The notes below the pieces were generated by a model, which was given only the letters and a program-made list of their open reading frames with translations, searched no databases and was not told where the DNA came from. This document shows, one piece after another, positions 1 through 64,000 of a DNA stretch of 64,000 nucleotides. The first letter of the stretch is position 1; each line of letters opens with the position of its first letter. This stretch comes from an uncultured Gemmatimonadales bacterium (GTDB lineage: Bacteria > Gemmatimonadota > Gemmatimonadetes > Gemmatimonadales > GWC2-71-9), in NCBI GenBank assembly GCA_963695555.1, contig CAVOGR010000001.1, forward strand, positions 544,001 to 608,000. The letters are read 5' to 3'. The position numbers and the translations under genes were made by a program.

Positions 1-706
1 GTTCAAGGAGGCCGACTACGCGGCAACACAAGCCGCGCTGGACGCGGCGCGAACACGGCGCCACGAGGCGGAGAAAGATGTGGTCCGCACACGGACGGAG
101 CTGGCGGCCGCGGAAGAGGCTGTCGCAGCCGTCGAGCGGCGCCGGCGCGAGCGAGCCGAGCTCAGCCTCCGCGCCAAGCAGGCGGCTGCCGATCTTCTGC
201 TCTACCAAGAGCTCGACCGCGCCCTGACCGATCTTCGCACCGATCTCAACGCCACACTCCGGCCGGAGCTGTCAGACCTGGCCTCGGTGTTCCTGCGAGA
301 GCTGACCAATGGTCGGTATTCGGACTTGGAGCTCGACGAAGACTATGTGGCGACGATCCTGGAAGATGGCGAGGCCAAGCGCGTCATCTCGGGCGGGGAA
401 GAGGACGTGGCCAACTTGGCGCTCCGCTTGGCGATCAGTCAGATGATCGCCGAGCGCGCGGGTCAACCACTCTCGCTCCTGGTGTTGGACGAAATCTTCG
501 GCTCGCTCGACGAGGAACGACGCGCGGCCGTCGTCGAGCTTCTGCGGGGCCTGGCCGACCGGTTCCCGCAGGTCATCCTCATCACGCACATCGAATCGGT
601 CAACGAAGGATTCGATCGCGTGATTCGGGTCGAGTTCGATGCGTCACGGGGCGTGTCGGTCGTGAGGGAACCCGCCGCCGAGGAGTTGGCCCATGCCGCG
701 GCCTAA
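1..706 (+). CDS. sbcC: SMC/SbcC (Rad50-like) ATPase, C-terminal part (5' truncated by window edge)
   Basis: Coiled coil followed by signature-like ISGGEE, Walker B/D-loop LLVLDEIFGSLD and H-loop ILITH. Confidence 0.75.
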   Translation, partial: FKEADYAATQAALDAARTRRHEAEKDVVRTRTELAAAEEAVAAVERRRRERAELSLRAKQAAADLLLYQELDRALTDLRTDLNATLRPELSDLASVFLRELTNGRYSDLELDEDYVATILEDGEAKRVISGGEEDVANLALRLAISQMIAERAGQPLSLLVLDEIFGSLDEERRAAVVELLRGLADRFPQVILITHIESVNEGFDRVIRVEFDASRGVSVVREPAAEELAHAAA

Positions 707-1655
707 GCGGCAGCTCGTGCAGGGGCCCGGTCCAGCGACGGTGGCCGACATTGAGCCCTTGAATGATCTGTTCTCGCGCTCGTTTACCGACCGATACCGG
801 CGCGATGGGATGGCCGGCGTGCGCGTCCCGCGTCTCAATCCCGAGATCTGGCGTTATGCGATCGAGGACGCTGCCGACGGTGCCATGCTATGGCGCGACG
901 CCGGCGGGCAGATTATCGCGTTCAATGTGGTCCACCGGTCGGGCTCCGAGGGGTGGATGGGACCCTTGGCGGTGCGTCCGGACCGCCAGAGTGAAGGGCT
1001 CGGCAAGCAAATCGTGCAAGCGGGAATCGATTGGCTCATGCGGCAGCGGGTTTCGACCATCGGGTTGGAGACCATGCCGCGAACCGTCGAAAACATCGGT
1101 TTCTACAGCCGCCTCGGCTTCATCCCCGGCCATCTGACCATCACGGTGGTCCGGGACGTGGTGCGGCGCCAGCGGGCGCCGGGAGTGTTGTTATCGTCGC
1201 TTGGTAAGCGCGAGGAGGCGGTGGTGTCCGAATGTCGCCGCCTGACCAACTCGCTTGCCCGCGGGACCGATTACACCCGTGAGATCGAATTGACCGCCCG
1301 GCTCGGCATCGGGGATACGTCCGTCGTAACCCGTGAGGGTGCCGTCACCGGGTACGCCCTGTGGCATTCGGCGCCGCTCGCTGAAGGTCGCGCTCGCGAC
1401 GAGTTGCGGGTGCTCAAGGTGGTCGCCGCAGACCTTGCGGTGTTCGAACAGCTCGTCGTTGACGTGCAGGCCCGTTGTCATGCCGCCCGTATGCGGCGCG
1501 TCAGCATTCGCTGCCCATCCCGGTATGCCGACGCATACCGGCTGGTATTCGATCATGGATTCCAGACACACTGGACCGACTTGCGGATGACGCTGGAATC
1601 GTACGGCGAAGTCCTGCCGCGGACGGGGGTCGTGTTTTCCAATTGGGAGATCTGA
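693..1655 (+). CDS. GNAT family N-acetyltransferase (probably tandem GNAT domains)
   Basis: LAVRPDRQSEGLGK acetyl-CoA motif and NIGFYSRLGF; overlaps the upstream stop. Confidence 0.8.
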   Translation: MPRPKRQLVQGPGPATVADIEPLNDLFSRSFTDRYRRDGMAGVRVPRLNPEIWRYAIEDAADGAMLWRDAGGQIIAFNVVHRSGSEGWMGPLAVRPDRQSEGLGKQIVQAGIDWLMRQRVSTIGLETMPRTVENIGFYSRLGFIPGHLTITVVRDVVRRQRAPGVLLSSLGKREEAVVSECRRLTNSLARGTDYTREIELTARLGIGDTSVVTREGAVTGYALWHSAPLAEGRARDELRVLKVVAADLAVFEQLVVDVQARCHAARMRRVSIRCPSRYADAYRLVFDHGFQTHWTDLRMTLESYGEVLPRTGVVFSNWEI

Positions 1656-1659
1656 CGCG

Positions 1660-1806
1660 TCACGCGCGCAGGGCCCACCATCGGACCAGGAGTACGGCGC
1701 CAAGGGCAAGCAGGAGATGCACGGCGCCGATCCCGACTGGCACGACGAAGCCAACCACGACCCACGCCGCAAGGCAGACGAGAGCAATCGCGAGTGTCGC
1801 ATTCAT
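1660..1806 (-). CDS. 48-aa two-helix membrane protein, lmo0937/DUF5670-like (absent from the ORF track)
   Basis: Hand translation MNATLAIALVCLAAWVVVGFVVPVGIGAVHLLLALGAVLLVRWWALRA; hydrophobic hairpin with the W..GF..HLLL pattern; fills the intergenic gap exactly. Confidence 0.7.
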   Translation of the reverse strand: MNATLAIALVCLAAWVVVGFVVPVGIGAVHLLLALGAVLLVRWWALRA

Positions 1807-1827
1807 AGGACAGTCCGAGTGATGTTA

Positions 1828-1856
1828 TTGACGCGTTGCCACCCGGGTCATATCTT
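1828..1856 (+). promoter_or_regulatory. sigma70 promoter TTGACG-N17-TATCTT driving the 6S-like RNA
   Basis: Near-consensus -35 and -10 with 17-nt spacer; predicted +1 (~1862-1863) matches the 5' end of the RNA stem. Confidence 0.8.
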
Positions 1857-1861
1857 AGTTT

Positions 1862-2024
1862 GTCAGAACGGTAATGGGGAGACACAATTATTGAGCCAAC
1901 AGTCCGATCGCGGGCCCGAATACCGAGGTTGATGTCATGCCCCTACGGGGGAAGGCAGATGTCTAGGCGAGGGTGCCAAGCAATTCGATCCGGGCTTCAA
2001 TAATCCTCTTCGTTGCCGTTCGAC
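1862..2024 (+). ncRNA. ssrS: 6S RNA (SsrS)
   Basis: Rod-like fold: 1866-1881 pairs with 2006-2021 (four G-U pairs fix the + strand), ATTATTGAGCC pairs with GGCTTCAATAAT, apical CCCCTACGGGG hairpin. TGAGCCAACA and GGGCTTCAA resemble conserved 6S segments. Flanked by its own promoter and terminator. Confidence 0.8.
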
Positions 2025-2030
2025 CAGATT

Positions 2031-2058
2031 GCGCCGATCGTCCTGGTCGGCGCTTTTT
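2031..2058 (+). terminator. Rho-independent terminator after 6S RNA
   Basis: GCGCCGATC-gtcct-GGTCGGCGC stem followed by TTTTT. Confidence 0.8.
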
Positions 2059-2097
2059 GTTCGTATCGTATCCACATTCTCATTCCAGCGAGGCGCG

Positions 2098-2511
2098 ATG
2101 CCGACCTGCACCGTAACGCGCCGAGTGCACTTCAATGCCGCGCACCGGCTCCATAACCCCGCGCAGTCCGACGAGTGGAACCGGAAGACGTTCGGCGCGT
2201 GTAACAATCCGAATTATCATGGACACAACTACGAGCTCGAGATAACGGTCGGGGGGGACATCGACCCTGCAACCGGCTATGTCCTCGATATCAGCGTGCT
2301 CAAAGCCATTGTCGATGAGCGGGTTGCTCAGGTCCTCGACCACAAGAATCTCAATTTGGACGTCCCCTGGTTCCGGGACCATATTCCATCCGCGGAAAAC
2401 ATTGCAGTGTTCTGCTGGGATCAGATCGCGCCCCGGCTTCCGGCCGGGCATTTGGTCCGAGTGCGACTCTGGGAAACCCCGAGGAACTATGTCGATTATC
2501 GAGGAGCGTGA
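2098..2511 (+). CDS. queD: 6-pyruvoyl-tetrahydropterin synthase (QueD/PTPS family, PTPS-II type C-X5-HGH motif)
   Basis: [35 protein letters not shown]. Confidence 0.9.
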
Positions 2512-3094
2512 GCGCAAGACCTCCATGCCGCTGCCCATCTCGGAACACGTGCACCAGATGATCCTGGCGTTGGGTGAGGATCCACAGCGCCCGGGTCTCC
2601 TGAAGACCCCGGAGCGGGTCGATGCCGCGTTACGCTGGCTGACGCAGGGCTACACCATGTCCGTGGCCGACGCGGTGGGAGACGCGGTGTTCGAGGAGGC
2701 GCACGAAAGCATGATCATGGTGCGCGACATCGAGCTGTACTCACTCTGCGAACATCACATGCTGCCGTTCTTCGGCCGCGCCCATGTGGCCTATGTCCCC
2801 AACGGACGCATCGTCGGACTCTCCAAACTGCCACGGTTGGTGGACATCTTCGCCCGCCGGCTCCAGGTCCAGGAACGGATGACCGACCAGATCGCCGATG
2901 CCCTCATGGGCGTGCTCAATCCGCGCGGCGTCGGCGTGGTCATCGAAGCCGCCCACCTCTGCATGATGATGCGGGGCGTCCAGAAGCAGAATTCCAAGAC
3001 CGTGACCAGCGCCATGCGCGGCATCTTCAGGGACGATCCCAAGACCCGAGAGGAGTTTCTGAGCCTGGCCCACGGGGGCATCTTCAGCGAGTGA
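2489..3094 (+). CDS. folE: GTP cyclohydrolase I (start 2489 or 2525)
   Basis: [50 protein letters not shown]. Confidence 0.95.
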
Positions 3095-3783
3095 GCGACC
3101 TGACCAACCGGATGGCCGTGGTGACCGGCGCATCCCGCGGGATCGGTGCCGCGACCGCCCAGCTCCTCCGGGCTCGGGGCGCGCGGGTCGTCGGCCTCGC
3201 TCGCTCCCTGACCCCCCGGCTGGACGAACAGTGTTGGGATGTGCCGTGTGACCTGACCGATGCCGGTGCGCTCGCTCGAGCCGCTCAGGCCGTGCTCCAC
3301 GACTGGGGCGCGCCAGACATCCTGGTGAGCAACGCCGGGGCCTTCCTCCTCCGGCCCTTCGAGGACACGCGGCCGGAGGATCTCGAGACCCAGATCGCCA
3401 CCAACCTGCGGGTGCCGTTCGCGGTGGCCCAGGCCTTCCTGCCCGCCATGCGCCGCGCGGGAGGCGTTGTGATCCACGTTGGGAGCGTTGCGGACCATGT
3501 GGGGTTTCCCGAGAACGCCGCCTACGCCGCCTCCAAGTTCGCCCTCCGTGGGCTTCACGAAACGCTGGTCGCCGAGTATCGGGGCAGCGGCATTCGGTTC
3601 TGCCTGGTGTCTCCGGGGCCAACCGATACCGCCGCGTGGGACCCGGTCGATCCGGATCACCGCGACGGGTTCATCCCGCGTGCCCGCATGCTCCGCCCGG
3701 ACGATGTCGCCGAGGCGATCGCCTTCGTCGCCGCCCGGCCCCCCCACGTGCAGGTCGACTGGCTCCGACTCGGCCCGGCTTGA
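3091..3783 (+). CDS. SDR family oxidoreductase (possible sepiapterin/pterin reductase)
   Basis: [16 protein letters not shown]; translationally coupled to folE. Confidence 0.85.
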
Positions 3784-3814
3784 CCATGCGCCCGCACCCA
3801 TGTTGAATGGAACC

Positions 3815-5380
3815 ATGAAACCCCTCGCCGTCCTCGGCCTGCTCGTCTCCCTGGCGGCTCAGGCCCAGTCCCAGGCCTCACTTCCCGCGCTGCCGGACCC
3901 GGACGGGTTCGGTCTCCACGTGCTGGAGGTCGCAACCGATCCTCGTAACGGCGTCTGGGTCGGGACCTATGGGCACGGGATCTACGCGCTGCGGCCCGGC
4001 TCCACTGAGTGGGAAGCGATCCGCCACGATACCACGGCGACGTCCATCTCGTGGGATTTCGTGCACGCGATCGCCTTTGGGCCCCGGGGACAGATTTGGT
4101 ACGGCACGATCGGTAATGGCTGGGGACTGTCACTCGACGGCGGCAAGACCTGGCGGAACTGGACCTTTCAAGAACTCGGTCCGGAGTGGCAGTATGTTGC
4201 TCCGTCGGGAATCGTTACCTCCGGTGATACGACGTGGGTAGCAACCGCCGACGGCATTCAGTTCACGACCAACGACGGGACCTCGTGGACCGCCATCGTG
4301 GATTCCACAGGACCCGTCTCACTTGGGCCCGCCGACACCGCGCTCAGGCTCCTGCCCAATGAATACGTGCAACGCATATCGGCGACGCGGCGCGGCCTCG
4401 TCATCTCGGCGCTCGGGGGCAACGTCCGCCTGCGGCGCGGACGAGCGGGGGAGTGGCAATCTCAGCGCCTCTCGTTTGCACCGTTTGCTCCGCTCAACGG
4501 TGCCCTGATCGGTGGCGCCCTGATCAAAGGGCGCCCGTGCGGACTCCGCCCCGCTGCCGACACGGTGCCGTGTATCAATCGTAGAGCGCCGTCCGCCGGA
4601 ACGCCCCGGTGGCCCCAGACGAACTGGTTCATCCGACCGATCGCGCCGGAATACAACGATAAGATCGATCAGACCTACCGGTACGGGTCGACCATGGGCG
4701 GCAACTTCCAGGAACACCAGGGCGTCGAATTCAACGACCCCGACGGCACACCGGTCCGTGCCATCGGCTCCGGGGTCGTGGCCTATGCCGGGCCGGCGGA
4801 GGCAGGCGCGCTCACGGTTGCCATCCGACACGACACGACGCTGAGCGCCGATCGTGCGCGCCGCCACATCTTCTCGACTTACTATCACAACTCGGAGCTT
4901 CGCGTGCGGGGAGGACAGCGGGTGAGCGCCGGAGACGTGATTGCCATGGTCGGAAACACCGGCCGGGCCACCAACGACCATCTCCATCTGGAAATCCATG
5001 CGGCCCCGACCACGGATGTCCGATCAATCGTCGACTCCCTCGAGCGTTTCCCGGCCTTCACCACCAATCCCGAACTCTGGTTGAAGCCGCTGCCGGGAAC
5101 GGGCACTGTTGCCGGGCAGGTGTTGGACCACGCCGGCCGGTTGGTAGCCCAGGCCCGCATTTACGGCATCGTGAAGCTGGAGCCGCCGGAGACGCCGCTA
5201 TCCTTTGTGGAGACCTACGGCACCCACGCGCACCCCCATCCACTGTATCTCGAGAACTTCGCGATCGGTGATGTGCCGGAAGGGACCTACGTCCTGGGGA
5301 CCGAGATAGCGGGCCGTCAGGTCTACCGTGAGGTTGTGGTCGAGGCCGGGAAACTGACCTGGGTCGTGTTCAAGCCCTAG
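3815..5380 (+). CDS. Secreted M23 family peptidase with N-terminal beta-propeller/BNR repeats and C-terminal carboxypeptidase-regulatory-like domain
   Basis: Signal peptide; SLDGGKTW and TNDGTSW Asp-box repeats; HQGVEF...YYHN...GNTG...HLHLE. Confidence 0.8.
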   Translation: MKPLAVLGLLVSLAAQAQSQASLPALPDPDGFGLHVLEVATDPRNGVWVGTYGHGIYALRPGSTEWEAIRHDTTATSISWDFVHAIAFGPRGQIWYGTIGNGWGLSLDGGKTWRNWTFQELGPEWQYVAPSGIVTSGDTTWVATADGIQFTTNDGTSWTAIVDSTGPVSLGPADTALRLLPNEYVQRISATRRGLVISALGGNVRLRRGRAGEWQSQRLSFAPFAPLNGALIGGALIKGRPCGLRPAADTVPCINRRAPSAGTPRWPQTNWFIRPIAPEYNDKIDQTYRYGSTMGGNFQEHQGVEFNDPDGTPVRAIGSGVVAYAGPAEAGALTVAIRHDTTLSADRARRHIFSTYYHNSELRVRGGQRVSAGDVIAMVGNTGRATNDHLHLEIHAAPTTDVRSIVDSLERFPAFTTNPELWLKPLPGTGTVAGQVLDHAGRLVAQARIYGIVKLEPPETPLSFVETYGTHAHPHPLYLENFAIGDVPEGTYVLGTEIAGRQVYREVVVEAGKLTWVVFKP

Positions 5381-5413
5381 GCTGCGAGCAGCCGCTGCCT
5401 GGTCGAGACCGCT

Positions 5414-5998
5414 CTGTTCATCGAACTCACTGACTTACTGCGCTGCCCGGCGGACCATGCCGAGCAATTCCTCGTGCTGCTTCCGGACACGATGGCCGAG
5501 CGGTCGGTCCAATCCGGACGCCTCGGCTGCCCGGTGTGTGGCAAGACCTACGCAATTGCGGATGGCGTGGCCCGTTTCGATGCACCGCCACCCGTCGCCG
5601 TGACCGACTCCGTGCTGACCACCACGGCGCTCGAGGCTCTGGTAGGGCTGTCCGGCCCTGGGGGGTATGTGGCGCTGGTCGGCGTGGCTGACGCCCTCTG
5701 CCGCGGTCTCGCGGATCGGATCGATGGGGTGCACCTGGCCAGCATCAATCCGCCCGTGCACTCCCGGGAGACGCCGGCGATCAGCGTCCTCGAAGCCATT
5801 TCCATTCCGCTCAAGTCGCGCTCGGTTCGGGCTGTGGTCCTCGGCTCAGGCTACGCCGCCGAGCCCCACTGGCTCGCGGAGGCCCGGCGGGTGCTGCTGC
5901 CCGGGCTCCGGGTGGTGGGTGAAGGGCCCGTTCCGACCGTTGGGGGCCTCGAGGTGATTGCGAGCGCCGGAGGCGTCTGGGTGGGGCTTCCGACCTGA
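5414..5998 (+). CDS. Trm112-like Zn-ribbon protein with degenerate methyltransferase-like C-terminus (probable CTG start)
   Basis: (L)FIELTDLLRCPADH...GRLGCPVCGKTYAIADGV; in-frame stop at 5378-5380 bounds the N-terminus. Confidence 0.6.
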   Translation: MFIELTDLLRCPADHAEQFLVLLPDTMAERSVQSGRLGCPVCGKTYAIADGVARFDAPPPVAVTDSVLTTTALEALVGLSGPGGYVALVGVADALCRGLADRIDGVHLASINPPVHSRETPAISVLEAISIPLKSRSVRAVVLGSGYAAEPHWLAEARRVLLPGLRVVGEGPVPTVGGLEVIASAGGVWVGLPT

Positions 5999-6005
5999 CC
6001 GGCCG

Positions 6006-7859
6006 TCATTCCTCCCGCGCGGTACCGAGAATGTCGTGCTCGCCGCCCACCGGCTCGGCGTAGAGCGCCTCGACGCGCTCCGCGTAGCGCTGTTCGACGG
6101 CGCGGCGTTTGACCTTGAGGGTCGGCGTCATGAGCCCGTTCTCGACCGTGAAGTCCTCGCTGACCAGCAGCAGTTTCTTCGGCACCTCGAACTGCGCCAG
6201 ATCGCGGAGGCTTTTCTTGATTTCACCCTCCATCTTGTCCCCCACTTCACGAAGCGCTATTAGCGCGTCGTGATCCTCGGTGGGAATCCCTTGCGTGTCG
6301 GCCCACGCGGTGAGGGCGCCGAACTCCGGCACGACGAGCATGATGGGGTACCGCCGTCCGTCACCCAACATCACCGCATTCAACACGAAGCGGTTGGTTT
6401 TGAGGAGATTTTCGATCGGCTGCGGCGCGATGTTCTTGCCGCCCGATGTGACGATCAAATCTTTCTTCCGGTCGGTGATCTTCAAGTAGCCGTCGGCGTC
6501 GAGGTCGCCAATGTCGCCGGTGTGAAACCAGCCATCCGGCTCGAGAACCTCGGCCGTCGCCTCGGGCATCCGATAGTAGCCCCGCATCACACTGGGACCC
6601 CGGCAAAGAATCTCGCCATCTTGGGCGATCTTGACCTCCACGCCGACGATCGGCCGACCAACGGTCCCGAGCCTGGTATGCGCAAACGTGTTGACCGCAA
6701 TCACGGGCGATGTCTCGGTCAGGCCGTATCCCTCGAGAATCGGCAGGCCGGCCGCGTGGAAGAACCGCGCGATGTCGGCGGACAGGGGCGCACCCCCTGA
6801 CACGAAGAAGCGAATGCGCCCTCCGGTTCGTGCCCGGAGTTTGGCGAAGACCAGTTGGTCTGCGATCGCTTTCTTCACGGTGAGGGCCGTGGGAATGGGC
6901 TGCCCGCCCAACGACAGATCGACCCAGCGTTCCGCGGTCCGCTTTGCCCAGAAGAAGATGCGTCGCTTGAACGTGGAGCCTGACATGCCCGCCTCGACCA
7001 CGCGGGCATAGATCTTCTCGTACAGGCGGGGCACCGCCAGCATGACCGTCGGCCGGCGCTCGAGCATGTCGCTCGACACGGTGTCGATGCGCTCGGCGTA
7101 ATTGATCACCACCCCGGCGGCCATCATGCAATAATGACCGGCCATGCGCTCGAATACGTGCGAGAGTGGCAGAAAGGACAGACACTCGTCGGTCTCCCTC
7201 AGGTCCAGGGCCTGGAGCCCCGCCACGACGTTCTCCGTCAGGTTACCGTGGGTGAGCATGACCCCCTTGGGGTTTCCGGTCGTCCCGGAGGTATAAATGA
7301 GGGTCGCGAGGTCGTCCGGGGTGGCCGTGCGGGCTTGGGCTTCCCACTCCTGGGTGGAACCGGTCGCGGTGCCCCTCGCCATGAGGTCGTCGAACCCGAG
7401 CACGCCCTCGCCGGCAAGGTTTGGGTCGAATGCAATGACGTGCCGCAGGGTAGGGATGCGGTCGCGGATCTCGAGCACCTTGGCCAGCTGCTCGGTGTCC
7501 GAGACGAAGATTGCAACCGCACCAGAATCGGTGAGGATATACTCGACCTGCCGCGCGGGCAGGGTTGGATAAATCGGCACATCGGCGCAGCACGCCGTGA
7601 GACAGGCATAGTCGCCGATCGCCCATTCCGGCCTATTCCCGGAGAGGATGGCGATATGGGAGCCGGGCGTTATCCCGAGTGCCATCAACCCGCGGCTCGT
7701 CGCTTCGACATCGTGGCGCAGCTGTGCGTACGATCGTTCGACCCAACGCCCCCCTACCTTGGTGCGCATCGCGACGGGACGAGCGGCGTATCGCTCGATG
7801 CTCTGAAAGAAGAGATCGTTCAGTGTGGCTGGAGTAGGCGGCAATCGGCCTCCTGGCAA
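6006..7859 (-). CDS. fadD: Long-chain fatty acid--CoA ligase (AMP-binding)
   Basis: YTSGTTGNPKG, GYGLTET, GWFHTGDIG, DRKKD, TPTLKVKR. Confidence 0.92.
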   Translation of the reverse strand: MPGGRLPPTPATLNDLFFQSIERYAARPVAMRTKVGGRWVERSYAQLRHDVEATSRGLMALGITPGSHIAILSGNRPEWAIGDYACLTACCADVPIYPTLPARQVEYILTDSGAVAIFVSDTEQLAKVLEIRDRIPTLRHVIAFDPNLAGEGVLGFDDLMARGTATGSTQEWEAQARTATPDDLATLIYTSGTTGNPKGVMLTHGNLTENVVAGLQALDLRETDECLSFLPLSHVFERMAGHYCMMAAGVVINYAERIDTVSSDMLERRPTVMLAVPRLYEKIYARVVEAGMSGSTFKRRIFFWAKRTAERWVDLSLGGQPIPTALTVKKAIADQLVFAKLRARTGGRIRFFVSGGAPLSADIARFFHAAGLPILEGYGLTETSPVIAVNTFAHTRLGTVGRPIVGVEVKIAQDGEILCRGPSVMRGYYRMPEATAEVLEPDGWFHTGDIGDLDADGYLKITDRKKDLIVTSGGKNIAPQPIENLLKTNRFVLNAVMLGDGRRYPIMLVVPEFGALTAWADTQGIPTEDHDALIALREVGDKMEGEIKKSLRDLAQFEVPKKLLLVSEDFTVENGLMTPTLKVKRRAVEQRYAERVEALYAEPVGGEHDILGTAREE

Positions 7860-7914
7860 TGAAGGGCCGGGCTCCGTACCAACAGGCCGACCGTGGACTT
7901 CGATTCCAAGGTTG

Positions 7915-8628
7915 TCAGGGCTCGATCCGGACTATGAAGCGCTGGCCCGAACCGGGCACCGGCACCGTGCCCCGGGTCCGGAACGCCCGCACCTCGACGA
8001 TGGCGCTGTCCGGTTGCGCAACGCCCGGTACACGGCTCAAGGTCACTGCCGGACTCGGCATCCCGTCCGATCCGGTCGTCACGGTATCCAGTACCACACC
8101 GCCCGGCAACTCCACGGTTCGGTCCGCCGGAGTCGGAAACACTGGTTCGATGATCTCGTAGATGATGGTCCCACCCGTGACGGTGGCGGTATCGTTTCCG
8201 GAATAGGTATTCAGCTGGGTTGCGAGCGCCGGCGACGTGTTGTCGCCAGTGGCGATGCGGAGCGTATCAGGTCCAACGACCGCGAGCGTGTCGGGCCGGG
8301 CCATGACCGATACCGTCACGAAATTCGAGGCAAGACTCCCTACCTGTGCTTGGACCCGGCCGGTTCCGGGCCCCACCAGCCCGGTCACAATGCCCAACGT
8401 GCTGTCCACGGCCACGGTGGTATCCGGCGTGCGCCAGACGATCGGAGCTGATGCAACCTCGTTGCCATCCCGGTCGAGCGCCCTGGCCGTCAGGTGGAGG
8501 GTATCACCAACTTCGACGGACGGGCTGACGGGTGCCAGGACCTCGAGGGAGATGACACCGTTGCTCTCGGTGATGTTGCTGCAGGCGAGGAGTACGGCGG
8601 TCAGACAGAGATAGGGCTGAGGCCTCAC
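7915..8628 (-). CDS. Lipoprotein with Ig-like domains
   Basis: GTG start overlaps the upstream TGA; LLAC lipobox; Ig-like motif VAVDSTLGIVTGL..G...V. Confidence 0.65.
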   Translation of the reverse strand: MRPQPYLCLTAVLLACSNITESNGVISLEVLAPVSPSVEVGDTLHLTARALDRDGNEVASAPIVWRTPDTTVAVDSTLGIVTGLVGPGTGRVQAQVGSLASNFVTVSVMARPDTLAVVGPDTLRIATGDNTSPALATQLNTYSGNDTATVTGGTIIYEIIEPVFPTPADRTVELPGGVVLDTVTTGSDGMPSPAVTLSRVPGVAQPDSAIVEVRAFRTRGTVPVPGSGQRFIVRIEP

Positions 8629-9071
8629 GACATTTCCGCTGCGGTCGGCGCGGCCTCGATTCGTCTCAGCGTGTTCTCCGCGTGCTGGATCCAGCGCTCG
8701 GCGTCGGGGCCCCTGGGGGGGTTCCCGAGGAATGCCCGAAGGTGAGACGTGGCTTGCCCCGTCTCGCCGCGCTTGAGCAGGAGGAACGCTACCCCGTAAT
8801 GGGCGCCTACCAAGGTCGGGTCGTGCCCCAGCGCCTTCCGGTAATGCCGGATGGCCTCCTCCGGTTGCCCCGTCTTGGTGAAGGCGATGGCCATGTTCTG
8901 GAGAATCCTGAGATCCGACGGATTGTCTCGGAGCGCGAGGCGGTACGAGGTGAGCGCCGCCTCGTAGTCTCCTTGTCGCTCCAGCGCGAGGGCTTCGTTC
9001 AGGTAGTCGAGGCGCTGGGGCCGAAGGGTCCTGCGGCCGCTGCGCCCAAACAGCCGATGCCAGAAACTCAT
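8625..9071 (-). CDS. Tetratricopeptide repeat protein
   Basis: Repeating A..G....A...Y..AL..P helical motifs. Confidence 0.8.
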   Translation of the reverse strand: MSFWHRLFGRSGRRTLRPQRLDYLNEALALERQGDYEAALTSYRLALRDNPSDLRILQNMAIAFTKTGQPEEAIRHYRKALGHDPTLVGAHYGVAFLLLKRGETGQATSHLRAFLGNPPRGPDAERWIQHAENTLRRIEAAPTAAEMS

Positions 9072-9220
9072 CGACAGCGGCCCGGCCCAATAGGGTGGGA
9101 GACGTAAGTCTGCATTAGTCATTAAGATAGTAAGAACCGCCCGAGGCCCGCAACGCGGTTGCCGCGGCCAGGGGGCCCGACTAGCTTCGAGAAGCCAGCA
9201 TCCTCACGGAGACCACCAGC

Positions 9221-9733
9221 GTGTGCCCCACTTCAGATAGCTCGCGCGGGATCATGGAAGTCGATTGGCCGTTCTTCGGAGAGGTCTGCCGAGCCCTGGC
9301 CCTCAAGGTGAGCCGAGAGTATGACCCCGAGGTCGTTCTTGGCATCGCCAAACCAGGGGTCATTCCCGGAGTGGTCGTCGCCTCGATCCTCCAGCGCGAT
9401 TTTGCCTCGATGGCGCTGACCCGGCATGAGCCGGGCGCACCGCCACAGCTCGTTGCCGGCCCGCCCGCCAGCGTGCGTGGGCGCCGCGTCCTTTTGGTCG
9501 ATGAAACCTGTAACAGCGGTGACACGATCAAGTTGGCCCTGAACGAGGTCGCGGCGCTGAATCCCAAAGAGATCCGGACCGCGGTATCGTTCCGGACCGG
9601 CCCGTATGAGCCGGACTTCTATGCCTTCGAGACGGACAAGCTCATCCTCTTGCCGTGGGACCGGGAGATCATCGAAGGCGATCAGTTGGTGCTCCGTCCT
9701 GAATATGCCCACCTGATCCAGGGCGGCAGCTAG
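9221..9733 (+). CDS. Type I phosphoribosyltransferase family protein
   Basis: PRPP-binding loop VLLVDETCNSGDT; GIAKPG; ILLPWD. Confidence 0.8.
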   Translation: MCPTSDSSRGIMEVDWPFFGEVCRALALKVSREYDPEVVLGIAKPGVIPGVVVASILQRDFASMALTRHEPGAPPQLVAGPPASVRGRRVLLVDETCNSGDTIKLALNEVAALNPKEIRTAVSFRTGPYEPDFYAFETDKLILLPWDREIIEGDQLVLRPEYAHLIQGGS

Positions 9734-9751
9734 CCAATCGGTCACCGCCGG

Positions 9752-11446
9752 TCAGTCCGCAACCTGAAACACGGTACTCCCGCCGACGACGGTCCGCAGG
9801 ACTCCGGTCTGGTATATCTGGTCTACCGGAACCTCCATGATGTTCCTGTCCAGTACCACGAAGTCCGCAAACTTGCCTGGTGTGAGTGAGCCGGTGTCCT
9901 TCTCCATGAAGGCGGCCATCGCCGGCCAGAGCGTCACGCTGTACAGCGCCTCTTCACGCGACGTGCGCTGAGCCGCGAACCAGCCGCCGGGCGGCCAGCC
10001 ATCTCGATCTTGCCTCGACACAAATGCCGCGAACGAGATGAGGGGATTGACGAATTCCACCGGGAAGTCAGATCCGTTTGGAATGATCACTCCACTGTCG
10101 AGCAGGCTGCGCCAGGCATAGGCGCCGATCGCACGGGCATAGCCCAGGCGGTCGACGGCCCAGTACATATCGCTCGTTTGATGGCTTCCCTGCATGGCGG
10201 GGATGACGCCAAGGCGGGCAAATCGGGGGATGTCCTCGGGACTCAGGATTTGGGCGTGCTCGATGCGAAACCGGTGGTCGGCGGTGGGGTGCTCACGGAG
10301 CGCGTCTTCGAAGGCATCCAGGACGGCCCGGTTGGCACCGTCACCGATGGCATGGACATTCAACTGAAATCCGTGAGCCAGGGCGAGGGTGGCGACACGC
10401 TGCAGGCTGTCACGCGAGGCGAGCAGCAGGCCACGCGTGGCCGGCTCGTCGGTGTACGGCGCGAGCAGGAACGCCCCCCGGCTGCCCAACGCCCCGTCCG
10501 CCGAGACTTTGATCGAGCGTATCCAGAGCCGATCGTACAGGCCGAGCTGGGGCCCCTGGCGCAGTAGGCGAGTGAGCGCGGAGTCGGCCGCGCTGAGCAT
10601 GACGTAGTTGCGGAGCGAATACCGGCCTGCTTTGGCCAACGACCGATACACCGCAATGGTATCCGCTCCCACGCCCGCGTCATGGATGCCGGTCAGGCCG
10701 TTCTGGTTGGCCGTGCGAATCGCGAGAAGGATGCGTTCCTCCAGCTCCCGCGGCGTTGGGGGAGGGATCACCCGCCGCACCAGCTCCATCGCATTGTCCT
10801 CGAGCAGCACGCCGGTCGGGGTGCCATCGGGGTTTCGGAAGATGCTCCCCCCTCGGGGATCGGGTGTATCCCGGGTGATGCCGGCACGCTGGAGCGCCGC
10901 GGCGTTCGCCAGCGCCGCATGACCGTCGATGCGACGAAGGTAGACTGGGTGATCCGGGACGGCTTGGGACAAGGGCTCGAGCGTCGGCATGGCCGTGACG
11001 TTCCAGTCGTTCTGGTCCCATCCGCGGCCTTCGATCCACCTGCCGGGAGGCAGGTCCCGGGCACGCTCGACGACCCGGGCGATCACTTCGTCATACGATC
11101 GCGTGCCCACCAGGTCCACCGTCCGGAGAGCGGTTCCCAGGCTGACCAGATGGGCATGGGCATCGACCATCCCGGGGATGACCGTGGCCCCGCCCAAGTC
11201 CCACACGTCGGTCCCTGGCCCCACGAGAGCCTCGGCCTCGAGCCGGCTCCCCACAAAGGCCAGGCGCCCCTGGGCGACGGCCAGCGCCTCGGCGCGCGGC
11301 CTGCCGGGGTCGGCGGTATATATCCTGGCGTTGAGCACCACGAGGTCGGCTGTATGGGCGCGGTCCTGCGCCGCGAGCTGGCCCCCAGTGAGCCCGGCCA
11401 AGGCGAGCAGCATCGCGGGGATGGAACGGCCGCCGCGCCGTGCCAT
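9752..11446 (-). CDS. Secreted amidohydrolase (YtcJ/amidohydrolase-3 family)
   Basis: PGMVDAHAH, DGH, ADGALGSRGA, HAIGD, RIEHAQ, GSDFPV, GKFADFVVL. Confidence 0.9.
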   Translation of the reverse strand: MARRGGRSIPAMLLALAGLTGGQLAAQDRAHTADLVVLNARIYTADPGRPRAEALAVAQGRLAFVGSRLEAEALVGPGTDVWDLGGATVIPGMVDAHAHLVSLGTALRTVDLVGTRSYDEVIARVVERARDLPPGRWIEGRGWDQNDWNVTAMPTLEPLSQAVPDHPVYLRRIDGHAALANAAALQRAGITRDTPDPRGGSIFRNPDGTPTGVLLEDNAMELVRRVIPPPTPRELEERILLAIRTANQNGLTGIHDAGVGADTIAVYRSLAKAGRYSLRNYVMLSAADSALTRLLRQGPQLGLYDRLWIRSIKVSADGALGSRGAFLLAPYTDEPATRGLLLASRDSLQRVATLALAHGFQLNVHAIGDGANRAVLDAFEDALREHPTADHRFRIEHAQILSPEDIPRFARLGVIPAMQGSHQTSDMYWAVDRLGYARAIGAYAWRSLLDSGVIIPNGSDFPVEFVNPLISFAAFVSRQDRDGWPPGGWFAAQRTSREEALYSVTLWPAMAAFMEKDTGSLTPGKFADFVVLDRNIMEVPVDQIYQTGVLRTVVGGSTVFQVAD

Positions 11447-11507
11447 TCCAACCATTGGAGTGCTTTTGCCATCTAACTGCTCGAATACCAACTGAGGAGT
11501 CCGTGTC

Positions 11508-12575
11508 ATGTCGAGTATCCGTCAATGTCTCGGTGTGGTTGTCCTCGGCGCGCTGGGCGCCCATTTCACCCTCGAGGCTCAAGCGCCTGAACGTCACCTC
11601 GTTTCAGGTGAGGCGGTCGCAATCTACAATCTGGTGGGCCGCGTGACGGTTACCGGCGGCGGGGGATCGGACGTCGCCATCGAGGTGAGTCGTCGCGGTT
11701 CCGACGCAGGCCGACTCGCGGTCGAAACCGGCGCCATCGAACGTGATGGCGGCCGGTGGCAGTCGTTGCGTGTCGTCTATCCATCCGACCGAATCGTCGC
11801 CCCGAGCCTGGGAACCCGGTCGCGAACCTCTCTGAAGGTACGGCGAGACGGCACCTTTGGCGATGGCGGTCGGGACCGAGGAAACGAGGTCGTGATCGCC
11901 GGATCCGGCAGCGGTATGAACGCCGCCGCGGATCTCGCGGTCGCCATCCCTCCGGGGAAGCGCGTGGGGCTCTACCTGGCCGTGGGCGAAGTGACGGTGA
12001 CCAATGTGAAGGGCGATCTTCGGATCGATGTCGCGAGCGCGCCGGTTACCGTGTCCGGCGTGACCGGGAGCCTTACCGTCGATGCCGGCTCCGGCGCGGT
12101 CGATGTCCGCACCATCGAAGGTGAGCTGTCGGTGGATACGGGATCGGGCGAAGTCGTCGCGCTCGGGGTTCGCGGGCCCCGCCTGGTTGTCGAGACCGGG
12201 TCGGGAGGATTTCAGGGGTCCGGAATCACCACCCAATCGGTGAATGTGGAATCGGGGTCGGGCGATGTTTCGCTGTCGGACGTGGGGGCGGCGAGCGTCT
12301 CTATCGAAGCCGGGAGCGGTGAGGTGACCCTCGCGATGACGCAGGCACCCGATAATCTGACTATTGAAACCGGATCGGGGGATGTGGAGATTCGCGTACC
12401 CGGAGACCTAAGCGCGCAAGTCGATTTCGAAACAGGCAGCGGAGACATCGAGACGGATTTCCCCGTCACGATTCGCAAGTACAGTCGGGACAGCGTCCGT
12501 GGCCAGATTGGCGATGGGAAGGGTCGGATTCAGGTCGAGACGGGCTCAGGCGATATCCGGCTCCTCAGGAGCTGA
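11508..12575 (+). CDS. DUF4097-like beta-strand repeat (adhesin-like) protein
   Basis: Signal peptide; repeated (T/S/A)GSG(D/E)(V/I) units. Confidence 0.8.
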   Translation: MSSIRQCLGVVVLGALGAHFTLEAQAPERHLVSGEAVAIYNLVGRVTVTGGGGSDVAIEVSRRGSDAGRLAVETGAIERDGGRWQSLRVVYPSDRIVAPSLGTRSRTSLKVRRDGTFGDGGRDRGNEVVIAGSGSGMNAAADLAVAIPPGKRVGLYLAVGEVTVTNVKGDLRIDVASAPVTVSGVTGSLTVDAGSGAVDVRTIEGELSVDTGSGEVVALGVRGPRLVVETGSGGFQGSGITTQSVNVESGSGDVSLSDVGAASVSIEAGSGEVTLAMTQAPDNLTIETGSGDVEIRVPGDLSAQVDFETGSGDIETDFPVTIRKYSRDSVRGQIGDGKGRIQVETGSGDIRLLRS

Positions 12576-13136
12576 CGCCTCCCACGATCGGGCGGCCTCG
12601 GTGTAACTCGCGCCCTGGACCATCCGATTGTAGACGACGGCGAGACTGTCCGGCGAGCCCACGAGGAATCGGCACCGGTCGTCTCCGCGGGATCGGCACT
12701 CGACTTCCATGACGGCAACGGGTTCGCCGGACATCCGGCCGAGAAAGTCGGACAGCAATCCGCTGGTGAGATGACAGGACGGGTATTGACCGCCGCCTTC
12801 CGGCGCGGCTTCCGCCCAGTCGTCGGAATCGAGCGCCAACACTGCGGCGGAGAGCGGCGTGGACCGCAACGACCCCCAGCCGAACTCGCCGAAATGAGCG
12901 GAGAGCGCTTCGCTCAGGAACGCCAAGTCCAGGTCGGCCGGTGAATCAACCTGGTACACATCGCGCACCCGGCTGACGAACGCATTGTAGAGGTCCTCGC
13001 CGGAGGCAAACCCCGCCTCCTGCAGGTAGGCCGCGGTCTGCAGCCCGTTGTCTCGCTCCAGGCTGGAGCGTAGCACATGGAAGGCTCGACTGCTCAGGCC
13101 GACGCAATGGTGCCGAGGCAAGAGAGATGCGTTCAT
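12546..13136 (-). CDS. Stand-alone V4R (4-vinyl reductase) domain protein
   Basis: GWG; CHLTSG...EVECRSRGDDRCRF Zn-ligand pattern. Confidence 0.8.
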   Translation of the reverse strand: MNASLLPRHHCVGLSSRAFHVLRSSLERDNGLQTAAYLQEAGFASGEDLYNAFVSRVRDVYQVDSPADLDLAFLSEALSAHFGEFGWGSLRSTPLSAAVLALDSDDWAEAAPEGGGQYPSCHLTSGLLSDFLGRMSGEPVAVMEVECRSRGDDRCRFLVGSPDSLAVVYNRMVQGASYTEAARSWEASAPEEPDIA

Positions 13137-13166
13137 GGGTGTCTTTCGGGCTCAGGTTGCCGTAAG

Positions 13167-15973
<2,807 letters not shown>

Positions 15974-16145
15974 GTGATGGAGTCCGGGACAGGGGTCATG
16001 GGATGCCTAGAATGTCGCGAGAGACCCCGAAGGGGTCAAGCGCGTTTCGTTTGGATCGGGAAGCCGCTAGCTTCCAGGAGGCGCGGTGGTGCCACCTGGT
16101 ACACACCCGGCAATTGGCGATTCACCTGGGCATTTGGAGGGGGTA

Positions 16146-16517
16146 ATGTCACGCAAACGCGATGGGTCCTACCCGGACGACGAGGAGTTCGAGGACGAAG
16201 CGGAGTTCGTCGAAGAAGAGACCTATCCTCGGGTCGCGGCCGGTTTCGCCGCCGGGATTGTGCTTGGCGCGCTGGTCGGGGCGACGGTCGCGGTGTTGTT
16301 CGCGCCCGACAAGGGCTCGCGCACACGGCGCCGGATCGGGCGCGGCGTCAGGGACCTCAGGGAACGGGCCGAGGACAAGATCGACCATGTGCGCGAAGAT
16401 GCCGGGCGAGAGCTGGGGCGCCAGCGGCGGAAGATCCGCGGGGCGGTGTCCCGCACCAGTGGCCGGGCGCGGGACATCATCGACGACGTCATGGAGGCCA
16501 GCCCCCTGTCGCGTTAG
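16146..16517 (+). CDS. YtxH domain protein
   Basis: F.AGIVLGALVGA..AVLFAPDKGSRTRRRI; GGAGG RBS. Confidence 0.85.
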   Translation: MSRKRDGSYPDDEEFEDEAEFVEEETYPRVAAGFAAGIVLGALVGATVAVLFAPDKGSRTRRRIGRGVRDLRERAEDKIDHVREDAGRELGRQRRKIRGAVSRTSGRARDIIDDVMEASPLSR

Positions 16518-17299
16518 CGCCGCTCGGGGGAATTGATGCCAGCGAGGAGTGCGGTAGCGTCTGCCCGGTAGCTCGGATCCATGTAATCGGTGGTGGGCAG
16601 TGTGGGAATGATCTCCAACTGCGCGGTGGCTTCGGCGTAGCGGCTGCGCTCCACCAAGAGCTCCGCCAGCTTCAGGCGATGGTAGATGTAGGTTGGGTTG
16701 AACTTGACGGCCTGCTCGAGATTCTCCACTGCGCCGTCCCACGACGCCAGGCTGAAAAATTTGGCGCCGAACACGTTCTTGGCCCAAAACCGCTCGAACC
16801 CCGACAGGCGCATGATCTCCCAGTGCCAGCGGCCCAGGACGTGGTAGGCGCCGTCATGCTCGGGGTCGAGTTCGAGGGCCTTGAGTGCCTCGACGCGAAT
16901 GGTTCTGGCCAACATGACCCGCTCCCTGACGTCCTTGGTGAGTGACGTTCGCCCAATCGCCAAGGCCAGCACATAATGGCCTTGCGGGTCCAGGTTCTCG
17001 AGTTCAACTGCTCGCCGGGCCAATCGTTCGGCTTCAAAATACAGCGAATCGCGCCACCGGCTCTTCTCCTCGTCCGGGATGCGCTTGCCGATGTTGAGGA
17101 GGGCAAATGCTGCGCGCCAGGTCGCCTGGTAACTGAGGGAATCCAGCGCGAGGGCCGCCTGGTAGTGCCGGAGCGCCGCTTCGGGATCCATCCCTTCCGG
17201 AGCGGCGATCCCGAGCGCGATGTGCTCGGTGGCAGTCAGTGGCGGGCTCTGGGCCTGAACGGGCGTCCACAGGAGCAGAGCCACTGCTAGGTTTGTCAT
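16514..17299 (-). CDS. Secreted TPR-like protein
   Basis: Signal peptide; ALELDP..DGAYHVLGRW helical repeats. Confidence 0.7.
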   Translation of the reverse strand: MTNLAVALLLWTPVQAQSPPLTATEHIALGIAAPEGMDPEAALRHYQAALALDSLSYQATWRAAFALLNIGKRIPDEEKSRWRDSLYFEAERLARRAVELENLDPQGHYVLALAIGRTSLTKDVRERVMLARTIRVEALKALELDPEHDGAYHVLGRWHWEIMRLSGFERFWAKNVFGAKFFSLASWDGAVENLEQAVKFNPTYIYHRLKLAELLVERSRYAEATAQLEIIPTLPTTDYMDPSYRADATALLAGINSPERR

Positions 17300-17364
17300 C
17301 AGATGGCAAGTGCCGTTCACGTTCATTTATCAATACTAATCGAGCACGCGAGGGAACCACGAGG

Positions 17365-18702
17365 GTGCAGGTACCCACACTCATTGAACGGAAGCGAAAC
17401 GGCGAGGCCCTTTCGGCGGACGAGTGGGCGGAACTCATCACGGCCTATACTGGCGGTCGGATTCCCGATTATCAAATGGCCGCTTTCCTCATGGCGGTGT
17501 GGTTTCGTGGATTGACCGACAGCGAGCTGCTGACGCTCACCGCCCTGATGCGCGACTCGGGAGACCGACTCCACTTCCGGGATCTTGGCCTTTCCGTGGT
17601 CGACAAGCACTCCACCGGCGGCGTTGGCGACAAGACGTCACTCATCCTCGCGCCGATGGTAGCATCGTGCGGGGTTGCTGTTCCCATGATTTCCGGGCGC
17701 GGCCTCGGGCACACCGGAGGCACCGTCGACAAGCTGGAGTCCATCCCCGGCTTCCGCACCGATCTGTCGCTCCGCCAAGCCGAGGCACAGGTCCGTCGCC
17801 TCGGATGTGCCATGATCGGCCAAACCGGCGAGATCGCACCGGCCGACAAGAAGATCTACGGATTGCGCGACGTAACGGCGACGATCGATTCGATCCCGCT
17901 GATTGCCGCGAGTATCATGTCGAAGAAGCTGGCCGAGGGCCTGACCGGCCTCGTACTCGATGTAAAGACCGGGGCAGGGGCCTTCATGCCCGATCTACCG
18001 AGATCCACCGAGCTGGCGCAGACCATGATCGCGATCGGTCAGGCGCACCAGTGCCCCACCATCGCCCTCCTCACGACCATGGATCATCCACTGGGCATGG
18101 CGGCCGGCAACGCCCTCGAAGTGAAGGAATGCATCGAGGCCATGCGGGGTGAGGGCCCGCCCGATCTCATGGAGGTGACCTACGCTTTGGGGGTCGCCAT
18201 GCTCCAGGTCGGCGGCGTGGAGCGAGATGCCGCCGCGGCGCGCTCGCGTCTCGAAGCTGCCATCGATTCGGGACGAGCCGCGGCCCTCTTTGCCGAGATC
18301 ATTGCGGCACAAGGCGGCAACCCGGCGGTCGTCGATGATCCCTCGTTGCTGCCCCACGCGGCGGTCCAGGGGGTATTCGAAGCCCCCGAAGACGGTGTGG
18401 TGCGCCGGATCGAGCCCCGCCCCATTGGTCGCGGCATCGCTTCGCTCGGAGGCGGCCGGTTCGCGATGGATGACGTGCTCGACCACGGCGTCGGGTTTGT
18501 GATCACGGTCAAGCCGGGCGATCGAGTCGAGCGAGGCCAACCCATCGCTACGATTCACGCCAAGCATGACACCGACCTCAAGGTCGGCCGCGCAATCCTT
18601 CGCTCCGCCATCTCGTTTGGCGAAACGGCAAGCGCAATTCCACTCATCTCCCACCGGATCACGGCAGAAGGCGTCGAGTCCTGGCCCGGGTCTCCGGCAT
18701 GA
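17365..18702 (+). CDS. pdp: Thymidine/pyrimidine-nucleoside phosphorylase
   Basis: DKHSTGGVGDK, SGRGLGHTGGT.DKLESIPG, RDVT, SIMSKK, DVKTG.GAFM. Confidence 0.95.
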   Translation: MQVPTLIERKRNGEALSADEWAELITAYTGGRIPDYQMAAFLMAVWFRGLTDSELLTLTALMRDSGDRLHFRDLGLSVVDKHSTGGVGDKTSLILAPMVASCGVAVPMISGRGLGHTGGTVDKLESIPGFRTDLSLRQAEAQVRRLGCAMIGQTGEIAPADKKIYGLRDVTATIDSIPLIAASIMSKKLAEGLTGLVLDVKTGAGAFMPDLPRSTELAQTMIAIGQAHQCPTIALLTTMDHPLGMAAGNALEVKECIEAMRGEGPPDLMEVTYALGVAMLQVGGVERDAAAARSRLEAAIDSGRAAALFAEIIAAQGGNPAVVDDPSLLPHAAVQGVFEAPEDGVVRRIEPRPIGRGIASLGGGRFAMDDVLDHGVGFVITVKPGDRVERGQPIATIHAKHDTDLKVGRAILRSAISFGETASAIPLISHRITAEGVESWPGSPA

Positions 18703-18932
18703 GCCTCGGCGCCATCCTCGGCCTCATCGGATTCGTGGGGCTCCTCCTCTGGCTGGTCCGCCGCGGCGAAGAACCGGGCACGAGTAGAGCCCGTCGAGCG
18801 CACCGATCGCAGGATGTCGATCGGGAAGTCCTCGAAGCGGCCGAGCAGGAAGTCCGGGACCTGGGCCGCGATGTGAGCCCGGAAGATGGTTTCGTGGGCG
18901 ATGATTGGGGTCCCGGAGCGCCCAGGCCCTGA
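18699..18932 (+). CDS. Small single-pass membrane protein
   Basis: ATGA coupling to the upstream gene; N-terminal TM helix and acidic tail. Confidence 0.6.
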   Translation: MSLGAILGLIGFVGLLLWLVRRGEEPGTSRARRAHRSQDVDREVLEAAEQEVRDLGRDVSPEDGFVGDDWGPGAPRP

Positions 18933-18975
18933 TGATCAGCCTTAACAGCACCGCCATGGGTCACTAACTTCCAGC

Positions 18976-21900
18976 GTGCCTGACTCCTCGCCTTCGGCCC
19001 TGCTCGAGCGCCTCACCGCCGCCCTGCGTGAGGACTACGAGATCATCCGCCCCCTGGGGCGGGGGGGGATGGCCAGCGTGTTCCTGGCCCGCGAACGATC
19101 CCTCAATCGCCACGTCGCCTTGAAGGTGCTCGACCCCATGCTGGGTGAAGGCCCGTTGTTCCGGGCTCGCTTCCAGCGCGAGGCCGAAACCGTTGCCCAG
19201 CTTCAGCATCCGAACATCGTCCAGATCTTTCGCGTGGGCGAAGCGGACGGGCTCGCGTTCTACTCCATGGCCTTCGTTGAAGGGGAGAACCTGGCGGAAC
19301 GGCTCAAACGGGAAGGCCGCCTGCCGTCAGGCGAGGCCGTGCGGATTTGCAGCGAGATCCTCGCCGCGCTGAGTGCGGCGCACAGGCGCGGCATCATCCA
19401 CCGCGACATCAAGCCAGAAAATGTGCTCATCGAGCGGGAGTCCGGACGCGCATTGGTGACTGACTTCGGCATTGCCCGCATTGTGGCCCCAGGAGACACC
19501 CCGCCCGGCGAGGCGGCGGATCAGGAAAAGCTCACCGCCGTAGGCGTGGCCATGGGAACGCCGCGTTACATGAGTCCCGAGCAGGCCTCGGGGGAGCACG
19601 ACCTGACCGCGGCGTCCGACATCTACGCCCTCGGCATTCTGTTCTACGAAATGTTGAGCGGGGCCTATCCGTACGAAGTCGGCCCGACCCGCAACTACAT
19701 GATCGCGCATTTGACACACGAGGTGACCCCGCTCAGCGAGCGCATCGATGATGCGCCCGAGGTGATTCAGAGCGTCGTGGAGCAAATGCTGGCTCGGAAT
19801 CCGGAGGATCGGTTTGCCTCCGCAGACGAGGTGACCGACAGGTTGGCGGCGACGGGGCTTGCCGCAACCGGGCCGATTCGGGTTCCAGCCCGGCGCTCGG
19901 CGAGCCAATGGCGGCGATATGCTCTCGGTGCCCTCGGCGGCGTCGCGGTCATTGCACTGGGTGGTGTGTTGTTGATGGGGCGGGGTGGCGGAGTGCCCGA
20001 CGGGGTTGATCCGCGCCAGTCGATCCTGATCGGCTTCTTCGATAACACGAGGCAAGACCCGGACCTCGAGTGGCTCCGGTTCGGGGGGGTCGAGCTGTTG
20101 GCGCGGTCGCTGGGGCGCTGGCAAGACCTGCAGGTGGTGGAGTCGGAGCGACTGCTCGATTTGGCGCGCCGAGAGGAGGTGGCGGAAGACCAGCCACTCT
20201 CGAGCGGCGATGCGATCAAGCTGGCCAAGTCCGCCGGCGTGTGGACCGCGACGGTCGGGTCGGTCATCAAGCTCGGCGACGAGATTCAACTGACGGCCAA
20301 CGTGTACGACGTGGCGACGGGGAATCGGCTCTCGACCGCGTCGGCTACGGCCGGCTCCGATACGGCGCTGGCCATGGCCTTCGACAGCCTGGCCAATCAG
20401 TTGCTCGATGTTGCCGGTGCTCCACGGTCGGCACGGCTCGACGTCGAGCCGCCTACCAAGTCCATTGATGCCTATCGGGCATACATCCGGGGTATCGAGG
20501 CCACCAGCCGCTGGAACATTACCGGCGCCAGGGACGAATTCCGGCGGGCGGTCGATCTCGATTCGTCCTTTGCCCTGGCCTACTACCAGCTGAGCTCGGT
20601 TACCGGTTTCTTCGAGCAGACATCTCCGGCACCCACGTTTATCGCACTGGCCGATAGCGCGCTCCGGCATTCCACCCAGCGCCCGCCGAAAGAGCGTCTT
20701 TTGATCCAGGCGTTCCACGCCTACGTCAACGCGGATTTCGAGCAAGCCAAGTCGCTCTACCGCGAGCTGCTGGCGCAGGATTCGACCGTGGTGGACGCGT
20801 GGACCGGCTTCGCCTCGGCTTCGCTCATGGACTTGACCCTGAGGACCGATTCCACCGGCAAAGAATACTACCCGTCGTCCCCCGGCGTCGCCCTCAAGGG
20901 CTTCCGCCGAGCGCTCGAACTGGACGCAAGCGACTACGGCGTGTATCCGGCCGTCTCGAACTTGCTGTTGCTCGCGTCGCAGGAAGAATCGCCGGGACTC
21001 CCGGCGTTCAGCGAGCCACCGCCGGGTGCAATCAACACGATCGGCCGGCAAGGTCGGCCGGTGCGGTATTACACGGTGCTCTACGTTGGTGATTCGCTGA
21101 TCACGGTTCGGGACGACTCGTTGGAGATCCGATACTCAGCCGAGGTTCTGGACTCGCTTCGCGCCCGGGCCCGCGTCATTTCTCGGGACCATCTGCGTCG
21201 GTGGATCAGCCTCGCTCCGGATCAGGGGCAGCCTCACTTCTTCCTGGCGAACAACTTGGCGGTGGACCGGCAATTCGATAGCGCTTTGATATCGTTGGCC
21301 GAGGCGAAGCGGCTGGGGGCACAGTGGACGGTGCCCATTGAACTCGTTCAGCTGAGCTGGGCGCTCGAGGGGCAGTTGTTCGATCAGGCGATGGCCCACG
21401 GCGATTCGCTGCTGGCCCAGCCCCAGTGGTCAGGAGATCTGCCACCGGAGCGGGCCGTCATCACGGGACCGATCATGGGTTATCGGCTGCTTCGGGGGCA
21501 GGTGGCCGAGGCGGGCCGCGTGGCCGATCAACGATACCAAGCTGCGAGGCAGTTCGGCGCGGACTCTGAACGCCTCGCCCGGCTCGATCTCGCGGGGCTA
21601 TCGACCCGGTTGCGGGCCGCGGCCTCGATCGATGCCGTGTCCCGACAGCTTCTCACCCGGACACTCGACTCAGTGGCCGGGTTGATCCGGATATTCCCCG
21701 ATTCGGAGCAGGTGAGGATTCGGCAGGGCCTCCGCTGGCCCGTGCTGTTGGGTGCCGCGACCCTGGGCGACACGGCGCAGGTGAGGATTTGGCGCGAGCT
21801 GGCAGAGGACGGCCGCGATACCGGCATCGATGCGTGGGCGGCCATGGTGGCGGGTGACCGGGATCTCGCGGAGCGGCGTTTCATGGCTGCCAAACCTGAC

Positions 21901-22254
21901 ACCTCCGAGGCGCCGGTCCACGTGGCCGCCATGGCCCGAACAGCCGAAGCCTTGGGCCGGCCCGAGGAGGCCATACAGTACTACACCGTTATGGATACCC
22001 TCAGATACACGGCGGCGGTCCAGGCGGGACCGGACGCCGACTGGCTGCTGTTAGTGCGTTCCTACGCCCAGCGCGCCGCGGTGTACGAGTCCCTGGGCCA
22101 GCGGGCGCGGGCAATGGAGTACTACCGCAAGTTTCTCGAACTCTGGGACGAACCGGACCCCGCCCTCCAACCGGAGCGGGATTTGGCCCGGCGGGCGTTG
22201 GCGGAATTGGAGCGGGCCGATCGGGCGGATGCTCCGGCCGATGCGGCGCCCTGA
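18976..22254 (+). CDS. Hanks-type Ser/Thr protein kinase with TM helix and extracytoplasmic TPR region
   Basis: GRGGMASV, VALK, HRDIKPEN, DFGIA, GTPRYMSPEQ; TM ~aa 315-335; C-terminal TPRs. Confidence 0.93.
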   Translation: MPDSSPSALLERLTAALREDYEIIRPLGRGGMASVFLARERSLNRHVALKVLDPMLGEGPLFRARFQREAETVAQLQHPNIVQIFRVGEADGLAFYSMAFVEGENLAERLKREGRLPSGEAVRICSEILAALSAAHRRGIIHRDIKPENVLIERESGRALVTDFGIARIVAPGDTPPGEAADQEKLTAVGVAMGTPRYMSPEQASGEHDLTAASDIYALGILFYEMLSGAYPYEVGPTRNYMIAHLTHEVTPLSERIDDAPEVIQSVVEQMLARNPEDRFASADEVTDRLAATGLAATGPIRVPARRSASQWRRYALGALGGVAVIALGGVLLMGRGGGVPDGVDPRQSILIGFFDNTRQDPDLEWLRFGGVELLARSLGRWQDLQVVESERLLDLARREEVAEDQPLSSGDAIKLAKSAGVWTATVGSVIKLGDEIQLTANVYDVATGNRLSTASATAGSDTALAMAFDSLANQLLDVAGAPRSARLDVEPPTKSIDAYRAYIRGIEATSRWNITGARDEFRRAVDLDSSFALAYYQLSSVTGFFEQTSPAPTFIALADSALRHSTQRPPKERLLIQAFHAYVNADFEQAKSLYRELLAQDSTVVDAWTGFASASLMDLTLRTDSTGKEYYPSSPGVALKGFRRALELDASDYGVYPAVSNLLLLASQEESPGLPAFSEPPPGAINTIGRQGRPVRYYTVLYVGDSLITVRDDSLEIRYSAEVLDSLRARARVISRDHLRRWISLAPDQGQPHFFLANNLAVDRQFDSALISLAEAKRLGAQWTVPIELVQLSWALEGQLFDQAMAHGDSLLAQPQWSGDLPPERAVITGPIMGYRLLRGQVAEAGRVADQRYQAARQFGADSERLARLDLAGLSTRLRAAASIDAVSRQLLTRTLDSVAGLIRIFPDSEQVRIRQGLRWPVLLGAATLGDTAQVRIWRELAEDGRDTGIDAWAAMVAGDRDLAERRFMAAKPDTSEAPVHVAAMARTAEALGRPEEAIQYYTVMDTLRYTAAVQAGPDADWLLLVRSYAQRAAVYESLGQRARAMEYYRKFLELWDEPDPALQPERDLARRALAELERADRADAPADAAP

Positions 22255-22455
22255 GGCTTCACAAGGAATTCGGGGTTCGTTCACAAGCGGAGGGCTAAGA
22301 TGAGTCATCCGTGAGGCTTGGGCCCCAATGGCCTTGGGTCTTGCGCTCGACCCATTTTGAGCCATAGTGTCATGGTCCAAGCCCACGAGCGAGCGCTAGC
22401 CGGCCGGCCAATTGGGTCCAGCCCGCTGCAGGAAGTGTCCTAAAGTGGTGAGATT

Positions 22456-23667
22456 ATGAAACCGAATGCTATGCTGAGCCTTCGCCGGATGACCCTCCGA
22501 TCAACCCAGGTGGCCGTCGCCGTGGCCGGCCTCATCCTGCTCCCTCAGTCGGTGGGATCGGCCCAGGAGCCGGCCCAGAACGCCATGGCCGGTTCGTGGG
22601 TCTTCGGGGCCAAGGGCTGCTCCGCCTGCCACGCCATCAATGGTCTCGGCGGTACCACCGCCCCGGACCTCGGCCGCGTTGGCGAGTTGCGCACGTTCTA
22701 CGACCTGGCCTCGGGCTTCTGGAATCACTACCCCAGCATGGTGGCCCAGATGCGAGCGCAAGGCATCGAGCCGCCCCACATGAGCCCCCGTGAGATGGGC
22801 GACTTGATCGCCTTTCTCACCTCGATCAACTACTTCGACGAGCCCGGCAACGTCGACCGCGGCAAGCAGTTCTTCGCGGAGAAGGAGTGTGTTCGCTGCC
22901 ATCAAGTGGCAGGTGTTGGGGGTGTCGTCGGGCCGAGCCTGGACTACCTGGGCCAGATGGGCTCGTTCATTCAAGTTGCCACCGCGATGTGGAACCATGG
23001 GCCCGCCATGGCCGAAGCGATGCAGACGCTCAAGATCCGGCGTCCGTCGTTTACGGCTTCCGAGTTGACCGATCTGATCGCTTATCTGCGCCAAGCCGCT
23101 CCAGGCCCGCCGGAAGGCCCCATGTATGTTCTCCCCGGTCGCGCGGAGTTGGGTCGGCAGTGGTTTGTCGAAAAGGGATGCCTCGAATGCCATAGCATTC
23201 GGGGCCAGGGTGGTGGGAGTGCTCCGGACCTGGCCAGCCGGGCCCGGCCGCCGAGCCTGGCTGAATTTTCCTCGATGATATGGAACAAGGCACCGGCCAT
23301 GCTTCGGGCCATGCGGGTCCGGGGAACAGACGTGCCCAAGCTCGAGGTAAGCCAGATGGCGGACATCGTGGCCTACCTCTACTCGATTCGCTACTTTCAG
23401 CGCTTGGGCAACCCAACAGCGGGGCGACGCCTGGTTCAGAACCGCGGCTGCCTCGGCTGCCACGCGCTGGGTGGGCAAGGGCGCAACGACGCTGGCGACC
23501 TGACGACGATCGAGGGGCTGGACTCGCCCACGGCCGTGATCGCCGCCATGTGGAACCACGGCCGGGTCATGACCGGCCAAGCCCAGGGACGCATCATTTG
23601 GCCAACACTGCTGCCGGAAGAAATGGCGGACATCGCGGCGTTCTTCATCGAATCAGGCTCCAAGTGA
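22456..23667 (+). CDS. Periplasmic cytochrome c with four tandem mono-heme domains
   Basis: Signal peptide; CSACH, CVRCH, CLECH, CLGCH, each followed by a (P/G)(D/S)L...WN(H/K)...M segment. Confidence 0.85.
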   Translation: MKPNAMLSLRRMTLRSTQVAVAVAGLILLPQSVGSAQEPAQNAMAGSWVFGAKGCSACHAINGLGGTTAPDLGRVGELRTFYDLASGFWNHYPSMVAQMRAQGIEPPHMSPREMGDLIAFLTSINYFDEPGNVDRGKQFFAEKECVRCHQVAGVGGVVGPSLDYLGQMGSFIQVATAMWNHGPAMAEAMQTLKIRRPSFTASELTDLIAYLRQAAPGPPEGPMYVLPGRAELGRQWFVEKGCLECHSIRGQGGGSAPDLASRARPPSLAEFSSMIWNKAPAMLRAMRVRGTDVPKLEVSQMADIVAYLYSIRYFQRLGNPTAGRRLVQNRGCLGCHALGGQGRNDAGDLTTIEGLDSPTAVIAAMWNHGRVMTGQAQGRIIWPTLLPEEMADIAAFFIESGSK

Positions 23668-24941
23668 GGGGCCCCATCGCCATCGCCGTTCTCGTGTTGG
23701 GGGCGGCGTCGGCGCTTCCGCCGGCTTTGCTGGCGCAGGCTCCCGAGAAGGGGTCCTGCGTCACCTGCCACGAGATCCTTCCCGATGCCCGCCTGTCCGA
23801 CCCCGTCAAGGCCTATACGGGTGACGTGCACGCGGCCAAGGGCTTCGGGTGTGTGGCCTGCCACGGCGGCGACCCGACCGTGGCCGGCATGGCCGCAATG
23901 GATCCGGCCAAAGGGTACATCGGCAAGCCCGAGAGGGAACAGCTTGCCTCACTGTGCGGCCGGTGCCATTCGGACGCGCAGTTCATGCGGCAGTACAATC
24001 CGTCGCTCCGGGTCGACCAAGAACGCGAATACTTGACGTCGGTGCACGGCCAGCGGTTGATGCGAGAGGGCGATACGCAGGGTGGCCACGTGTGTGGGCT
24101 GCCACCCGGCGCATACCATCCGGCCGCCCTCAGATGCGAATTCGAGCGTGCACCCGCTGAAGGTCGCCGAGACCTGCGGCGCCTGCCACGCGAGCGCGGA
24201 CTACATGGCCTCCGTACGGCATCCCTACGGACCAGCAGGAGAAGTACGAGCAGAGCGTCCACTGGACCATGCTCAGCGAGCAGCACGATCTCTCCGCTCC
24301 GACCTGCAACGACTGCCACGGGAACCACGGCGCGGCCCCGCCTGGCGTGTCCTGGGTGGGCAACACCTGCGGGCAATGCCATTCGGTCATGGCGGACTAC
24401 TTCGCGCAGAGCCTCCACGCGCAAGGTGTTCCCCATGCTGGGCGTGCCCGGGTGCGCCGCCTGCCACAACAATCATGCGATATTGCGCGCGCGAGTGACG
24501 AGCTGCTCGGCTTCGGTGAGGGAGCGGCCTGCGTCAAGTGCCACAAGCCCGAGTCGGCGAGCGGTGGAGAAGATCCAGGCCATGCGCTCGCTGCTCGATT
24601 CGTTGATTCTCTCTGCGCACCGAGCCGATTCGCTCCTGTTGCGGGCGGAGAATTCCGGGCGTCGAGGTGAGCCAGGCCCTGTTCGACCTCGATGGATGCG
24701 CAGACGGCCTTGGTACAAGCCCGGGCCGCGGTGCATGCCTTCGTGGTCGACTCCGTCGCGGCCCATGTCAATGCGGGGCTGGTGATTACCGACACTGCTT
24801 TTGCCCGGGGGGATCGGGCCATGGGTGAGCTTCGGTTTCGGCGGACCGGGCTGGCCGTATCGGTGGGCATCATCCTGCTGTTGATTGCGGGGCTCGTGCT
24901 CCGCATCCGCGAAATCGACCGCAAGGCGTCCACCGACCTAA
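23664..24941 (+). CDS. Nonaheme cytochrome c with C-terminal coiled coil and TM anchor (several indel frameshifts; end approximate)
   Basis: Stitching frames gives CVTCH, CVACH, CGRCH, CVGCH, CGACH, CNDCH, CGQCH, CAACH, CVKCH, then TM RRTGLAVSVGIILLLIAG; colinear with 43314-44564. Confidence 0.8.
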
Positions 24942-24956
24942 CTCGAGGACACGTGC

Positions 24957-25439
24957 ATGACCGAGCTTGGGCAGTCCCCCGGCCAACCACGCAGGAGATT
25001 CGTCGAGTGGCTGATGAGCCGAACGCTAACCACCTGGTTGCTCAGCACCGGCGTTGGGGGGCTGGTTGCGGCCATCATGTACCCCGCCGGCCGTTACATC
25101 GTTCCTCCCGAGGCCGGAGAATCCGCGGCGGGCACGGTGACACTGCCGTTTCCTCCTGAAGAAATCCAGCCGAACGAGGGCAAGATCTTCAAGTTCGGCA
25201 GCCGTCCGGGCATTCTCGTCCGGTCGGCTACCGGCGACTTGCGGGCGTTCTCCGCTACTTGCACCCACCTCGGCTGCATCGTGCAATACCGGCCGGACAT
25301 TGGCCATATCTGGTGTGCCTGTCACAATGGCCACTTCGACCTGAGCGGTCACGTGGTGCAAGGACCGCCGCCTGAGCCGCTCGAGAGCTTCGTGGTGAAC
25401 GTGCGCGGCGATCAGATCGTCGTGAGCAAGGGCGCCTGA
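24957..25439 (+). CDS. qcrA: Rieske [2Fe-2S] subunit of a Rieske/cytochrome b complex
   Basis: Tat-like RRRF, TM helix, CTHLGC and CACHNG boxes, GPPPEPL. Confidence 0.92.
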   Translation: MTELGQSPGQPRRRFVEWLMSRTLTTWLLSTGVGGLVAAIMYPAGRYIVPPEAGESAAGTVTLPFPPEEIQPNEGKIFKFGSRPGILVRSATGDLRAFSATCTHLGCIVQYRPDIGHIWCACHNGHFDLSGHVVQGPPPEPLESFVVNVRGDQIVVSKGA

Positions 25440-25440
25440 C

Positions 25441-26539
25441 ATGCCGCGCATGCGCATGTGGCTGGACTCGCTCGGGGCGTATCTCGAAGACCGTATCGGG
25501 TTCGACGGCCTGCGGAAGCTTGCCAAGAAGAAGGACGTGCCGGTGCATCGGCACACGCATCTGGTACTACCTGGGTGGGATGACCCTCTTCCTCTTCATC
25601 GTCCAAGCTTCGGCACTGGCGTGCTCCTCCTGTTCTACTACCGACCCAGCGCCGAAGAGGCGTACGAGTCGATCCAGTTCCTCATGGCCGAGGTGACGTT
25701 CGGCTGGTTGGTACGCTCCATCCACCATTGGGCCGCCAACCTGATGATCGTCACGCTGTTCCTCCACTGTTCAGCGTGTTGCTCGTGAAGGCGTACCGGC
25801 CGCCGCGTGACCTCACCTGGTACTCTGGTGTCGCGCTCTTCGGGTGGCCCTGGCGTTCGGCTTTACAGGATACTTGCTCCCGTGGAACGAGTTGGCCTAC
25901 TTCGCCACCCGGGTCGGGACCGAAATTACGGGAGCCTTTCCGATCGTCGGCGATTTCCTCCTCCGCGTGGCCCGCGGCGGAACGGATGTGACGGGTGCGA
26001 CCCTGACACGATTCTACGCGATCCACGTGGCCGTCTTGCCGGCAGCCACGACCGCGATTCTCGGCCTCCACTTGTTCTTGGTGCAGAAGCACGGCATGAG
26101 CGTCCCGCTGAGCGTGGAGCGCGAGGGTGGCTCGCGCCGTGCCATGCCGTTCGTCCCGAACTTCCTGCTTCGGGACTTGGTGGGTTGGCTCGTCGCGCTC
26201 GCGATCCTTGCTGCGCTCGCCGCCTTCATTCCTGCGGAACTGGGCAGCAAGGCGGATCCCTTTGCGCCGGCCCCGGCAGGGATCAAGCCGGAATGGTATT
26301 TCATGTTCATGTTCCAGACCCTCAAGTACCTGCCGGCCCACATCCTCGGCATCGAGGGCGAGGTGGTGGGCATCCTGGGCTTCACGTTCGCAGGCCTCCT
26401 GCTGCTGCTCGTCCCGGTGCTGGACCGGCGAGGCGCACGCGGCGAGTCAAGCAAGGTGTTCACGTGGATCATCATCGGCGCCATTGTGTACATCATCGTG
26501 TTGACGTACCTCGGCTACACTGCCAATCCAACGGGGTAG
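25441..26539 (+). CDS. qcrB: Cytochrome b of Rieske/cyt b complex (frameshifted in 5' third)
   Basis: [34 protein letters not shown]14-H, PFVPN, IKPEWYF. Confidence 0.88.
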
Positions 26540-26640
26540 GATCTGCAGTGTGAGCTGAGCTCGAGGCGGTGTTGAGTCCTTGGGCGAGCGGCTTCCCCCC
26601 TTCGGCCGCCACCCATCCTGAGACCCGGATGGAGGTGCGG

Positions 26641-27084
26641 ATGCCAACTGTTACCGATCGCATCAGCTCGGCCTGGACCACGGTCAAATGCCCGGGCTGC
26701 GGCAAGAACGTGGTTCCTTCGACCGGACCAGTTTCCGGGGCTCCGCCCCCGACTGCCGGCGATAGCGCCAAGCGGTGGTCCTTCATCTGGCTCCAGCCGA
26801 GCGGGGCCATCTGCCCGGAGTGCTTCTTCCCCCTTGCCCGCTACGCCAAGCGGCAAAAATGGGTGCAGCTGTTCATCATGGGCGTCGTGTTGGCGACGAC
26901 CTCGATTTTGATCTTCATTCTCGCCTTGCTGAGTGGGTTCGAAACGTGGCTCCGGCTCGTGCTCCGGATTACGTCTGTCGCTGCTGTCCTGGCGCTCGTG
27001 GTCGGGCTCGTCGGCATCATCGTAGGGGGCCGTCGTACGGAGGAGCCTCCCTCCGGCGGGCCACGCCAGCCACCGAGTTCGTAG
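26641..27084 (+). CDS. Hypothetical Zn-ribbon membrane protein
   Basis: GGAGG RBS; CPGC and CPEC; two C-terminal TM helices. Confidence 0.6.
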   Translation: MPTVTDRISSAWTTVKCPGCGKNVVPSTGPVSGAPPPTAGDSAKRWSFIWLQPSGAICPECFFPLARYAKRQKWVQLFIMGVVLATTSILIFILALLSGFETWLRLVLRITSVAAVLALVVGLVGIIVGGRRTEEPPSGGPRQPPSS

Positions 27085-27110
27085 CGCGGCCGGGAGGTCG
27101 CCCGGACGGT

Positions 27111-27152
27111 ACGACAAATCCCCTGCGAGCATGCTCGCAGGGGATTCGTCGT
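27111..27152. terminator. Long inverted repeat between convergent genes (probable bidirectional terminator)
   Basis: Perfect 30-bp palindrome AATCCCCTGCGAGCATGCTCGCAGGGGATT (27117-27146), extended by ACGAC/GTCGT. Confidence 0.65.
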
Positions 27153-27178
27153 GGTGGGTGCCCCCGATCGGGACGGCG

Positions 27179-29134
<1,956 letters not shown>

Positions 29135-29482
29135 CTACCTCGTTGGGTGTGCGTGATGGTCGTCGTGCTGGGGCCGGCTGATACGCCCGGGAATCCAGCG
29201 AATACCGGCGATGCGTCCCTTTCGTTCCTGGTTGATCCGCGCCAGGATCCGCGGCGTCATGAGGCCGAGTTCCGTCGCCCACGGTGCCGTCGCCACCCGG
29301 ACCCGAAGCACGCCATCCGGACTCACGGATTCCGGTTCGGTTACCGCCGCAATCTGGCTGCCGACCAGCTCGGGCCACTCGTCGAGCACCCGCACCTGGT
29401 CCAATCGCTTGGTCCACTTGCGGCGAGCGAAGAAACTCGCCAGCGCGTCCCCAATGGAGGTAACCGGCCGCTTCTCTCTCAT
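29135..29482 (-). CDS. DUF721 / DciA family protein
   Basis: WPELVGSQIAAVT.P, GVLRVRV...WATEL; lies between recF and gyrB. Confidence 0.85.
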   Translation of the reverse strand: MREKRPVTSIGDALASFFARRKWTKRLDQVRVLDEWPELVGSQIAAVTEPESVSPDGVLRVRVATAPWATELGLMTPRILARINQERKGRIAGIRWIPGRISRPQHDDHHAHPTR

Positions 29483-29507
29483 GCCGCCAGCCGCCTCGAC
29501 ACCAAAC

Positions 29508-30584
29508 TCAGCATGTGACTCGTCCTTCCGTGACCGTCCACACCGGCAGGGAGAGCGTTCGTGGCAGCTCGTCGCGACGCGGTGCCGATACGAACACCTG
29601 ACGGGTCTCACCACGATGCAGGCGTTCGACCAACCGTTCCTGCCGGTCCGCGTCCAACTCCGCGAACACGTCGTCCAGTACCAGGGCCGGCTCGGTTCCG
29701 GTCGCCTCGGCGAGCGTGGCGAGTTCGACCAGCTTCAGCGCGATCGCGGCGCTACGCTGCTGGCCGGTGGAGCCGTACTCCCGGAGCGCCCGTCCGTCGA
29801 TCTCGAGAATCAGATCGTCGCGATGGGGCCCGATGGTGGTCGTTCCCTTGCGGGAATCGACATTCCAGGAGGCCTCGAGCGCGTCGGGCCATGCCTCGAG
29901 TGCCGACAGCTCCTCCCGCCCGCGGTACCGCATGCCGACGCTCGCCGTTTCTCCGAGTGTCGCGAACTCCCTCGCGAACGCCACCGCCGCCGGGCCGGCC
30001 CATCTGGCGCGGCCCGCGACGATCTCTGCCCCGGTCGCGGCGAGGGCTACGTCGAAGGCGCGCACCACCTCGCGGCGCTGGGTCCGGAGCGCCGCATTGC
30101 GCTGAGCCAGGACCGCCCGGTACCGCGAGAGTGCGGTGAGATATCCGCGATCGGCCAGGCAGAGCAGCCGATCCACGTACCGACGTCGCTCAGCGGCTGA
30201 CCCGGAGGCCAGCACCACATCGGATGGGAGGAACGCCACGGCAATCCAACGGCCCAGTCCCTCCAGCATGCGCTCCGGTTCCGTGCCGTCGATCTCTACC
30301 CGCTTCCGCTTCGGTGCGACCCGGAAATCCGCCGAGATCGTCCCGGCTCGGCCGTCGCGCCGGACCCGGTTCTCAACGCGAAACCCGGGACCTCCAAATC
30401 CGACGACTTCCCGGTCCGCGGCTCCCCGGAAGGAGCGAAACAACACCGGGTAGTAGACGGCCTCGAGCAGGTTCGTTTTCCCTTGGGCGTTGGCTCCAAG
30501 AAGGGCGACACCGTCCTTGGGCAGCGACAATTCCATCGACGCCAGGTTGCGGAACCCTCGCACCACCACGTCTTCCAGCCACAC
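29508..30584 (-). CDS. recF: DNA replication/repair protein RecF
   Basis: FRN, GANAQGKTNLLEA, GPHRDDL, GSTGQQR, LDDVFAELD. Confidence 0.95.
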   Translation of the reverse strand: MWLEDVVVRGFRNLASMELSLPKDGVALLGANAQGKTNLLEAVYYPVLFRSFRGAADREVVGFGGPGFRVENRVRRDGRAGTISADFRVAPKRKRVEIDGTEPERMLEGLGRWIAVAFLPSDVVLASGSAAERRRYVDRLLCLADRGYLTALSRYRAVLAQRNAALRTQRREVVRAFDVALAATGAEIVAGRARWAGPAAVAFAREFATLGETASVGMRYRGREELSALEAWPDALEASWNVDSRKGTTTIGPHRDDLILEIDGRALREYGSTGQQRSAAIALKLVELATLAEATGTEPALVLDDVFAELDADRQERLVERLHRGETRQVFVSAPRRDELPRTLSLPVWTVTEGRVTC

Positions 30585-31006
30585 TACTGCAGGACCACGC
30601 GCCGAAAGGCGGTGTCACCGCGCTCGCCTAACAGGTCGAAGCCGAAGATGCCGACGGTGACGGTGTCTCCTGCCGCGAGTCCGCTGGTAGGTACCGTGAA
30701 GCTGAACAGTACCGTGTCGGCGTCGGTGTTGAGTGGCGGGAGCGTGAAATTCGCCCCGATCACGTCGAAGATCACGACGTCGACCCCGTCGAGATCCACC
30801 GCGAGTCCCGCCACCAGGACGTTGGAGCCAAGAACAACGGTGGTATCCTGGCTCGGCACCTGGATGTCGACGACCGGACCGAGGCCGCTATTGGGACCGA
30901 GAAACGAAGGCCGCTCACGGTCCACGCAGGCCGACGACCACAGGGCCACGACGAAGAGGGCCCCCACGCCCAGCCGGCCCAGAGGCACGCTCGATCCCAA
31001 ACTCAT
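30584..31006 (-). CDS. Hypothetical lipoprotein (Ig-like)
   Basis: Hydrophobic signal with SAC lipobox; beta-rich; stop overlaps the recF start. Confidence 0.6.
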   Translation of the reverse strand: MSLGSSVPLGRLGVGALFVVALWSSACVDRERPSFLGPNSGLGPVVDIQVPSQDTTVVLGSNVLVAGLAVDLDGVDVVIFDVIGANFTLPPLNTDADTVLFSFTVPTSGLAAGDTVTVGIFGFDLLGERGDTAFRRVVLQ

Positions 31007-31070
31007 CCCTGTAAATTAGCAGCATCCCGACCCAAATTGGAGCCGCTGCGGTCCCCTCGCTCGGGTCGAT

Positions 31071-31853
31071 CTAGCGCCCCTTGAAGGCCGCCGACCGCTT
31101 CTCCAGGAACGCCGCCATACCCTCCCGCATGTCCTCGGTCGAGGCGATTAGGCCGAAGTGGTTGGCCTCGAGCAGCGAACTCTCATCCACGCTCAAGTCG
31201 AGCCCGGTGTCCACGGCTTCGAGGCAGAGCCGGACCGCGATGGGTCCGTTTGCCAGAATGCGCCGCAACAGCTTCTCGGCCTGGGGCATCAACTCGTCGG
31301 CCGGCACCACCCGGTTGACCAAACCGATGCGATAGGCCTCCTGGGCGTCGATCATGTCGCCCGTGAGCAGGAGCTCCAAGGCCCGGCCCTTGCCGACCAG
31401 GCGCGGCAGCCGAACCGTGCCGCCGTATCCCGGGCCGATGCCCAGCTTGACCTCCGGCTGGCCAAACTTGGCATTCTCGCTGGCCAAACGAAAATGGCAC
31501 GCCATGGCCAGCTCGCAGCCGCCACCCAATGCGAACCCGTTGACCGCGGCGATTACCGGTTTGCCGCAGCGTTCGAGGCGGCGAAACACCGCCTGACCGG
31601 CCAGCGATCGCTCCTTTCCCGAGAGCGGTCCCTGGGTGGCCAACTCGGCGATGTCCGCCCCGGCAACGAAGGCCTTGGGCCCGGCTCCGGTGACGAGCAC
31701 GCCGCGAATTGTGTCATCGGTTTCGATCGTGGCCACGGCATCACTCAGCTCCTCGATCACGGCATCATTCAAGGCATTGAGCTTGTCCGGGCGGTTGATC
31801 GTAAGGGTGGCGATCCCTTCGTTGGTCTCGAACTGTATCACAGAGAATGGCAT
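31071..31853 (-). CDS. Enoyl-CoA hydratase (crotonase)
   Basis: NRPDKLNALN, FVAGADI, ALGGGCEL, GQPEVKLG. Confidence 0.92.
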   Translation of the reverse strand: MPFSVIQFETNEGIATLTINRPDKLNALNDAVIEELSDAVATIETDDTIRGVLVTGAGPKAFVAGADIAELATQGPLSGKERSLAGQAVFRRLERCGKPVIAAVNGFALGGGCELAMACHFRLASENAKFGQPEVKLGIGPGYGGTVRLPRLVGKGRALELLLTGDMIDAQEAYRIGLVNRVVPADELMPQAEKLLRRILANGPIAVRLCLEAVDTGLDLSVDESSLLEANHFGLIASTEDMREGMAAFLEKRSAAFKGR

Positions 31854-31985
31854 GACGACACCGTGGCTGGGGTGTTGGAGTGTTGGTATCTACGACAGGC
31901 CGGGCAAGGCACCGGACTGAAAGATAGATGATGTTAACTTTGGTGACCCAAGTCCGCTTTTGTCCCTCCTCGGATTGAGTGATCG

Positions 31986-33467
31986 ATGGCTTCGATACTC
32001 GCGCTCGACCAGGGAACCACCGGCAGTACGGCCCTGGTGATCCATCAGGACGGCCGGGTACTGGCTCGCGGCTACCGCGAGTTCACCCAGCATTTTCCGC
32101 AGCCCGGCTGGGTCGAGCACGACCCCGATGAAATCTTCAGGGTTACGATCGAAGCCGCGCGCGAGGCGGTAGCCGGAGCCGGAGAAATGCCGGTGGGCAT
32201 CGGCATCACCAACCAGCGCGAAACCGTGGTGGTATGGGATCGGGCCACACTCGAGCCGCTGGCCCGAGCCATCGTGTGGCAGGATCGCCGGACCGCCGAG
32301 CTCTGCCACACCCTGCGCGCCACCGGCGTGGAGCCCATGGTCCGCGAGCGGACTGGTCTCCTGCTCGATCCGTATTTCTCGGCTACCAAGCTCGCGTGGT
32401 TGCTGGAGCGCGATCCGGCACTCCGGGTTCGGGCCGGTCGGGGCGAGGTGGCCGCCGGCACCATCGATAGCTGGCTCATCGCCCGGCTCACCGGGGGCGC
32501 GCGCCATGCCACCGATCACACCAACGCCTCCCGCACGCTCCTCTACAATGTGCAGACCCATGCGTGGGATCCGGAACTGCTCGCGCTGTTCGGCATCCCC
32601 CACGACATGTTGCCCGATGTCGTGCCATCGAGCGGTGTCGTCGGAGAGTGTGGGCCGGACACGTTCGGAGCCGCGCTTCCCATCGCCGGGGTCGCGGGCG
32701 ATCAGCAGGCCGCGCTGTTTGGGCAGGGATGCGTAACGCCGGGCCTGGCGAAGAACACCTACGGGACCGGTGCCTTCCTCCTCGTGAACACCGGACAGGA
32801 CCGCCCGGTCTCTTCGCACGGGCTGCTTACCACCATCGCCTGTGATGCGGCCGGCCGGCCCGCGTACGCGCTGGAGGGAAGCGTGTTCATTGCGGGCGCG
32901 GCCCTTCAGTGGCTGCGGGACGGCCTGGGTCTGCTTGCCGATGCCGGCGAGTCGGAGCATCTGGCGAGGAGCGTTGCGGATACCGGCGGGGTGCACTTCG
33001 TCCCGGCCTTCGTCGGCCTGGGGTCGCCTCACTGGGAGCCGGCCGCCCGCGGCACCATTACCGGGCTCACCCGCGGAACCACCACGGCCCACCTGGTGCG
33101 CGCGGCACTCGAAGCCATGGCGTTCAGCAGCCGGGATCTGCTCCAGGCCATGACCGGCGATGCCCACGTCACCATCCCCGCGCTTCGCGTGGACGGTGGC
33201 GCGGTCGCCAATTCCTGGCTCATGCAGTTCCAGGCGGACGTGCTTGGGGTTCCGGTCGAGCGGCCGGACATGATCGAAACGACGGCGGCCGGGGCGGCCG
33301 CTCTGGCCGGGCTGGCGCTCGGCGTGTGGCCCGGTATCGATGCGTTCCTCGAGGGACGTCACTTCACCCGCTTCGAGCCATCGATCGATGCGGAAACCCG
33401 AAACCGCCTCTCCTCCGAGTGGGATCGGGCCGTCCAGGCAGCCCTCTCCTGGGCCCGGGCCGACTGA
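31986..33467 (+). CDS. glpK: Glycerol kinase
   Basis: DQGTT, GWVEHD, GITNQRET, WQDRR, TDHTNASRT, GDQQAALFG, KNTYGTG. Confidence 0.96.
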   Translation: MASILALDQGTTGSTALVIHQDGRVLARGYREFTQHFPQPGWVEHDPDEIFRVTIEAAREAVAGAGEMPVGIGITNQRETVVVWDRATLEPLARAIVWQDRRTAELCHTLRATGVEPMVRERTGLLLDPYFSATKLAWLLERDPALRVRAGRGEVAAGTIDSWLIARLTGGARHATDHTNASRTLLYNVQTHAWDPELLALFGIPHDMLPDVVPSSGVVGECGPDTFGAALPIAGVAGDQQAALFGQGCVTPGLAKNTYGTGAFLLVNTGQDRPVSSHGLLTTIACDAAGRPAYALEGSVFIAGAALQWLRDGLGLLADAGESEHLARSVADTGGVHFVPAFVGLGSPHWEPAARGTITGLTRGTTTAHLVRAALEAMAFSSRDLLQAMTGDAHVTIPALRVDGGAVANSWLMQFQADVLGVPVERPDMIETTAAGAAALAGLALGVWPGIDAFLEGRHFTRFEPSIDAETRNRLSSEWDRAVQAALSWARAD

Positions 33468-33491
33468 GCGCCAGGGCCTTCACCACCTCTC

Positions 33492-34946
33492 CTAGTCCAA
33501 AATCGACTGCCGGTGGCAGGCCAGGCACATCACCGGGCTCTTCGATTTCATCGTCTCGGCATCGAACCCGGGCCCGTGCGGGTTGATGCGCCGTCCGCCC
33601 AAGGCAGAGTGACACTGGAGGCAGTCACGCTGGGAATGGCAGGTGGCGCAGGTCTCCAAGCCCTGCCGTGCCGCCTGGCCGTGCCCGAAAATCCAGGTGG
33701 ACTTCCGGTTATGGAACCCGGTGTCGATCCGTCCGCTCGTGGCCAATCCTTGGCCCGTGTGACAGTCGCGGCAGAACGCCTCCGGGTTGTGACAGGTGGC
33801 GCACTCCACATCCTGACCGAAAGCCGGGGCCGAGTGCTGCAGGACGAAATTCTCCGGGTGGTACCGCCCGACCGGCTCTCCCGGGGTGCTCAGGGCTTCG
33901 GATCCCAAGTGGCAGGTGATGCACTGGTCCTGCGTGTGGCACGTGGTGCACGTGGTGGTCGCCGAGGCGGCAAGCGCCTTATGGTTTTCTGCGAACCCGG
34001 CCGTGTGGGTCGACGGGCGGCTGCCGCACGAGGACAACGCCCTGTGCCTGGTGGACGCTCGAGGCCTTTGCCCGGCCCGGAGCCAATTCCGGAATCGGAT
34101 CGGGCAGGGGAGACACGTGGCACGTGCGGCAACTCTGTTGGGTGTGACAGGTCGCGCAGGTCGCTATGTTGGCACGTGCCGACTCGCTATGGCTTGCCTG
34201 CCAGTCGCTGGCACCATGCGATGCCGGGATCGGATAGGTGACCGGGCGTTTCGACACGATCTCCGCCACCCGGGGATCGGACTCCAGCGACTGGATTGCC
34301 GGAACCGAGGCGGCGTTCACATGGCAGGTGCTGCACAGATCGCGCGAGTGGCACACGGCGCACCGCGCCGCGTTGTCGCTGGCCAACGGGCCATGCTCCA
34401 GCACGAAGTTGTCGCCATGGTCGGCCAGGCTTCGGGAACGCGAGGATCTCCTCCCCGGTGTAGTCACTGCGCCTCCCACGACGGCACGTGGCAGGTGGCG
34501 CACGGCGCATCGACCTCGTGCGTCTTTCCGGCCGCATGACACCCGAGACAGCCCCCCACCGAAACGCGCTGGATGTCCATCGCCTCACCGCCGGACTTCT
34601 GGTGGCAGGTGGCGCATTTGAAGTCCATGCCGAGGGCCGCCTTCTTCTTCGCGATGACCGTGGCATGGTCGAAGTTGAGGTTGCTCGGCGTGCGACTGCG
34701 GCCCTCCCAATCGACCCGCGGCTGGGTCTGTCCGTTGTGGCAGGCGCCGCAGAACGAGGCCGCTGGAATGGTGACCGCTCCCGCCTCCACTTTGTGGCAG
34801 CTTTCGCAGGTCGGGAAGAGATGTTGGTGCTTGAGATGCGGAAACGCGCTCTCCGCGATGGGCGCGCTGGTCCCGCTGCCTCCGCTGCTCCACGCCACCA
34901 GGCCCAGCATGACGGTGGCGGCTGCGGTTCCCAAACGGATGATCAT
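33492..34946 (-). CDS. Periplasmic ~16-heme cytochrome c (frameshifts near 34420-34470 and ~34035)
   Basis: Signal peptide; 5+4+7 CXXCH over three frames, many as doubled CxxCH-X4-CxxCH; ATG overlaps the porin stop. Confidence 0.8.
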
Positions 34947-36436
34947 GGCCGCCTCCCTGGCTCCGAGCCGATGTAGAACGCGAGGCCGAACGATGCCCTG
35001 AGCTGGTTCCAATCGGGCAAGCCGGATTCAGGGTCCCGGCGATCGTGGCGGTAGCGGTCCACCGCGCCCCACACCGTTCCGATCGGTGAATCGTATTTGA
35101 CGTTGCCGCCCACGCTCCAGACCCGGCCCTCGCCGACGCGGAACTCTCCCAGCTGCTGAAAGGCCGAGAATCGGGCACCGAGGCTGAGTTGGTCGAGCGG
35201 GCGGACATTCACCCGCGCCTCACCCGCGCTCAAGGCAGAGCCGAAGGTAAAGTCGAGATAATAGGACCCCTGCACGTCAACCTGCCTGGTGGCGCGCCAG
35301 TTAGCCGACGCTCCCGCTTTCCAGGTGCGGTCGGTCGTGACGATGAACGGGACCTCCGCCTCGGTGTCGGCATAGTCGCGTCGCTCGCCCTCCAGACGGA
35401 TCGAGAGATCGGACCGTGGTTGAATTCCCACTGCCAAGCCGTATCCGGTGTAGGGCACCGGACTGAAGGCGGCCCAGATGGTTTGCAGGTCGAATACCGG
35501 CCGGTAGCGGAACAGCCGCCCCTCGACGTACAGCTTGGAGATGGGCGACCATCCTACTGTCGCACCCGCCTTACCCCACCATCCCGTGCCCAGGTCGTAG
35601 TCTGCGTGGCCCTCGATCGATAGGTCACGGATGGGCCGGTAGGAGGCATCGACAGCGACCCGCTCCGACGCGATGGTGGAGCGGTTGGTTTGGATCTCCT
35701 TTTGGTAGATGGCCTCGATGGACCCGTTCGGGATCGGCCGCGCCGAGGCGCGGACACCGAACAGGTAGTTCCGGCGCCGCGGCTGGAATTCCTCGAGCGA
35801 GGCGAGGGCATCCGACGTGACCGGTTCTGCCAGGCCCCGCGCCAGGCCCCAGCCGCCGTAGGCCTCGAGCTCGATGCGGGCGGGCCGGAACCGCACCTCG
35901 GCCGACGCGCCGTCGTAGCCGTAGTACCCGAGGCCGCTCATCTGGAAGTCGCGTCCCAGGCGGAAGCGGTAGCGGTCTCGCTTGAGTTCCACGTAGCCCT
36001 GGATCAGGTCGAAATGGTCGTCCGAGCGGGGCCAGAACTCTTCGTCGCCCAGGGACGCACGAAGCCGGGTGCTCAGGTAGACCCTGAGGCCCTGGACGCC
36101 GAATCCCCATACCGAAAGGTCGAGGTCCTGCACCAGCGGGGCGGTCGAGACCACCTCGTCTGAGTCGTAGAAGAAGCAGTAGGCGGCCGCGGGCGCGCAG
36201 GTCACGAGCCGCCCGTTGAACGTGCTCCGCCCGCCCACCAGGGCCGTGTTGGCGATGGGCACGCTGTCGAGCCGGTACGGCCTGAGCTCGACGTACTGCG
36301 CCCGGGTGGAGGCGCGTCCGCGCCATTCCTGTGCGCGTGCGGGTGCGGGTGAGGAGGCCAGGATGGCGCCGAGAGATGCCAGGGCAACCAGAGCGGTGGT
36401 GGTCTTGTGGGTCCGAGTGACGACGGTCATTCGCAC
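34943..36436 (-). CDS. Outer-membrane beta-barrel protein, putative cytochrome-sheathing porin
   Basis: Signal peptide (ARA|Q); many amphipathic aromatic-rich beta-strands; lies between two multiheme cytochromes. Confidence 0.7.
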   Translation of the reverse strand: MRMTVVTRTHKTTTALVALASLGAILASSPAPARAQEWRGRASTRAQYVELRPYRLDSVPIANTALVGGRSTFNGRLVTCAPAAAYCFFYDSDEVVSTAPLVQDLDLSVWGFGVQGLRVYLSTRLRASLGDEEFWPRSDDHFDLIQGYVELKRDRYRFRLGRDFQMSGLGYYGYDGASAEVRFRPARIELEAYGGWGLARGLAEPVTSDALASLEEFQPRRRNYLFGVRASARPIPNGSIEAIYQKEIQTNRSTIASERVAVDASYRPIRDLSIEGHADYDLGTGWWGKAGATVGWSPISKLYVEGRLFRYRPVFDLQTIWAAFSPVPYTGYGLAVGIQPRSDLSIRLEGERRDYADTEAEVPFIVTTDRTWKAGASANWRATRQVDVQGSYYLDFTFGSALSAGEARVNVRPLDQLSLGARFSAFQQLGEFRVGEGRVWSVGGNVKYDSPIGTVWGAVDRYRHDRRDPESGLPDWNQLRASFGLAFYIGSEPGRRP

Positions 36437-36494
36437 GGGATCCTCCCGGAGACCGGGGCGCCGAAATTGAACTCGTCTCGACTATGATGATACA

Positions 36495-36529
36495 CACGAG
36501 CGGGCGGGAGTGAATCCCGCCCGCTCGTG
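36495..36529. terminator. 15-bp perfect stem-loop between lipoprotein cytochrome and porin genes
   Basis: CACGAGCGGGCGGGA-gtgaa-TCCCGCCCGCTCGTG; no U-tract. Confidence 0.55.
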
Positions 36530-36550
36530 CACTGCTTCAACTAGGCGACC

Positions 36551-38195
36551 CTAGCGGTTCCCCCTTGACCCGTGTCGTGTCGCCCTTCCCCCAGTCAGCG
36601 GATCCGCCGCACACCAGGCGGCATCGGACCCGCGACGTCGACGGTGAATCGGTACGCCGGGCAACATATAGGTCGACCTCACCTCGTTGATCGAGGCGAT
36701 GAGCAGGGCCTTCAGCAGGAACGGGTTGTGCACCCCTTCACCGCTGGCCTTGTGGGTGCCGATATGCTGGCCGAACACGTCGAAGCTTTCCCAGTTGTCC
36801 CTGGTATGGGTATAGGCCAGGAACGCGTTCCAGATCGCACCCTTCGCCACGGTCATCGGCGCCGATCCCGATGGATCGAATTGGGTCGAGTCGCCTTGGG
36901 CAACTACCTGCGGCAGGAGCCCCGCGTCGGTGGCGTCCATGACGTGGTTGGCATCAGTGTCAACCCACAGCTGGTCGAGCAGGAACTCCAGCTCTCTCGC
37001 GGAGCGTGCCGAACCGGGCTGCCATCTGGGCGTTGGTGGCGCCTACGTGGCACCCGGCACCGGTGCAGGCCACATACTGGCGCTGATTGTCGGCGCAGGT
37101 TCCGGTGGTCGGCAGGCCCTGTGCGTCGAGGCAGGGAATCGCCTCGAAGGTGTGGCCCACCGAGGTGAGCAGGAAGTCGCCCGTGGCCGCATCGGTCACG
37201 TCGAAGAAGTTGACGTGGCACGTGGCGCAGAGCTTGGTGTTGGCCGTGCTGCCGTGAGTCGAGGCGATCGAGTTGGTGTCATACACGAACCCGGTCGGGA
37301 TGTACCCCACGTTCTGGCCCAGCACCAGGAGACCCTGGGCGGCATGTGGCCCGTGCGAGGACCACGGTGTGCCTCTTCGCGAGTGGCAGGTGACGCAGAG
37401 GTGCTGGGTCGAGGCGACATTGATCGGCGCGCGCAGATTGGCATCATTGGGCGAGCCGTGCGGGTCGTGGCACACGATGCACACGATGTGCTCGGGCTGC
37501 CCGTTGTTCTTCTCGATATAGTTATCGGTCTCGAGGAACTTGACCGCCATCGCCGTCTTGCCCTCGTGGCACTCCATGCACGACGGCGTGGTGCTTGTGC
37601 CCGAGCTAACGGCCCAGGCGGGCGTCAGTGCGTGGGCCGACTCTTCCCACTGCTCCACGAACGGATGGTGCGCCCCTTCGTGGCATTCGCCGCATCCGGT
37701 GGTGAGGCCGGTGCTTACCGACATCGGCGCCAACGGCTGGGTGGCGTCCGGATCCTGAACGTGGTCATAGCCCGAGCCATGGCAGCTCTCGCACTGGACG
37801 TCCTCGTAGGCCTCGTCGGCTACCAGGTTGTAGCCGGCCGGCTGATCCAGGGCGTTGCCGAGCTCGCTGATGGTGTGGCAGCCCTCGCAGAATACCTGCG
37901 CGCCACCGCTCGACTGTAGGCCGGCCCACGCGTCCGCGTGGCCGGTCCGCTCCCACCCGGCCTGCTGCCCGACGTGGCAGTTGCCGCATGCGGTCAGCTT
38001 GGCGTCCTTGTCGAAGTAGCCCAGGAAGTTGAAGGTGGCATCAGGCGGCGGGTTGAAGATTTCCCGGTCGCGGAACACGACTTCCGTGTCGGTACAGGCG
38101 GCCAACACGGTCATCGCGCCCACGAAAGCCAGCGCGAGCCATACACCACGCGTCCGGCGCGGGGCATGTGTGATACGAACGAGTCTTGCTTTCAC
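36551..38195 (-). CDS. Lipoprotein multiheme cytochrome c (8 CXXCH + 1 CX4CH); frameshift ~36990, possibly another ~36650 (true stop may be 36595)
   Basis: GGAGGT RBS before GTG; LAAC lipobox; CGNCH, CEGCH, CESCH, CGECH, CMECH, CIVCH, CVTCH, CATCH, CTGAGCH; C-terminal GVHNP. Confidence 0.8.
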
Positions 38196-38522
38196 ATCCA
38201 CCTCCATTGCCATGGCCATTCAGGATTCCACCCGAATCGGGGGGAGACCCATTGAGGTGACCCTCATTGCACTTCGAAATCGGAGAACCGTACTCTGATA
38301 TGGGACTCAATCTGCAGCGGTCACCATGAAGAAGCCGTGAAACGCTGCGTAAAACTACGGACCTCTTCGACAGACGAAAAGGGAGATTAGAGTCCCTTAC
38401 GACAGTCTTCATGTTTTCTTCATGGTGTCGCAACGGTGCCAGCCGGATGTCCAGAAATGGCCGCGGGGCGTCCTGTACACAGGACGCCCCGCGGGTCGCT
38501 CAAATACGGTCCCGCTACAGGA

Positions 38523-38918
38523 TCAGGCGGGCTTGTGGCACACCGTACAGTCGGTATCGACGCGCCCCTTGTGATCGGCCGGCATGGCCTTCACATCGGG
38601 CACGGCCCCGGAGTGGCACATGGAGCACTTGTCGCGGCCCTCGAGAGCGTGAGGGATGGCCGTTGGGGCCTTGGTCAGCATGGCGGCGTCCGGCGCGTGG
38701 CACCACAGGCAGGTCTTGACCTCCAGGCCCTTGTGGCTTGCGGCCGGTGCGGCCGGGATGTCGGGCATGGCGCCCGAATGACACATGGAGCATTGATCCC
38801 GCCCCGCCAGGTCGTGATTCACGGCCGGCGGCTTGGCCGCCTGTGCCAAAGCGGGCACCACGCCCACGGTGAGCAAGAGGATCGCCCCGATTGGGACCAG
38901 ACGGAACAGGTTCTTCAT
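38523..38918 (-). CDS. Small periplasmic tetraheme cytochrome c (two tandem diheme repeats)
   Basis: Signal peptide; PPAVNH..GRDQCSMCH...H...CLWCH repeated as PTAIPH..GRDKCSMCH...H...CTVCH. Confidence 0.85.
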   Translation of the reverse strand: MKNLFRLVPIGAILLLTVGVVPALAQAAKPPAVNHDLAGRDQCSMCHSGAMPDIPAAPAASHKGLEVKTCLWCHAPDAAMLTKAPTAIPHALEGRDKCSMCHSGAVPDVKAMPADHKGRVDTDCTVCHKPA

Positions 38919-39009
38919 CGTGTCAGCCTCACTATCGAGAATCGGACGTCTACACGGCCACCGGAGCGAATCCGGCGCAGGCTCAAAGGTGTGAGCACGA
39001 AGTCTACTT

Positions 39010-39025
39010 TGCAAGGACCTTGCCA
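39010..39025 (-). promoter_or_regulatory. sigma54 (-24/-12) promoter TGGCAAGGTCCTTGCA
   Basis: TGGCA...TTGCA with exact GG-N10-GC spacing; intergenic, ~90 nt upstream of the tetraheme start. Confidence 0.7.
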
Positions 39026-39056
39026 GCCAGGCGGGCTTGTGCAATCCGCCGAGACT

Positions 39057-39096
39057 ACCCACCTACCTACCTACCTACCTACCTACCGACCGACCC
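39057..39096. repeat. Tetranucleotide microsatellite (ACCT)6 with degenerate ACCC/ACCG flanks
   Basis: ACCC (ACCT)6 (ACCG)2 ACCC read directly. Confidence 0.9.
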
Positions 39097-39102
39097 CCCG
39101 AC

Positions 39103-41244
39103 TCACTGCAGGACCGACCAGATCACCAGCACGATGAGGCTGATCCCGAGCGCCAACGCCATGAAGCCCAGGATGATCGACCACCCGTAGAAGACGGTCG
39201 ACGGGGGCTCGACTTCCAAACTCGCGAGCCGGCCCTCGGCCTTCAGCCGCTCGTATTCCAGCGGATGCTCCTCCTCCATGTACTGTTCGGTCGCGCTCCC
39301 GGTGAAGATGACGACGTCGATGGGAAATTTCTCCGGCCGGAGGTGCACGTTGAAGAAGTGGATAGTAAAGATGAAGCCGAGCGCCAAAAGGGCCTCGTCG
39401 CCATGCACGATGGTGGCGACGTTGAAGATCCACCCGGGGAAGAGCAGCGAGAAGAACTCGGGGAACCAGAGCAGGAGCCCCGAGCCCCCGATAATGGCAA
39501 CGCCCCAAAACACCGCCCAATAGTCGAACTTCTCCATATAGCTGAACCGATCGAATTTCGGCCGCGGACCGAGGCCCAAGAACCACCGGAACTGCTGCAC
39601 GATATCGAGGATGTCTTTCGGTTGCGGGACCATGGAGTTCGGTCCCCAGAGCAGGTCCTGCTTGTTCGTGCTCCGAAAGGCCCGGACCGTGAGGGTCGCG
39701 ATGTGGGTAAGGAAGTACCCGAACGTCAGAATGGCACAGAAGCGGTGGATGAACCCGGCGGTCTGGAAGCCCCCGATGGCCTTGACGAAGGTGCCCGCCC
39801 ACGGCGAGGACGAGAAGTGAAGTGGGATGCCGGTGATGACCAGCCCGAAGAACGACACGATGACGAACGCGTGGAGCGTGCGGTCGAGCACCGTGAACCG
39901 CTGGAGGTAGGGCCCGGGCCCCCGATGGGAGGCGCTGATGGCGCGCGTCACCCAGCGCCACGCCCAGGGCATGAGCGAGCGGCCCGATGATCGCATCCCG
40001 TCGATAGCCAGGCGCGTGAGCCAGAGCAGGGTGTGAAGCCCGAAGAAGCTGAACACCCCGACCAGGAGCGACGTCATCCCGAGCCAGGTCCAATACATCA
40101 AGGGATATCGGTTCCGCTGATGCTCGTCGGCGTGGGCGTGGTACCTGACGAAGTTCTGGTTGGCCTTCGGATGGCACCCGGAGCAGGTGGCCACCAGCTT
40201 GGTGGGGAACACCGACGATGCGGTGTCCGTGGCGGGCAGCATGTCGTGGGGTGTGTGGCAGTCGCTGCACTTGGCCGTCAGTCCGCCGCCCAACCGGGTC
40301 ACCTTGCCGTGGTAGGTCCCCAGGTAGGTCTCGAGCAATTCACCGTGGCACGACCCGCACTTGTCCGCCATGCCCAGGAACCAATCGGGCTGGTCCGCGC
40401 GTACCACCTCGTGTGAACTGTGGCACTCCACGCACACCGGAGCTTCTCGTCCCTCCGCGGTGCGGACGCCGGTCTCGTAGGCGGTGCCATGCGCCGACTG
40501 CATGTACACGTCGAGAATGCCGAGATGGCAGGCGCCGCAAGTCTCCGCGACGTTGGCGCGATTGACCGATGATTCAGCCGAGTCGGCCGGCAACACCTTG
40601 TGTGCCCGGTGGCAGTCGTTGCAGGTGGCTGAGACCAAGAGACCGGCGCGAGTGAGTGCGACCCCATGGACCGTGGTGTGGTATTGCGCCACGGCTTCGC
40701 GCGCCTGTGCTCCTTCCGGGCCCGAGAAATACGTCCCGATGATGTGCTCGTCGGCGTGACAGCTGCCGCAGAGCTCCGCCACATTCAGCGCGTGGGTCGG
40801 CGAGCGCCGGTCGTCGGCGCCGTACACGGTATGGGCGGCGTGACACGACACGCAGGTCGGGGTGTCGCCATTGGTGTCCACCGCATGGATGGACTCCGCC
40901 CAGTCGGCGCCCTGTGTTTCGTGACAGCCCGCGCACGGCACCGCCTTGGCAGGTGCCGCATGGGGAAACCCGGCGTCGAAGCCCGGATGGCAATCGGTAC
41001 AGGTCTGGCCGGCGTGCTTAGTGTCTCGGAGAATCGAGTCTGTGACGTAGAGAGTAGCCCGCTGGCCTAACTGCGGGACCTTCCCCATCAAGAACTGCCG
41101 GTCGCCATGGCACTTCTGGCAGTCGACCGACGAGGCCGGCCGGGCGCGGGCTTGGGCCCGAGGGGTCTGCGCTTCTATTCCATGGGACGTCACCACCAAG
41201 GCGCCGGCCAGGACGAGTAGCCGGGCGCCGTAGTGGCTGATCAT
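39103..41244 (-). CDS. CbcL-like fusion: 11-heme cytochrome c + FdnI/HydC-type diheme cytochrome b
   Basis: 11 CXXCH followed by TM helices; RTLHAF, FIHR, FDRFSYMEKFDYWAVFWG, HGDEALLA, HFFNVHLRPEKFP. Confidence 0.85.
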   Translation of the reverse strand: MISHYGARLLVLAGALVVTSHGIEAQTPRAQARARPASSVDCQKCHGDRQFLMGKVPQLGQRATLYVTDSILRDTKHAGQTCTDCHPGFDAGFPHAAPAKAVPCAGCHETQGADWAESIHAVDTNGDTPTCVSCHAAHTVYGADDRRSPTHALNVAELCGSCHADEHIIGTYFSGPEGAQAREAVAQYHTTVHGVALTRAGLLVSATCNDCHRAHKVLPADSAESSVNRANVAETCGACHLGILDVYMQSAHGTAYETGVRTAEGREAPVCVECHSSHEVVRADQPDWFLGMADKCGSCHGELLETYLGTYHGKVTRLGGGLTAKCSDCHTPHDMLPATDTASSVFPTKLVATCSGCHPKANQNFVRYHAHADEHQRNRYPLMYWTWLGMTSLLVGVFSFFGLHTLLWLTRLAIDGMRSSGRSLMPWAWRWVTRAISASHRGPGPYLQRFTVLDRTLHAFVIVSFFGLVITGIPLHFSSSPWAGTFVKAIGGFQTAGFIHRFCAILTFGYFLTHIATLTVRAFRSTNKQDLLWGPNSMVPQPKDILDIVQQFRWFLGLGPRPKFDRFSYMEKFDYWAVFWGVAIIGGSGLLLWFPEFFSLLFPGWIFNVATIVHGDEALLALGFIFTIHFFNVHLRPEKFPIDVVIFTGSATEQYMEEEHPLEYERLKAEGRLASLEVEPPSTVFYGWSIILGFMALALGISLIVLVIWSVLQ

Positions 41245-41257
41245 GCTGTGGAGCTGC

Positions 41258-43327
41258 TTACTGCCCAGTCGCACGGGTCGAGTCGGCAGCGGGCGCTGCC
41301 TGCGGCGCCATCCGGTGGCATCCATCGCACGGCAAGGGTGCGTTGTGGTCGACGCGATCGACGTGGCAGGTGGTGCAGACCTGCCGGCTCCATCCGGTCA
41401 GGTTCTTCACGGCCTCGCCGTGACATTGGACGCACGCCACGGTATGCGCGATCGCCTTCGTGTGTTTGGCCTTGACGCCGTCTTCCGGCCGGTGACAGTT
41501 GAGGCAGGTGGCCTTGGGTTGGTGATGCGAGTCGTGGCACGATTCGCAGTTGAGGTCCGTGGCCTTCATGCTCGGCGCCTTGTGGCAGGTAGCGCAGCTG
41601 AGGTCCGCGGTGAGATGGGTCTGATGCGGGAAGAGATCGCCGCCGGCCGTGGCGATCGTGCCCTCGGGCGCGCCGGAACCCCCCTGGTGGCACCGGGCGC
41701 AGTCCAGCGGTTGCGCCGCCGCGCGGTGATGACAGGACTGACAGTCGGCCGCCGACCCGAGCCGGGTCTTGCCGTGGTCCTCGATGGGTGTGTGGCAGGC
41801 CGTGCAGGCCAGACCGCCGCGCAGCACGTGCCGTTCGTGGCTGAACGATGTGCCCTTGAAGTCGACCGTCTTCCGTTCCGTGCCCAGGTGGCATTGCAGG
41901 CAGACGTTGGCGGTCACCGACGGTCCGAGGTCCACCGTGGGCACTGTGTAGGGCAGCCGGCCGGCAGTGACTGCCTGGCGCACAAACTGAAGCGTCTGGC
42001 GCAACAGTTCGTCCGCGAAGGCGATGTTGTGTGCCCCTTTGCCGTCCTGCACCAGCGCGACGTTGTCGTCCGCCAATTGGAAGAGCGAGTCGACCGCGGC
42101 CCGGGTCCGGACCGACGCGGCACCGCGCGTGCCCTTGGCACTTCGCACGACGCTGGCCACCCGGTCCACCTTCCGGTTCATCTCCTTCTGCCAGGCGGGC
42201 AGGATGTTGGCGTAGCGGGTCCCGTGGCATGACAAGCACGCCGCTTCCCCAGCCATCGAGACCTGCTCGTGTCCCTTCACCTGGGTCGTCAGCTCGTGGC
42301 ACCCCTTGCACGACACGTTGGCCAAGTACATCGAGCTCGGCATGGCCTCGGTGCCGTGACCACCGATTCCGGCATAGAGCTTCCGCTGCTGATCGTGCGT
42401 TTGTTTGTGGCACGAGCGGCAGTCGAGGTCGAAGGTCTCGCTGTGAGACAAGACCCGGTGTTCGATCGGGAGGTGGCACTGGGCGCACTCGACGTTGTGC
42501 TCCGCGATATGGATCTGGTGCATCACCGTCGTATTGCCGAACTGCTCGATCCGCTCGGGTTCGTTGTGGCAAATGAAGCAGCGCGACTGCTCGGCCGTGC
42601 CCAAGCCATCCGTGACGTTGTCGTGGCAGGACACACACGAAACCAGGTCGCGGACGTAATCCTCGTGATCGACGGTGAAACCGGCCGGCGACACCACCCG
42701 CGGCGGTGTCGGATGGCACCCGACGCAACCGCCGATGGGGTCGCCGGCCGGGCGGCCCTTGAAGTGGCAGAGGAAGCAGGTGGAGGCCGTCACGGTGAGG
42801 TGTTGGCCCTGCACGATCTGCGAGTGGCAGCTGGTGCAGCGGAGGTCCTTCCCCCGCCTGAGCTCGCCGAGATGAGACGAGTGGTCGAAGCGGACGCCCT
42901 CGAAGCTGACCTCCCCTTCCAACTGACGGGTCACATGGCAGCCTGAGCGGAGACACGCGGCGTCTTCGATCTCGGCCCACGGCCTGAGGCCGTAGGTGCC
43001 CGTCACGTATTTCACGACTTGATTTGCCGCCTGGAGTTTGCCCATGGCCTCCGCTTTGATGCCGGGCGCGTAATGGCACTGGATGCATGGCACGAAGTTG
43101 TGGGAGGACGTCTTCCAGGACTCGTAGTACGGGACCATGTTGTGGCAGTTGTTGCAGAAGCCCGGCTGCGCGCTGTACTCCACGAAGCCGACCGTTCCCA
43201 CGCCTGCAAGGATGACCAGCAGAATGCCAAACTGAATGGCCAGGCGCAGCGGGCGGGCGCGGAATATGGCCGACAGCCCGCGAGCGCTGGAACTCACCTT
43301 CTCCTGGGGTTCGTCAGGCGTGGTCAT
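41258..43327 (-). CDS. Membrane-anchored NapC/NirT-like multiheme cytochrome (21 CXXCH + 1 CX4CH)
   Basis: N-terminal TM, YS.QPGFCNNCHNM.PYYESWKTSSH..VPCIQCH (NapC/NirT-like start), then cytochrome c3/c7-like F.H..H modules. Confidence 0.85.
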   Translation of the reverse strand: MTTPDEPQEKVSSSARGLSAIFRARPLRLAIQFGILLVILAGVGTVGFVEYSAQPGFCNNCHNMVPYYESWKTSSHNFVPCIQCHYAPGIKAEAMGKLQAANQVVKYVTGTYGLRPWAEIEDAACLRSGCHVTRQLEGEVSFEGVRFDHSSHLGELRRGKDLRCTSCHSQIVQGQHLTVTASTCFLCHFKGRPAGDPIGGCVGCHPTPPRVVSPAGFTVDHEDYVRDLVSCVSCHDNVTDGLGTAEQSRCFICHNEPERIEQFGNTTVMHQIHIAEHNVECAQCHLPIEHRVLSHSETFDLDCRSCHKQTHDQQRKLYAGIGGHGTEAMPSSMYLANVSCKGCHELTTQVKGHEQVSMAGEAACLSCHGTRYANILPAWQKEMNRKVDRVASVVRSAKGTRGAASVRTRAAVDSLFQLADDNVALVQDGKGAHNIAFADELLRQTLQFVRQAVTAGRLPYTVPTVDLGPSVTANVCLQCHLGTERKTVDFKGTSFSHERHVLRGGLACTACHTPIEDHGKTRLGSAADCQSCHHRAAAQPLDCARCHQGGSGAPEGTIATAGGDLFPHQTHLTADLSCATCHKAPSMKATDLNCESCHDSHHQPKATCLNCHRPEDGVKAKHTKAIAHTVACVQCHGEAVKNLTGWSRQVCTTCHVDRVDHNAPLPCDGCHRMAPQAAPAADSTRATGQ

Positions 43328-44564
43328 TGCTGTCCGTGCCCTTCTGCCGCGGTCGCCCCAGCCGGAACCCGGCCAGCACGATGGCGGCCAACGCAAGGAA
43401 CCACACCGGCACCAACATCAGTCGGTGCTCCCAGCGCCGTTCCCGGCTCACTTCCGCGGTCTCCCGCACCTCCTTCGAGATCGACGCCACCCGTCGCCCC
43501 AAGTCGGATAGCAGTTCCAGGTCGAGGCTGTGTTGGACCTTGGCGATCTCCCGATAATCGGTGAGCGCCGTCTCATACCGGAACTTGGCATCGCTAACTC
43601 GGCGGCCCTGGCGGGTCAATTCGGCGATCGCATGCTCGGCCAGCACGAGCTCCTCGCGTGCCCGCACCACCTGGGTTTGAATCTCGACTCCGACCAACGC
43701 TGCCCGGCTGTCGCCCGTATGGCATCGGGTGCAGAGTGCTGCGATTTCCTCCGGCGGCACCGGCTCGGTGCCGTGGTTGCTGTGACAGGCCAGGCACCCG
43801 GGGATCTTGCCGGCGCTCGCGGCCTTCCCATGCGGCCCGTTGTGGAACTCCGCACCGAGCAGGACGTGGCACCGGTCGCACACGGTGGAAATCTCCGTGA
43901 TGGCCGGTGGCAGTGCTGCATGGGAACCATGGCACCCGATACAGGTGGGTGCGGCAAAGTTGCCCTGTTCGAACACCGCCACGCCATGGGCGCCGGCGCG
44001 GTACTTGGCGAACTGGTCGGTCGGGAGGCCGTACTTCTGCATCATCCCCGCATCGGAATGACACGCGGCGCAGGTGCTCGGAATGTTGGTCGGATAGACG
44101 TTGCTCCGGGCATCGGTGGGCCGCAGGATGGTGTGTGCGTCGTGGCAATCGGTGCAGGTCGGCGCATCGGCGTTCCCTTGCAGCAACACCTGGCCGTGGC
44201 GACTGGTCCGGAACTCCGCGAGCTCCCCCGCCGGCAGGCCGTACTGGCGCATCTGGTTGGGGTCCGAGTGACACGACGAACACTCCTCGGCGATGGCGAT
44301 CTTGTTCCTCGGATTGAATTTCATGCCGCGGTGGGCGCCGGCCGTCTCGAGGGATTTCGTGTTGCCGCCGTGGCAATCGGCGCATCGGATGCCCCGTTCG
44401 GAATGGACCCCCGCCGCAAAACTCCGGCGCTTGTCGGCATGGCAGGTGAGGCAGCTGTAGATCGTGTCTTGGCCGGCCTGCACTCCCAGGGACGGCGCGG
44501 ACGGAGTGACCCAGCCAGCGCTCGCAACCACGGCCGTCGCAAGGGTCACCCCCAGCATGCTCAT
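43314..44564 (-). CDS. Nonaheme cytochrome c with coiled coil and C-terminal TM anchor
   Basis: CLTCH, CADCH, CSSCH, CTDCH, CAACH, CIGCH, CDRCH, CLACH, CTRCH; C-terminal TM. Confidence 0.88.
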   Translation of the reverse strand: MSMLGVTLATAVVASAGWVTPSAPSLGVQAGQDTIYSCLTCHADKRRSFAAGVHSERGIRCADCHGGNTKSLETAGAHRGMKFNPRNKIAIAEECSSCHSDPNQMRQYGLPAGELAEFRTSRHGQVLLQGNADAPTCTDCHDAHTILRPTDARSNVYPTNIPSTCAACHSDAGMMQKYGLPTDQFAKYRAGAHGVAVFEQGNFAAPTCIGCHGSHAALPPAITEISTVCDRCHVLLGAEFHNGPHGKAASAGKIPGCLACHSNHGTEPVPPEEIAALCTRCHTGDSRAALVGVEIQTQVVRAREELVLAEHAIAELTRQGRRVSDAKFRYETALTDYREIAKVQHSLDLELLSDLGRRVASISKEVRETAEVSRERRWEHRLMLVPVWFLALAAIVLAGFRLGRPRQKGTDSNDHA

Positions 44565-45808
44565 GGCGCCTCCGGGGTCGTGTCGGTGGTATCTGCCGGC
44601 CGCGGCAAATCGGGAATTGGTGCCCCGACTTCGCCCGGTGTTTGGACCGCCGGTGCCACGGCGGGGCTGACGGAGCGAATCTGCCGACCCGCCACCCAGC
44701 CGACCAGGAGCGCAGCAAAGAAGACGATTCCAAGGGCGAGCGGCAACGGCTGCTTGCGCAAGTGACGCTCGGGGTCGCGGTCGAACAGCGGCAGAAACAC
44801 GAGCGCGAGCCCGAGGATGACGAATCCGACGACTCCCCAGGGGCCTAGATAGCGCACCACCGCCAGGCCGACGCTCACCGGGGGCCAGGTCGTCACTAAG
44901 TCGCTGGGCACCTGATACGGGTTCGCCGGATCGCCAACCGGTCGCGGAAAGAGGACGGCAAACGTGATGACCAGCGCCACCACGACCACAGCGGTGATGA
45001 AGCTCCGCGAAAGGTGATCGGGATAGAATGGCCTTCCCGGCGCCTCATCGACCGTGCCGTCCACCGGCGGTGCCACACCGTGGCGGCGGACCAACGCAAA
45101 ATGGAAGGCCAGCAGGGCGAACGCGATCCAGGGCAACACGATCACGTGGAGGGCGAAGTAACGGCTGAGCGTGGCTCCCGACACGATCACGTCGCCTGTC
45201 AAGAGCGCCGTGGCCAGGGAGCCGACCACGGGAATCTTTTCGTAGCTCGCCAGCACCTCCACCGCCGTCCAATAGCTCCATTGGTCCCACGGAAGCAGAT
45301 ACCCGGTTGCTCCGAAGGCCACGATCACAATGAGGAGCAGCATGCCGATGAACCAGTTGGTTTCTCGCGGTGGCTTGTAGGCCATCTCGAAGAACACCCG
45401 GGCCAAATGGGCCAGCACCACCAGGACGATCAGGCTGGCCGACCATACGTGGACGTCACGGATCAGCCACCCGAACGACACGTCCGAGACGATGTGCTGA
45501 ATGCTCGGATAGGCCTCCTGGGCTGACGGACGGTAGTAAAAGGACAACAGCACGCCCGTGATCACCAGAATGGCAAAGAGGAGGTAAGTGATGCTGCCGA
45601 GCGCGTGCTTCCACCGCACGTGCGCGGGCAGTCGATGGGTCATGGCCTTCCGGAAGGCCTGGTCGATCGGGAGGCGGCGATCGATCGGGCCGTACAACAG
45701 CCCGAGCCACCGGACCACGCTCAGCAGGCTCGAGTCGGTGCTCGTTTTCACATCGGCCCAGAGCTGACCCAGCCATTCGGACATGGAGCTGCGCAGTCGA
45801 TTGGGCAT
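44561..45808 (-). CDS. Cytochrome b of Rieske/cyt b family, lacking the PEWY motif
   Basis: YYRPS, RDVHVWSAS...H, GYLLPWDQ, RYFALH-X14-H, PFYPDH; the PEWY position reads TTWP. Confidence 0.85.
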   Translation of the reverse strand: MPNRLRSSMSEWLGQLWADVKTSTDSSLLSVVRWLGLLYGPIDRRLPIDQAFRKAMTHRLPAHVRWKHALGSITYLLFAILVITGVLLSFYYRPSAQEAYPSIQHIVSDVSFGWLIRDVHVWSASLIVLVVLAHLARVFFEMAYKPPRETNWFIGMLLLIVIVAFGATGYLLPWDQWSYWTAVEVLASYEKIPVVGSLATALLTGDVIVSGATLSRYFALHVIVLPWIAFALLAFHFALVRRHGVAPPVDGTVDEAPGRPFYPDHLSRSFITAVVVVALVITFAVLFPRPVGDPANPYQVPSDLVTTWPPVSVGLAVVRYLGPWGVVGFVILGLALVFLPLFDRDPERHLRKQPLPLALGIVFFAALLVGWVAGRQIRSVSPAVAPAVQTPGEVGAPIPDLPRPADTTDTTPEAP

Positions 45809-45813
45809 GGCGA

Positions 45814-46257
45814 TCAGGTCGTCACGTAGATGACGCCGCCGCGGACGTACACCGGGTACGGCCTGAGCGGCGTCGTGGTGAGCCCCGCGACCACATTGCC
45901 GCGCACATCATAGACCACGTACGTGCACGGAGAGACGACACGGAGCGACGCGGCGTCCCACTCCAGAATGCAACCGTCCGTGGGCGAAGTGCCCTGGAGC
46001 CCGAAGTACTCCTGGTCGCCGCGGCGGACCACCAGGATGATCTTGTCCCCCCAGTTCACCACCCGGCTGGCGCCAACGGGGAAGTCGGCCTCGCGAGCCA
46101 CCTGCGTGAACGGCTGGAGTTCGGGGAGTTGCAGGTGGCCTCCAGGCAGGAGATAGAGGAACACCGCAATGCCTGCCGCCATGGCCATGGAGAGAATCAC
46201 CCCGGCGAGCAAGAGCCCGTTGAACGTCAGTCTCGACCCCGGCCCATTCGCATCCAT
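45814..46257 (-). CDS. Rieske-fold protein without Fe-S ligands (pseudo-Rieske)
   Basis: TM + YL.P, ILVVRR, SPTDGC (for CTHLGC), SPCT (for CxCH), YDVRGNVVAG, PLRPYPV; directly upstream of cyt b. Confidence 0.75.
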   Translation of the reverse strand: MDANGPGSRLTFNGLLLAGVILSMAMAAGIAVFLYLLPGGHLQLPELQPFTQVAREADFPVGASRVVNWGDKIILVVRRGDQEYFGLQGTSPTDGCILEWDAASLRVVSPCTYVVYDVRGNVVAGLTTTPLRPYPVYVRGGVIYVTT

Positions 46258-46324
46258 GATGCTCCGTGCGTTCCTTTCAGGGGGTGTGGGCTGCATTTCG
46301 ATCGATGTCGGTCGGCACGGGAGA

Positions 46325-46340
46325 GGCAACTATCGCGCCG
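46325..46340 (-). promoter_or_regulatory. Candidate sigma54 promoter CGGCGCGATAGTTGCC
   Basis: GG-N10-GC with TTGC; ~70 nt upstream of the pseudo-Rieske ATG. Confidence 0.5.
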
Positions 46341-46414
46341 ACCAGGTGAAAAGTGGGGGAACAGGACGATCCCCGGTGAAAGCGACCTAATAGTAGGTGA
46401 CTCCCTTCGGGTTC

Positions 46415-46437
46415 CGCAACGGAATCCGTTGCGACAC
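46415..46437. promoter_or_regulatory. Palindrome CGCAACGG-aat-CCGTTGCG, candidate activator site in the divergent promoter region
   Basis: 8-bp inverted repeat; 12-mer CCGTTGCGACAC is the reverse complement of 38425-38436. Confidence 0.4.
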
Positions 46438-46771
46438 TGCACCTTGTCCAGCATGGGGCCTGGGCTCGTGGGGAACCCTCGAGCCTAGGTGTTCCAGCGC
46501 TGTCTTGGTCGATGCGGCCGTCGCACCGCGGAGTTTCGGCATCCGGCTTCTGCTCGAGGCGTCCTGTACTGGACATGAACGCGGTGGAGACCAAGCCTCT
46601 GAGCCGGAATACTTAACTCGGAATTAAGACTTCCTTCATAAAAACTTCCTCATGTTGAGCAACCAGCGCCGGAGGCTGTGACCTTCCTGTATCCATTCCG
46701 GTTGCTGCCTCGCGTCCGTCGGCACATCGCTCCAGCTGTGCTCCTACCGTCTTGGGCCGGAGGCATGGGTC

Positions 46772-47924
46772 ATGTATCTCCCCACATCCCATCCGTGGAC
46801 CGAGGGTGAAACCCTCGGCGAGCAACTCGAAAGCCGCGGCGTATCGCGCCGAGACTTTCTCACCTACTGCGGCGACTTGTGCGTCGTCCTCGGAGTCGGA
46901 CGACTGGCCGCGCCGACCATGGCGCACGCGCTCCAGGCGACGACACGGCCGACCGTCATCTGGCTCCAGCTGCAGGAGTGCACCGGCTGCGTCGAGAGCG
47001 TGCTCCGAACGTCGGAGCCCACCATCGGCGATCTGGTGCTGGACCTCGTGTCGCTCGACTACCAGCACACCCTCATGGCGGCGCCGGCCACGCGGTGGAA
47101 GCCGCGCTCAAGCAGTCGATGGAAACCAATGCCGGGAAGTACGTGCTGCTGGTCACCGGCTCGGTCCCGCTCAACGAAGGCGGCATCTATACCACGATCG
47201 GCGGGCGGACGGCTAAGGAGATCCTCGAGGAGGCTGCCGCCGGTGCGGCGGCGGTCATCGCCGTCGGCGCCTGCGCGCACTGGGGCAACATCCAGGCGGC
47301 CCGGCCAAACCCGACCGGCGCGGTCGGGGTATCGGCGCTCGTCACCGACAAGCCGGTCGTCAACATCGCCGGCTGTCCGCCGATCGCCGACGTGGTGACG
47401 GCCACGGTGGTGCATTATCTCACGTTCGGAAGCCTGCCCAAGACCGACACGTCGGCCGTCCGCTGTTCGCCTACGGCGCGCGGATCCACGACCAGTGCCC
47501 GCGGCGGGCGCACTTCGATGCCGGGCAGTACGTCGAGGAGTTCGATGACGAGGCGGCCCGAAAGGGCTGGTGCCTCTACAAGATGGGCTGCAAGGGACCG
47601 GCGACGTTCTCGCCGTGCCCGATCTTCCAGTGGAACACCCGCACCAACTGGCCCATCGGGGCCGGGCATCCGTGCATCGGGTGCACCGAGCGGGGCTTCT
47701 GGGACACGATGACCCCGTTCTACGATCGCCTGCCGGGTATCGCGGGCTTCGGCGTCGAGCGGAACGTCGACCTCCTCGGTGCGGCACTGGCCGTCGGCGC
47801 CACCGCCGGCGTGGTGGCCCATGCGGCGGCGACCGGGGTGCAACAGGTCCGCGCAGGCAAGAAGCAGCGAGAGCTTCCGGTCATCGACACGCCGTCGGGC
47901 GACGAGGGAGGGCAGAATGGCTAG
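46772..47924 (+). CDS. hyaA: Group 1 [NiFe] uptake hydrogenase small subunit (frameshifts ~47085, ~47450)
   Basis: Tat [50 protein letters not shown]-terminal TM. Confidence 0.9.
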
Positions 47925-49646
47925 AACCAAGGTCGTCGTCGACCCGATCACCCGGATCGAAGGTCACCTGCGGATCGAGGTGCAGGAGGAGAACGGCCGG
48001 ATCGCCGATGCGTGGGCGTCATCGACCCAGTTCCGCGGCATCGAGATCATCATGGAAGGCCGCGATCCGCGCGACGCCTGGGCCTTCACGCAGCGGATCT
48101 GCGGCGTCTGCACGGTGGTGCACGCGGTCGCGTCCTGCCGCGCCGTGGAGGACGCCCTCGACATCCGCATCCCGCCCAACGCGAACCTGATCCGCAACCT
48201 GGTCCACGGGATGCAGTTCGTGCAGGACCACGTGATCCACTTCTACCACCTGCACGCCCTGGATTGGGTGGACGTGGTGAGCGCGCTTGAGTGCCGATCC
48301 GGCGGCGACGCGCGCGGATCGCGCGCCAGATCTCGCCGTGGCCCAACAACTCGGCGACCTACTTCGCCGGAGGTGCAGGACCGGCTCAAGAAGTTCGTGG
48401 CCGGCGGCCAGCTGGGCATCTTCACCAACGGGTACTGGGGCCACCCGGCCTACAAGCTGCCGCCCGAGGTGAACCTGCTGGCGGTGGCGCACTATCTCGA
48501 GGCGCTCGACTGGCAGCGCGACGTGATCCGGCTGCACACGATCTTCGGCGGCAAGAACCCGCACCCGAACTTCCTGGTCGGCGGCATGGCGTCGGCCATC
48601 AACCTCGACGACACGGCCACGATCAACGCCGAGCGGCTGACCGACATCCAGGACATGATCAAGCGGGCCCAGCGCTTCGTCGAGGAGGTGTACTGGCCCG
48701 ACCTGCTGGCGATCGCCGGCTTCTACAAGGAGTGGGCCGCCATCGGCGGCGGCATCGGCAACTATCCTGGCCTGCGGTGAGTTCCCGGAGGGCGACATCC
48801 GCGACACCGACTCGCTACTACTTCCCGCGCGGAGTCATCCTCGGACAAGAACCTGAGCGAGGTGCTGCCCTACGACCAGCAGAAGGTCAAGGAGTACATC
48901 ACGCAGCTCGTGGTACGAGTATCGAGGCGGCGACGACGTGGGGCTGCACCCGTACGACGGCGAGACCAAGGCCGAAGTACACCGGCCCGCCGACGCCGTG
49001 GACGTACCTCCAGGACGACGACAAGTACACCTGGATGAAGTCGCCGCGGTACGACGAGACTGCCGATGGAGGTCGGGCCGCTGGCCCGGCATGCTGGTGG
49101 CGTACGCCTCCGGACACGAGGACGTACAGGGCGATGGTGACGGAGGTGCTCGGCCGGCTGGACGTCGGCCCGGCGGCCCTGTTCTCGACCCTGGGCCGGA
49201 CGGCGGCGCGCGGCATCGAGACGGTGCTGCTCGCGCGCCGGATGAAGGCCTGGTACGACCACCTGGTTGGCCGGATCAAGGGCGGCGACACCGCAGACCT
49301 TCAACGGCGACACGTGGGATCCCGACCACCTGGCCGGCCACGGCCCAGGGCTACGGCTACCTGGACGCGCCGCGCGGCGCGCTGGGCCACTGGGTCCAGA
49401 TCGAGGACGGCAAGATCTCGCGCTACCAGTGCGTGGTGCCCAGCACGTGGAACTGCTCGCCGCGGGACGCGCAAGGGCAGATCGGGCCCTACGAGGCGGC
49501 GCTGATGGACAACCATCCGCTGGTCGATCCGGAGCAGCCGATCGAGATCCTGCGGACCATCCACTCGTTCGATCCGTGCATGGCGTGCGGCGTCCACGTG
49601 CTCGATGCCACAGGGGAAGCTCGTGACGGAGGTGAAGGTCCAATGA
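47917..49646 (+). CDS. hyaB: Group 1 [NiFe] hydrogenase large subunit (multiple frameshifts)
   Basis: [57 protein letters not shown] plus cleavable tail. Confidence 0.92.
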
Positions 49647-50424
49647 CCAACGCACGACAACGACCGTGGCCCGGGGGCGAGGCGCCCTGGCCGCTCCGCC
49701 AAGACAAGGTCCGGCCGTCGCTGGGTGTACCTCTGGCACTGGCCGCTCCGGGCGATGCACTGGATCTCCGCCGTGCTGCGTCACCGTCCTGGTCGTCACC
49801 GGCCTCTACATCGGCAGGCCGTACTTCTGACCAGCTCGGGCGACGCGCCGCGACCATTCCTGATGGGCTGGATCCGCTTCATCCACTTCACGGCGGCCGG
49901 CGATCTTCGTCGCTACCGCCATCGTCCGGGTCTACTGGCTGTTCATCGGGAACCAGTTCGAGCGGTGGCAGCGCGCTCTTTCCGTGTGCGGACCACGCAG
50001 CTGGAAGAACATGTGCGAGGTGTTCGAAGAAGTACCTCCTGATCGAACCGGAACGGGCTCCGCACTACCTGGGGCACAACCCGCTCCAGCAGGTCACCTA
50101 CTCGCTACTGTATCTGATCGCCATCGTGCAGGTCGTGACCGGCTTCGCGATGTACGGACTGTCGAACCCGGGCGGGTTCTTCTACACGCTGTTCGCCTGG
50201 GTCGGCCCGCTCTTCGGCGGGACCCAGATCGTCCGGCTTCGCTCCACCACGTGCTGACCTGGTTCTTCGTGATCTTCCTGCCCGTCCACATCTACTTCAC
50301 CGTCCGGGCCGACGCGTTGCACCGCGAAGGGCGGATCTCCTCGATGGTCAGCGGCGGACGCTTCGTGCGCGACGACCTCCAGTACGTGGATGAGCACAAA
50401 CTCGAGCAGCCGTATGAGGAGTGA
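49643..50424 (+). CDS. hyaC: Hydrogenase b-type cytochrome subunit (frameshifted)
   Basis: YLWHWPLRAMHW, TGLYIG, RFIHF, GHNPLQQ, HHVLTW, HIY, SSMVSG. Confidence 0.85.
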
Positions 50425-50925
50425 CGTGGCCGCCGCGACGACCGTCATCGGGCTCGGCAGCCCCCTGATGGCCGACGACGGGCTCGGCCTCGTCGTGCTC
50501 GAGATCCTCAGGGAGCGGTGGTCCTTCGATCCCCCCGTCGAGCTGGTGGACGGCGGGACCTGGGGCATGAACCTGCTGCCCCTCATCGAATCGGCCGGCC
50601 GGCTCCTCCTGGTGGACGCCATCAACACCGGCGCCGAGCCGGGAACCTGTATCGTACTCGAACGGGACCAGTTACCGATGTTCCTGTCGGCCAAACTCTC
50701 CCCGCACCAGATCGACCTCCGGGAGGTCTTGGCCCTGGCCGAATTCCGCGGTACCCTCCCACGAGACACGGTGGCCATCGGGCTGCAGCCGGCGCTGGTC
50801 GAAATGGGCATCGGCCTGAGCCCGCTCATCCAGAGCAGATGGACGTCGTCCTCGCCCGGGTCGTCGAGCGTCTCGAGGCGTGGGGGCACGCAGCCCGGGA
50901 ACACGCCGCCTCGTTGCATGCATGA
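50414..50925 (+). CDS. hyaD: Hydrogenase maturation protease (frameshift ~50835)
   Basis: GLGSPLMADDGLG, DGGT, VDA, SPHQ, GLS. Confidence 0.85.
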
Positions 50926-51178
50926 GATGAGCCTCGCTCACGAGGTGTGCCGCATCACCGAGGCACACGTCGGGGCGGATCACCTATCCCAGGTCGTCGA
51001 GGTCGGGGTCGAGGTCGGAGACCAGGCCGGCGTCGAGGTCGACAACCTGGAATTCTGTCTCGAGGCTCTGCTGTCCAGTCCGCCGTTCGGTCACGGCCGG
51101 CCGGCGATCACGCGCCTGGATGGCACCGACTTGCGGGTCAGCTATGTGGAGGTCGACGATGGCAGTCCGGACGATTGA
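50918..51178 (+). CDS. hypA: Nickel metallochaperone HypA, short form lacking the Zn finger
   Basis: MHEMSLA Ni motif, EVG..AGVE.DNLEF, C-terminal GTDLRVSYVEV; no CxxC pairs. Confidence 0.8.
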   Translation: MHEMSLAHEVCRITEAHVGADHLSQVVEVGVEVGDQAGVEVDNLEFCLEALLSSPPFGHGRPAITRLDGTDLRVSYVEVDDGSPDD

Positions 51179-51838
51179 AGTGCGCGAGCGGGTCATGGCG
51201 AAGAACGACGAGCTGGCCGCAGCGGTTCGCGAGCGGCTCCGCGCGCGCGGGTGTCACGTCGTTCAACCTGGTGTCGTCTCCGGGCTCGGGAAAGACACTC
51301 CTGCTGGAGCGGACGCTCGACGGCGCTGGGCGAAGAGTTGCGCATTGCGGTCGTCACCGGCGACGTGCAGACCCAGAACGACGCGGACCGGCTGGCCCGC
51401 CATACGGACCGGCCTGGTGCAGGCCGTCGTGACCGGCGGCGCGTGCCACCTCGACGCCCGGCAGGTCGCCACGGCGCTCGATGCGCTCGACCTCGACCAC
51501 ACGCGGCTCCTCTTCATCGAGAACGTCGGCAACCTGGTGTGCCCCGCGAGCTGGGACCTGGGCGAAGATGCCAAGATCGTGGTGTTCTCCGTCACCGAAG
51601 GCGAGGACAAGCCGCTCAAGTATCCCAAGATGTTCCGGGAATCACGCTACGCCGTCCTGAACAAGATCGACCTGCTGCCGTACGTCCCGTTCGACGTCGA
51701 CCGAGCCCTGGCATACGCCCGGGAGGTGAACCCGGAGCTCCAGTTCTTCCTCACCTCGGCGCTCACCGGCGAAGGACTCGATCAGTGGTTCGCGTTCCTC
51801 CGAAGCCGGACGCCTCACGGGCAACCCGGCATGAGTAG
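51159..51838 (+). CDS. hypB: Hydrogenase nickel incorporation GTPase (frameshifted)
   Basis: SSPGSGKT, GD..T.NDA, TGGACHLDA, ENVGNLVCP, EGEDKPLKYP, NKIDL. Confidence 0.9.
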
Positions 51839-54151
51839 CGCCGCCCCCGCTCCACCCGTCAAGCGGGTGCGGCTGCATGTGACGGGCGTGGTGCAGGGTG
51901 TGGGCTTCCGTCCCTTCGTCCACCGCCTGGCGCTCCTGCATGGGCTGGGCGGGTGGGTCCGGAATGCGTCGGGCGACGTGGAAATCGAAGTCGAAGGCCC
52001 GAGCACCGCGCTGGAGCAATTCCTCGAGAGCCTGGAAACCGACGCCCCTCCACTCGCCAGGATCGAACGGGTGAACGACGGAGCCGCAGCCGCCCGAAGG
52101 GGAGACGGAGTTCCAGGTTCGTCACGAGCCGGGCCGAGGCCAACCGCCGCCAGCCGGTCTCTCCCGACGTGGCCATCTGTCCGGCGTGCGAAGCCGAACT
52201 GTTCGATCCGACCAACCGGCGGTATCGCTATCCCTTCATCACGTGCACCGACTGCGGGCCGCGCTACACGGTGATCGGTACCATGCCGTACGATCGGGAG
52301 CGCACCAGCATGGGTGCGTTCACCCAGTGCAACGCGTGTCTCCTCGAGTACCAAACGACCAGCCGACCGCCGGTACCACTCGGAGACCAACAGCTGCGCC
52401 GAATGCGGCCCCCAGGTCTGGTTCAGCGCCATCGAGACTCCCAGCCAGTACGTCGCACGGCCTCGATGCCATCGAGCACGCGGCCCGTCTACTCGACCAG
52501 CGGACGGATCGTGGCGGTCCGCGGGCTCGGCGGCTTCCACTCGGCGGTCGATGCCACCGACGCCAAGGCGGTCGTGCGGCTCCGACAGCGCAAGCGGCGC
52601 GAAGCCAAGCCCCTGGCCGTGATGGTGCGAACCCTGGCGGATGCCCGTGAGTTGGCCGTCATCGAGCCGGAGGAGGCCAGGCTCCTGTCGTCGTCGGCGC
52701 GCCCGATCGTGCTCGTGGCTCCCACGACCAATACCCCGCTCACCGGGGAGGTATTCCCGCGGCTCGACCGTGTCGGGATCATGCTCGCCTACACGCCGCT
52801 GCATCACCTCCTGCTCGACGCCGTCGCCCGCCCGCTGGTCATGACCAGCGGCAACGTCAGCGATGAGCCCATCGCTACCGGGAACGCCGAAGCGTTGGTG
52901 CGGCTCCGTACCCTCGCTGACGGCTTCCTGCTGCACGACCGGGAAATCATCTCACGCTACGATGACTCGGTGGTTCGGCTGGTGGACGGACATCCGATAT
53001 TCCTGCGCCGGGCTCGTGGCTATGCGCCGCTCCCGCTCGACCTCCCGGTCGCGAGTCCGGTCCCGCTCGTTGCGGTCGGTCCGCACCTCAAGAACACGCT
53101 CACCCTGGTGCACGGACAGCGGGCGTACGTGAGCCAGCATATCGGAGATCTGGAAAACCTGGAGACGCTCGAACACTTCCAGGCGACGCTCCATCGCCTG
53201 CGCCGCCTGTTCGACATCGACCCGCAGGTCGTCGTTCGCGACCATCACCCCGGGTATCTCTCGACCCGCGTAGCCGACGAATTGGACTGTGCCCGTGTCC
53301 TGGCCATTCAGCATCATCACGCCCATGTCGCGGCCGTCATGGCCGAGTATGGAAGAACCGCGCCGGTGATCGGGGTGGCCTATGACGGAACGGGCTATGG
53401 TGACGACGGGAAGGTGTGGGGGGCGGAAATCTTCGAGGCCGACCTGCTCGGGTACCGTCGGCTGGCGCATCTCACGTATGCGCCGCTTCCCGGTGGTGAG
53501 CGGGCGGTCCGGGCTCCGTGGCGGACGGCGTTGGGGTATCGCTCGCTCGATCATGGGGCAGCGGCAGCTTTTGCCCTTGCCTTCCGCGGCGTGGACCCGG
53601 CGGAGCTCGAACTCGCCGGCCGACAAATCGATCGGGGCATCAATAGCCCGATGGCCTCTTCCATGGGCCGGCTGTTCGATGCGGCCTCCGCCGTATTGGG
53701 CTTGCGCCACCGCGTGCGGTACGAAGGACAGGCGGCGATGGAACTCGAATCCGTGGCGGGCCGGAGGAACGGAAACGAACTCCCCTACCGGCTCGAGGAC
53801 GATGGAGCGGGCGGCTGGGTGTTGGATCCGCTCCCGCTGCTCGTCACCATCGGTGAGCGCCGCCAGCGTGGCGCAGAGGTGGAGGACCTCGCCGCGGATT
53901 TCCATGCAACGGTTGCAGCGGCTACCGTTCGACTCGTGCTTCGAGCCGGCGATGCGACTGGACGGCGCACGGTGGTGTTGAGCGGTGGAGTCTTTCAGAA
54001 CGCCCTGCTTCTCAGGTTGGTGAGCACCGATCTTGCGGCCCGCGGACTGGAGGTGCTCGTACCGCGCCTCCTGAGCCCGAACGATGGCGCGATCAGCTAT
54101 GGCCAGGCGGCAGCGGCAGCCGCCATGCTGCGCCGCGAGTCCGCCGCCTAG
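51831..54151 (+). CDS. hypF: Carbamoyltransferase HypF (frameshifts in first ~700 nt)
   Basis: GVVQGVGFRPF acylphosphatase domain, Zn fingers, MTSGN, QHIGDL, QHHHAH, DGTGYG, SSMGRLFD, PNDGAISYGQ. Confidence 0.93.
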
Positions 54152-54164
54152 GAGGGAATCCCCA

Positions 54165-54461
54165 ATGTGTCTCGGCATACCCGGTCGCATCATCGACATT
54201 CGCGATGACGGCGGACTTCCCATGGGCACGGTGGATTTTGCCGGGGTGCGCCGAGAGGTGTGTCTGGCCTACGTCCGAGATGAAGTGAAGCCCGGCGATT
54301 ACGCCATCGTTCACGTGGGCTTCGCTATCAGCAAAGTCGATGAGGAGGAAGCACGCCGGACCTACGAGCTGCTCAAGGAAATGAGCCAGCTCGACGAGCT
54401 CGAATGGATGGAAGAGGTGGCAGAGCAAGGGCTCGGGACGCTCGACGAGACGCCGTCATGA
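54165..54461 (+). CDS. hypC: Hydrogenase chaperone HypC
   Basis: [18 protein letters not shown]. Confidence 0.95.
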
Positions 54462-55576
54462 AGTTCCTCACCGAGTATCGCGATCCCGCCTTGGCCCGGA
54501 GACTCATCGATCGGATCTTGAGCACGGCCACGCGGCGATGGGTCCTGATGGAAGTGTGCGGCGGTCAAACGCACACCATTGTGAAGCAGGGCATCGACGA
54601 GTTATTGGAATCCGCGATCGAGATGATTCACGGGCCCGGCTGCCCGGTCTGCGTGACACCGCTCGAGCAGATCGACAAGGCGCTCCACCTCGCGTCCCGC
54701 CCCGACGTCATTTTCACCTCGTTCGGCGACATGTTACGGGTGCCTGGCAGCACCTGTGACCTCCAACAGGTCCGCTCCCGCGGCGGGCAGGTGCGCGTGG
54801 TGTACTCGCCGCTCGATGCATTGGAACTGGCCCGAAGCAACCCCGATCGCCAAGTGGTGTTCTTCGCCGTGGGATTCGAGACGACGGCGCCGGCCAACGC
54901 CATGGCGGTCTGGCGCGCCCGCGAGCTCAATGTTTCGAATTTCAGCGTCCTGGTGTCGCACGTGACCGTACCGCCGGCCATGACGGCCATTCTCGAGTCG
55001 CCGGACAACCGGGTCGAGGGATTCCTGGCCGCGGGCCATGTGTGCACGGTGATGGGATGGACCGAATACGAGCCGATCGCCGAGCGTTACCGGGTGCCGA
55101 TCGTCGTCACCGGGTTCGAGCCGCTGGATCTCTTGGAGGGCATGTACCTGGCGATCCGGCAGCTGGAGGAGGGGCGCTACGAGGTCGAGAACCAGTATGT
55201 GCGGTCGGTGCGGCGCGCGGGCACGGTACCGGCGCGCGAGCTCGTGGCCAAGGTCTTCGAGCCGGTGGATCGGCAATGGCGTGGCATCGGCACCATTCCG
55301 CGGAGTGGATTGGGTCTCAGGCCCGAATTCTCCGATTTCGACGCGGAACTGCGATTTCGGCTGGGGGAGCTGCACGTCACCGAGCCCGAAGCATGCCGCG
55401 CCGGGGACGTACTACGCGGCCGGATCAAGCCATTCGAATGCGAAGCCTTCGGCACGCTGTGCACTCCGGAACGGCCCCTCGGCGCGCCGATGGTGTCGAC
55501 CGAGGGGGCCTGCGCGGCGTACTACAACTACGGACGTTTCCGGGCGGATCAGCATCAGGCAGCGCGCCGTGAGTGA
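54458..55576 (+). CDS. hypD: Hydrogenase formation protein HypD
   Basis: [38 protein letters not shown]. Confidence 0.95.
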
Positions 55577-56633
55577 AGACGTGTCGGTGGCATCAGGCTT
55601 GAATTGTCCGATTCCCTTCGAGGCGACCGACCGGGTTCAACTGGGTCACGGGTCGGGTGGCAAACTGAGTGCTGCCCTCCTGCGCGAACGCTTCCTGCCT
55701 CATTTCGGGAACCCCGCACTCGATCAACTCGCTGACGCCGCGGTGGTCACGTTGGGTGGAGTGGATATTGCGGTGTCCACCGACAGCTTCGTCGTGAGCC
55801 CACTCGAATTTCCCGGCGGAAACATCGGTTCCTTGGCCGTGCACGGGACCGTGAACGACCTGGCGATGATGGGGGCGCGGCCCATGTTCCTGTCCGCGGG
55901 CTTCGTCTTGGAAGAGGGGCTTCCGTTCGACGTGTTGGACCGGGTGATCCACGCCATGGCTGAAAGTGCCCGCGCGGCGGACGTGTTGGTGGTGGCGGGC
56001 GACACCAAGGTTGTCGAGCGGGGCAAGGCCGACGGATTGTTCATTAATACGGCAGGTATCGGACGGCTGGGCCCCTCGTTCCGCCCGGCTCCCGGCAATG
56101 CCCGCCCCGGCGACGTGATCCTCGTCAGCGGAGCCATCGCCCGCCACGGCATGGCCATCATGGCGGTACGCGAGGGGATCGCCTTCGACGCGCCCATCGA
56201 AAGCGATTCGGCCTCCCTCTATCCGCTGGTCCGGCTGCTCGAGCAAGCCGTGGGCACCGACGTGCACGTGCTGCGCGATCCGACGCGCGGCGGGGTCGCG
56301 AGCGCGCTCAACGAAATCGCGGCCGCCTCGAAGGTCGGGATGGCGCTCGAGGAGGGTGCGATTCCCGTTCCGGGACCGGTGGCGGGGGCCTGCGAGATGC
56401 TCGGGCTCGATCCGCTGTATGTGGCCAACGAAGGTGTCCTCATCGCCTTCGTGCCCGAACACCGGGAAGCTGAGGCACTCGAGGTGTTGCGGGCGCACCC
56501 GCTGGGGCGGGATGCCACCCGGATCGGCCAGGTGGTCGACGAGCATACCGGCTTCGTCGTGCTCCACACCGGCCTGGGCGGGCGCCGGATCGTCGACCTC
56601 CTTCCCGGTGATCAACTTCCTCGTATTTGCTGA
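55569..56633 (+). CDS. hypE: Carbamoyl dehydratase HypE
   Basis: HGSGG, TDS.VV, GTVNDL, GDTKVV, RDPTRGG, ANEG, C-terminal LPRIC. Confidence 0.95.
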
Positions 56634-56705
56634 CTGCCACGCCGAGGCATTTCCGAGTAGAATTCCCCCCTCACGAATCGTGCATTTCATTGAGGAGAGC
56701 GTGGC

Positions 56706-57482
56706 ATGACGACGTCCAGTACGTGCCCGGCGTGCGGAGCCTCCGCAGCAGGGAAGTTCTGCAGCCGGTGTGGGGCGAGTCTTGGCGGAGGCTCGTGCAG
56801 CGGATGTGGCGCGGCGTTGCCGAAGGGCGTCAAGTTCTGCCCTGGCTGCGGCGCCCCGGCATCGGGTGCCGCCGTCGCCCACGTCGGCCGGACCGACCGC
56901 ACTCCCTGGATCATCGCGGCGGTTGCGACGGTGGGCCTGCTCGCCGCGCTCCTCATCATGGTCTCGCGGAGCTCCTCGGGCCGGACCCCGGACCCTCTCG
57001 GGGCGCCTGCCGCTGGTGCGGCTGTGGGAGCGGGTGGCCTGCCCGATTTGAATGCGATGGGTCCGCGTGAGCGCTTCGATCGGCTTTACAATCGAGTCAT
57101 GCGGGCGGCAGAGGGCGGAGACCCGAACACGGTGTCCAACTTCGGGCCGATGGCTCTGCAGGCGTACGACATGCTTCCGGAAGCCGACCGCGATGCCGAT
57201 GCGCGGTACCACGCGGCGATGATCCACCTCCATTCCGGCGGTGCGGCACAGGCGGTGGCCCTGGCCGACACGATTTCGGCCCAGGTCCCCGCCCATCTGT
57301 TCGGCTTCGTGATTCGTGGCACAGCGGCGAAGCTGGCGACTGACAAGGCGGCGCTGGCCAAGGAGTATGCGGGGTATCTGAAGAACTACGATGCAGAAAT
57401 GAACGTCGGCCGGCGGGAGTATGGCGAGCATCCGGCCATTCTGGAGTCGTTCCGTCAGGAGGCGCAGGCGGCCGGTGGATGA
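56706..57482 (+). CDS. Double zinc-ribbon membrane protein with helical (TPR-like) C-terminal domain
   Basis: CPACG, FCSRCG, CSGCG, FCPGCG; one TM. Confidence 0.7.
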   Translation: MTTSSTCPACGASAAGKFCSRCGASLGGGSCSGCGAALPKGVKFCPGCGAPASGAAVAHVGRTDRTPWIIAAVATVGLLAALLIMVSRSSSGRTPDPLGAPAAGAAVGAGGLPDLNAMGPRERFDRLYNRVMRAAEGGDPNTVSNFGPMALQAYDMLPEADRDADARYHAAMIHLHSGGAAQAVALADTISAQVPAHLFGFVIRGTAAKLATDKAALAKEYAGYLKNYDAEMNVGRREYGEHPAILESFRQEAQAAGG

Positions 57483-57548
57483 GCCCCGACCATTTTATAT
57501 TGCAGGGCGAACGAGTCGGAATTGATCGAGCCCGCGAGCGGAGGATAC

Positions 57549-57974
57549 ATGAAGGCCGGAACCAAGTTCTTTCTCGGAGCTGTGTTGATCGTCGGCAGCG
57601 TCGGGTTCTTGATTTTTGAAGGCGTGCGGCAGACCGGGGTCTACTTCCTGACCCCAACCGAGTTGGCGCAGAAGACTGCCCAGGATCCCACGTTCCATAG
57701 TGTCGGGCTCAAGATGGGGGCCCGGGTCGTGCCCGGCACCATCGAGCGCGATGCGGCGACCCAGACCGTCGAGTTCAGCGTGACGGATGGCACCACGTCC
57801 TACCCGGTCATCTACCAGGGCCTGGCGCCCGACACCTTCAACGACGAGCAGGAAATCGAGGTGGTGGTCGAGGGCCGATTGGGCACGGACGGGGTCTTTC
57901 ACGCCACGACCCTCCTGGCCAAGTGCGGATCTCGCTATGAAGCGGAATACGACACGGCCGAGCCTGAGGCCTGA
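57549..57974 (+). CDS. ccmE: Heme chaperone CcmE, CxxxY variant
   Basis: YFLTPTE, G.V..G.I, V.Y.G..PD.F, VVVEG, LLAKCGSRY. Confidence 0.9.
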   Translation: MKAGTKFFLGAVLIVGSVGFLIFEGVRQTGVYFLTPTELAQKTAQDPTFHSVGLKMGARVVPGTIERDAATQTVEFSVTDGTTSYPVIYQGLAPDTFNDEQEIEVVVEGRLGTDGVFHATTLLAKCGSRYEAEYDTAEPEA

Positions 57975-57977
57975 TCC

Positions 57978-59999
<2,022 letters not shown>

Positions 60000-60000
60000 C

Positions 60001-60606
60001 ATGACACGACGTCTCTCGGCGCATCACATTCTCCGGCGCGGCCTCCTGCCGCTATTCATGCTCGCGCTGGCCGGCGCGCTGGGCGCCCAAGAGGCCGCCC
60101 CGTCTTCGCAGGAGGAAGCGGGCCGGCTCTACAATCCTGGCGCGGTGCAAGAGCGCACCCCAACGGTCGACCTGGACAACGACGAGTACATCAAGGAGCT
60201 CGAGAAAGGCCTTCGCTGTACCTGCGGGTGTAACCTCGACATCTACACCTGCCGCACGACTGACTTCTCGTGCGCCACGTCGCCGGCGCTCCACCGAGAG
60301 ATCCTGGCGCTCCACAACGACGGGAAGACCGCCCAGGAAATCATGGACGACTTCGTCGCCCGGTACGGTGACGAGGTGCTGATGTCGCCGAAGCCCGAGG
60401 GGTTCAATCTGGCTGGCTATCTCGTGCCCGGCATCGTCATGGTCATAGCCGGGCTGCTGCTGACGGCGCATCTCCTGAAGAGGCGTAGGGAACAGGTGGT
60501 GGTTCCGGTGGCGGACGCGAGCGCCCCATCGATGCCGCCAGGGATCAATGGCAGTCCGGATGAGCTCGAGCGCCTGCGCCAGGAATTGCTCAGGGAGGAC
60601 GGCTGA
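60001..60606 (+). CDS. ccmH: CcmH-like apocytochrome thiol reductase
   Basis: Signal peptide; LRCTCGC; G.T..EI...FVARYG..VLM.P; TM. Confidence 0.75.
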   Translation: MTRRLSAHHILRRGLLPLFMLALAGALGAQEAAPSSQEEAGRLYNPGAVQERTPTVDLDNDEYIKELEKGLRCTCGCNLDIYTCRTTDFSCATSPALHREILALHNDGKTAQEIMDDFVARYGDEVLMSPKPEGFNLAGYLVPGIVMVIAGLLLTAHLLKRRREQVVVPVADASAPSMPPGINGSPDELERLRQELLREDG

Positions 60607-61124
60607 TGGTGTTGGAAGCGCTGGCCGCCGGCATGGTAGGTTTGCTCGCGCTCTGGTTCGTGCTCGACCCCGTGATACGTCCCGCGCCGCCGGCACCACC
60701 CATCTATGAGCCGCCCGACCCCCAGGAGACCGCGAAGGGGCAGGCGCTGGCCGCGCTCCGCGAGATCGAGTTCGATCGGGAGACCGGCAAGCTGTCGGAC
60801 GCGGACTACGATGAGCTGCGGAAGACCTACACGGCGGAAGCGCTGGTCGCGATGCGGGCCGAGGAAGGCGGGGCCGGGGCCGGCGCCGGCCCCGATGAAA
60901 TCGAGCAGATGGTTGCGGCGCGCGTCCGAGCGCTCCGCGGCGGAGCCGGCGTGGCGGACGGCGTCGTCTGCCCGACCTGCGGCCCGCGCCCCGAAGACGA
61001 GGCAGCGTTCTGTTCGTCGTGCGGACGGTCGCTGAACGGGGCCGGCGCATGCACCGGGTGCGGCGCGCCGCTCACGCCAGGCGCCCGGTTCTGCGGCAAC
61101 TGCGGAACCAAGGTTGCGGCCTGA
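60606..61124 (+). CDS. CcmI-N-like membrane protein with C-terminal double zinc ribbon
   Basis: TM; LREIEFDRETGKLSDADYDEL; CPTCG, FCSSCG, CTGCG, FCGNCG. Confidence 0.65.
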   Translation: MVLEALAAGMVGLLALWFVLDPVIRPAPPAPPIYEPPDPQETAKGQALAALREIEFDRETGKLSDADYDELRKTYTAEALVAMRAEEGGAGAGAGPDEIEQMVAARVRALRGGAGVADGVVCPTCGPRPEDEAAFCSSCGRSLNGAGACTGCGAPLTPGARFCGNCGTKVAA

Positions 61125-61193
61125 CGCTCCAATCAGCCTGACGACTCCTGCTTCTTTCATCGCTCGCCGGACCACTGAGTCTGGCGAGCGATC

Positions 61194-61805
61194 TCAGTTC
61201 CACGAGTACTTGATCCCCACGGTCACCACTCCCCTGAGCGTCCGCCGCCTGGTGAACTCGGGCGGCAGCTCACCCTCGTCGAACATCGAGCCGGTCACGG
61301 CGCCCTCCGCTCGGACTACTCCGCTCACGCCGTCTGCAACCAGGCTCTCGAGGGTGAGTGCTGCCCTGCCGCCAATCCGGCTGCGGCTCTTGGATTCGGT
61401 GACTCGCCAGAGGTCGATGACCGGCCCGGCGGCCAGGGTGATCCTTGCGTAGCGGCTCACTCGAAGGAGTCTGAACCCAAGTTCGGGAGCCACCTCGTAT
61501 CGCCTAAAGCCAAGGTCGTTGGTGATGATGGTGACTTGGGAGTCGGCAATGGTGAGGTCGCTCTGCTGGGTCCGGAGCACGAGCCCCAGGTGAAACGCGC
61601 CACTCCGGCGCGCGATGGCCAGCCCGAGCACGAGGTCGTTGGCAGGGCGGAATGCCGCCCCCGTCTGGAGGTCGCGCGATGCGCCGGATATTCCGGCCCA
61701 ACCGACCTCCGCCGAGAGACTCCACGCCCCCTGTTGTGCGGCCGCGGGAACGGGGAGTGCATAGAGAATCCCCAGCGCGAGCGCGCACAGTGACCGTCTG
61801 ATCAT
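61194..61805 (-). CDS. Small outer-membrane beta-barrel protein
   Basis: Signal peptide; ~8 amphipathic strands; C-terminal VTVGIKYSW. Confidence 0.65.
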   Translation of the reverse strand: MIRRSLCALALGILYALPVPAAAQQGAWSLSAEVGWAGISGASRDLQTGAAFRPANDLVLGLAIARRSGAFHLGLVLRTQQSDLTIADSQVTIITNDLGFRRYEVAPELGFRLLRVSRYARITLAAGPVIDLWRVTESKSRSRIGGRAALTLESLVADGVSGVVRAEGAVTGSMFDEGELPPEFTRRRTLRGVVTVGIKYSWN

Positions 61806-61841
61806 GGAGCCTCCCGATTGGTGGTTGCCGGTAACCCGTTG

Positions 61842-63089
61842 CTAACGCATTTCGAGCTTGACCCAGCCGTTTTGCTTGCTCTCGTCGAGCACCGCCCAGT
61901 TGGCGACGGGGTGGGACAGGCCGGTGACTCCGTTCTCCACTGCAAAGCCGACGATGTCGTCATTCGAGTTCAAGAAGCTGTGGAGCGCCGACAGGAAATC
62001 GGCGGCGGACTTGGCCGCGGTGAGAATGCGAGTCGCCCCGGTGGGCGTGAGCACTCTTTGGTCCTTGGCTGCTTTGTAGTCCTTGTAGACTTGTCCCAAG
62101 GCCTTCAAGACCGCGCCCGACCGGTCTTCGTCGGTTCGGATTTCGCAGGCTGCATCGTCGTCCTCCAGGACGAACACCAGGAATGCCGTGCCAGGGTTGG
62201 CCTGCTCGAAGGCGTCCATCTGGGCCGCCGTGTAGAGCCGTGCCGCGCCGGTCCACGTCAGGCTGTTCATGTCCCAGGTGTATCCCGGCGGGGCGTGCTC
62301 GCCGATGCACTGGTAGCTCTTGAGCTTGGTCGTGTCGCCTCGGGCCGCCGGGCCCATGATATGGATCTCAAACTCGGGCTTCCCCTTCAACCAACCCTCA
62401 AAATCCTTGTTGAATTGGGCATACGTGAGGGTCAGGTCGCGGATGAGCAGATTGCCGCTGCCCCCCCCGCCCCCGCCCCCGCCCCCGCCCCCGCCGGGGG
62501 GTGGGGGATCGCAGTCCAGGCACTGGGCCCCGGCGGTGCGGGTGAAGGAGGTCTCCACCGGCACCAGCGCCAGCACCGGCGTCGCTGGAGGCCGGTCCGG
62601 ATCCAGCACGGTGCGCTTGCCCCGGGTGTCGAAGGCAACGGGTGCATCGCCATCGTCGAGCGCGGTGGCCACCAGGATGTTCGCATCCCCGGTCCACCGG
62701 GCGCGGTGCTCGGCCACCGGCAGATAGATCTCGACCGGCACGGCCGCGTCCACGTCGGTTTGGAGTTGGACCTCGTTCATGCGGTTGGCGGCCGCGACCC
62801 GGCGCAGCGCGGCCTGACCGCGTCCCTGGAGAAAGGTGCGGAAGTGGAGCTTGTGCTCGACGATGGGCGAGGCATCGAGCTGAGCCTTGAGGTCCAGCCG
62901 AAACGCGTCGTCCGCGAGCGCGACGGCGAAACGCCGCGCCAGGATTTCGAGCTTGGCCTGGTCGGGCCCCTTGGCGAGCGCCGCCGTCGGTTCGTCGGCC
63001 GGGATGGTGGGCCCCGAGGCCTGGTTCTCGGAGCACGCAATTGCGGCCAACAGCACCAACCCCGCTGCCGGCCAAAGCCTCCGTGACAT
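61842..63089 (-). CDS. Two-domain lipoprotein with Pro/Gly linker, DUF3103-like
   Basis: AIAC lipobox; AFD..G....LD....P..PV; PPPP(G)11 linker; W..GKPE, EDDD, NDD. Confidence 0.5.
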   Translation of the reverse strand: MSRRLWPAAGLVLLAAIACSENQASGPTIPADEPTAALAKGPDQAKLEILARRFAVALADDAFRLDLKAQLDASPIVEHKLHFRTFLQGRGQAALRRVAAANRMNEVQLQTDVDAAVPVEIYLPVAEHRARWTGDANILVATALDDGDAPVAFDTRGKRTVLDPDRPPATPVLALVPVETSFTRTAGAQCLDCDPPPPGGGGGGGGGGGGSGNLLIRDLTLTYAQFNKDFEGWLKGKPEFEIHIMGPAARGDTTKLKSYQCIGEHAPPGYTWDMNSLTWTGAARLYTAAQMDAFEQANPGTAFLVFVLEDDDAACEIRTDEDRSGAVLKALGQVYKDYKAAKDQRVLTPTGATRILTAAKSAADFLSALHSFLNSNDDIVGFAVENGVTGLSHPVANWAVLDESKQNGWVKLEMR

Positions 63090-63221
63090 GGTTCCTCCTT
63101 GGGTTTCGAGAAGCCCGTCACGCGCGTGGTGCGGTGACGGGCGCCCAAGGTAGGGGTTGGGGCGCGAAGCGTTGGTACCGGAAGGTTGCGGAAGGCGGCG
63201 CGAAAGCGGGGAGGATGTAAC

Positions 63222-63290
63222 AGGGAGCAGGGAGTAGGAAGTGGGGAGTAGGCGATTTTCCTCGGTCCCACTCCCTACTCCCTACTCCCC
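63222..63290. repeat. Heptamer tandem repeats arranged as an inverted repeat
   Basis: AGGGAGC AGGGAGT AGGAAGT GGGGAGT AGG ... CCCACTC CCTACTC CCTACTC CCC. Confidence 0.75.
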
Positions 63291-63291
63291 T

Positions 63292-64000
63292 TTAGAATTC
63301 CATCTCACTCATGCGCTTGAGCCCGATTTTGAGGGGCACGAGGGTCGCGATGGCGCACACCGCCACTACCACGACCATCGTGAGCACGAGCTCCGGGGTC
63401 AGGCCGGGGGCCATGCCGGCTTGGCGGGCCCGAAGGTAGCCGGTGACCGGGATGGCCTCGACCACGATGACGAGCCCGAGGAGCGAGATGGTGGTCATCA
63501 TGAACACCAACCCACCGAAGCTGGTCGGGATCTGTGCCGCGTTTTCGGTCTCGAATTGGGGATAGAGGGCACCGAACCCCAGCGCAAGCGCGCTCACGGC
63601 CAGGGTGAACAGGATGATGGTGCCAATGCTCATGAACATCATGAACCCGGACGCCTGCAGCAGCGCGTTGGTGGTGATCGTCAGGATCAAGGCCAACACC
63701 AGGAGCGGGATGGTGCCGATCCAGTACTTGCTCCACATGAGGGCGCGGAGATCGAGCGGGCTCGACCGCAGCAGCCACATCTGACGGCCTTCGAGCGAGA
63801 TCGACGGGAAGATGAAGCGTGCGGCGATGGCCGCGAGCACGAAGCCCGCCAATCCCTGATTCAAAAACACGACGAGAGTCACCAGGAAGAACGGGACCTT
63901 CTCCCCGGAGAAGAGTTGGAGCGCCTGAATATTGAAGAGGTACACCACCAGCAGCACGGCGAGCAGGATGAGTTGGCTCCACTGCGTCGAGTCGCGGAAG
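63292..64000 (-). CDS. Putative ABC-2 type transporter permease (5' part outside window)
   Basis: Multiple TMs; RF.FP.ISLEGR..WLLRSSP...L.WSK. Confidence 0.75.
   Translation of the reverse strand, partial: FRDSTQWSQLILLAVLLVVYLFNIQALQLFSGEKVPFFLVTLVVFLNQGLAGFVLAAIAARFIFPSISLEGRQMWLLRSSPLDLRALMWSKYWIGTIPLLVLALILTITTNALLQASGFMMFMSIGTIILFTLAVSALALGFGALYPQFETENAAQIPTSFGGLVFMMTTISLLGLVIVVEAIPVTGYLRARQAGMAPGLTPELVLTMVVVVAVCAIATLVPLKIGLKRMSEMEF

Follow-up and report, generated by a model that had tools for sequence, protein, structure and literature searches.

A [NiFe] hydrogenase linked to a putative outer-membrane cytochrome conduit in Gemmatimonadota: a candidate system for hydrogen-driven extracellular electron transfer

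The locus described here, which belongs to a Gemmatimonadales MAG, is best read as an H2-driven extracellular electron transfer system whose frameshifts are artefacts; this reading is unproven, and we would put its probability at roughly 0.55. It has a computed basis, namely gene content, heme motifs, a barrel model, the predicted fit of barrel and cytochrome, family relations and phylum-wide linkage, from which we infer each electron-transfer step, the localisations, the direction of flow and the acceptor. The core of the locus is a trio composed of a nonaheme lipoprotein, a beta-barrel and a 16-heme cytochrome. The features of the window (the whole stretch of 64,000 nucleotides that was analysed) are as follows; the congener is a collinear genome of the same genus.

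33492..34946, minus strand: 16-heme cytochrome, 482 aa in the congener, 16 CXXCH
34943..36436, minus strand: predicted outer-membrane beta-barrel, 495 aa, about 22-24 strands in an AlphaFold2 model
36595..38219, minus strand: nonaheme lipoprotein, 539 aa in the congener, 8 CXXCH and 1 CX4CH, lipobox LAAC
38523..38918, minus strand: periplasmic 4-heme cytochrome, 131 aa, signal peptide, 4 CXXCH, cytochrome c7/c3 families
39103..41325, minus strand: CbcL-like protein, 740 aa, 11 c-type hemes (11 CXXCH) fused to an FdnI/HydC-like b-type membrane domain
41258..43327, minus strand: 22-heme cytochrome, 689 aa, N-terminal NapC/NirT-type membrane anchor, 21 CXXCH and 1 CX4CH
43314..44564, minus strand: 9-heme cytochrome c, 416 aa, signal peptide, C-terminal membrane helix, 9 CXXCH, multiheme Pfam families
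44561..45808, minus strand: cytochrome b, 415 aa, b6/bc1 type with subunit-IV-like C-terminal part, Pfam Cytochrome_B 174.6 bits
45814..46257, minus strand: Rieske-fold membrane protein, 147 aa, weak Rieske_2 and PetC matches
46258..46771, no strand: divergent intergenic region, 514 bp, two blocks conserved in the alignment with the congener
46772..47924, plus strand: hyaA, [NiFe] hydrogenase small subunit, Tat motif SRRDFL, proximal-cluster motif CTGC, C-terminal membrane helix
47917..49646, plus strand: hyaB, group 1 [NiFe] hydrogenase large subunit, intact in the congener, with RICGVC and DPCMACGVH
49643..50424, plus strand: hyaC, b-type cytochrome membrane subunit, Ni_hydr_CYTB match, intact in the congener
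50414-50925, plus strand: hyaD, endopeptidase, HycI 92.4 bits, 1 frame-breaking deletion
50918-51178, plus strand: hypA, short (86 aa), matching HypA positions 1-54
51175..56633, plus strand: hypB, hypF, hypC, hypD and hypE, Pfam matches
56706..57482, plus strand: zinc-ribbon protein, 258 aa, between hypE and ccmE, Zn_Ribbon_1 and DZR
57549..60606, plus strand: ccmE, ccmF and ccmH (System I cytochrome c maturation), intact, Pfam CcmE, CcmF_C, Cytochrom_C_asm and CcmH
60606..61124, plus strand: membrane protein, 172 aa, C-terminal zinc ribbons, zinc-ribbon families as sole matches

The minus arm (33492-46257, 12.8 kb) comprises nine genes, six of which encode cytochromes with 16, 9, 4, 11, 22 and 9 heme motifs; signal peptides, membrane anchors and one lipobox are found among these six proteins. 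The motif count of 69 CXXCH and 2 CX4CH reproduced exactly the tally made by an earlier, sequence-only reading of the window for about 13 kb of minus-strand genes, and the divergent promoter region that it had placed at about 510 bp measures 514 bp. Two conserved blocks were recognized in this region, one at about 46383-46435 and the other, A+T-rich, at about 46607-46662. The first contains a palindrome (46417-46431) with a single copy in the window; of the other loci compared, L010 alone has it. No sigma-70-like or other promoter-like site was found in the 514 bp, nor was any shared regulatory motif, which lends no support to the co-regulation proposed in the sequence-only reading.

The gene list of the sequence-only reading held for the cytochromes, the hydrogenase, the hyp genes and ccmE, ccmF and ccmH. 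Its ccmI, the 172-aa protein, was not confirmed because zinc-ribbon families alone match it; homologs of this protein (40-59% identity) adjoin ccmH in L060, L061, L063, L069 and L071. Two terms of that reading found no support. The locus is not self-contained, considering that ccmB and ccmC are on another contig (C7), that ccmF is present as a single genomic copy, and that a second [NiFe] hydrogenase is encoded in the same genome. Nor does base composition give any sign of an island, the G+C content of the window being even (0.62-0.68).

All 52 stop-free orthologs of the lipoprotein carry nine heme motifs, and the family profile matched OmhA (6qvm, E 9.4e-20), OcwA (6i5b, E 3.6e-16) and MtrA (6r2q_A, E 7.1e-8). 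The lipoprotein is distant kin of OmhA and OcwA, surface Fe(III) reductases that have been named cell-surface terminal reductases (PMC12203936). The AlphaFold2 model of the barrel (pLDDT 86.7, pTM 0.79) consists nearly entirely of strands, and the protein matched no family in Pfam or NCBIfam. A Foldseek search with the model gave 406 PDB matches at E <= 0.001, headed by 24-strand ushers (FimD, TMq 0.47-0.50), porins and TonB-dependent receptors; MtrB (6r2q_B) ranked 25th (E 3.2e-8, TMq 0.40), no better than ushers or porins. Among 42 members of the barrel family, eight matched Porin_4 and none matched the porin-cytochrome barrel families by sequence. As judged from such comparisons, the barrel is a new, nameless family of Gemmatimonadota.

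All 16 CXXCH motifs of the 16-heme cytochrome are invariant across 43 orthologs, and its N-terminal part resembles HmcA (E 2e-14). When its complex with the barrel was predicted, the median ipSAE of three runs was 0.77, against 0.00 for the best of three controls. Of 157 solved complexes 116 scored this high, as did 2 of 215 mismatched pairs; the prediction could also have passed owing to resemblance to the Mtr complex, which is solved. The runs shared at least 72% of their contacts (357-411 contacts, partner pLDDT at least 75). In the predicted complex, cytochrome residues 245-475 contact nearly every barrel strand, and the most conserved stretch of the barrel (311-325) contacts the conserved residues 420-440 of the cytochrome. 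The C-terminal half of the 16-heme cytochrome is thus predicted to thread the barrel. The placement of barrel and lipoprotein in the outer membrane, put forward in the sequence-only reading, is in this way supported in silico by the barrel model, the threading score, the lipobox and the kinship with OmhA and OcwA.

Three inner-membrane modules are encoded together. The cytochrome b, closest among solved structures to cytochrome b6 (2zt9, E 3.3e-56), overlaps the 9-heme gene by 4 bases and adjoins the Rieske-fold protein. This last protein lacks the CxH and CxxH ligands of a [2Fe-2S] cluster: where the Rieske proteins of other modules have CPHLGC...CACHNG, it has GCILEW and SPCTYV, and the His ligands are missing in 5 of 5 orthologs. 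The 22-heme protein matched Cytochrom_NNT (30.8 bits) and NrfH (E 1.8e-11), and the CbcL-like protein matched Ni_hydr_CYTB (30.5 bits, just above the cut-off of 30.1) and the FdnI gamma subunit (E 1.4e-9; 1kqf_C, E 0.0047). The 4-heme cytochrome, which adjoins the trio in many relatives, is a candidate periplasmic shuttle.

The plus arm runs in the order hyaA, hyaB, hyaC, hyaD, hypA, hypB, hypF, hypC, hypD, hypE, ccmE, ccmF and ccmH. The congener HyaA matched TIGR00391 hydA with 443 bits, and the closest solved relative of the large subunit is 3myr_B (E 9.8e-235). The small subunit carries CTGC and WGN motifs, which we take to be standard for uptake hydrogenases of the O2-sensitive type.

The sequence-only reading required the two arms to be syntenic in relatives, and the comparison speaks for it. 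The window is collinear with the congener across 61.8 kb. Among 401 Gemmatimonadota genomes, the barrel was found in 181 and HyaB in 108, of which 104 had both and four had HyaB alone, a co-occurrence that is overstated inasmuch as related genomes are not independent samples. Barrel and HyaB were listed on the same contig in 42 of the 104 genomes, at most 25 kb apart in 35 of these 42 and at most 6 kb apart in 19; in the other seven the distance was 78 kb to 2.4 Mb. The linked pairs are spread over 18 genera and three families and show at least three gene arrangements: directly divergent (G010, L050), co-directional as lipoprotein-barrel-16-heme-hyaABCD (G021, L086), and divergent with the inner-membrane module in between (the window, G002, G004). 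In 79 barrel loci with fetched flanks, the 16-heme gene was present in 77 and the lipoprotein gene in 70. Some genomes depart from this pattern. In G017, barrel and hydrogenase are on separate contigs and no cytochrome lies within 23 kb upstream of hyaA; in a clade with hypABF(CDE) beside the trio, PF00374 was unmatched in two of five genomes, and in one the hydrogenase is about 770 kb away.

It is conceivable that the locus is a cluster for anaerobic respiration in which the hydrogenase feeds a quinone pool open to any terminal reductase or oxidase, the trio, hyp and ccm genes being neighbours through shared regulation or descent, with no dedicated path from H2 to the surface. We regard this as unlikely, yet deserving serious weight. 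HyaC and the membrane anchor of HyaA point to quinone as the direct acceptor; ccmEFH, as the sole genomic copy, must serve all c-type cytochromes, and ccm genes stand beside the trio in 17 of the 79 loci; intervals of 158-303 bp between genes of the minus arm make separate transcripts possible; and 77 of the 181 barrel genomes lack a HyaB-type hydrogenase, so that the trio does not depend on H2. However, the barrel is present in 104 of the 108 hydrogenase genomes, and one of the arrangements that unite the two has hyaA directly after the 16-heme gene on the same strand. Such repeated union in differing arrangements is difficult to account for unless their joint inheritance or joint expression was selected.

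A conduit working inward seems to us improbable. In that reading Fe(II), Mn(II), a cathode or a partner cell would supply the electrons that the trio carries to the quinone pool, and the hydrogenase would either add another lithotrophic input or act as an outlet that evolves H2. CbcL-type proteins operate in both directions, and both CbcL/MtoC-type and Mtr-type systems occur in organisms that oxidise Fe(II) as well as in those that reduce Fe(III) (PMC6295460); many-heme porin-cytochrome clusters were first proposed for Fe(II) oxidisers (PMC5566968). The cluster-less Rieske-fold protein beside cytochrome b also speaks against an ordinary quinol-oxidising Q cycle. Nevertheless, the nearest solved relatives of the lipoprotein are Fe(III)-reducing surface cytochromes, and the small subunit has the motifs presumed typical of uptake enzymes. 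Moreover, the hydrogenase is almost never found without the trio and the trio is often found without the hydrogenase, which fits a donor needing this sink.

It should be noted that the OmhA/OcwA family has further relatives among nitrite and hydroxylamine reductases (PMC12203936), so that a soluble substrate is possible. The trio might then be a reductase that is associated with the outer membrane and acts on a soluble or colloidal compound (nitrite, hydroxylamine, sulfite, selenite/tellurite or DMSO-like compounds), with the barrel as scaffold or channel. The lipoprotein profile does match octaheme nitrite reductases and hydroxylamine oxidoreductase (E 3.6e-7 to 3.3e-6), and the closest NCBIfam family of the cytochrome b is ExtP of a 'selenite/tellurite reduction operon' (cytb_ExtP, 207.6 bits, under the cut-off of 290). 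The matches to OmhA and OcwA are, however, far stronger, and the 16-heme wire is predicted to fill the barrel, leaving no channel; we find this explanation very improbable.

The sequence-only reading had overlooked that eight genes of the stretch, the hydrogenase arm included, are not open frames as assembled. They contain 49 frame-breaking single-base indels, of which 42, counted against the congener, are in the hydrogenase arm: hyaA 2 (both deletions), hyaB 14 (all insertions, giving three frames), hyaC 15, hyaD 1, hypB 5 and hypF 5. The remaining seven are in the 16-heme gene (five, giving the frames 33492-34037, 33979-34542 and 34464-35012) and in the lipoprotein gene (two insertions, splitting it into 36960-38219 and 36551-36940). 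Furthermore, hyaD and hypA share one run-together frame that is two separate genes in the congener. These frameshifts are almost certainly sequencing or assembly errors rather than gene decay, because tuf (17 frame-breaking indels), nusG (13), rplJ (8) and rplA (7) are broken as well, the congener copies are intact, and no internal stop codons are left after indel removal. Dense patches also strike rplK, rplL and cysS (8); gyrB, ligA and a 1092-aa kinase are free of frame-breaking indels. One patch edge falls inside hypF, whose first 700 bases are affected and whose remainder is clean, as are hypC, hypD and hypE. Most events are single-base insertions outside homopolymers, and at the 12 places listed, contigs of four public runs omit the inserted letters wherever they cover them; pieces of run X2 are identical to the window within the cytochrome arm. 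That the hydrogenase arm and the 16-heme and lipoprotein genes are true pseudogenes in a strain that lost anaerobic metabolism is scarcely credible, despite the number of indels and another dense patch over an O2-sensitive benzoyl-CoA-reductase/hydroxyacyl-CoA-dehydratase-like cluster, since equally dense patches lie in tuf, nusG, cysS and the ribosomal protein genes, patch borders disregard gene borders, substitutions have produced no stop codons, and they still fall mainly on third codon positions (34/38/160 in hyaB).

In the H2-driven extracellular electron transfer system that we favour, a periplasmic, membrane-bound uptake [NiFe] hydrogenase of the O2-sensitive type would be joined to an electron route spanning the envelope. 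HyaAB would oxidise H2 on the periplasmic side and HyaC would pass the electrons to menaquinone. The quinol would be re-oxidised by one or more of the three co-encoded modules, namely cytochrome b with the cluster-less Rieske-fold protein and the 9-heme subunit, the NapC/NirT-type 22-heme protein, and the CbcL-like 11-heme/b-type protein. Transfer across the periplasm, probably via the 4-heme cytochrome, would lead to the N-terminal half of the 16-heme cytochrome, whose C-terminal half (nine hemes) would lie inside the barrel of about 22-24 strands. From there the nonaheme lipoprotein at the surface would serve an acceptor that is insoluble or non-permeant, for which Fe(III) or Mn(IV) oxide, humic matter, an electrode and a partner cell are examples. 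The carrier described here is a soil and sediment bacterium, and its pairing of the hydrogenase with a putative envelope conduit recurs across the phylum Gemmatimonadota, so that the reduction of extracellular solids with hydrogen may be open to these common bacteria.

The locus at 33492–61124 consists of two divergently transcribed arms separated by 514 bp (46258–46771), namely a minus arm (33492–46257) of multiheme cytochrome genes and a plus arm of hya, hyp and ccm genes. The heme motifs counted by the sequence-only reading, 69 CXXCH and 2 CX4CH summed over the minus arm, were reproduced exactly. The genes, each arm in its order of transcription, are the following:

45814–46257, minus strand: Rieske-fold membrane protein, 147 aa, first gene of the minus arm
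Second gene of the minus arm, minus strand: cytochrome b, 415 aa (Pfam Cytochrome_B, 174.6 bits)
Third gene of the minus arm, minus strand: 9-heme cytochrome with a C-terminal membrane helix
Fourth gene of the minus arm, minus strand: 689-aa cytochrome with a NapC/NirT-type anchor, 21 CXXCH and 1 CX4CH
Fifth gene of the minus arm, minus strand: 740-aa protein of CbcL design, with 11 CXXCH and then an FdnI/HydC-like b-type membrane domain
Sixth gene of the minus arm, minus strand: 4-heme cytochrome, 131 aa
Seventh gene of the minus arm, minus strand: lipoprotein with lipobox LAAC, 8 CXXCH and 1 CX4CH
Eighth gene of the minus arm, minus strand: 495-aa barrel protein without a named family
Ninth and last gene of the minus arm, minus strand: 16-heme cytochrome
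Start of the plus arm, plus strand: hyaA, hyaB, hyaC and hyaD
50918–51178, plus strand: hypA, 86 aa
Following genes, plus strand: hypB, hypF, hypC, hypD and hypE
56706–57482, plus strand: zinc-ribbon protein
Following genes, plus strand: ccmE, ccmF and ccmH
60606–61124, plus strand: 172-aa zinc-ribbon membrane protein

The G+C content is even along the whole window (0.62–0.68) and gives no indication of a compositional island.

While the gene content described by the sequence-only reading is real, the frames of several genes are broken by assembly errors. Pfam matches to the hydrogenase large subunit of the window are spread over three overlapping frames and those to the small subunit over two, with HyaD fused to HypA and HypB fused to the start of HypF; a whole-genome search found the large subunit in three pieces in the genome of the window (G000), and uninterrupted in three same-genus genomes. 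The window was aligned end to end with contig C7 of one such congener (G002), giving 61,846 columns at 92.8% identity with 116 gap events. Against this reference, 42 frame-breaking events fall in the hydrogenase region (hyaA 2, hyaB 14, hyaC 15, hyaD 1, hypB 5, hypF 5) and seven more in the minus arm (five in the 16-heme gene and two in the lipoprotein gene), with none in the remaining seven minus-arm genes, hypA, hypC, hypD, hypE or the ccm genes. The indel patches ignore gene borders, and in hypF they are confined to the first 700 bases. Substitutions in hyaB are distributed 34/38/160 over the three codon positions, the third-position bias being that of the intact neighbours. Once the indel columns are removed, the affected genes contain no internal stops, and their products are 88–97% identical to those of the congener.

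The same comparison extended over 285 kb gave 446 frame-breaking events in a patchy distribution, 67 of the 139 2-kb bins having none and 39 having at least three. One patch spans the start of rpoB, rplL, rplJ, rplA, rplK, nusG, tuf and cysS, with 17 events in tuf, 13 in nusG, 8 in rplJ, 7 in rplA and 8 in cysS; gyrB, ligA and the gene of a 1092-aa kinase have none. Because tuf, nusG, rplJ and the like are essential and cannot all be pseudogenes, the frameshifts there do not represent real decay. Among contigs of four public sequencing runs covering 33400–53399, the inserted letters are missing at the 12 places listed, wherever these are covered. One of the runs (X2) yielded five pieces identical to the window within the cytochrome arm, and the highest share of sampled window words in any run was 0.19. 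The frameshifts in the hya, hyp, 16-heme and lipoprotein genes are therefore almost certainly assembly errors; that these genes are true pseudogenes, as their broken frames might suggest, is extremely improbable, considering that the same indel patches strike tuf, nusG, rplJ, rplA, rplK, rplL and cysS and that no stop derives from a substitution. The affected genes were accordingly interpreted through the intact copies of the congener.

Outside the window, patches dense in single-base indels were observed on contig C1 of the same genome at about 632–638 kb, 476–480 kb and 462–466 kb. They strike rplL, rplJ, rplA, rplK, nusG, tuf and cysS, and also two HGD-D and two BcrAD/BadFG genes of a benzoyl-CoA-reductase- or hydroxyacyl-CoA-dehydratase-like cluster. 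Such patches probably explain why completeness is estimated at 87% for the 14-contig genome and at 98% for that of the congener. The practical lesson is that local indel patches hide genes from annotation, so that gene calls from the assembly under-report hydrogenases, cytochromes and even ribosomal genes.

The hydrogenase has the motifs of a group 1 membrane-bound uptake [NiFe] enzyme, in frames that are interrupted in the window. The Tat motif of HyaA (SRRDFL) is read in the window itself. In the congener, the large subunit carries both Ni-binding motifs (RICGVC and DPCMACGVH) and a 15-residue C-terminal tail, and the small subunit has CTGC and WGN motifs of the plain form, together with a Tat signal and a membrane helix at its C-terminus. 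These plain motifs mark an O2-sensitive rather than an O2-tolerant [NiFe] hydrogenase; because it lacks the extra cysteines at the proximal cluster that distinguish E. coli Hyd-1, the enzyme is not of the O2-tolerant Hyd-1 type. Among solved hydrogenases, the nearest comes from Allochromatium vinosum (3myr_B, E 9.8e-235), and the small subunit of the congener matches the hydA family at 443 bits. With the A. vinosum enzyme (3MYR) and with E. coli Hyd-1 and Hyd-2, the enzyme shares a Tat-exported small subunit, the Ni motifs, a cytochrome b subunit, an endopeptidase and the hyp set. The A. vinosum operon carries isp genes, whereas the operon of the window has hyaC instead.

The locus had also been described as self-contained, which it is not, and as including ccmI, which is unsupported. 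In place of a complete System I (ccmABCDEFGH(I)), the locus has ccmE, ccmF and ccmH only; ccmB and ccmC lie on another contig of the same genome (C7), and the ccmF of the locus is the only copy in the genome. Likewise, there is a second [NiFe] hydrogenase in the genome, which the hyp genes may also serve. The supposed CcmI is the 172-aa protein, which matches zinc-ribbon families only in Pfam and NCBIfam. It has an N-terminal membrane helix and is one of the two zinc-ribbon proteins that flank the ccm genes; in no fewer than five further Gemmatimonadota loci it also adjoins ccmH, and it may be a lineage-specific maturation factor. As for HypA, it has no CxxC pairs for a zinc site, and its Pfam match comprises positions 1–54 of 112 only, the same short span being found in relatives.

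Three types of putative quinol oxidase are encoded in one string in the minus arm, by genes that overlap or nearly abut. By its domain make-up, the 740-aa protein is of the CbcL/MtrH/MtoC kind, in which a multiheme c domain is fused to a HydC/FdnI-like b domain: its 11 CXXCH motifs are followed by matches to Ni_hydr_CYTB (30.5 bits, cut-off 30.1) and to the FdnI gamma subunit (E 1.4e-9). The cytochrome b belongs to the b6/bc1 family according to both its Pfam score and its match to cytochrome b6 2zt9 (E 3.3e-56). The adjacent Rieske-fold protein lacks both His ligands of the [2Fe-2S] cluster (CxH...CxxH) and keeps two cysteines. This loss is common to the window and to all five orthologs compared (57–100% identity), while the Rieske proteins of other modules in the phylum (loci L039, L059 and L089) have their His ligands; hence the cytochrome b module cannot run an ordinary Q cycle.

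Among the quinol oxidases of Geobacter and Shewanella (CbcL, ImcH, CymA and the bc-type Cbc), counterparts exist for the CbcL design, for the NapC/NirT-type anchor and for the combination of cytochrome b with a multiheme c protein. However, the proteins of the window have 11 and 22 hemes as opposed to 9 and 4–7, all three types are packed in one string, and the Rieske-fold partner has no cluster ligands. One CbcL homolog and two ImcH homologs from Gemmatimonadetes are listed by Zhong and Shi (PMC6295460).

A second respiratory cluster is present in the window at 22456–27084 on the plus strand. Its genes encode a 403-aa protein with 4 hemes; a protein with 9 hemes, 422 aa long in the congener and interrupted by nine frame-breaking indels in the window; a Rieske-type protein of 160 aa; a cytochrome b, with five such indels; and a 168-aa protein. 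Pairs of cytochrome b and 9-heme genes resembling those of this cluster are found near the barrel genes in many relatives.

The last three genes of the minus arm, encoding the nonaheme lipoprotein, the barrel and the 16-heme cytochrome (hereafter the trio), are the candidates for an outer-membrane conduit. The AlphaFold2 model of the barrel protein (pLDDT 86.7, pTM 0.79) has about 22–24 strands behind a signal helix, which in the model makes it wide enough for a cytochrome (about 20 strands or more). A Foldseek search gave 406 solved chains at E <= 0.001, with 24-strand ushers (TMq 0.47–0.50), porins and TonB-dependent receptors at the top; the best fold matches are barrels of 22–26 strands, and MtrB stands at rank 25 (TMq 0.40). 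The protein of the window has no Pfam or NCBIfam family match, and among 42 members of its family none matched a known porin-cytochrome barrel family such as MtrB/PioB, the only hits being to general porin families (Porin_4 in 8, OMP_b-brl in 6). Membership of a named porin-cytochrome family was therefore rejected. The barrel family appears to be confined to the phylum: all source names given for its 216 relatives at E <= 0.001 are Gemmatimonadota or Gemmatimonadales MAGs, and 77 of 79 barrel loci from species-representative genomes are assigned to Gemmatimonadota, Gemmatimonadales, Gemmatimonadaceae, Longimicrobiales, Gemmatimonas or 'Candidatus Kutchimonas', the other two (L035 and L057) being labelled 'uncultured bacterium'. 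Closest of all, at 98% and 96% identity, are loci from Gemmatimonadales.

The two partners accompany the barrel almost throughout. In the fetched flanks of the 79 loci, a 16-heme homolog was found in 77 and a lipoprotein homolog in 70, many of the loci missing one or the other being cut by contig ends. In 43 orthologs of the 16-heme protein, the 16 CXXCH motifs and 14 other histidines are invariant; towards its N-terminus the protein resembles HmcA, a high-molecular-weight cytochrome (E 2e-14). All 52 lipoprotein orthologs (from 55 matches, three with stops being left out) have nine heme motifs, of which one is CX4CH in most members of the family. The profile of the lipoprotein family matched OmhA (6QVM, E 9.4e-20), OcwA (6I5B, E 3.6e-16) and MtrA (E 7.1e-8). 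In two Gram-positive iron reducers, OcwA and OmhA are described as terminal reductases at the cell surface (PMC12203936).

When the barrel and the 16-heme cytochrome were modelled together, the complex scored 0.77 (median of three runs), as opposed to 0.00 for the best of three controls; 116 of 157 solved complexes attain this mark, as do 2 of 215 mismatched pairs. The runs share at least 72% of their contacts, with a partner pLDDT of at least 75. The 357–411 predicted contacts lie between nearly all strands of the barrel and residues 245–475 of the cytochrome, the stretch that carries nine hemes, and the most conserved stretch of the barrel (311–325) is predicted to touch the conserved residues 420–440 of the cytochrome. 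The predicted geometry is that of MtrA in MtrB, and the score may owe something to likeness to the solved MtrA-MtrB complex. We consider it probable that the trio forms an envelope-spanning conduit.

For the connection of this candidate conduit to the hydrogenase, the survey comprised 401 Gemmatimonadota genomes, chosen evenly across the phylum. The barrel family occurs in 181 of them (80 of 147 genera) and the hydrogenase in 108; both are present in 104 genomes, the hydrogenase alone in 4, the barrel alone in 77 and neither in 216. Related genomes are not independent samples, and a Fisher test of these counts therefore exaggerates the association. In 45 of the 104 genomes with both, the two lie on different contigs (mostly in fragmented assemblies), in 17 the position of the barrel is not listed, and in 42 they share a contig. 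Tabulated by hand, 35 of these 42 pairs lie within 25 kb of each other and 19 within 6 kb, in 18 genera and 3 families; in the remaining seven the distance is 78 kb to 2.4 Mb.

The close pairs show at least three arrangements. In the first (14 genomes, and also G010 and locus L050), hyaA is directly divergent from the lipoprotein gene, with about 5.2 kb between barrel and hyaB. In the second (five genomes of family f2 including G021, and also locus L086), lipoprotein, barrel, 16-heme and hyaABCD genes follow each other on one strand at about 3.7 kb. In the third (the window, G002, G004 and others), the two parts are divergent and 9–24 kb apart, with the quinol-oxidase string between them. This adjacency, kept through rearrangement, is the strongest evidence presented here for a functional tie. 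It is unlikely, although a real alternative, that the locus reflects the mere clustering of anaerobic respiratory genes; G017, in which the hydrogenase and barrel genes are unlinked, is a counter-case to the tie.

In a further clade, hypA, hypB and hypF (with hypC, hypD and hypE divergent) follow the trio and a 4-heme gene (L023, L026, L028, L032, L033 and L041). A search of five of its genomes for the large-subunit family PF00374 gave no match in two, weak partial matches in one, and an enzyme about 770 kb away in another and about 17 kb away in the last, which rules out that a hydrogenase stands beside the trio throughout this clade. The two with no match were searched as complete genomes, and their hyp maturation genes would be left with no detected client.

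The two arms had been proposed to be co-regulated. The region between them contains a perfect palindrome, CAACGG-AAT-CCGTTG (46417–46431), and an A+T-rich block at about 46607–46662, both kept in the congener amid poorly conserved surroundings and neither seen in any other place. The pattern CAACGG-N3-CCGTTG occurs once in the window without mismatches, and three times with up to two mismatches, as against 4.6 expected; among 114 fetched loci it was found only in L010, a stretch of the congener. It was therefore rejected as a shared regulatory site for both arms. No sigma-70-like promoter or terminator was detected in 46200–46820, so that the sequence offers no evidence for co-regulation. The 4-heme, lipoprotein and barrel genes each have a gap of 158–303 bp in front of them. 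An estuary RNA library (run X1) gave contigs on both arms within 33400–53399 at 90–99% likeness; since these come from relatives, and DNA was possibly included, they carry little information on expression, and relatives of the locus may be transcribed in that estuary.

Among known systems, OmaB-OmbB-OmcB and ExtHIJKL of Geobacter and MtrCAB of Shewanella have the same three-part design with genes side by side, and as with MtrA in MtrB, the 16-heme cytochrome is predicted inside the barrel. In Geobacter, ExtHIJKL adjoins the bc-type ExtMNOPQS genes, and the locus of the window has a cytochrome b gene whose product is akin to ExtP. It differs from these conduits in its barrel family, which has no match to their known families, in its threaded cytochrome, which has 16 hemes and an Hmc-like N-terminal part, and in its lipoprotein, which is of the OmhA/OcwA lineage rather than that of MtrC or OmcB. 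With OcwA of Thermincola potens, the lipoprotein shares its nine hemes and approximate length (539 vs 526 aa), while the match to OmhA of Carboxydothermus ferrireducens is partial (profile positions 120–389). In contrast to these two proteins of Gram-positives, it is a diderm lipoprotein with a barrel gene adjacent.

PCC3, which He et al. (2017; PMC5566968) proposed for Fe(II) oxidisers, likewise combines a porin, extracellular and periplasmic many-heme cytochromes and an inner-membrane b-type protein, and was likewise proposed from genomes alone; by the same description, it differs in being mostly proteobacterial, in its conserved five-helix inner-membrane protein and in having no hydrogenase. 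From genomes of other phyla, many-heme porin-cytochrome clusters of the types PCC3 and PCC4 have been put forward, and in some of them petB and petC lie nearby (PMC5566968, PMC13264449). DFE_0461-0465 of Desulfovibrio ferrophilus was rejected as the closest system, these clusters being described with NHL-repeat proteins and no apparent porin (PMC9769857).

A survey of marine Gemmatimonadota reports, in the text seen, that HyaABCD is widespread, and lists as iron-gene hits Cyc2, DFE_461-465 and three MtrABC operons, for which the direction of electron flow could not be told, the scanners flagging multiheme clusters without revealing their role; that text does not connect its hydrogenase and iron-gene observations (PMC11316326). 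In the literature as far as seen, we found no statement of a hydrogenase-conduit linkage in Gemmatimonadota, and the supplements of that survey may show such neighbourhoods. No prior description of a porin-cytochrome conduit tied to H2 uptake was found in this phylum.

On these grounds, HyaAB would oxidise H2 in the periplasm and HyaC would pass the electrons to menaquinone; the quinol would be re-oxidised by the cytochrome b/9-heme module, by the NapC-type 22-heme protein or by the CbcL-like protein. The 4-heme protein could then shuttle the electrons to that half of the 16-heme wire which lies in the periplasm; the wire would cross the outer membrane inside the barrel, and the OmhA/OcwA-like lipoprotein would hand the electrons to an external acceptor. 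For this whole chain, whose electron-transfer steps, direction of flow and acceptor we infer, we estimate a probability of roughly 0.55. The hydrogenase is of the uptake kind, and an inward flow of electrons through the same proteins appears improbable. That the trio is instead a reductase for soluble substrates seems very unlikely; its lipoprotein matches cell-surface terminal reductases, and its cytochrome is predicted within the barrel.

Of the interpretation put forward by the sequence-only reading, the part that finds support is a putative porin-cytochrome conduit tied to H2 uptake, which is backed by comparative genomics and structure prediction. It is a tentative proposal, with somewhat less than an even chance of being right, that this is a Gemmatimonadota conduit undescribed so far, which combines an OmhA/OcwA-like lipoprotein, a 16-heme wire in a barrel family of its own, three kinds of quinol oxidase and a phylum-wide genetic tie to an uptake hydrogenase.

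Gemmatimonadota are known mainly for aerobes and N2O reducers; they are common in soils and sediments, and only a handful of strains have been cultured. The linkage unites two separate survey observations into a testable hypothesis of hydrogen-fuelled electron export with its parts named. If it is true, the outer-membrane conduit would have a new composition, with a terminal reductase of Gram-positive type on a diderm barrel, and H2 would fuel the respiration of minerals, humic matter, electrodes or partner cells in a phylum abundant in soils and sediments, with consequences for the cycling of iron, manganese and humic matter and for the turnover of H2 in soil.

Follow-up and report, generated by a model that had tools for sequence, protein, structure and literature searches.

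In the 64,000-nucleotide stretch of DNA analysed here (the window), a minus-strand operon opens with three closely spaced genes. The first (45814..46257, minus) encodes a cluster-less Rieske-fold subunit of 147 aa, which we refer to as pseudo-Rieske, with a transmembrane (TM) anchor at residues 12-36 and the motifs SRLTF, SPTDGC and SPCT. Its open reading frame extends to 45814..46329 (minus) if read from an upstream TTG; we assign the true start to the ATG at 46257, because homologs begin there and the upstream sequence contains frameshifting indels relative to the sister genome G002. The cytochrome b gene (44561..45808, minus) starts 5 nt past the pseudo-Rieske stop and encodes a 415-aa protein with fused b6-like and subunit-IV-like halves and seven TM helices, and its own stop overlaps the start of a gene for a 9-CXXCH c-type cytochrome (43314..44564, minus). 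This cytochrome, of 416 aa and with a hydrophobic C-terminal stretch read from the sequence, is a homologue of the canonical operon's multihaem subunit (see below) and is the probable c subunit of the pseudo-Rieske/cytochrome b module. A divergent intergenic region of 514 bp (46258..46771), the presumed promoter region, lies between the operon and a NiFe hydrogenase small-subunit gene. Two RNA libraries yielded contigs that match cytochrome b and span the pseudo-Rieske junction with 0-1 differences; these are assembled contigs with possible DNA carry-over, from which strand and level are not readable, and they lend weak support to expression of the operon.

Further multihaem cytochromes are encoded downstream on the same strand. 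A 21-CXXCH cytochrome of 712 aa (41258..43396, minus) has an N-terminal NapC/NirT-like membrane-anchored part, and a CbcL-like fusion of 740 aa (39103..41325, minus) combines 11 N-terminal CXXCH motifs with a membrane domain of Ni_hydr_CYTB / b561 type at its C-terminus. These are followed by a small 4-CXXCH cytochrome of 179 aa (38523..39062, minus) and by an 8-CXXCH cytochrome (36960..38219, minus) whose N-terminus, read from the sequence as LAAC, resembles a lipobox; this cytochrome is 539 aa long in G002 and stops early in the window because of a 1-base indel near 36997. Beyond it, a region at 33492..36436 (minus) corresponds to two proteins in G002, the window frames being disturbed by 1-base indels. 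The first of the G002 counterparts is a 530-aa protein with a signal peptide and no Pfam match, a putative outer-membrane barrel, and the second, of 525 aa, is a cytochrome with 16 CXXCH motifs that matches an MtrC/MtrF domain. In G002, a porin-cytochrome-like trio lies downstream of the module.

Against G002, we counted 108 frameshifting indels in the window, concentrated in genes for the canonical cytochrome b, its c-type subunit, hydrogenase and hypothetical proteins, and none in the 40-46 kb interval, so that neither the pseudo-Rieske nor the cytochrome b ORF is frameshifted, as a preliminary description of this DNA had stated. Real pseudogenisation of the indel-rich genes was considered; the third-position bias of their substitutions (71-83%) is as in intact genes. 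The extra window bases at 34014, 34466, 38239, 49673, 49968-50025 and 50239 are absent from contigs of other runs, in a comparison whose stretch ended short of the canonical cytochrome b; contigs 99% alike also carried gaps. With the third-position bias and the contigs that lack the extra bases, assembly error is the more likely source of the window indels.

The preliminary description had proposed that all four [2Fe-2S] ligands of the Rieske-like protein are replaced and both disulfide cysteines retained. To map the ligand positions, we aligned a profile of 38 family members with the solved Chlorobaculum Rieske domain 8hn2_A (E 6.5e-14), which placed the family consensus 'tSPsDGC' opposite 'iCTHLGC' and 'vSPCt' opposite 'aCPCH'. 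In the window protein the exchanges are Cys to Ser, His to Thr, Cys to Ser and His to Thr, giving SPTDGC in box 1 and SPCT in box 2 with both disulfide cysteines present, and the proposal was confirmed. As read from this alignment, pseudo-Rieske is unable to ligate a [2Fe-2S] cluster in the canonical manner. In an AlphaFold2 model (pLDDT 87.1), residues 12-36 form a TM helix and residues 50-146 a beta domain, and the top PDB fold match of the model was 8hn2_A (E 1.3e-8, TM 0.81 on the target), followed by the Kuenenia Rieske protein 9rk4_A, in agreement with the Rieske fold originally assigned. In the Pfam search, pseudo-Rieske did not match PF00355 (Rieske), and its sole match was to Rieske_2 (PF13806) at 20.5 bits, under the 27-bit cut-off. 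The vestigial Tat motif reads SRLTF, compared with PRRRF in the intact paralog and NRRSF in the ortholog from the distant genome G048. The protein has lost its twin-arginine export signal, as had been noted, and has kept fold, anchor and disulfide Cys pair.

The partner cytochrome b matched Pfam Cytochrome_B at 2.6e-51, and its structure model has the bc1 fold. Its N-terminal half aligns with cytochrome b6 (E 8.7e-66, four haem His and PWDQ included) and its C-terminal half with subunit IV (E 4e-10). H120, H134, H221 and H236 line up with the four haem-ligating His residues of b6 and show no variation in 35 family members. Accepted variants of the Qo motif PEWY are PDWY, PVWY and PPWF; in the window, TTWP (306-309) aligns opposite the PEWY of the canonical paralogs. 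The alignments to b6 and to these paralogs thus bear out the earlier reading of a cytochrome b with four haem His and TTWP at the PEWY position. Cys35 of cytochrome b6 is the site of covalent attachment of haem cn, and at this position the family has Ala ('WrhalGGit' vs 'NIFYCLGGIT' in b6). A conserved N-terminal extension and a Pro-rich, disordered C-terminal tail flank the core. The P-side elements of the b6-like half (YYRPS..EAY and LLPWDQWxYW) are invariant and b6-like in the family. The cytochrome b has thus kept both b-haem sites and its b6-like P-side loops, with PEWY replaced. The statement that the complex 'dismantled its Qo site' holds for the cluster ligands and PEWY, which are gone, but is overstated, given that the portions of the Qo pocket formed by the ab-loop and cd-helix are invariant and b6-like. 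A complex prediction for cytochrome b (residues 1-382) with pseudo-Rieske, run without controls, scored 0.07, 0.33 and 0.18 (mark 0.32), values that speak neither for nor against binding.

We assembled 195 family sequences, 120 listed homologues and 75 translated from loci, two overlapping sets that were not deduplicated. Neither Cys nor His occurs at any of the four ligand positions in any of the 195, both disulfide cysteines are present in all of them, 29 have Ala or Gly at the first ligand position, and the two positions formerly occupied by His vary freely. Among the 38 aligned members, C96, S109, P110 and C111 of pseudo-Rieske are invariant, and conservation of P92, D94 and G95 is 90% or higher. 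The missing twin-arginine motif is likewise a family trait: of 189 sequences, 22 have RR no more than 12 residues from the conserved Phe, and none of these has it in the consensus RRxF register. When 1.84 billion representatives were searched with a profile, the 14 complete top matches (E < 1e-26) were all of the SPxDGC/SPC type, and the next-ranked matches were CxHxGC/CPCH proteins.

A cytochrome b gene comes next after pseudo-Rieske in every locus with room for one. Of 78 strong partner cytochromes b, 76 aligned at the Qo motif and all of these read [STAV][STF]W[VIALF], the remaining two being truncated; PEWY was found in none of the 76, and ligand loss and PEWY loss occurred together in every locus examined. 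The gene order pseudo-Rieske, cytochrome b, 9-haem, 21-haem and CbcL-like is conserved. Pseudo-Rieske was found in 31 of 301 sampled genomes of the phylum, and all 31 have the 21-haem protein (E <= 5.8e-223). NG86 estimates of dN/dS were 0.056 and 0.067 for pseudo-Rieske against its two closest relatives and 0.069 for cytochrome b, and 36 of 42 substitutions relative to G002 fall at third codon positions. The ratio was below 1 in all usable pairs (2667 for pseudo-Rieske and 2269 for cytochrome b, with maxima of 0.71 and 0.50), dS being near saturation in most distant pairs, whose ratios are overestimates.

Two distant Gemmatimonadota genomes, G048 (locus L100) and G045 (locus L101), carry the same operon order with an intact complement of motifs: NRRSF/RRRTF, CPHKGC/CTHKGC, CPCH and PEWY/PDWY. 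The window pseudo-Rieske aligned with the G048 Rieske protein over its full length (29% identity, E 3e-20), with SRLTF opposite NRRSF, and more weakly with its own canonical paralog (E 7e-8). An intact Tat signal, CxHxGC/CPCH and PEWY/PDWY in a syntenic operon indicate that the family derives from a working complex; it appears to descend from an operon with an intact Rieske protein and PEWY, a polarity that comes mainly from synteny. In the cytochrome b tree, the intact syntenic pair is only tentatively sister to the pseudo clade, at an SH-aLRT of 81 and on long branches that meet. The window operon shares with the intact operons the order Rieske, cytochrome b, 9-haem and ~20-haem, as well as PWDQ and the N-terminal extension of cytochrome b, whereas the twin-arginine motif, CxHxGC, CPCH and PEWY/PDWY are kept only in G048 and G045. 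Among the intact operons, the CbcL-like pair was found only in G045. With co-occurrence in every locus, dN/dS far below 1 and an intact syntenic version in two distant genomes, the loss, on the evidence of these comparisons, is a family trait under purifying selection across the class and not decay, upholding the earlier suggestion of a coordinated, selected loss.

The nearest solved parts come from b6f-type ('green clade') complexes (PetC, PetB, PetD), namely the Chlorobaculum tepidum Rieske domain 8hn2 and the cyanobacterial cytochrome b6 2zt9_A. Like these complexes, the window module has a Rieske fold with an N-terminal anchor, cytochrome b halves that match b6 and subunit IV, and seven TM helices. 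Unlike them, it is without [2Fe-2S] ligands, Tat signal and PEWY, has Ala in place of the haem-cn Cys, has b6 and subunit IV fused, and has a 9-haem protein as c subunit.

No published description of a cluster-less Rieske/cytochrome b family was found in the literature searched, a body that excludes subscription journals. The nearest published precedent is the 'deranged' bc1 of Acidocella/Acidiphilium, in which a Rieske protein without three or four cluster ligands, with the disulfide Cys pair kept, is encoded beside cytochrome b (Degli Esposti et al., 2023, Microbiol Spectr 11:e00575-23, PMC10715153). These features are shared with the window module. The 'deranged' bc1 is described as an alphaproteobacterial petABC with cytochrome c1 whose cytochrome b loses haem-bH ligands, it was interpreted as functional degeneration in one family, and Gemmatimonadota receive no mention there (PMC10715153). 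Set against that account, the window module differs in keeping all haem ligands, in having a 9-haem c subunit, and in being old, class-wide and wired to multihaem cytochromes.

A functional analogy may be drawn with Geobacter CbcL, ImcH and CbcBA, described in a preprint as inner-membrane quinol:cytochrome c oxidoreductases that feed extracellular electron transfer (10.1101/2021.04.15.440034). In these systems, as proposed for the window module, b-type membrane cytochromes are coupled with multihaem c-type partners and no Rieske cluster is involved, and the 740-aa and 712-aa neighbours in the window have the CbcL and ImcH domain plans, respectively. Homology to CbcBA was rejected in favour of analogy only: CbcB and CbcL are cytochromes b of the hydrogenase/formate-dehydrogenase type, not bc1/b6, and the preprint describes no Rieske-fold subunit, the word 'Rieske' having no occurrence in it (10.1101/2021.04.15.440034).

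Given the absence of both Rieske ligands and PEWY, the module probably links quinones to a long c-haem chain without a classical Q cycle; in a protein without a cluster, canonical bifurcated quinol oxidation would be impossible. The reading we favour, and hold to be reasonably probable, is that of a quinol:multihaem oxidoreductase that does not bifurcate, in which a Rieske subunit free of cofactor plays a structural part and the 9-haem cytochrome is the third subunit. The Rieske head would be a Sec-exported, disulfide-stabilised structural piece that maintains the P-side surface shape of cytochrome b. Electron bifurcation would have been lost, and the two b haems would form a transmembrane wire between a quinone site of cytochrome b and the 9-haem subunit. 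Onward from there, electrons may pass to the 21-haem and CbcL-like cytochromes and then to a porin-cytochrome-like outer-membrane conduit, which we infer from G002, the window copies carrying indels. The complex would thus serve as a menaquinol:multihaem oxidoreductase of an extracellular-electron-transfer-like chain. Quinol oxidation with outward electron flow is the direction we favour, and the quinone site would lie on the N side or in a remnant P-side pocket. The strongly conserved P-side ab and cd elements would be expected equally if a quinol pocket there is still in use or if the surroundings of haem bL are structurally constrained, so a wire from an N-side site is only one option.

A different account of the same scaffold, to which we assign a rather small probability, is a novel, quinone-coupled respiratory enzyme in which the cluster-free head docks on the conserved P-side pocket. 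The first acceptor would be either the invariant loop residues of the head, a possibly redox-active pair of Cys among them, or a haem of the 9-haem protein placed beside it. If so, the head would have stayed docked with its cluster replaced, giving a non-bifurcating, potential-tuned or membrane-potential-driven route between menaquinol and extracellular minerals. On the opposite supposition, which we also regard as unlikely, the b/pseudo-Rieske pair would be a catalytically inert relic that handles no quinone. As has been proposed for the 'deranged' bc1 of Acidocella, it would be kept only as a membrane scaffold, or a platform for assembly, that serves the multihaem proteins or another complex. 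Both Qo hallmarks are absent, the NapC/NirT-like and CbcL-like quinone-oxidoreductase-like modules of the operon could catalyse instead, and in Acidocella the ligand-less Rieske protein with its disulfide pair is interpreted as structural (PMC10715153). A mere scaffold, however, would not need four invariant haem-b ligands and b6-like motifs on the haem-bL side, nor does it sit easily with a dN/dS down to 0.07 for cytochrome b; moreover, haem ligands are lost in the Acidocella cytochrome b and kept in the window family (PMC10715153).

The invariant Ser, Pro, Asp, Gly and Cys of the former cluster loops could serve a non-structural role, and a still catalytic head could have been re-tooled, with these loops binding another metal or cofactor or with the Cys pair as a redox-active disulfide near the quinol pocket. 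The pattern of invariant and highly conserved loop residues in a family without a single ligand favours such a site, as does the conservation of the P-side pocket of cytochrome b, and the free variation at the former His positions implies selection on a specific subset of loop residues. Ser, Pro and Gly are poor metal ligands, though, the tolerance of Ala or Gly at the first ligand position argues against a re-tooled site, and loss of the Tat signal speaks against a cytoplasmically inserted cofactor. The same Cys pair is also a structural disulfide in all bc1/b6f Rieske proteins (PMC10715153), and we judge this reading improbable.

The window also contains a paralogous canonical module (24957..26539, plus), with an intact Rieske protein (RRRF, CTHLGC, CACH; gene at 24957..25439, Pfam Rieske 5.8e-13) and a PEWY cytochrome b that is broken in the window by about five small indels relative to the intact G002 copy. 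The preliminary description had raised the possibility that pseudo cytochrome b and pseudo-Rieske are the inert half of a heterodimer, for which the canonical complex would be the partner. Consistent with this, 14 of the fetched pseudo-module loci have a canonical-type operon no more than 8 kb away, and canonical-type cytochrome b was found in 23 of the 31 genomes that carry the pseudo module vs 15 of the 270 that do not, counts from kindred genomes that are not independent. Against it, the pseudo module comes with a c-type subunit and a translationally coupled operon of its own, the query used did not recover the canonical type in the other 8 of the 31 genomes, and the two cytochromes b form separate, long-diverged clades in the tree. 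The heterodimer is accordingly unsupported and, in our view, very improbable. Incipient pseudogenisation or sequencing error in an error-prone assembly, suggested by the many 1-base indels in other window genes, is refuted by the indel-free 40-46 kb interval, by substitutions common to 195 sequences from many assemblies and by dN/dS values of 0.06-0.07, and has a negligible probability.

The textbook picture of quinol oxidation in complex III and b6f has two elements, the Rieske cluster and the PEWY loop. Both have been dropped in an old lineage under selection, which has kept both b haems and wired them to ~40 c-type haems. With a natural intact counterpart at hand, it offers a direct test of a cytochrome b core without bifurcation, of the structural contribution of the Rieske head, and of the recruitment of bc-type complexes into extracellular-electron-transfer-like chains in Gemmatimonadota, a phylum common in soil, sediment and estuary with few cultured members. 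We also noted that the source annotations of family genes read 'nitrite reductase/ring-hydroxylating ferredoxin subunit' or 'hypothetical', labels that serve as a warning to annotators.

The Rieske-like gene heads one tightly packed operon of seven genes on the minus strand of the window. Its 147-aa product is encoded at 45814-46257, with an ATG start and a GGAG four bases upstream. The gene for a 415-aa cytochrome b (44561-45808) starts 5 nt past the Rieske-like stop, and its own stop is overlapped by the start of a 416-aa cytochrome c (43314-44564) with nine CXXCH motifs and a hydrophobic C-terminal stretch. These are followed by a 712-aa protein with 21 CXXCH motifs and a NapC/NirT-type N-terminus (41258-43396), a 740-aa fusion of 11 CXXCH motifs to a b561/Ni_hydr_CYTB membrane domain (39103-41325), a 4-haem protein (38523-39062) and an 8-haem protein (36960-38219). 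The 740-aa fusion has the same domain plan as Geobacter CbcL, as described in a preprint (10.1101/2021.04.15.440034). Three distinct quinone-oxidoreductase-like modules share one operon: a bc-like module and, at 39103-43396, a NapC/NirT-like 21-haem and a CbcL-like 11-haem plus b561 module.

The preliminary description held that the Rieske-like protein has lost all four [2Fe-2S] ligands and the twin-arginine motif but has kept both disulfide cysteines, and all of this was borne out. A 38-member family profile aligned to the solved Chlorobaculum tepidum Rieske domain 8hn2_A (E 6.5e-14), with the family SPxDGC opposite CTHLGC and SPC(T) opposite CPCH; in the window protein, the four ligand positions are Ser, Thr, Ser and Thr, and the two cysteines equivalent to the loop-bridging disulfide of bc1/b6f Rieske proteins are present. 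Pfam gave nothing above cut-off for this protein (best Rieske_2, sub-threshold at 20.5 bits), whereas the intact paralog at 24957-25439 was a clear Rieske protein. The AlphaFold2 model (pLDDT 87.1) has a transmembrane helix (residues 12-36) and a beta domain, and its top PDB fold matches were Rieske domains, 8hn2_A (TM 0.81 on target) and then Kuenenia 9rk4_A. The former Tat region reads SRLTF, compared with PRRRF in the canonical paralog, and the family consensus is (R/K)xGFNxLLL. An RR pair was found within 12 residues of the Phe in 22 of the 189 family sequences checked, none of the 22 in the RRxF register.

The cytochrome b matches cyanobacterial cytochrome b6 in its N-terminal half (E 8.7e-66) and subunit IV in its C-terminal half (E 4e-10), and its model (pLDDT 82.5) shows seven transmembrane helices and the bc1 cytochrome b fold. 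Alignment to b6 and the canonical paralogs confirmed that all four haem-b histidines are kept (H120, H134, H221 and H236, which are invariant) and that TTWP stands in place of PEWY. Where b6 has the haem-cn cysteine, the window protein has Ala. The suggestion that the Qo site had been dismantled was upheld for the cluster and PEWY, both absent, but not for the whole site, as the P-side pocket still has its ab and cd elements in b6-like form.

Ligand loss is a family trait under selection, excluding decay. Searching 5.8 billion proteins yielded 249 candidates, of which 175 matched at E <= 0.001. A scan covering one genome per species and seeded on the SPxDGC motif located 76 loci (73 with Gemmatimonad titles, two "uncultured bacterium" and one "Akkermansiaceae"); with such a seed, ligand-bearing relatives were outside its reach. 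A profile search free of this bias, run on 1.84 billion representatives, produced 1261 matches at E <= 0.001; the 14 complete top matches (E < 1e-26) all carried SPxDGC/SPC, and those ranking next were ordinary CxHxGC/CPCH proteins. Among 195 family sequences (120 listed from the protein search and 75 translated from loci, two overlapping sets), none had any of the four ligands and both cysteines were always present; residues vary freely at the two positions formerly occupied by His, but not at the Ser, Pro and Cys positions. A cytochrome b lies downstream in every locus with room for it, and 76 of the 78 strong partners carry [STAV][STF]W[VIALF] (most commonly STWV, 36, and STWI, 15), the other two being truncated. 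NG86 pairwise dN/dS was 0.056 and 0.067 for the pseudo-Rieske protein against its two closest relatives and 0.069 for cytochrome b, and was below 1 in all usable pairs (2667 and 2269, respectively), with the values for distant pairs being overestimates because they are near saturation. These data agree with the earlier proposal of a coordinated, selected loss. The "Akkermansiaceae" locus L081 is nearly identical to the Gemmatimonadota-titled L083 (pseudo-Rieske dS 0.098), which probably reflects mis-binning of a contig, not a transfer. Separately, small Rieske-like proteins with partial ligand loss were seen among the representatives (P0142, P0143, P0145, P0147, P0152, P0165-P0167, P0193, P0218 and P0244). 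Some keep CPCH and have THMEDC or CTSEVC as box 1, and others pair CPRTGC with CPCD, so that Rieske degeneration may extend beyond this family.

The sister genome G002 is colinear with the window (92.9% nucleotide identity throughout), and third codon positions account for 36 of the 42 substitutions between the two pseudo-Rieske genes. Relative to G002, 108 frameshifting indels were counted in the window, clustered at 24079-25843, 33479-39061 and 46281-52495. They affect the c subunit and cytochrome b of the canonical module, the porin-cytochrome region (33-39 kb), the NiFe hydrogenase, hypB and hypF; none fall in the 40-46 kb operon or in housekeeping genes. The G002 copies of the affected genes are intact. 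These indels are most likely consensus errors of the assembly, not gene loss, since 71-83% of the substitutions in these genes are still at third positions and the extra bases are missing from other runs' contigs wherever this was checked, in a stretch (33000-52900) that does not reach the canonical cytochrome b.

In an even sample of 301 genomes from the phylum, the pseudo-Rieske protein was found in 31 (E <= 2.6e-54), and two genomes of another family, G045 and G048, gave a weaker match (near 1e-21). Their gene order is that of the window (Rieske, cytochrome b, 9-haem, about 20-haem), with the CbcL-like pair in G045 only. Both operons are intact: that of G048 (L100:6975-12048) has a Tat motif (NRRSF), CxHxGC (CPHKGC), CPCH, PEWY and a fused cytochrome b, and that of G045 (L101:4801-13180) has RRRTF, CTHKGC, CPCH, PDWY and a cytochrome b split into b6 and subunit IV. 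The entire window protein could be aligned to the Rieske protein of G048 (29% identity, E 3e-20); SRLTF then faces NRRSF, S/T faces C/H, and the two cysteines coincide. With its own canonical paralog, only 82 residues aligned (E 7e-8). In the cytochrome b tree, the pseudo and canonical clades each had support of 99, and the G045/G048 pair stood beside the pseudo clade with an SH-aLRT of only 81 and long branches, so that polarity rests mainly on synteny, a common PWDQ motif and the N-terminal extension. In our reading, the ancestor was a functional Rieske/cytochrome b/multihaem complex, from which the Tat signal, all four ligands and PEWY disappeared along the stem of the window's lineage. Both genomes also carry a second, different bc-type complex (L104, L105) with a 414-aa PDWY cytochrome b and a CTHLAC/CNCH Rieske protein.

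Neither the cluster, which is the canonical first electron acceptor, nor the PEWY loop is present, and both b haems are retained. On balance, we think that this is probably a non-bifurcating module in which electrons would pass between a quinone site and the 9-haem subunit by way of the b haems. The Rieske head would be exported without Tat and would serve as a cofactor-free, disulfide-stabilised structural piece. Quinol might be oxidised on the N side and electrons driven outward across the membrane, which would dissipate membrane potential and help to reach low-potential acceptors; alternatively, the remnant P-side pocket might be used, with a c haem or head-domain loops as acceptor. An inert scaffold, as proposed for Acidocella, is unlikely. 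The "deranged" bc1 of that organism is the nearest published case, with a Rieske protein lacking three or four ligands but keeping the cysteine pair, read by its authors as degeneration; its cytochrome b also loses haem ligands, whereas that of the window keeps all four, and its operon is petABC with cytochrome c1 (PMC10715153). That article does not mention Gemmatimonadota, and our literature search found no description of the family reported here. That the head domain has been re-tooled, to hold another cofactor or to use its Cys pair for redox chemistry, seems more doubtful still, and a heterodimer with the canonical paralog is very improbable. Decay or sequence error is refuted by the indel-free 40-46 kb, the low dN/dS and the 195 ligand-less sequences.

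The 21-haem protein was present in 31/31 genomes with the pseudo-Rieske protein (E <= 5.8e-223). A distant version lies beside a CbcL-like gene in six genomes of another family, and no Rieske protein or cytochrome b was found nearby in the five regions examined (L106-L110); because the NapC-like/CbcL-like pair occurs without them, it and the bc-like module are separable units. The canonical paralog (plus strand; Rieske protein and cytochrome b at 24957-26539) is itself a specialised multihaem bc operon of two c-type cytochromes, a Rieske protein and a PEWY cytochrome b. Its type was found in only 38 of the 301 genomes; among the 31 that carry the pseudo module, 23 had it. The G002 operon continues (L097:8024-12737; about 33492-38219 in the window) with a 539-aa 8-haem putative lipoprotein, a 530-aa signal-peptide protein without Pfam matches and a 16-haem protein with an MtrC/MtrF domain match (6.3e-11). 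These three genes have the layout of a porin-cytochrome conduit, and the 530-aa protein is possibly an outer-membrane barrel. A group-1-like NiFe hydrogenase operon (46772-54151; small and large subunits, cytochrome b, maturation protease and hypA/B/F) is transcribed divergently from the pseudo-Rieske gene. This adjacency was seen only in the window's genus and a few other loci (L013, L014, L060, L067 and L088), and the hydrogenase is outside the conserved core of the module.

Twenty sequencing runs contain part of a 1.77-kb stretch, and four were compared against 33000-52900 of the window. RNA-library contigs give a hint of transcription, short of proof: estuarine contigs were identical to the window over 44967-45365 and showed a single difference over 45484-45865, the latter stretch crossing the cytochrome b/pseudo-Rieske junction, and a second RNA library held two shorter matching pieces.
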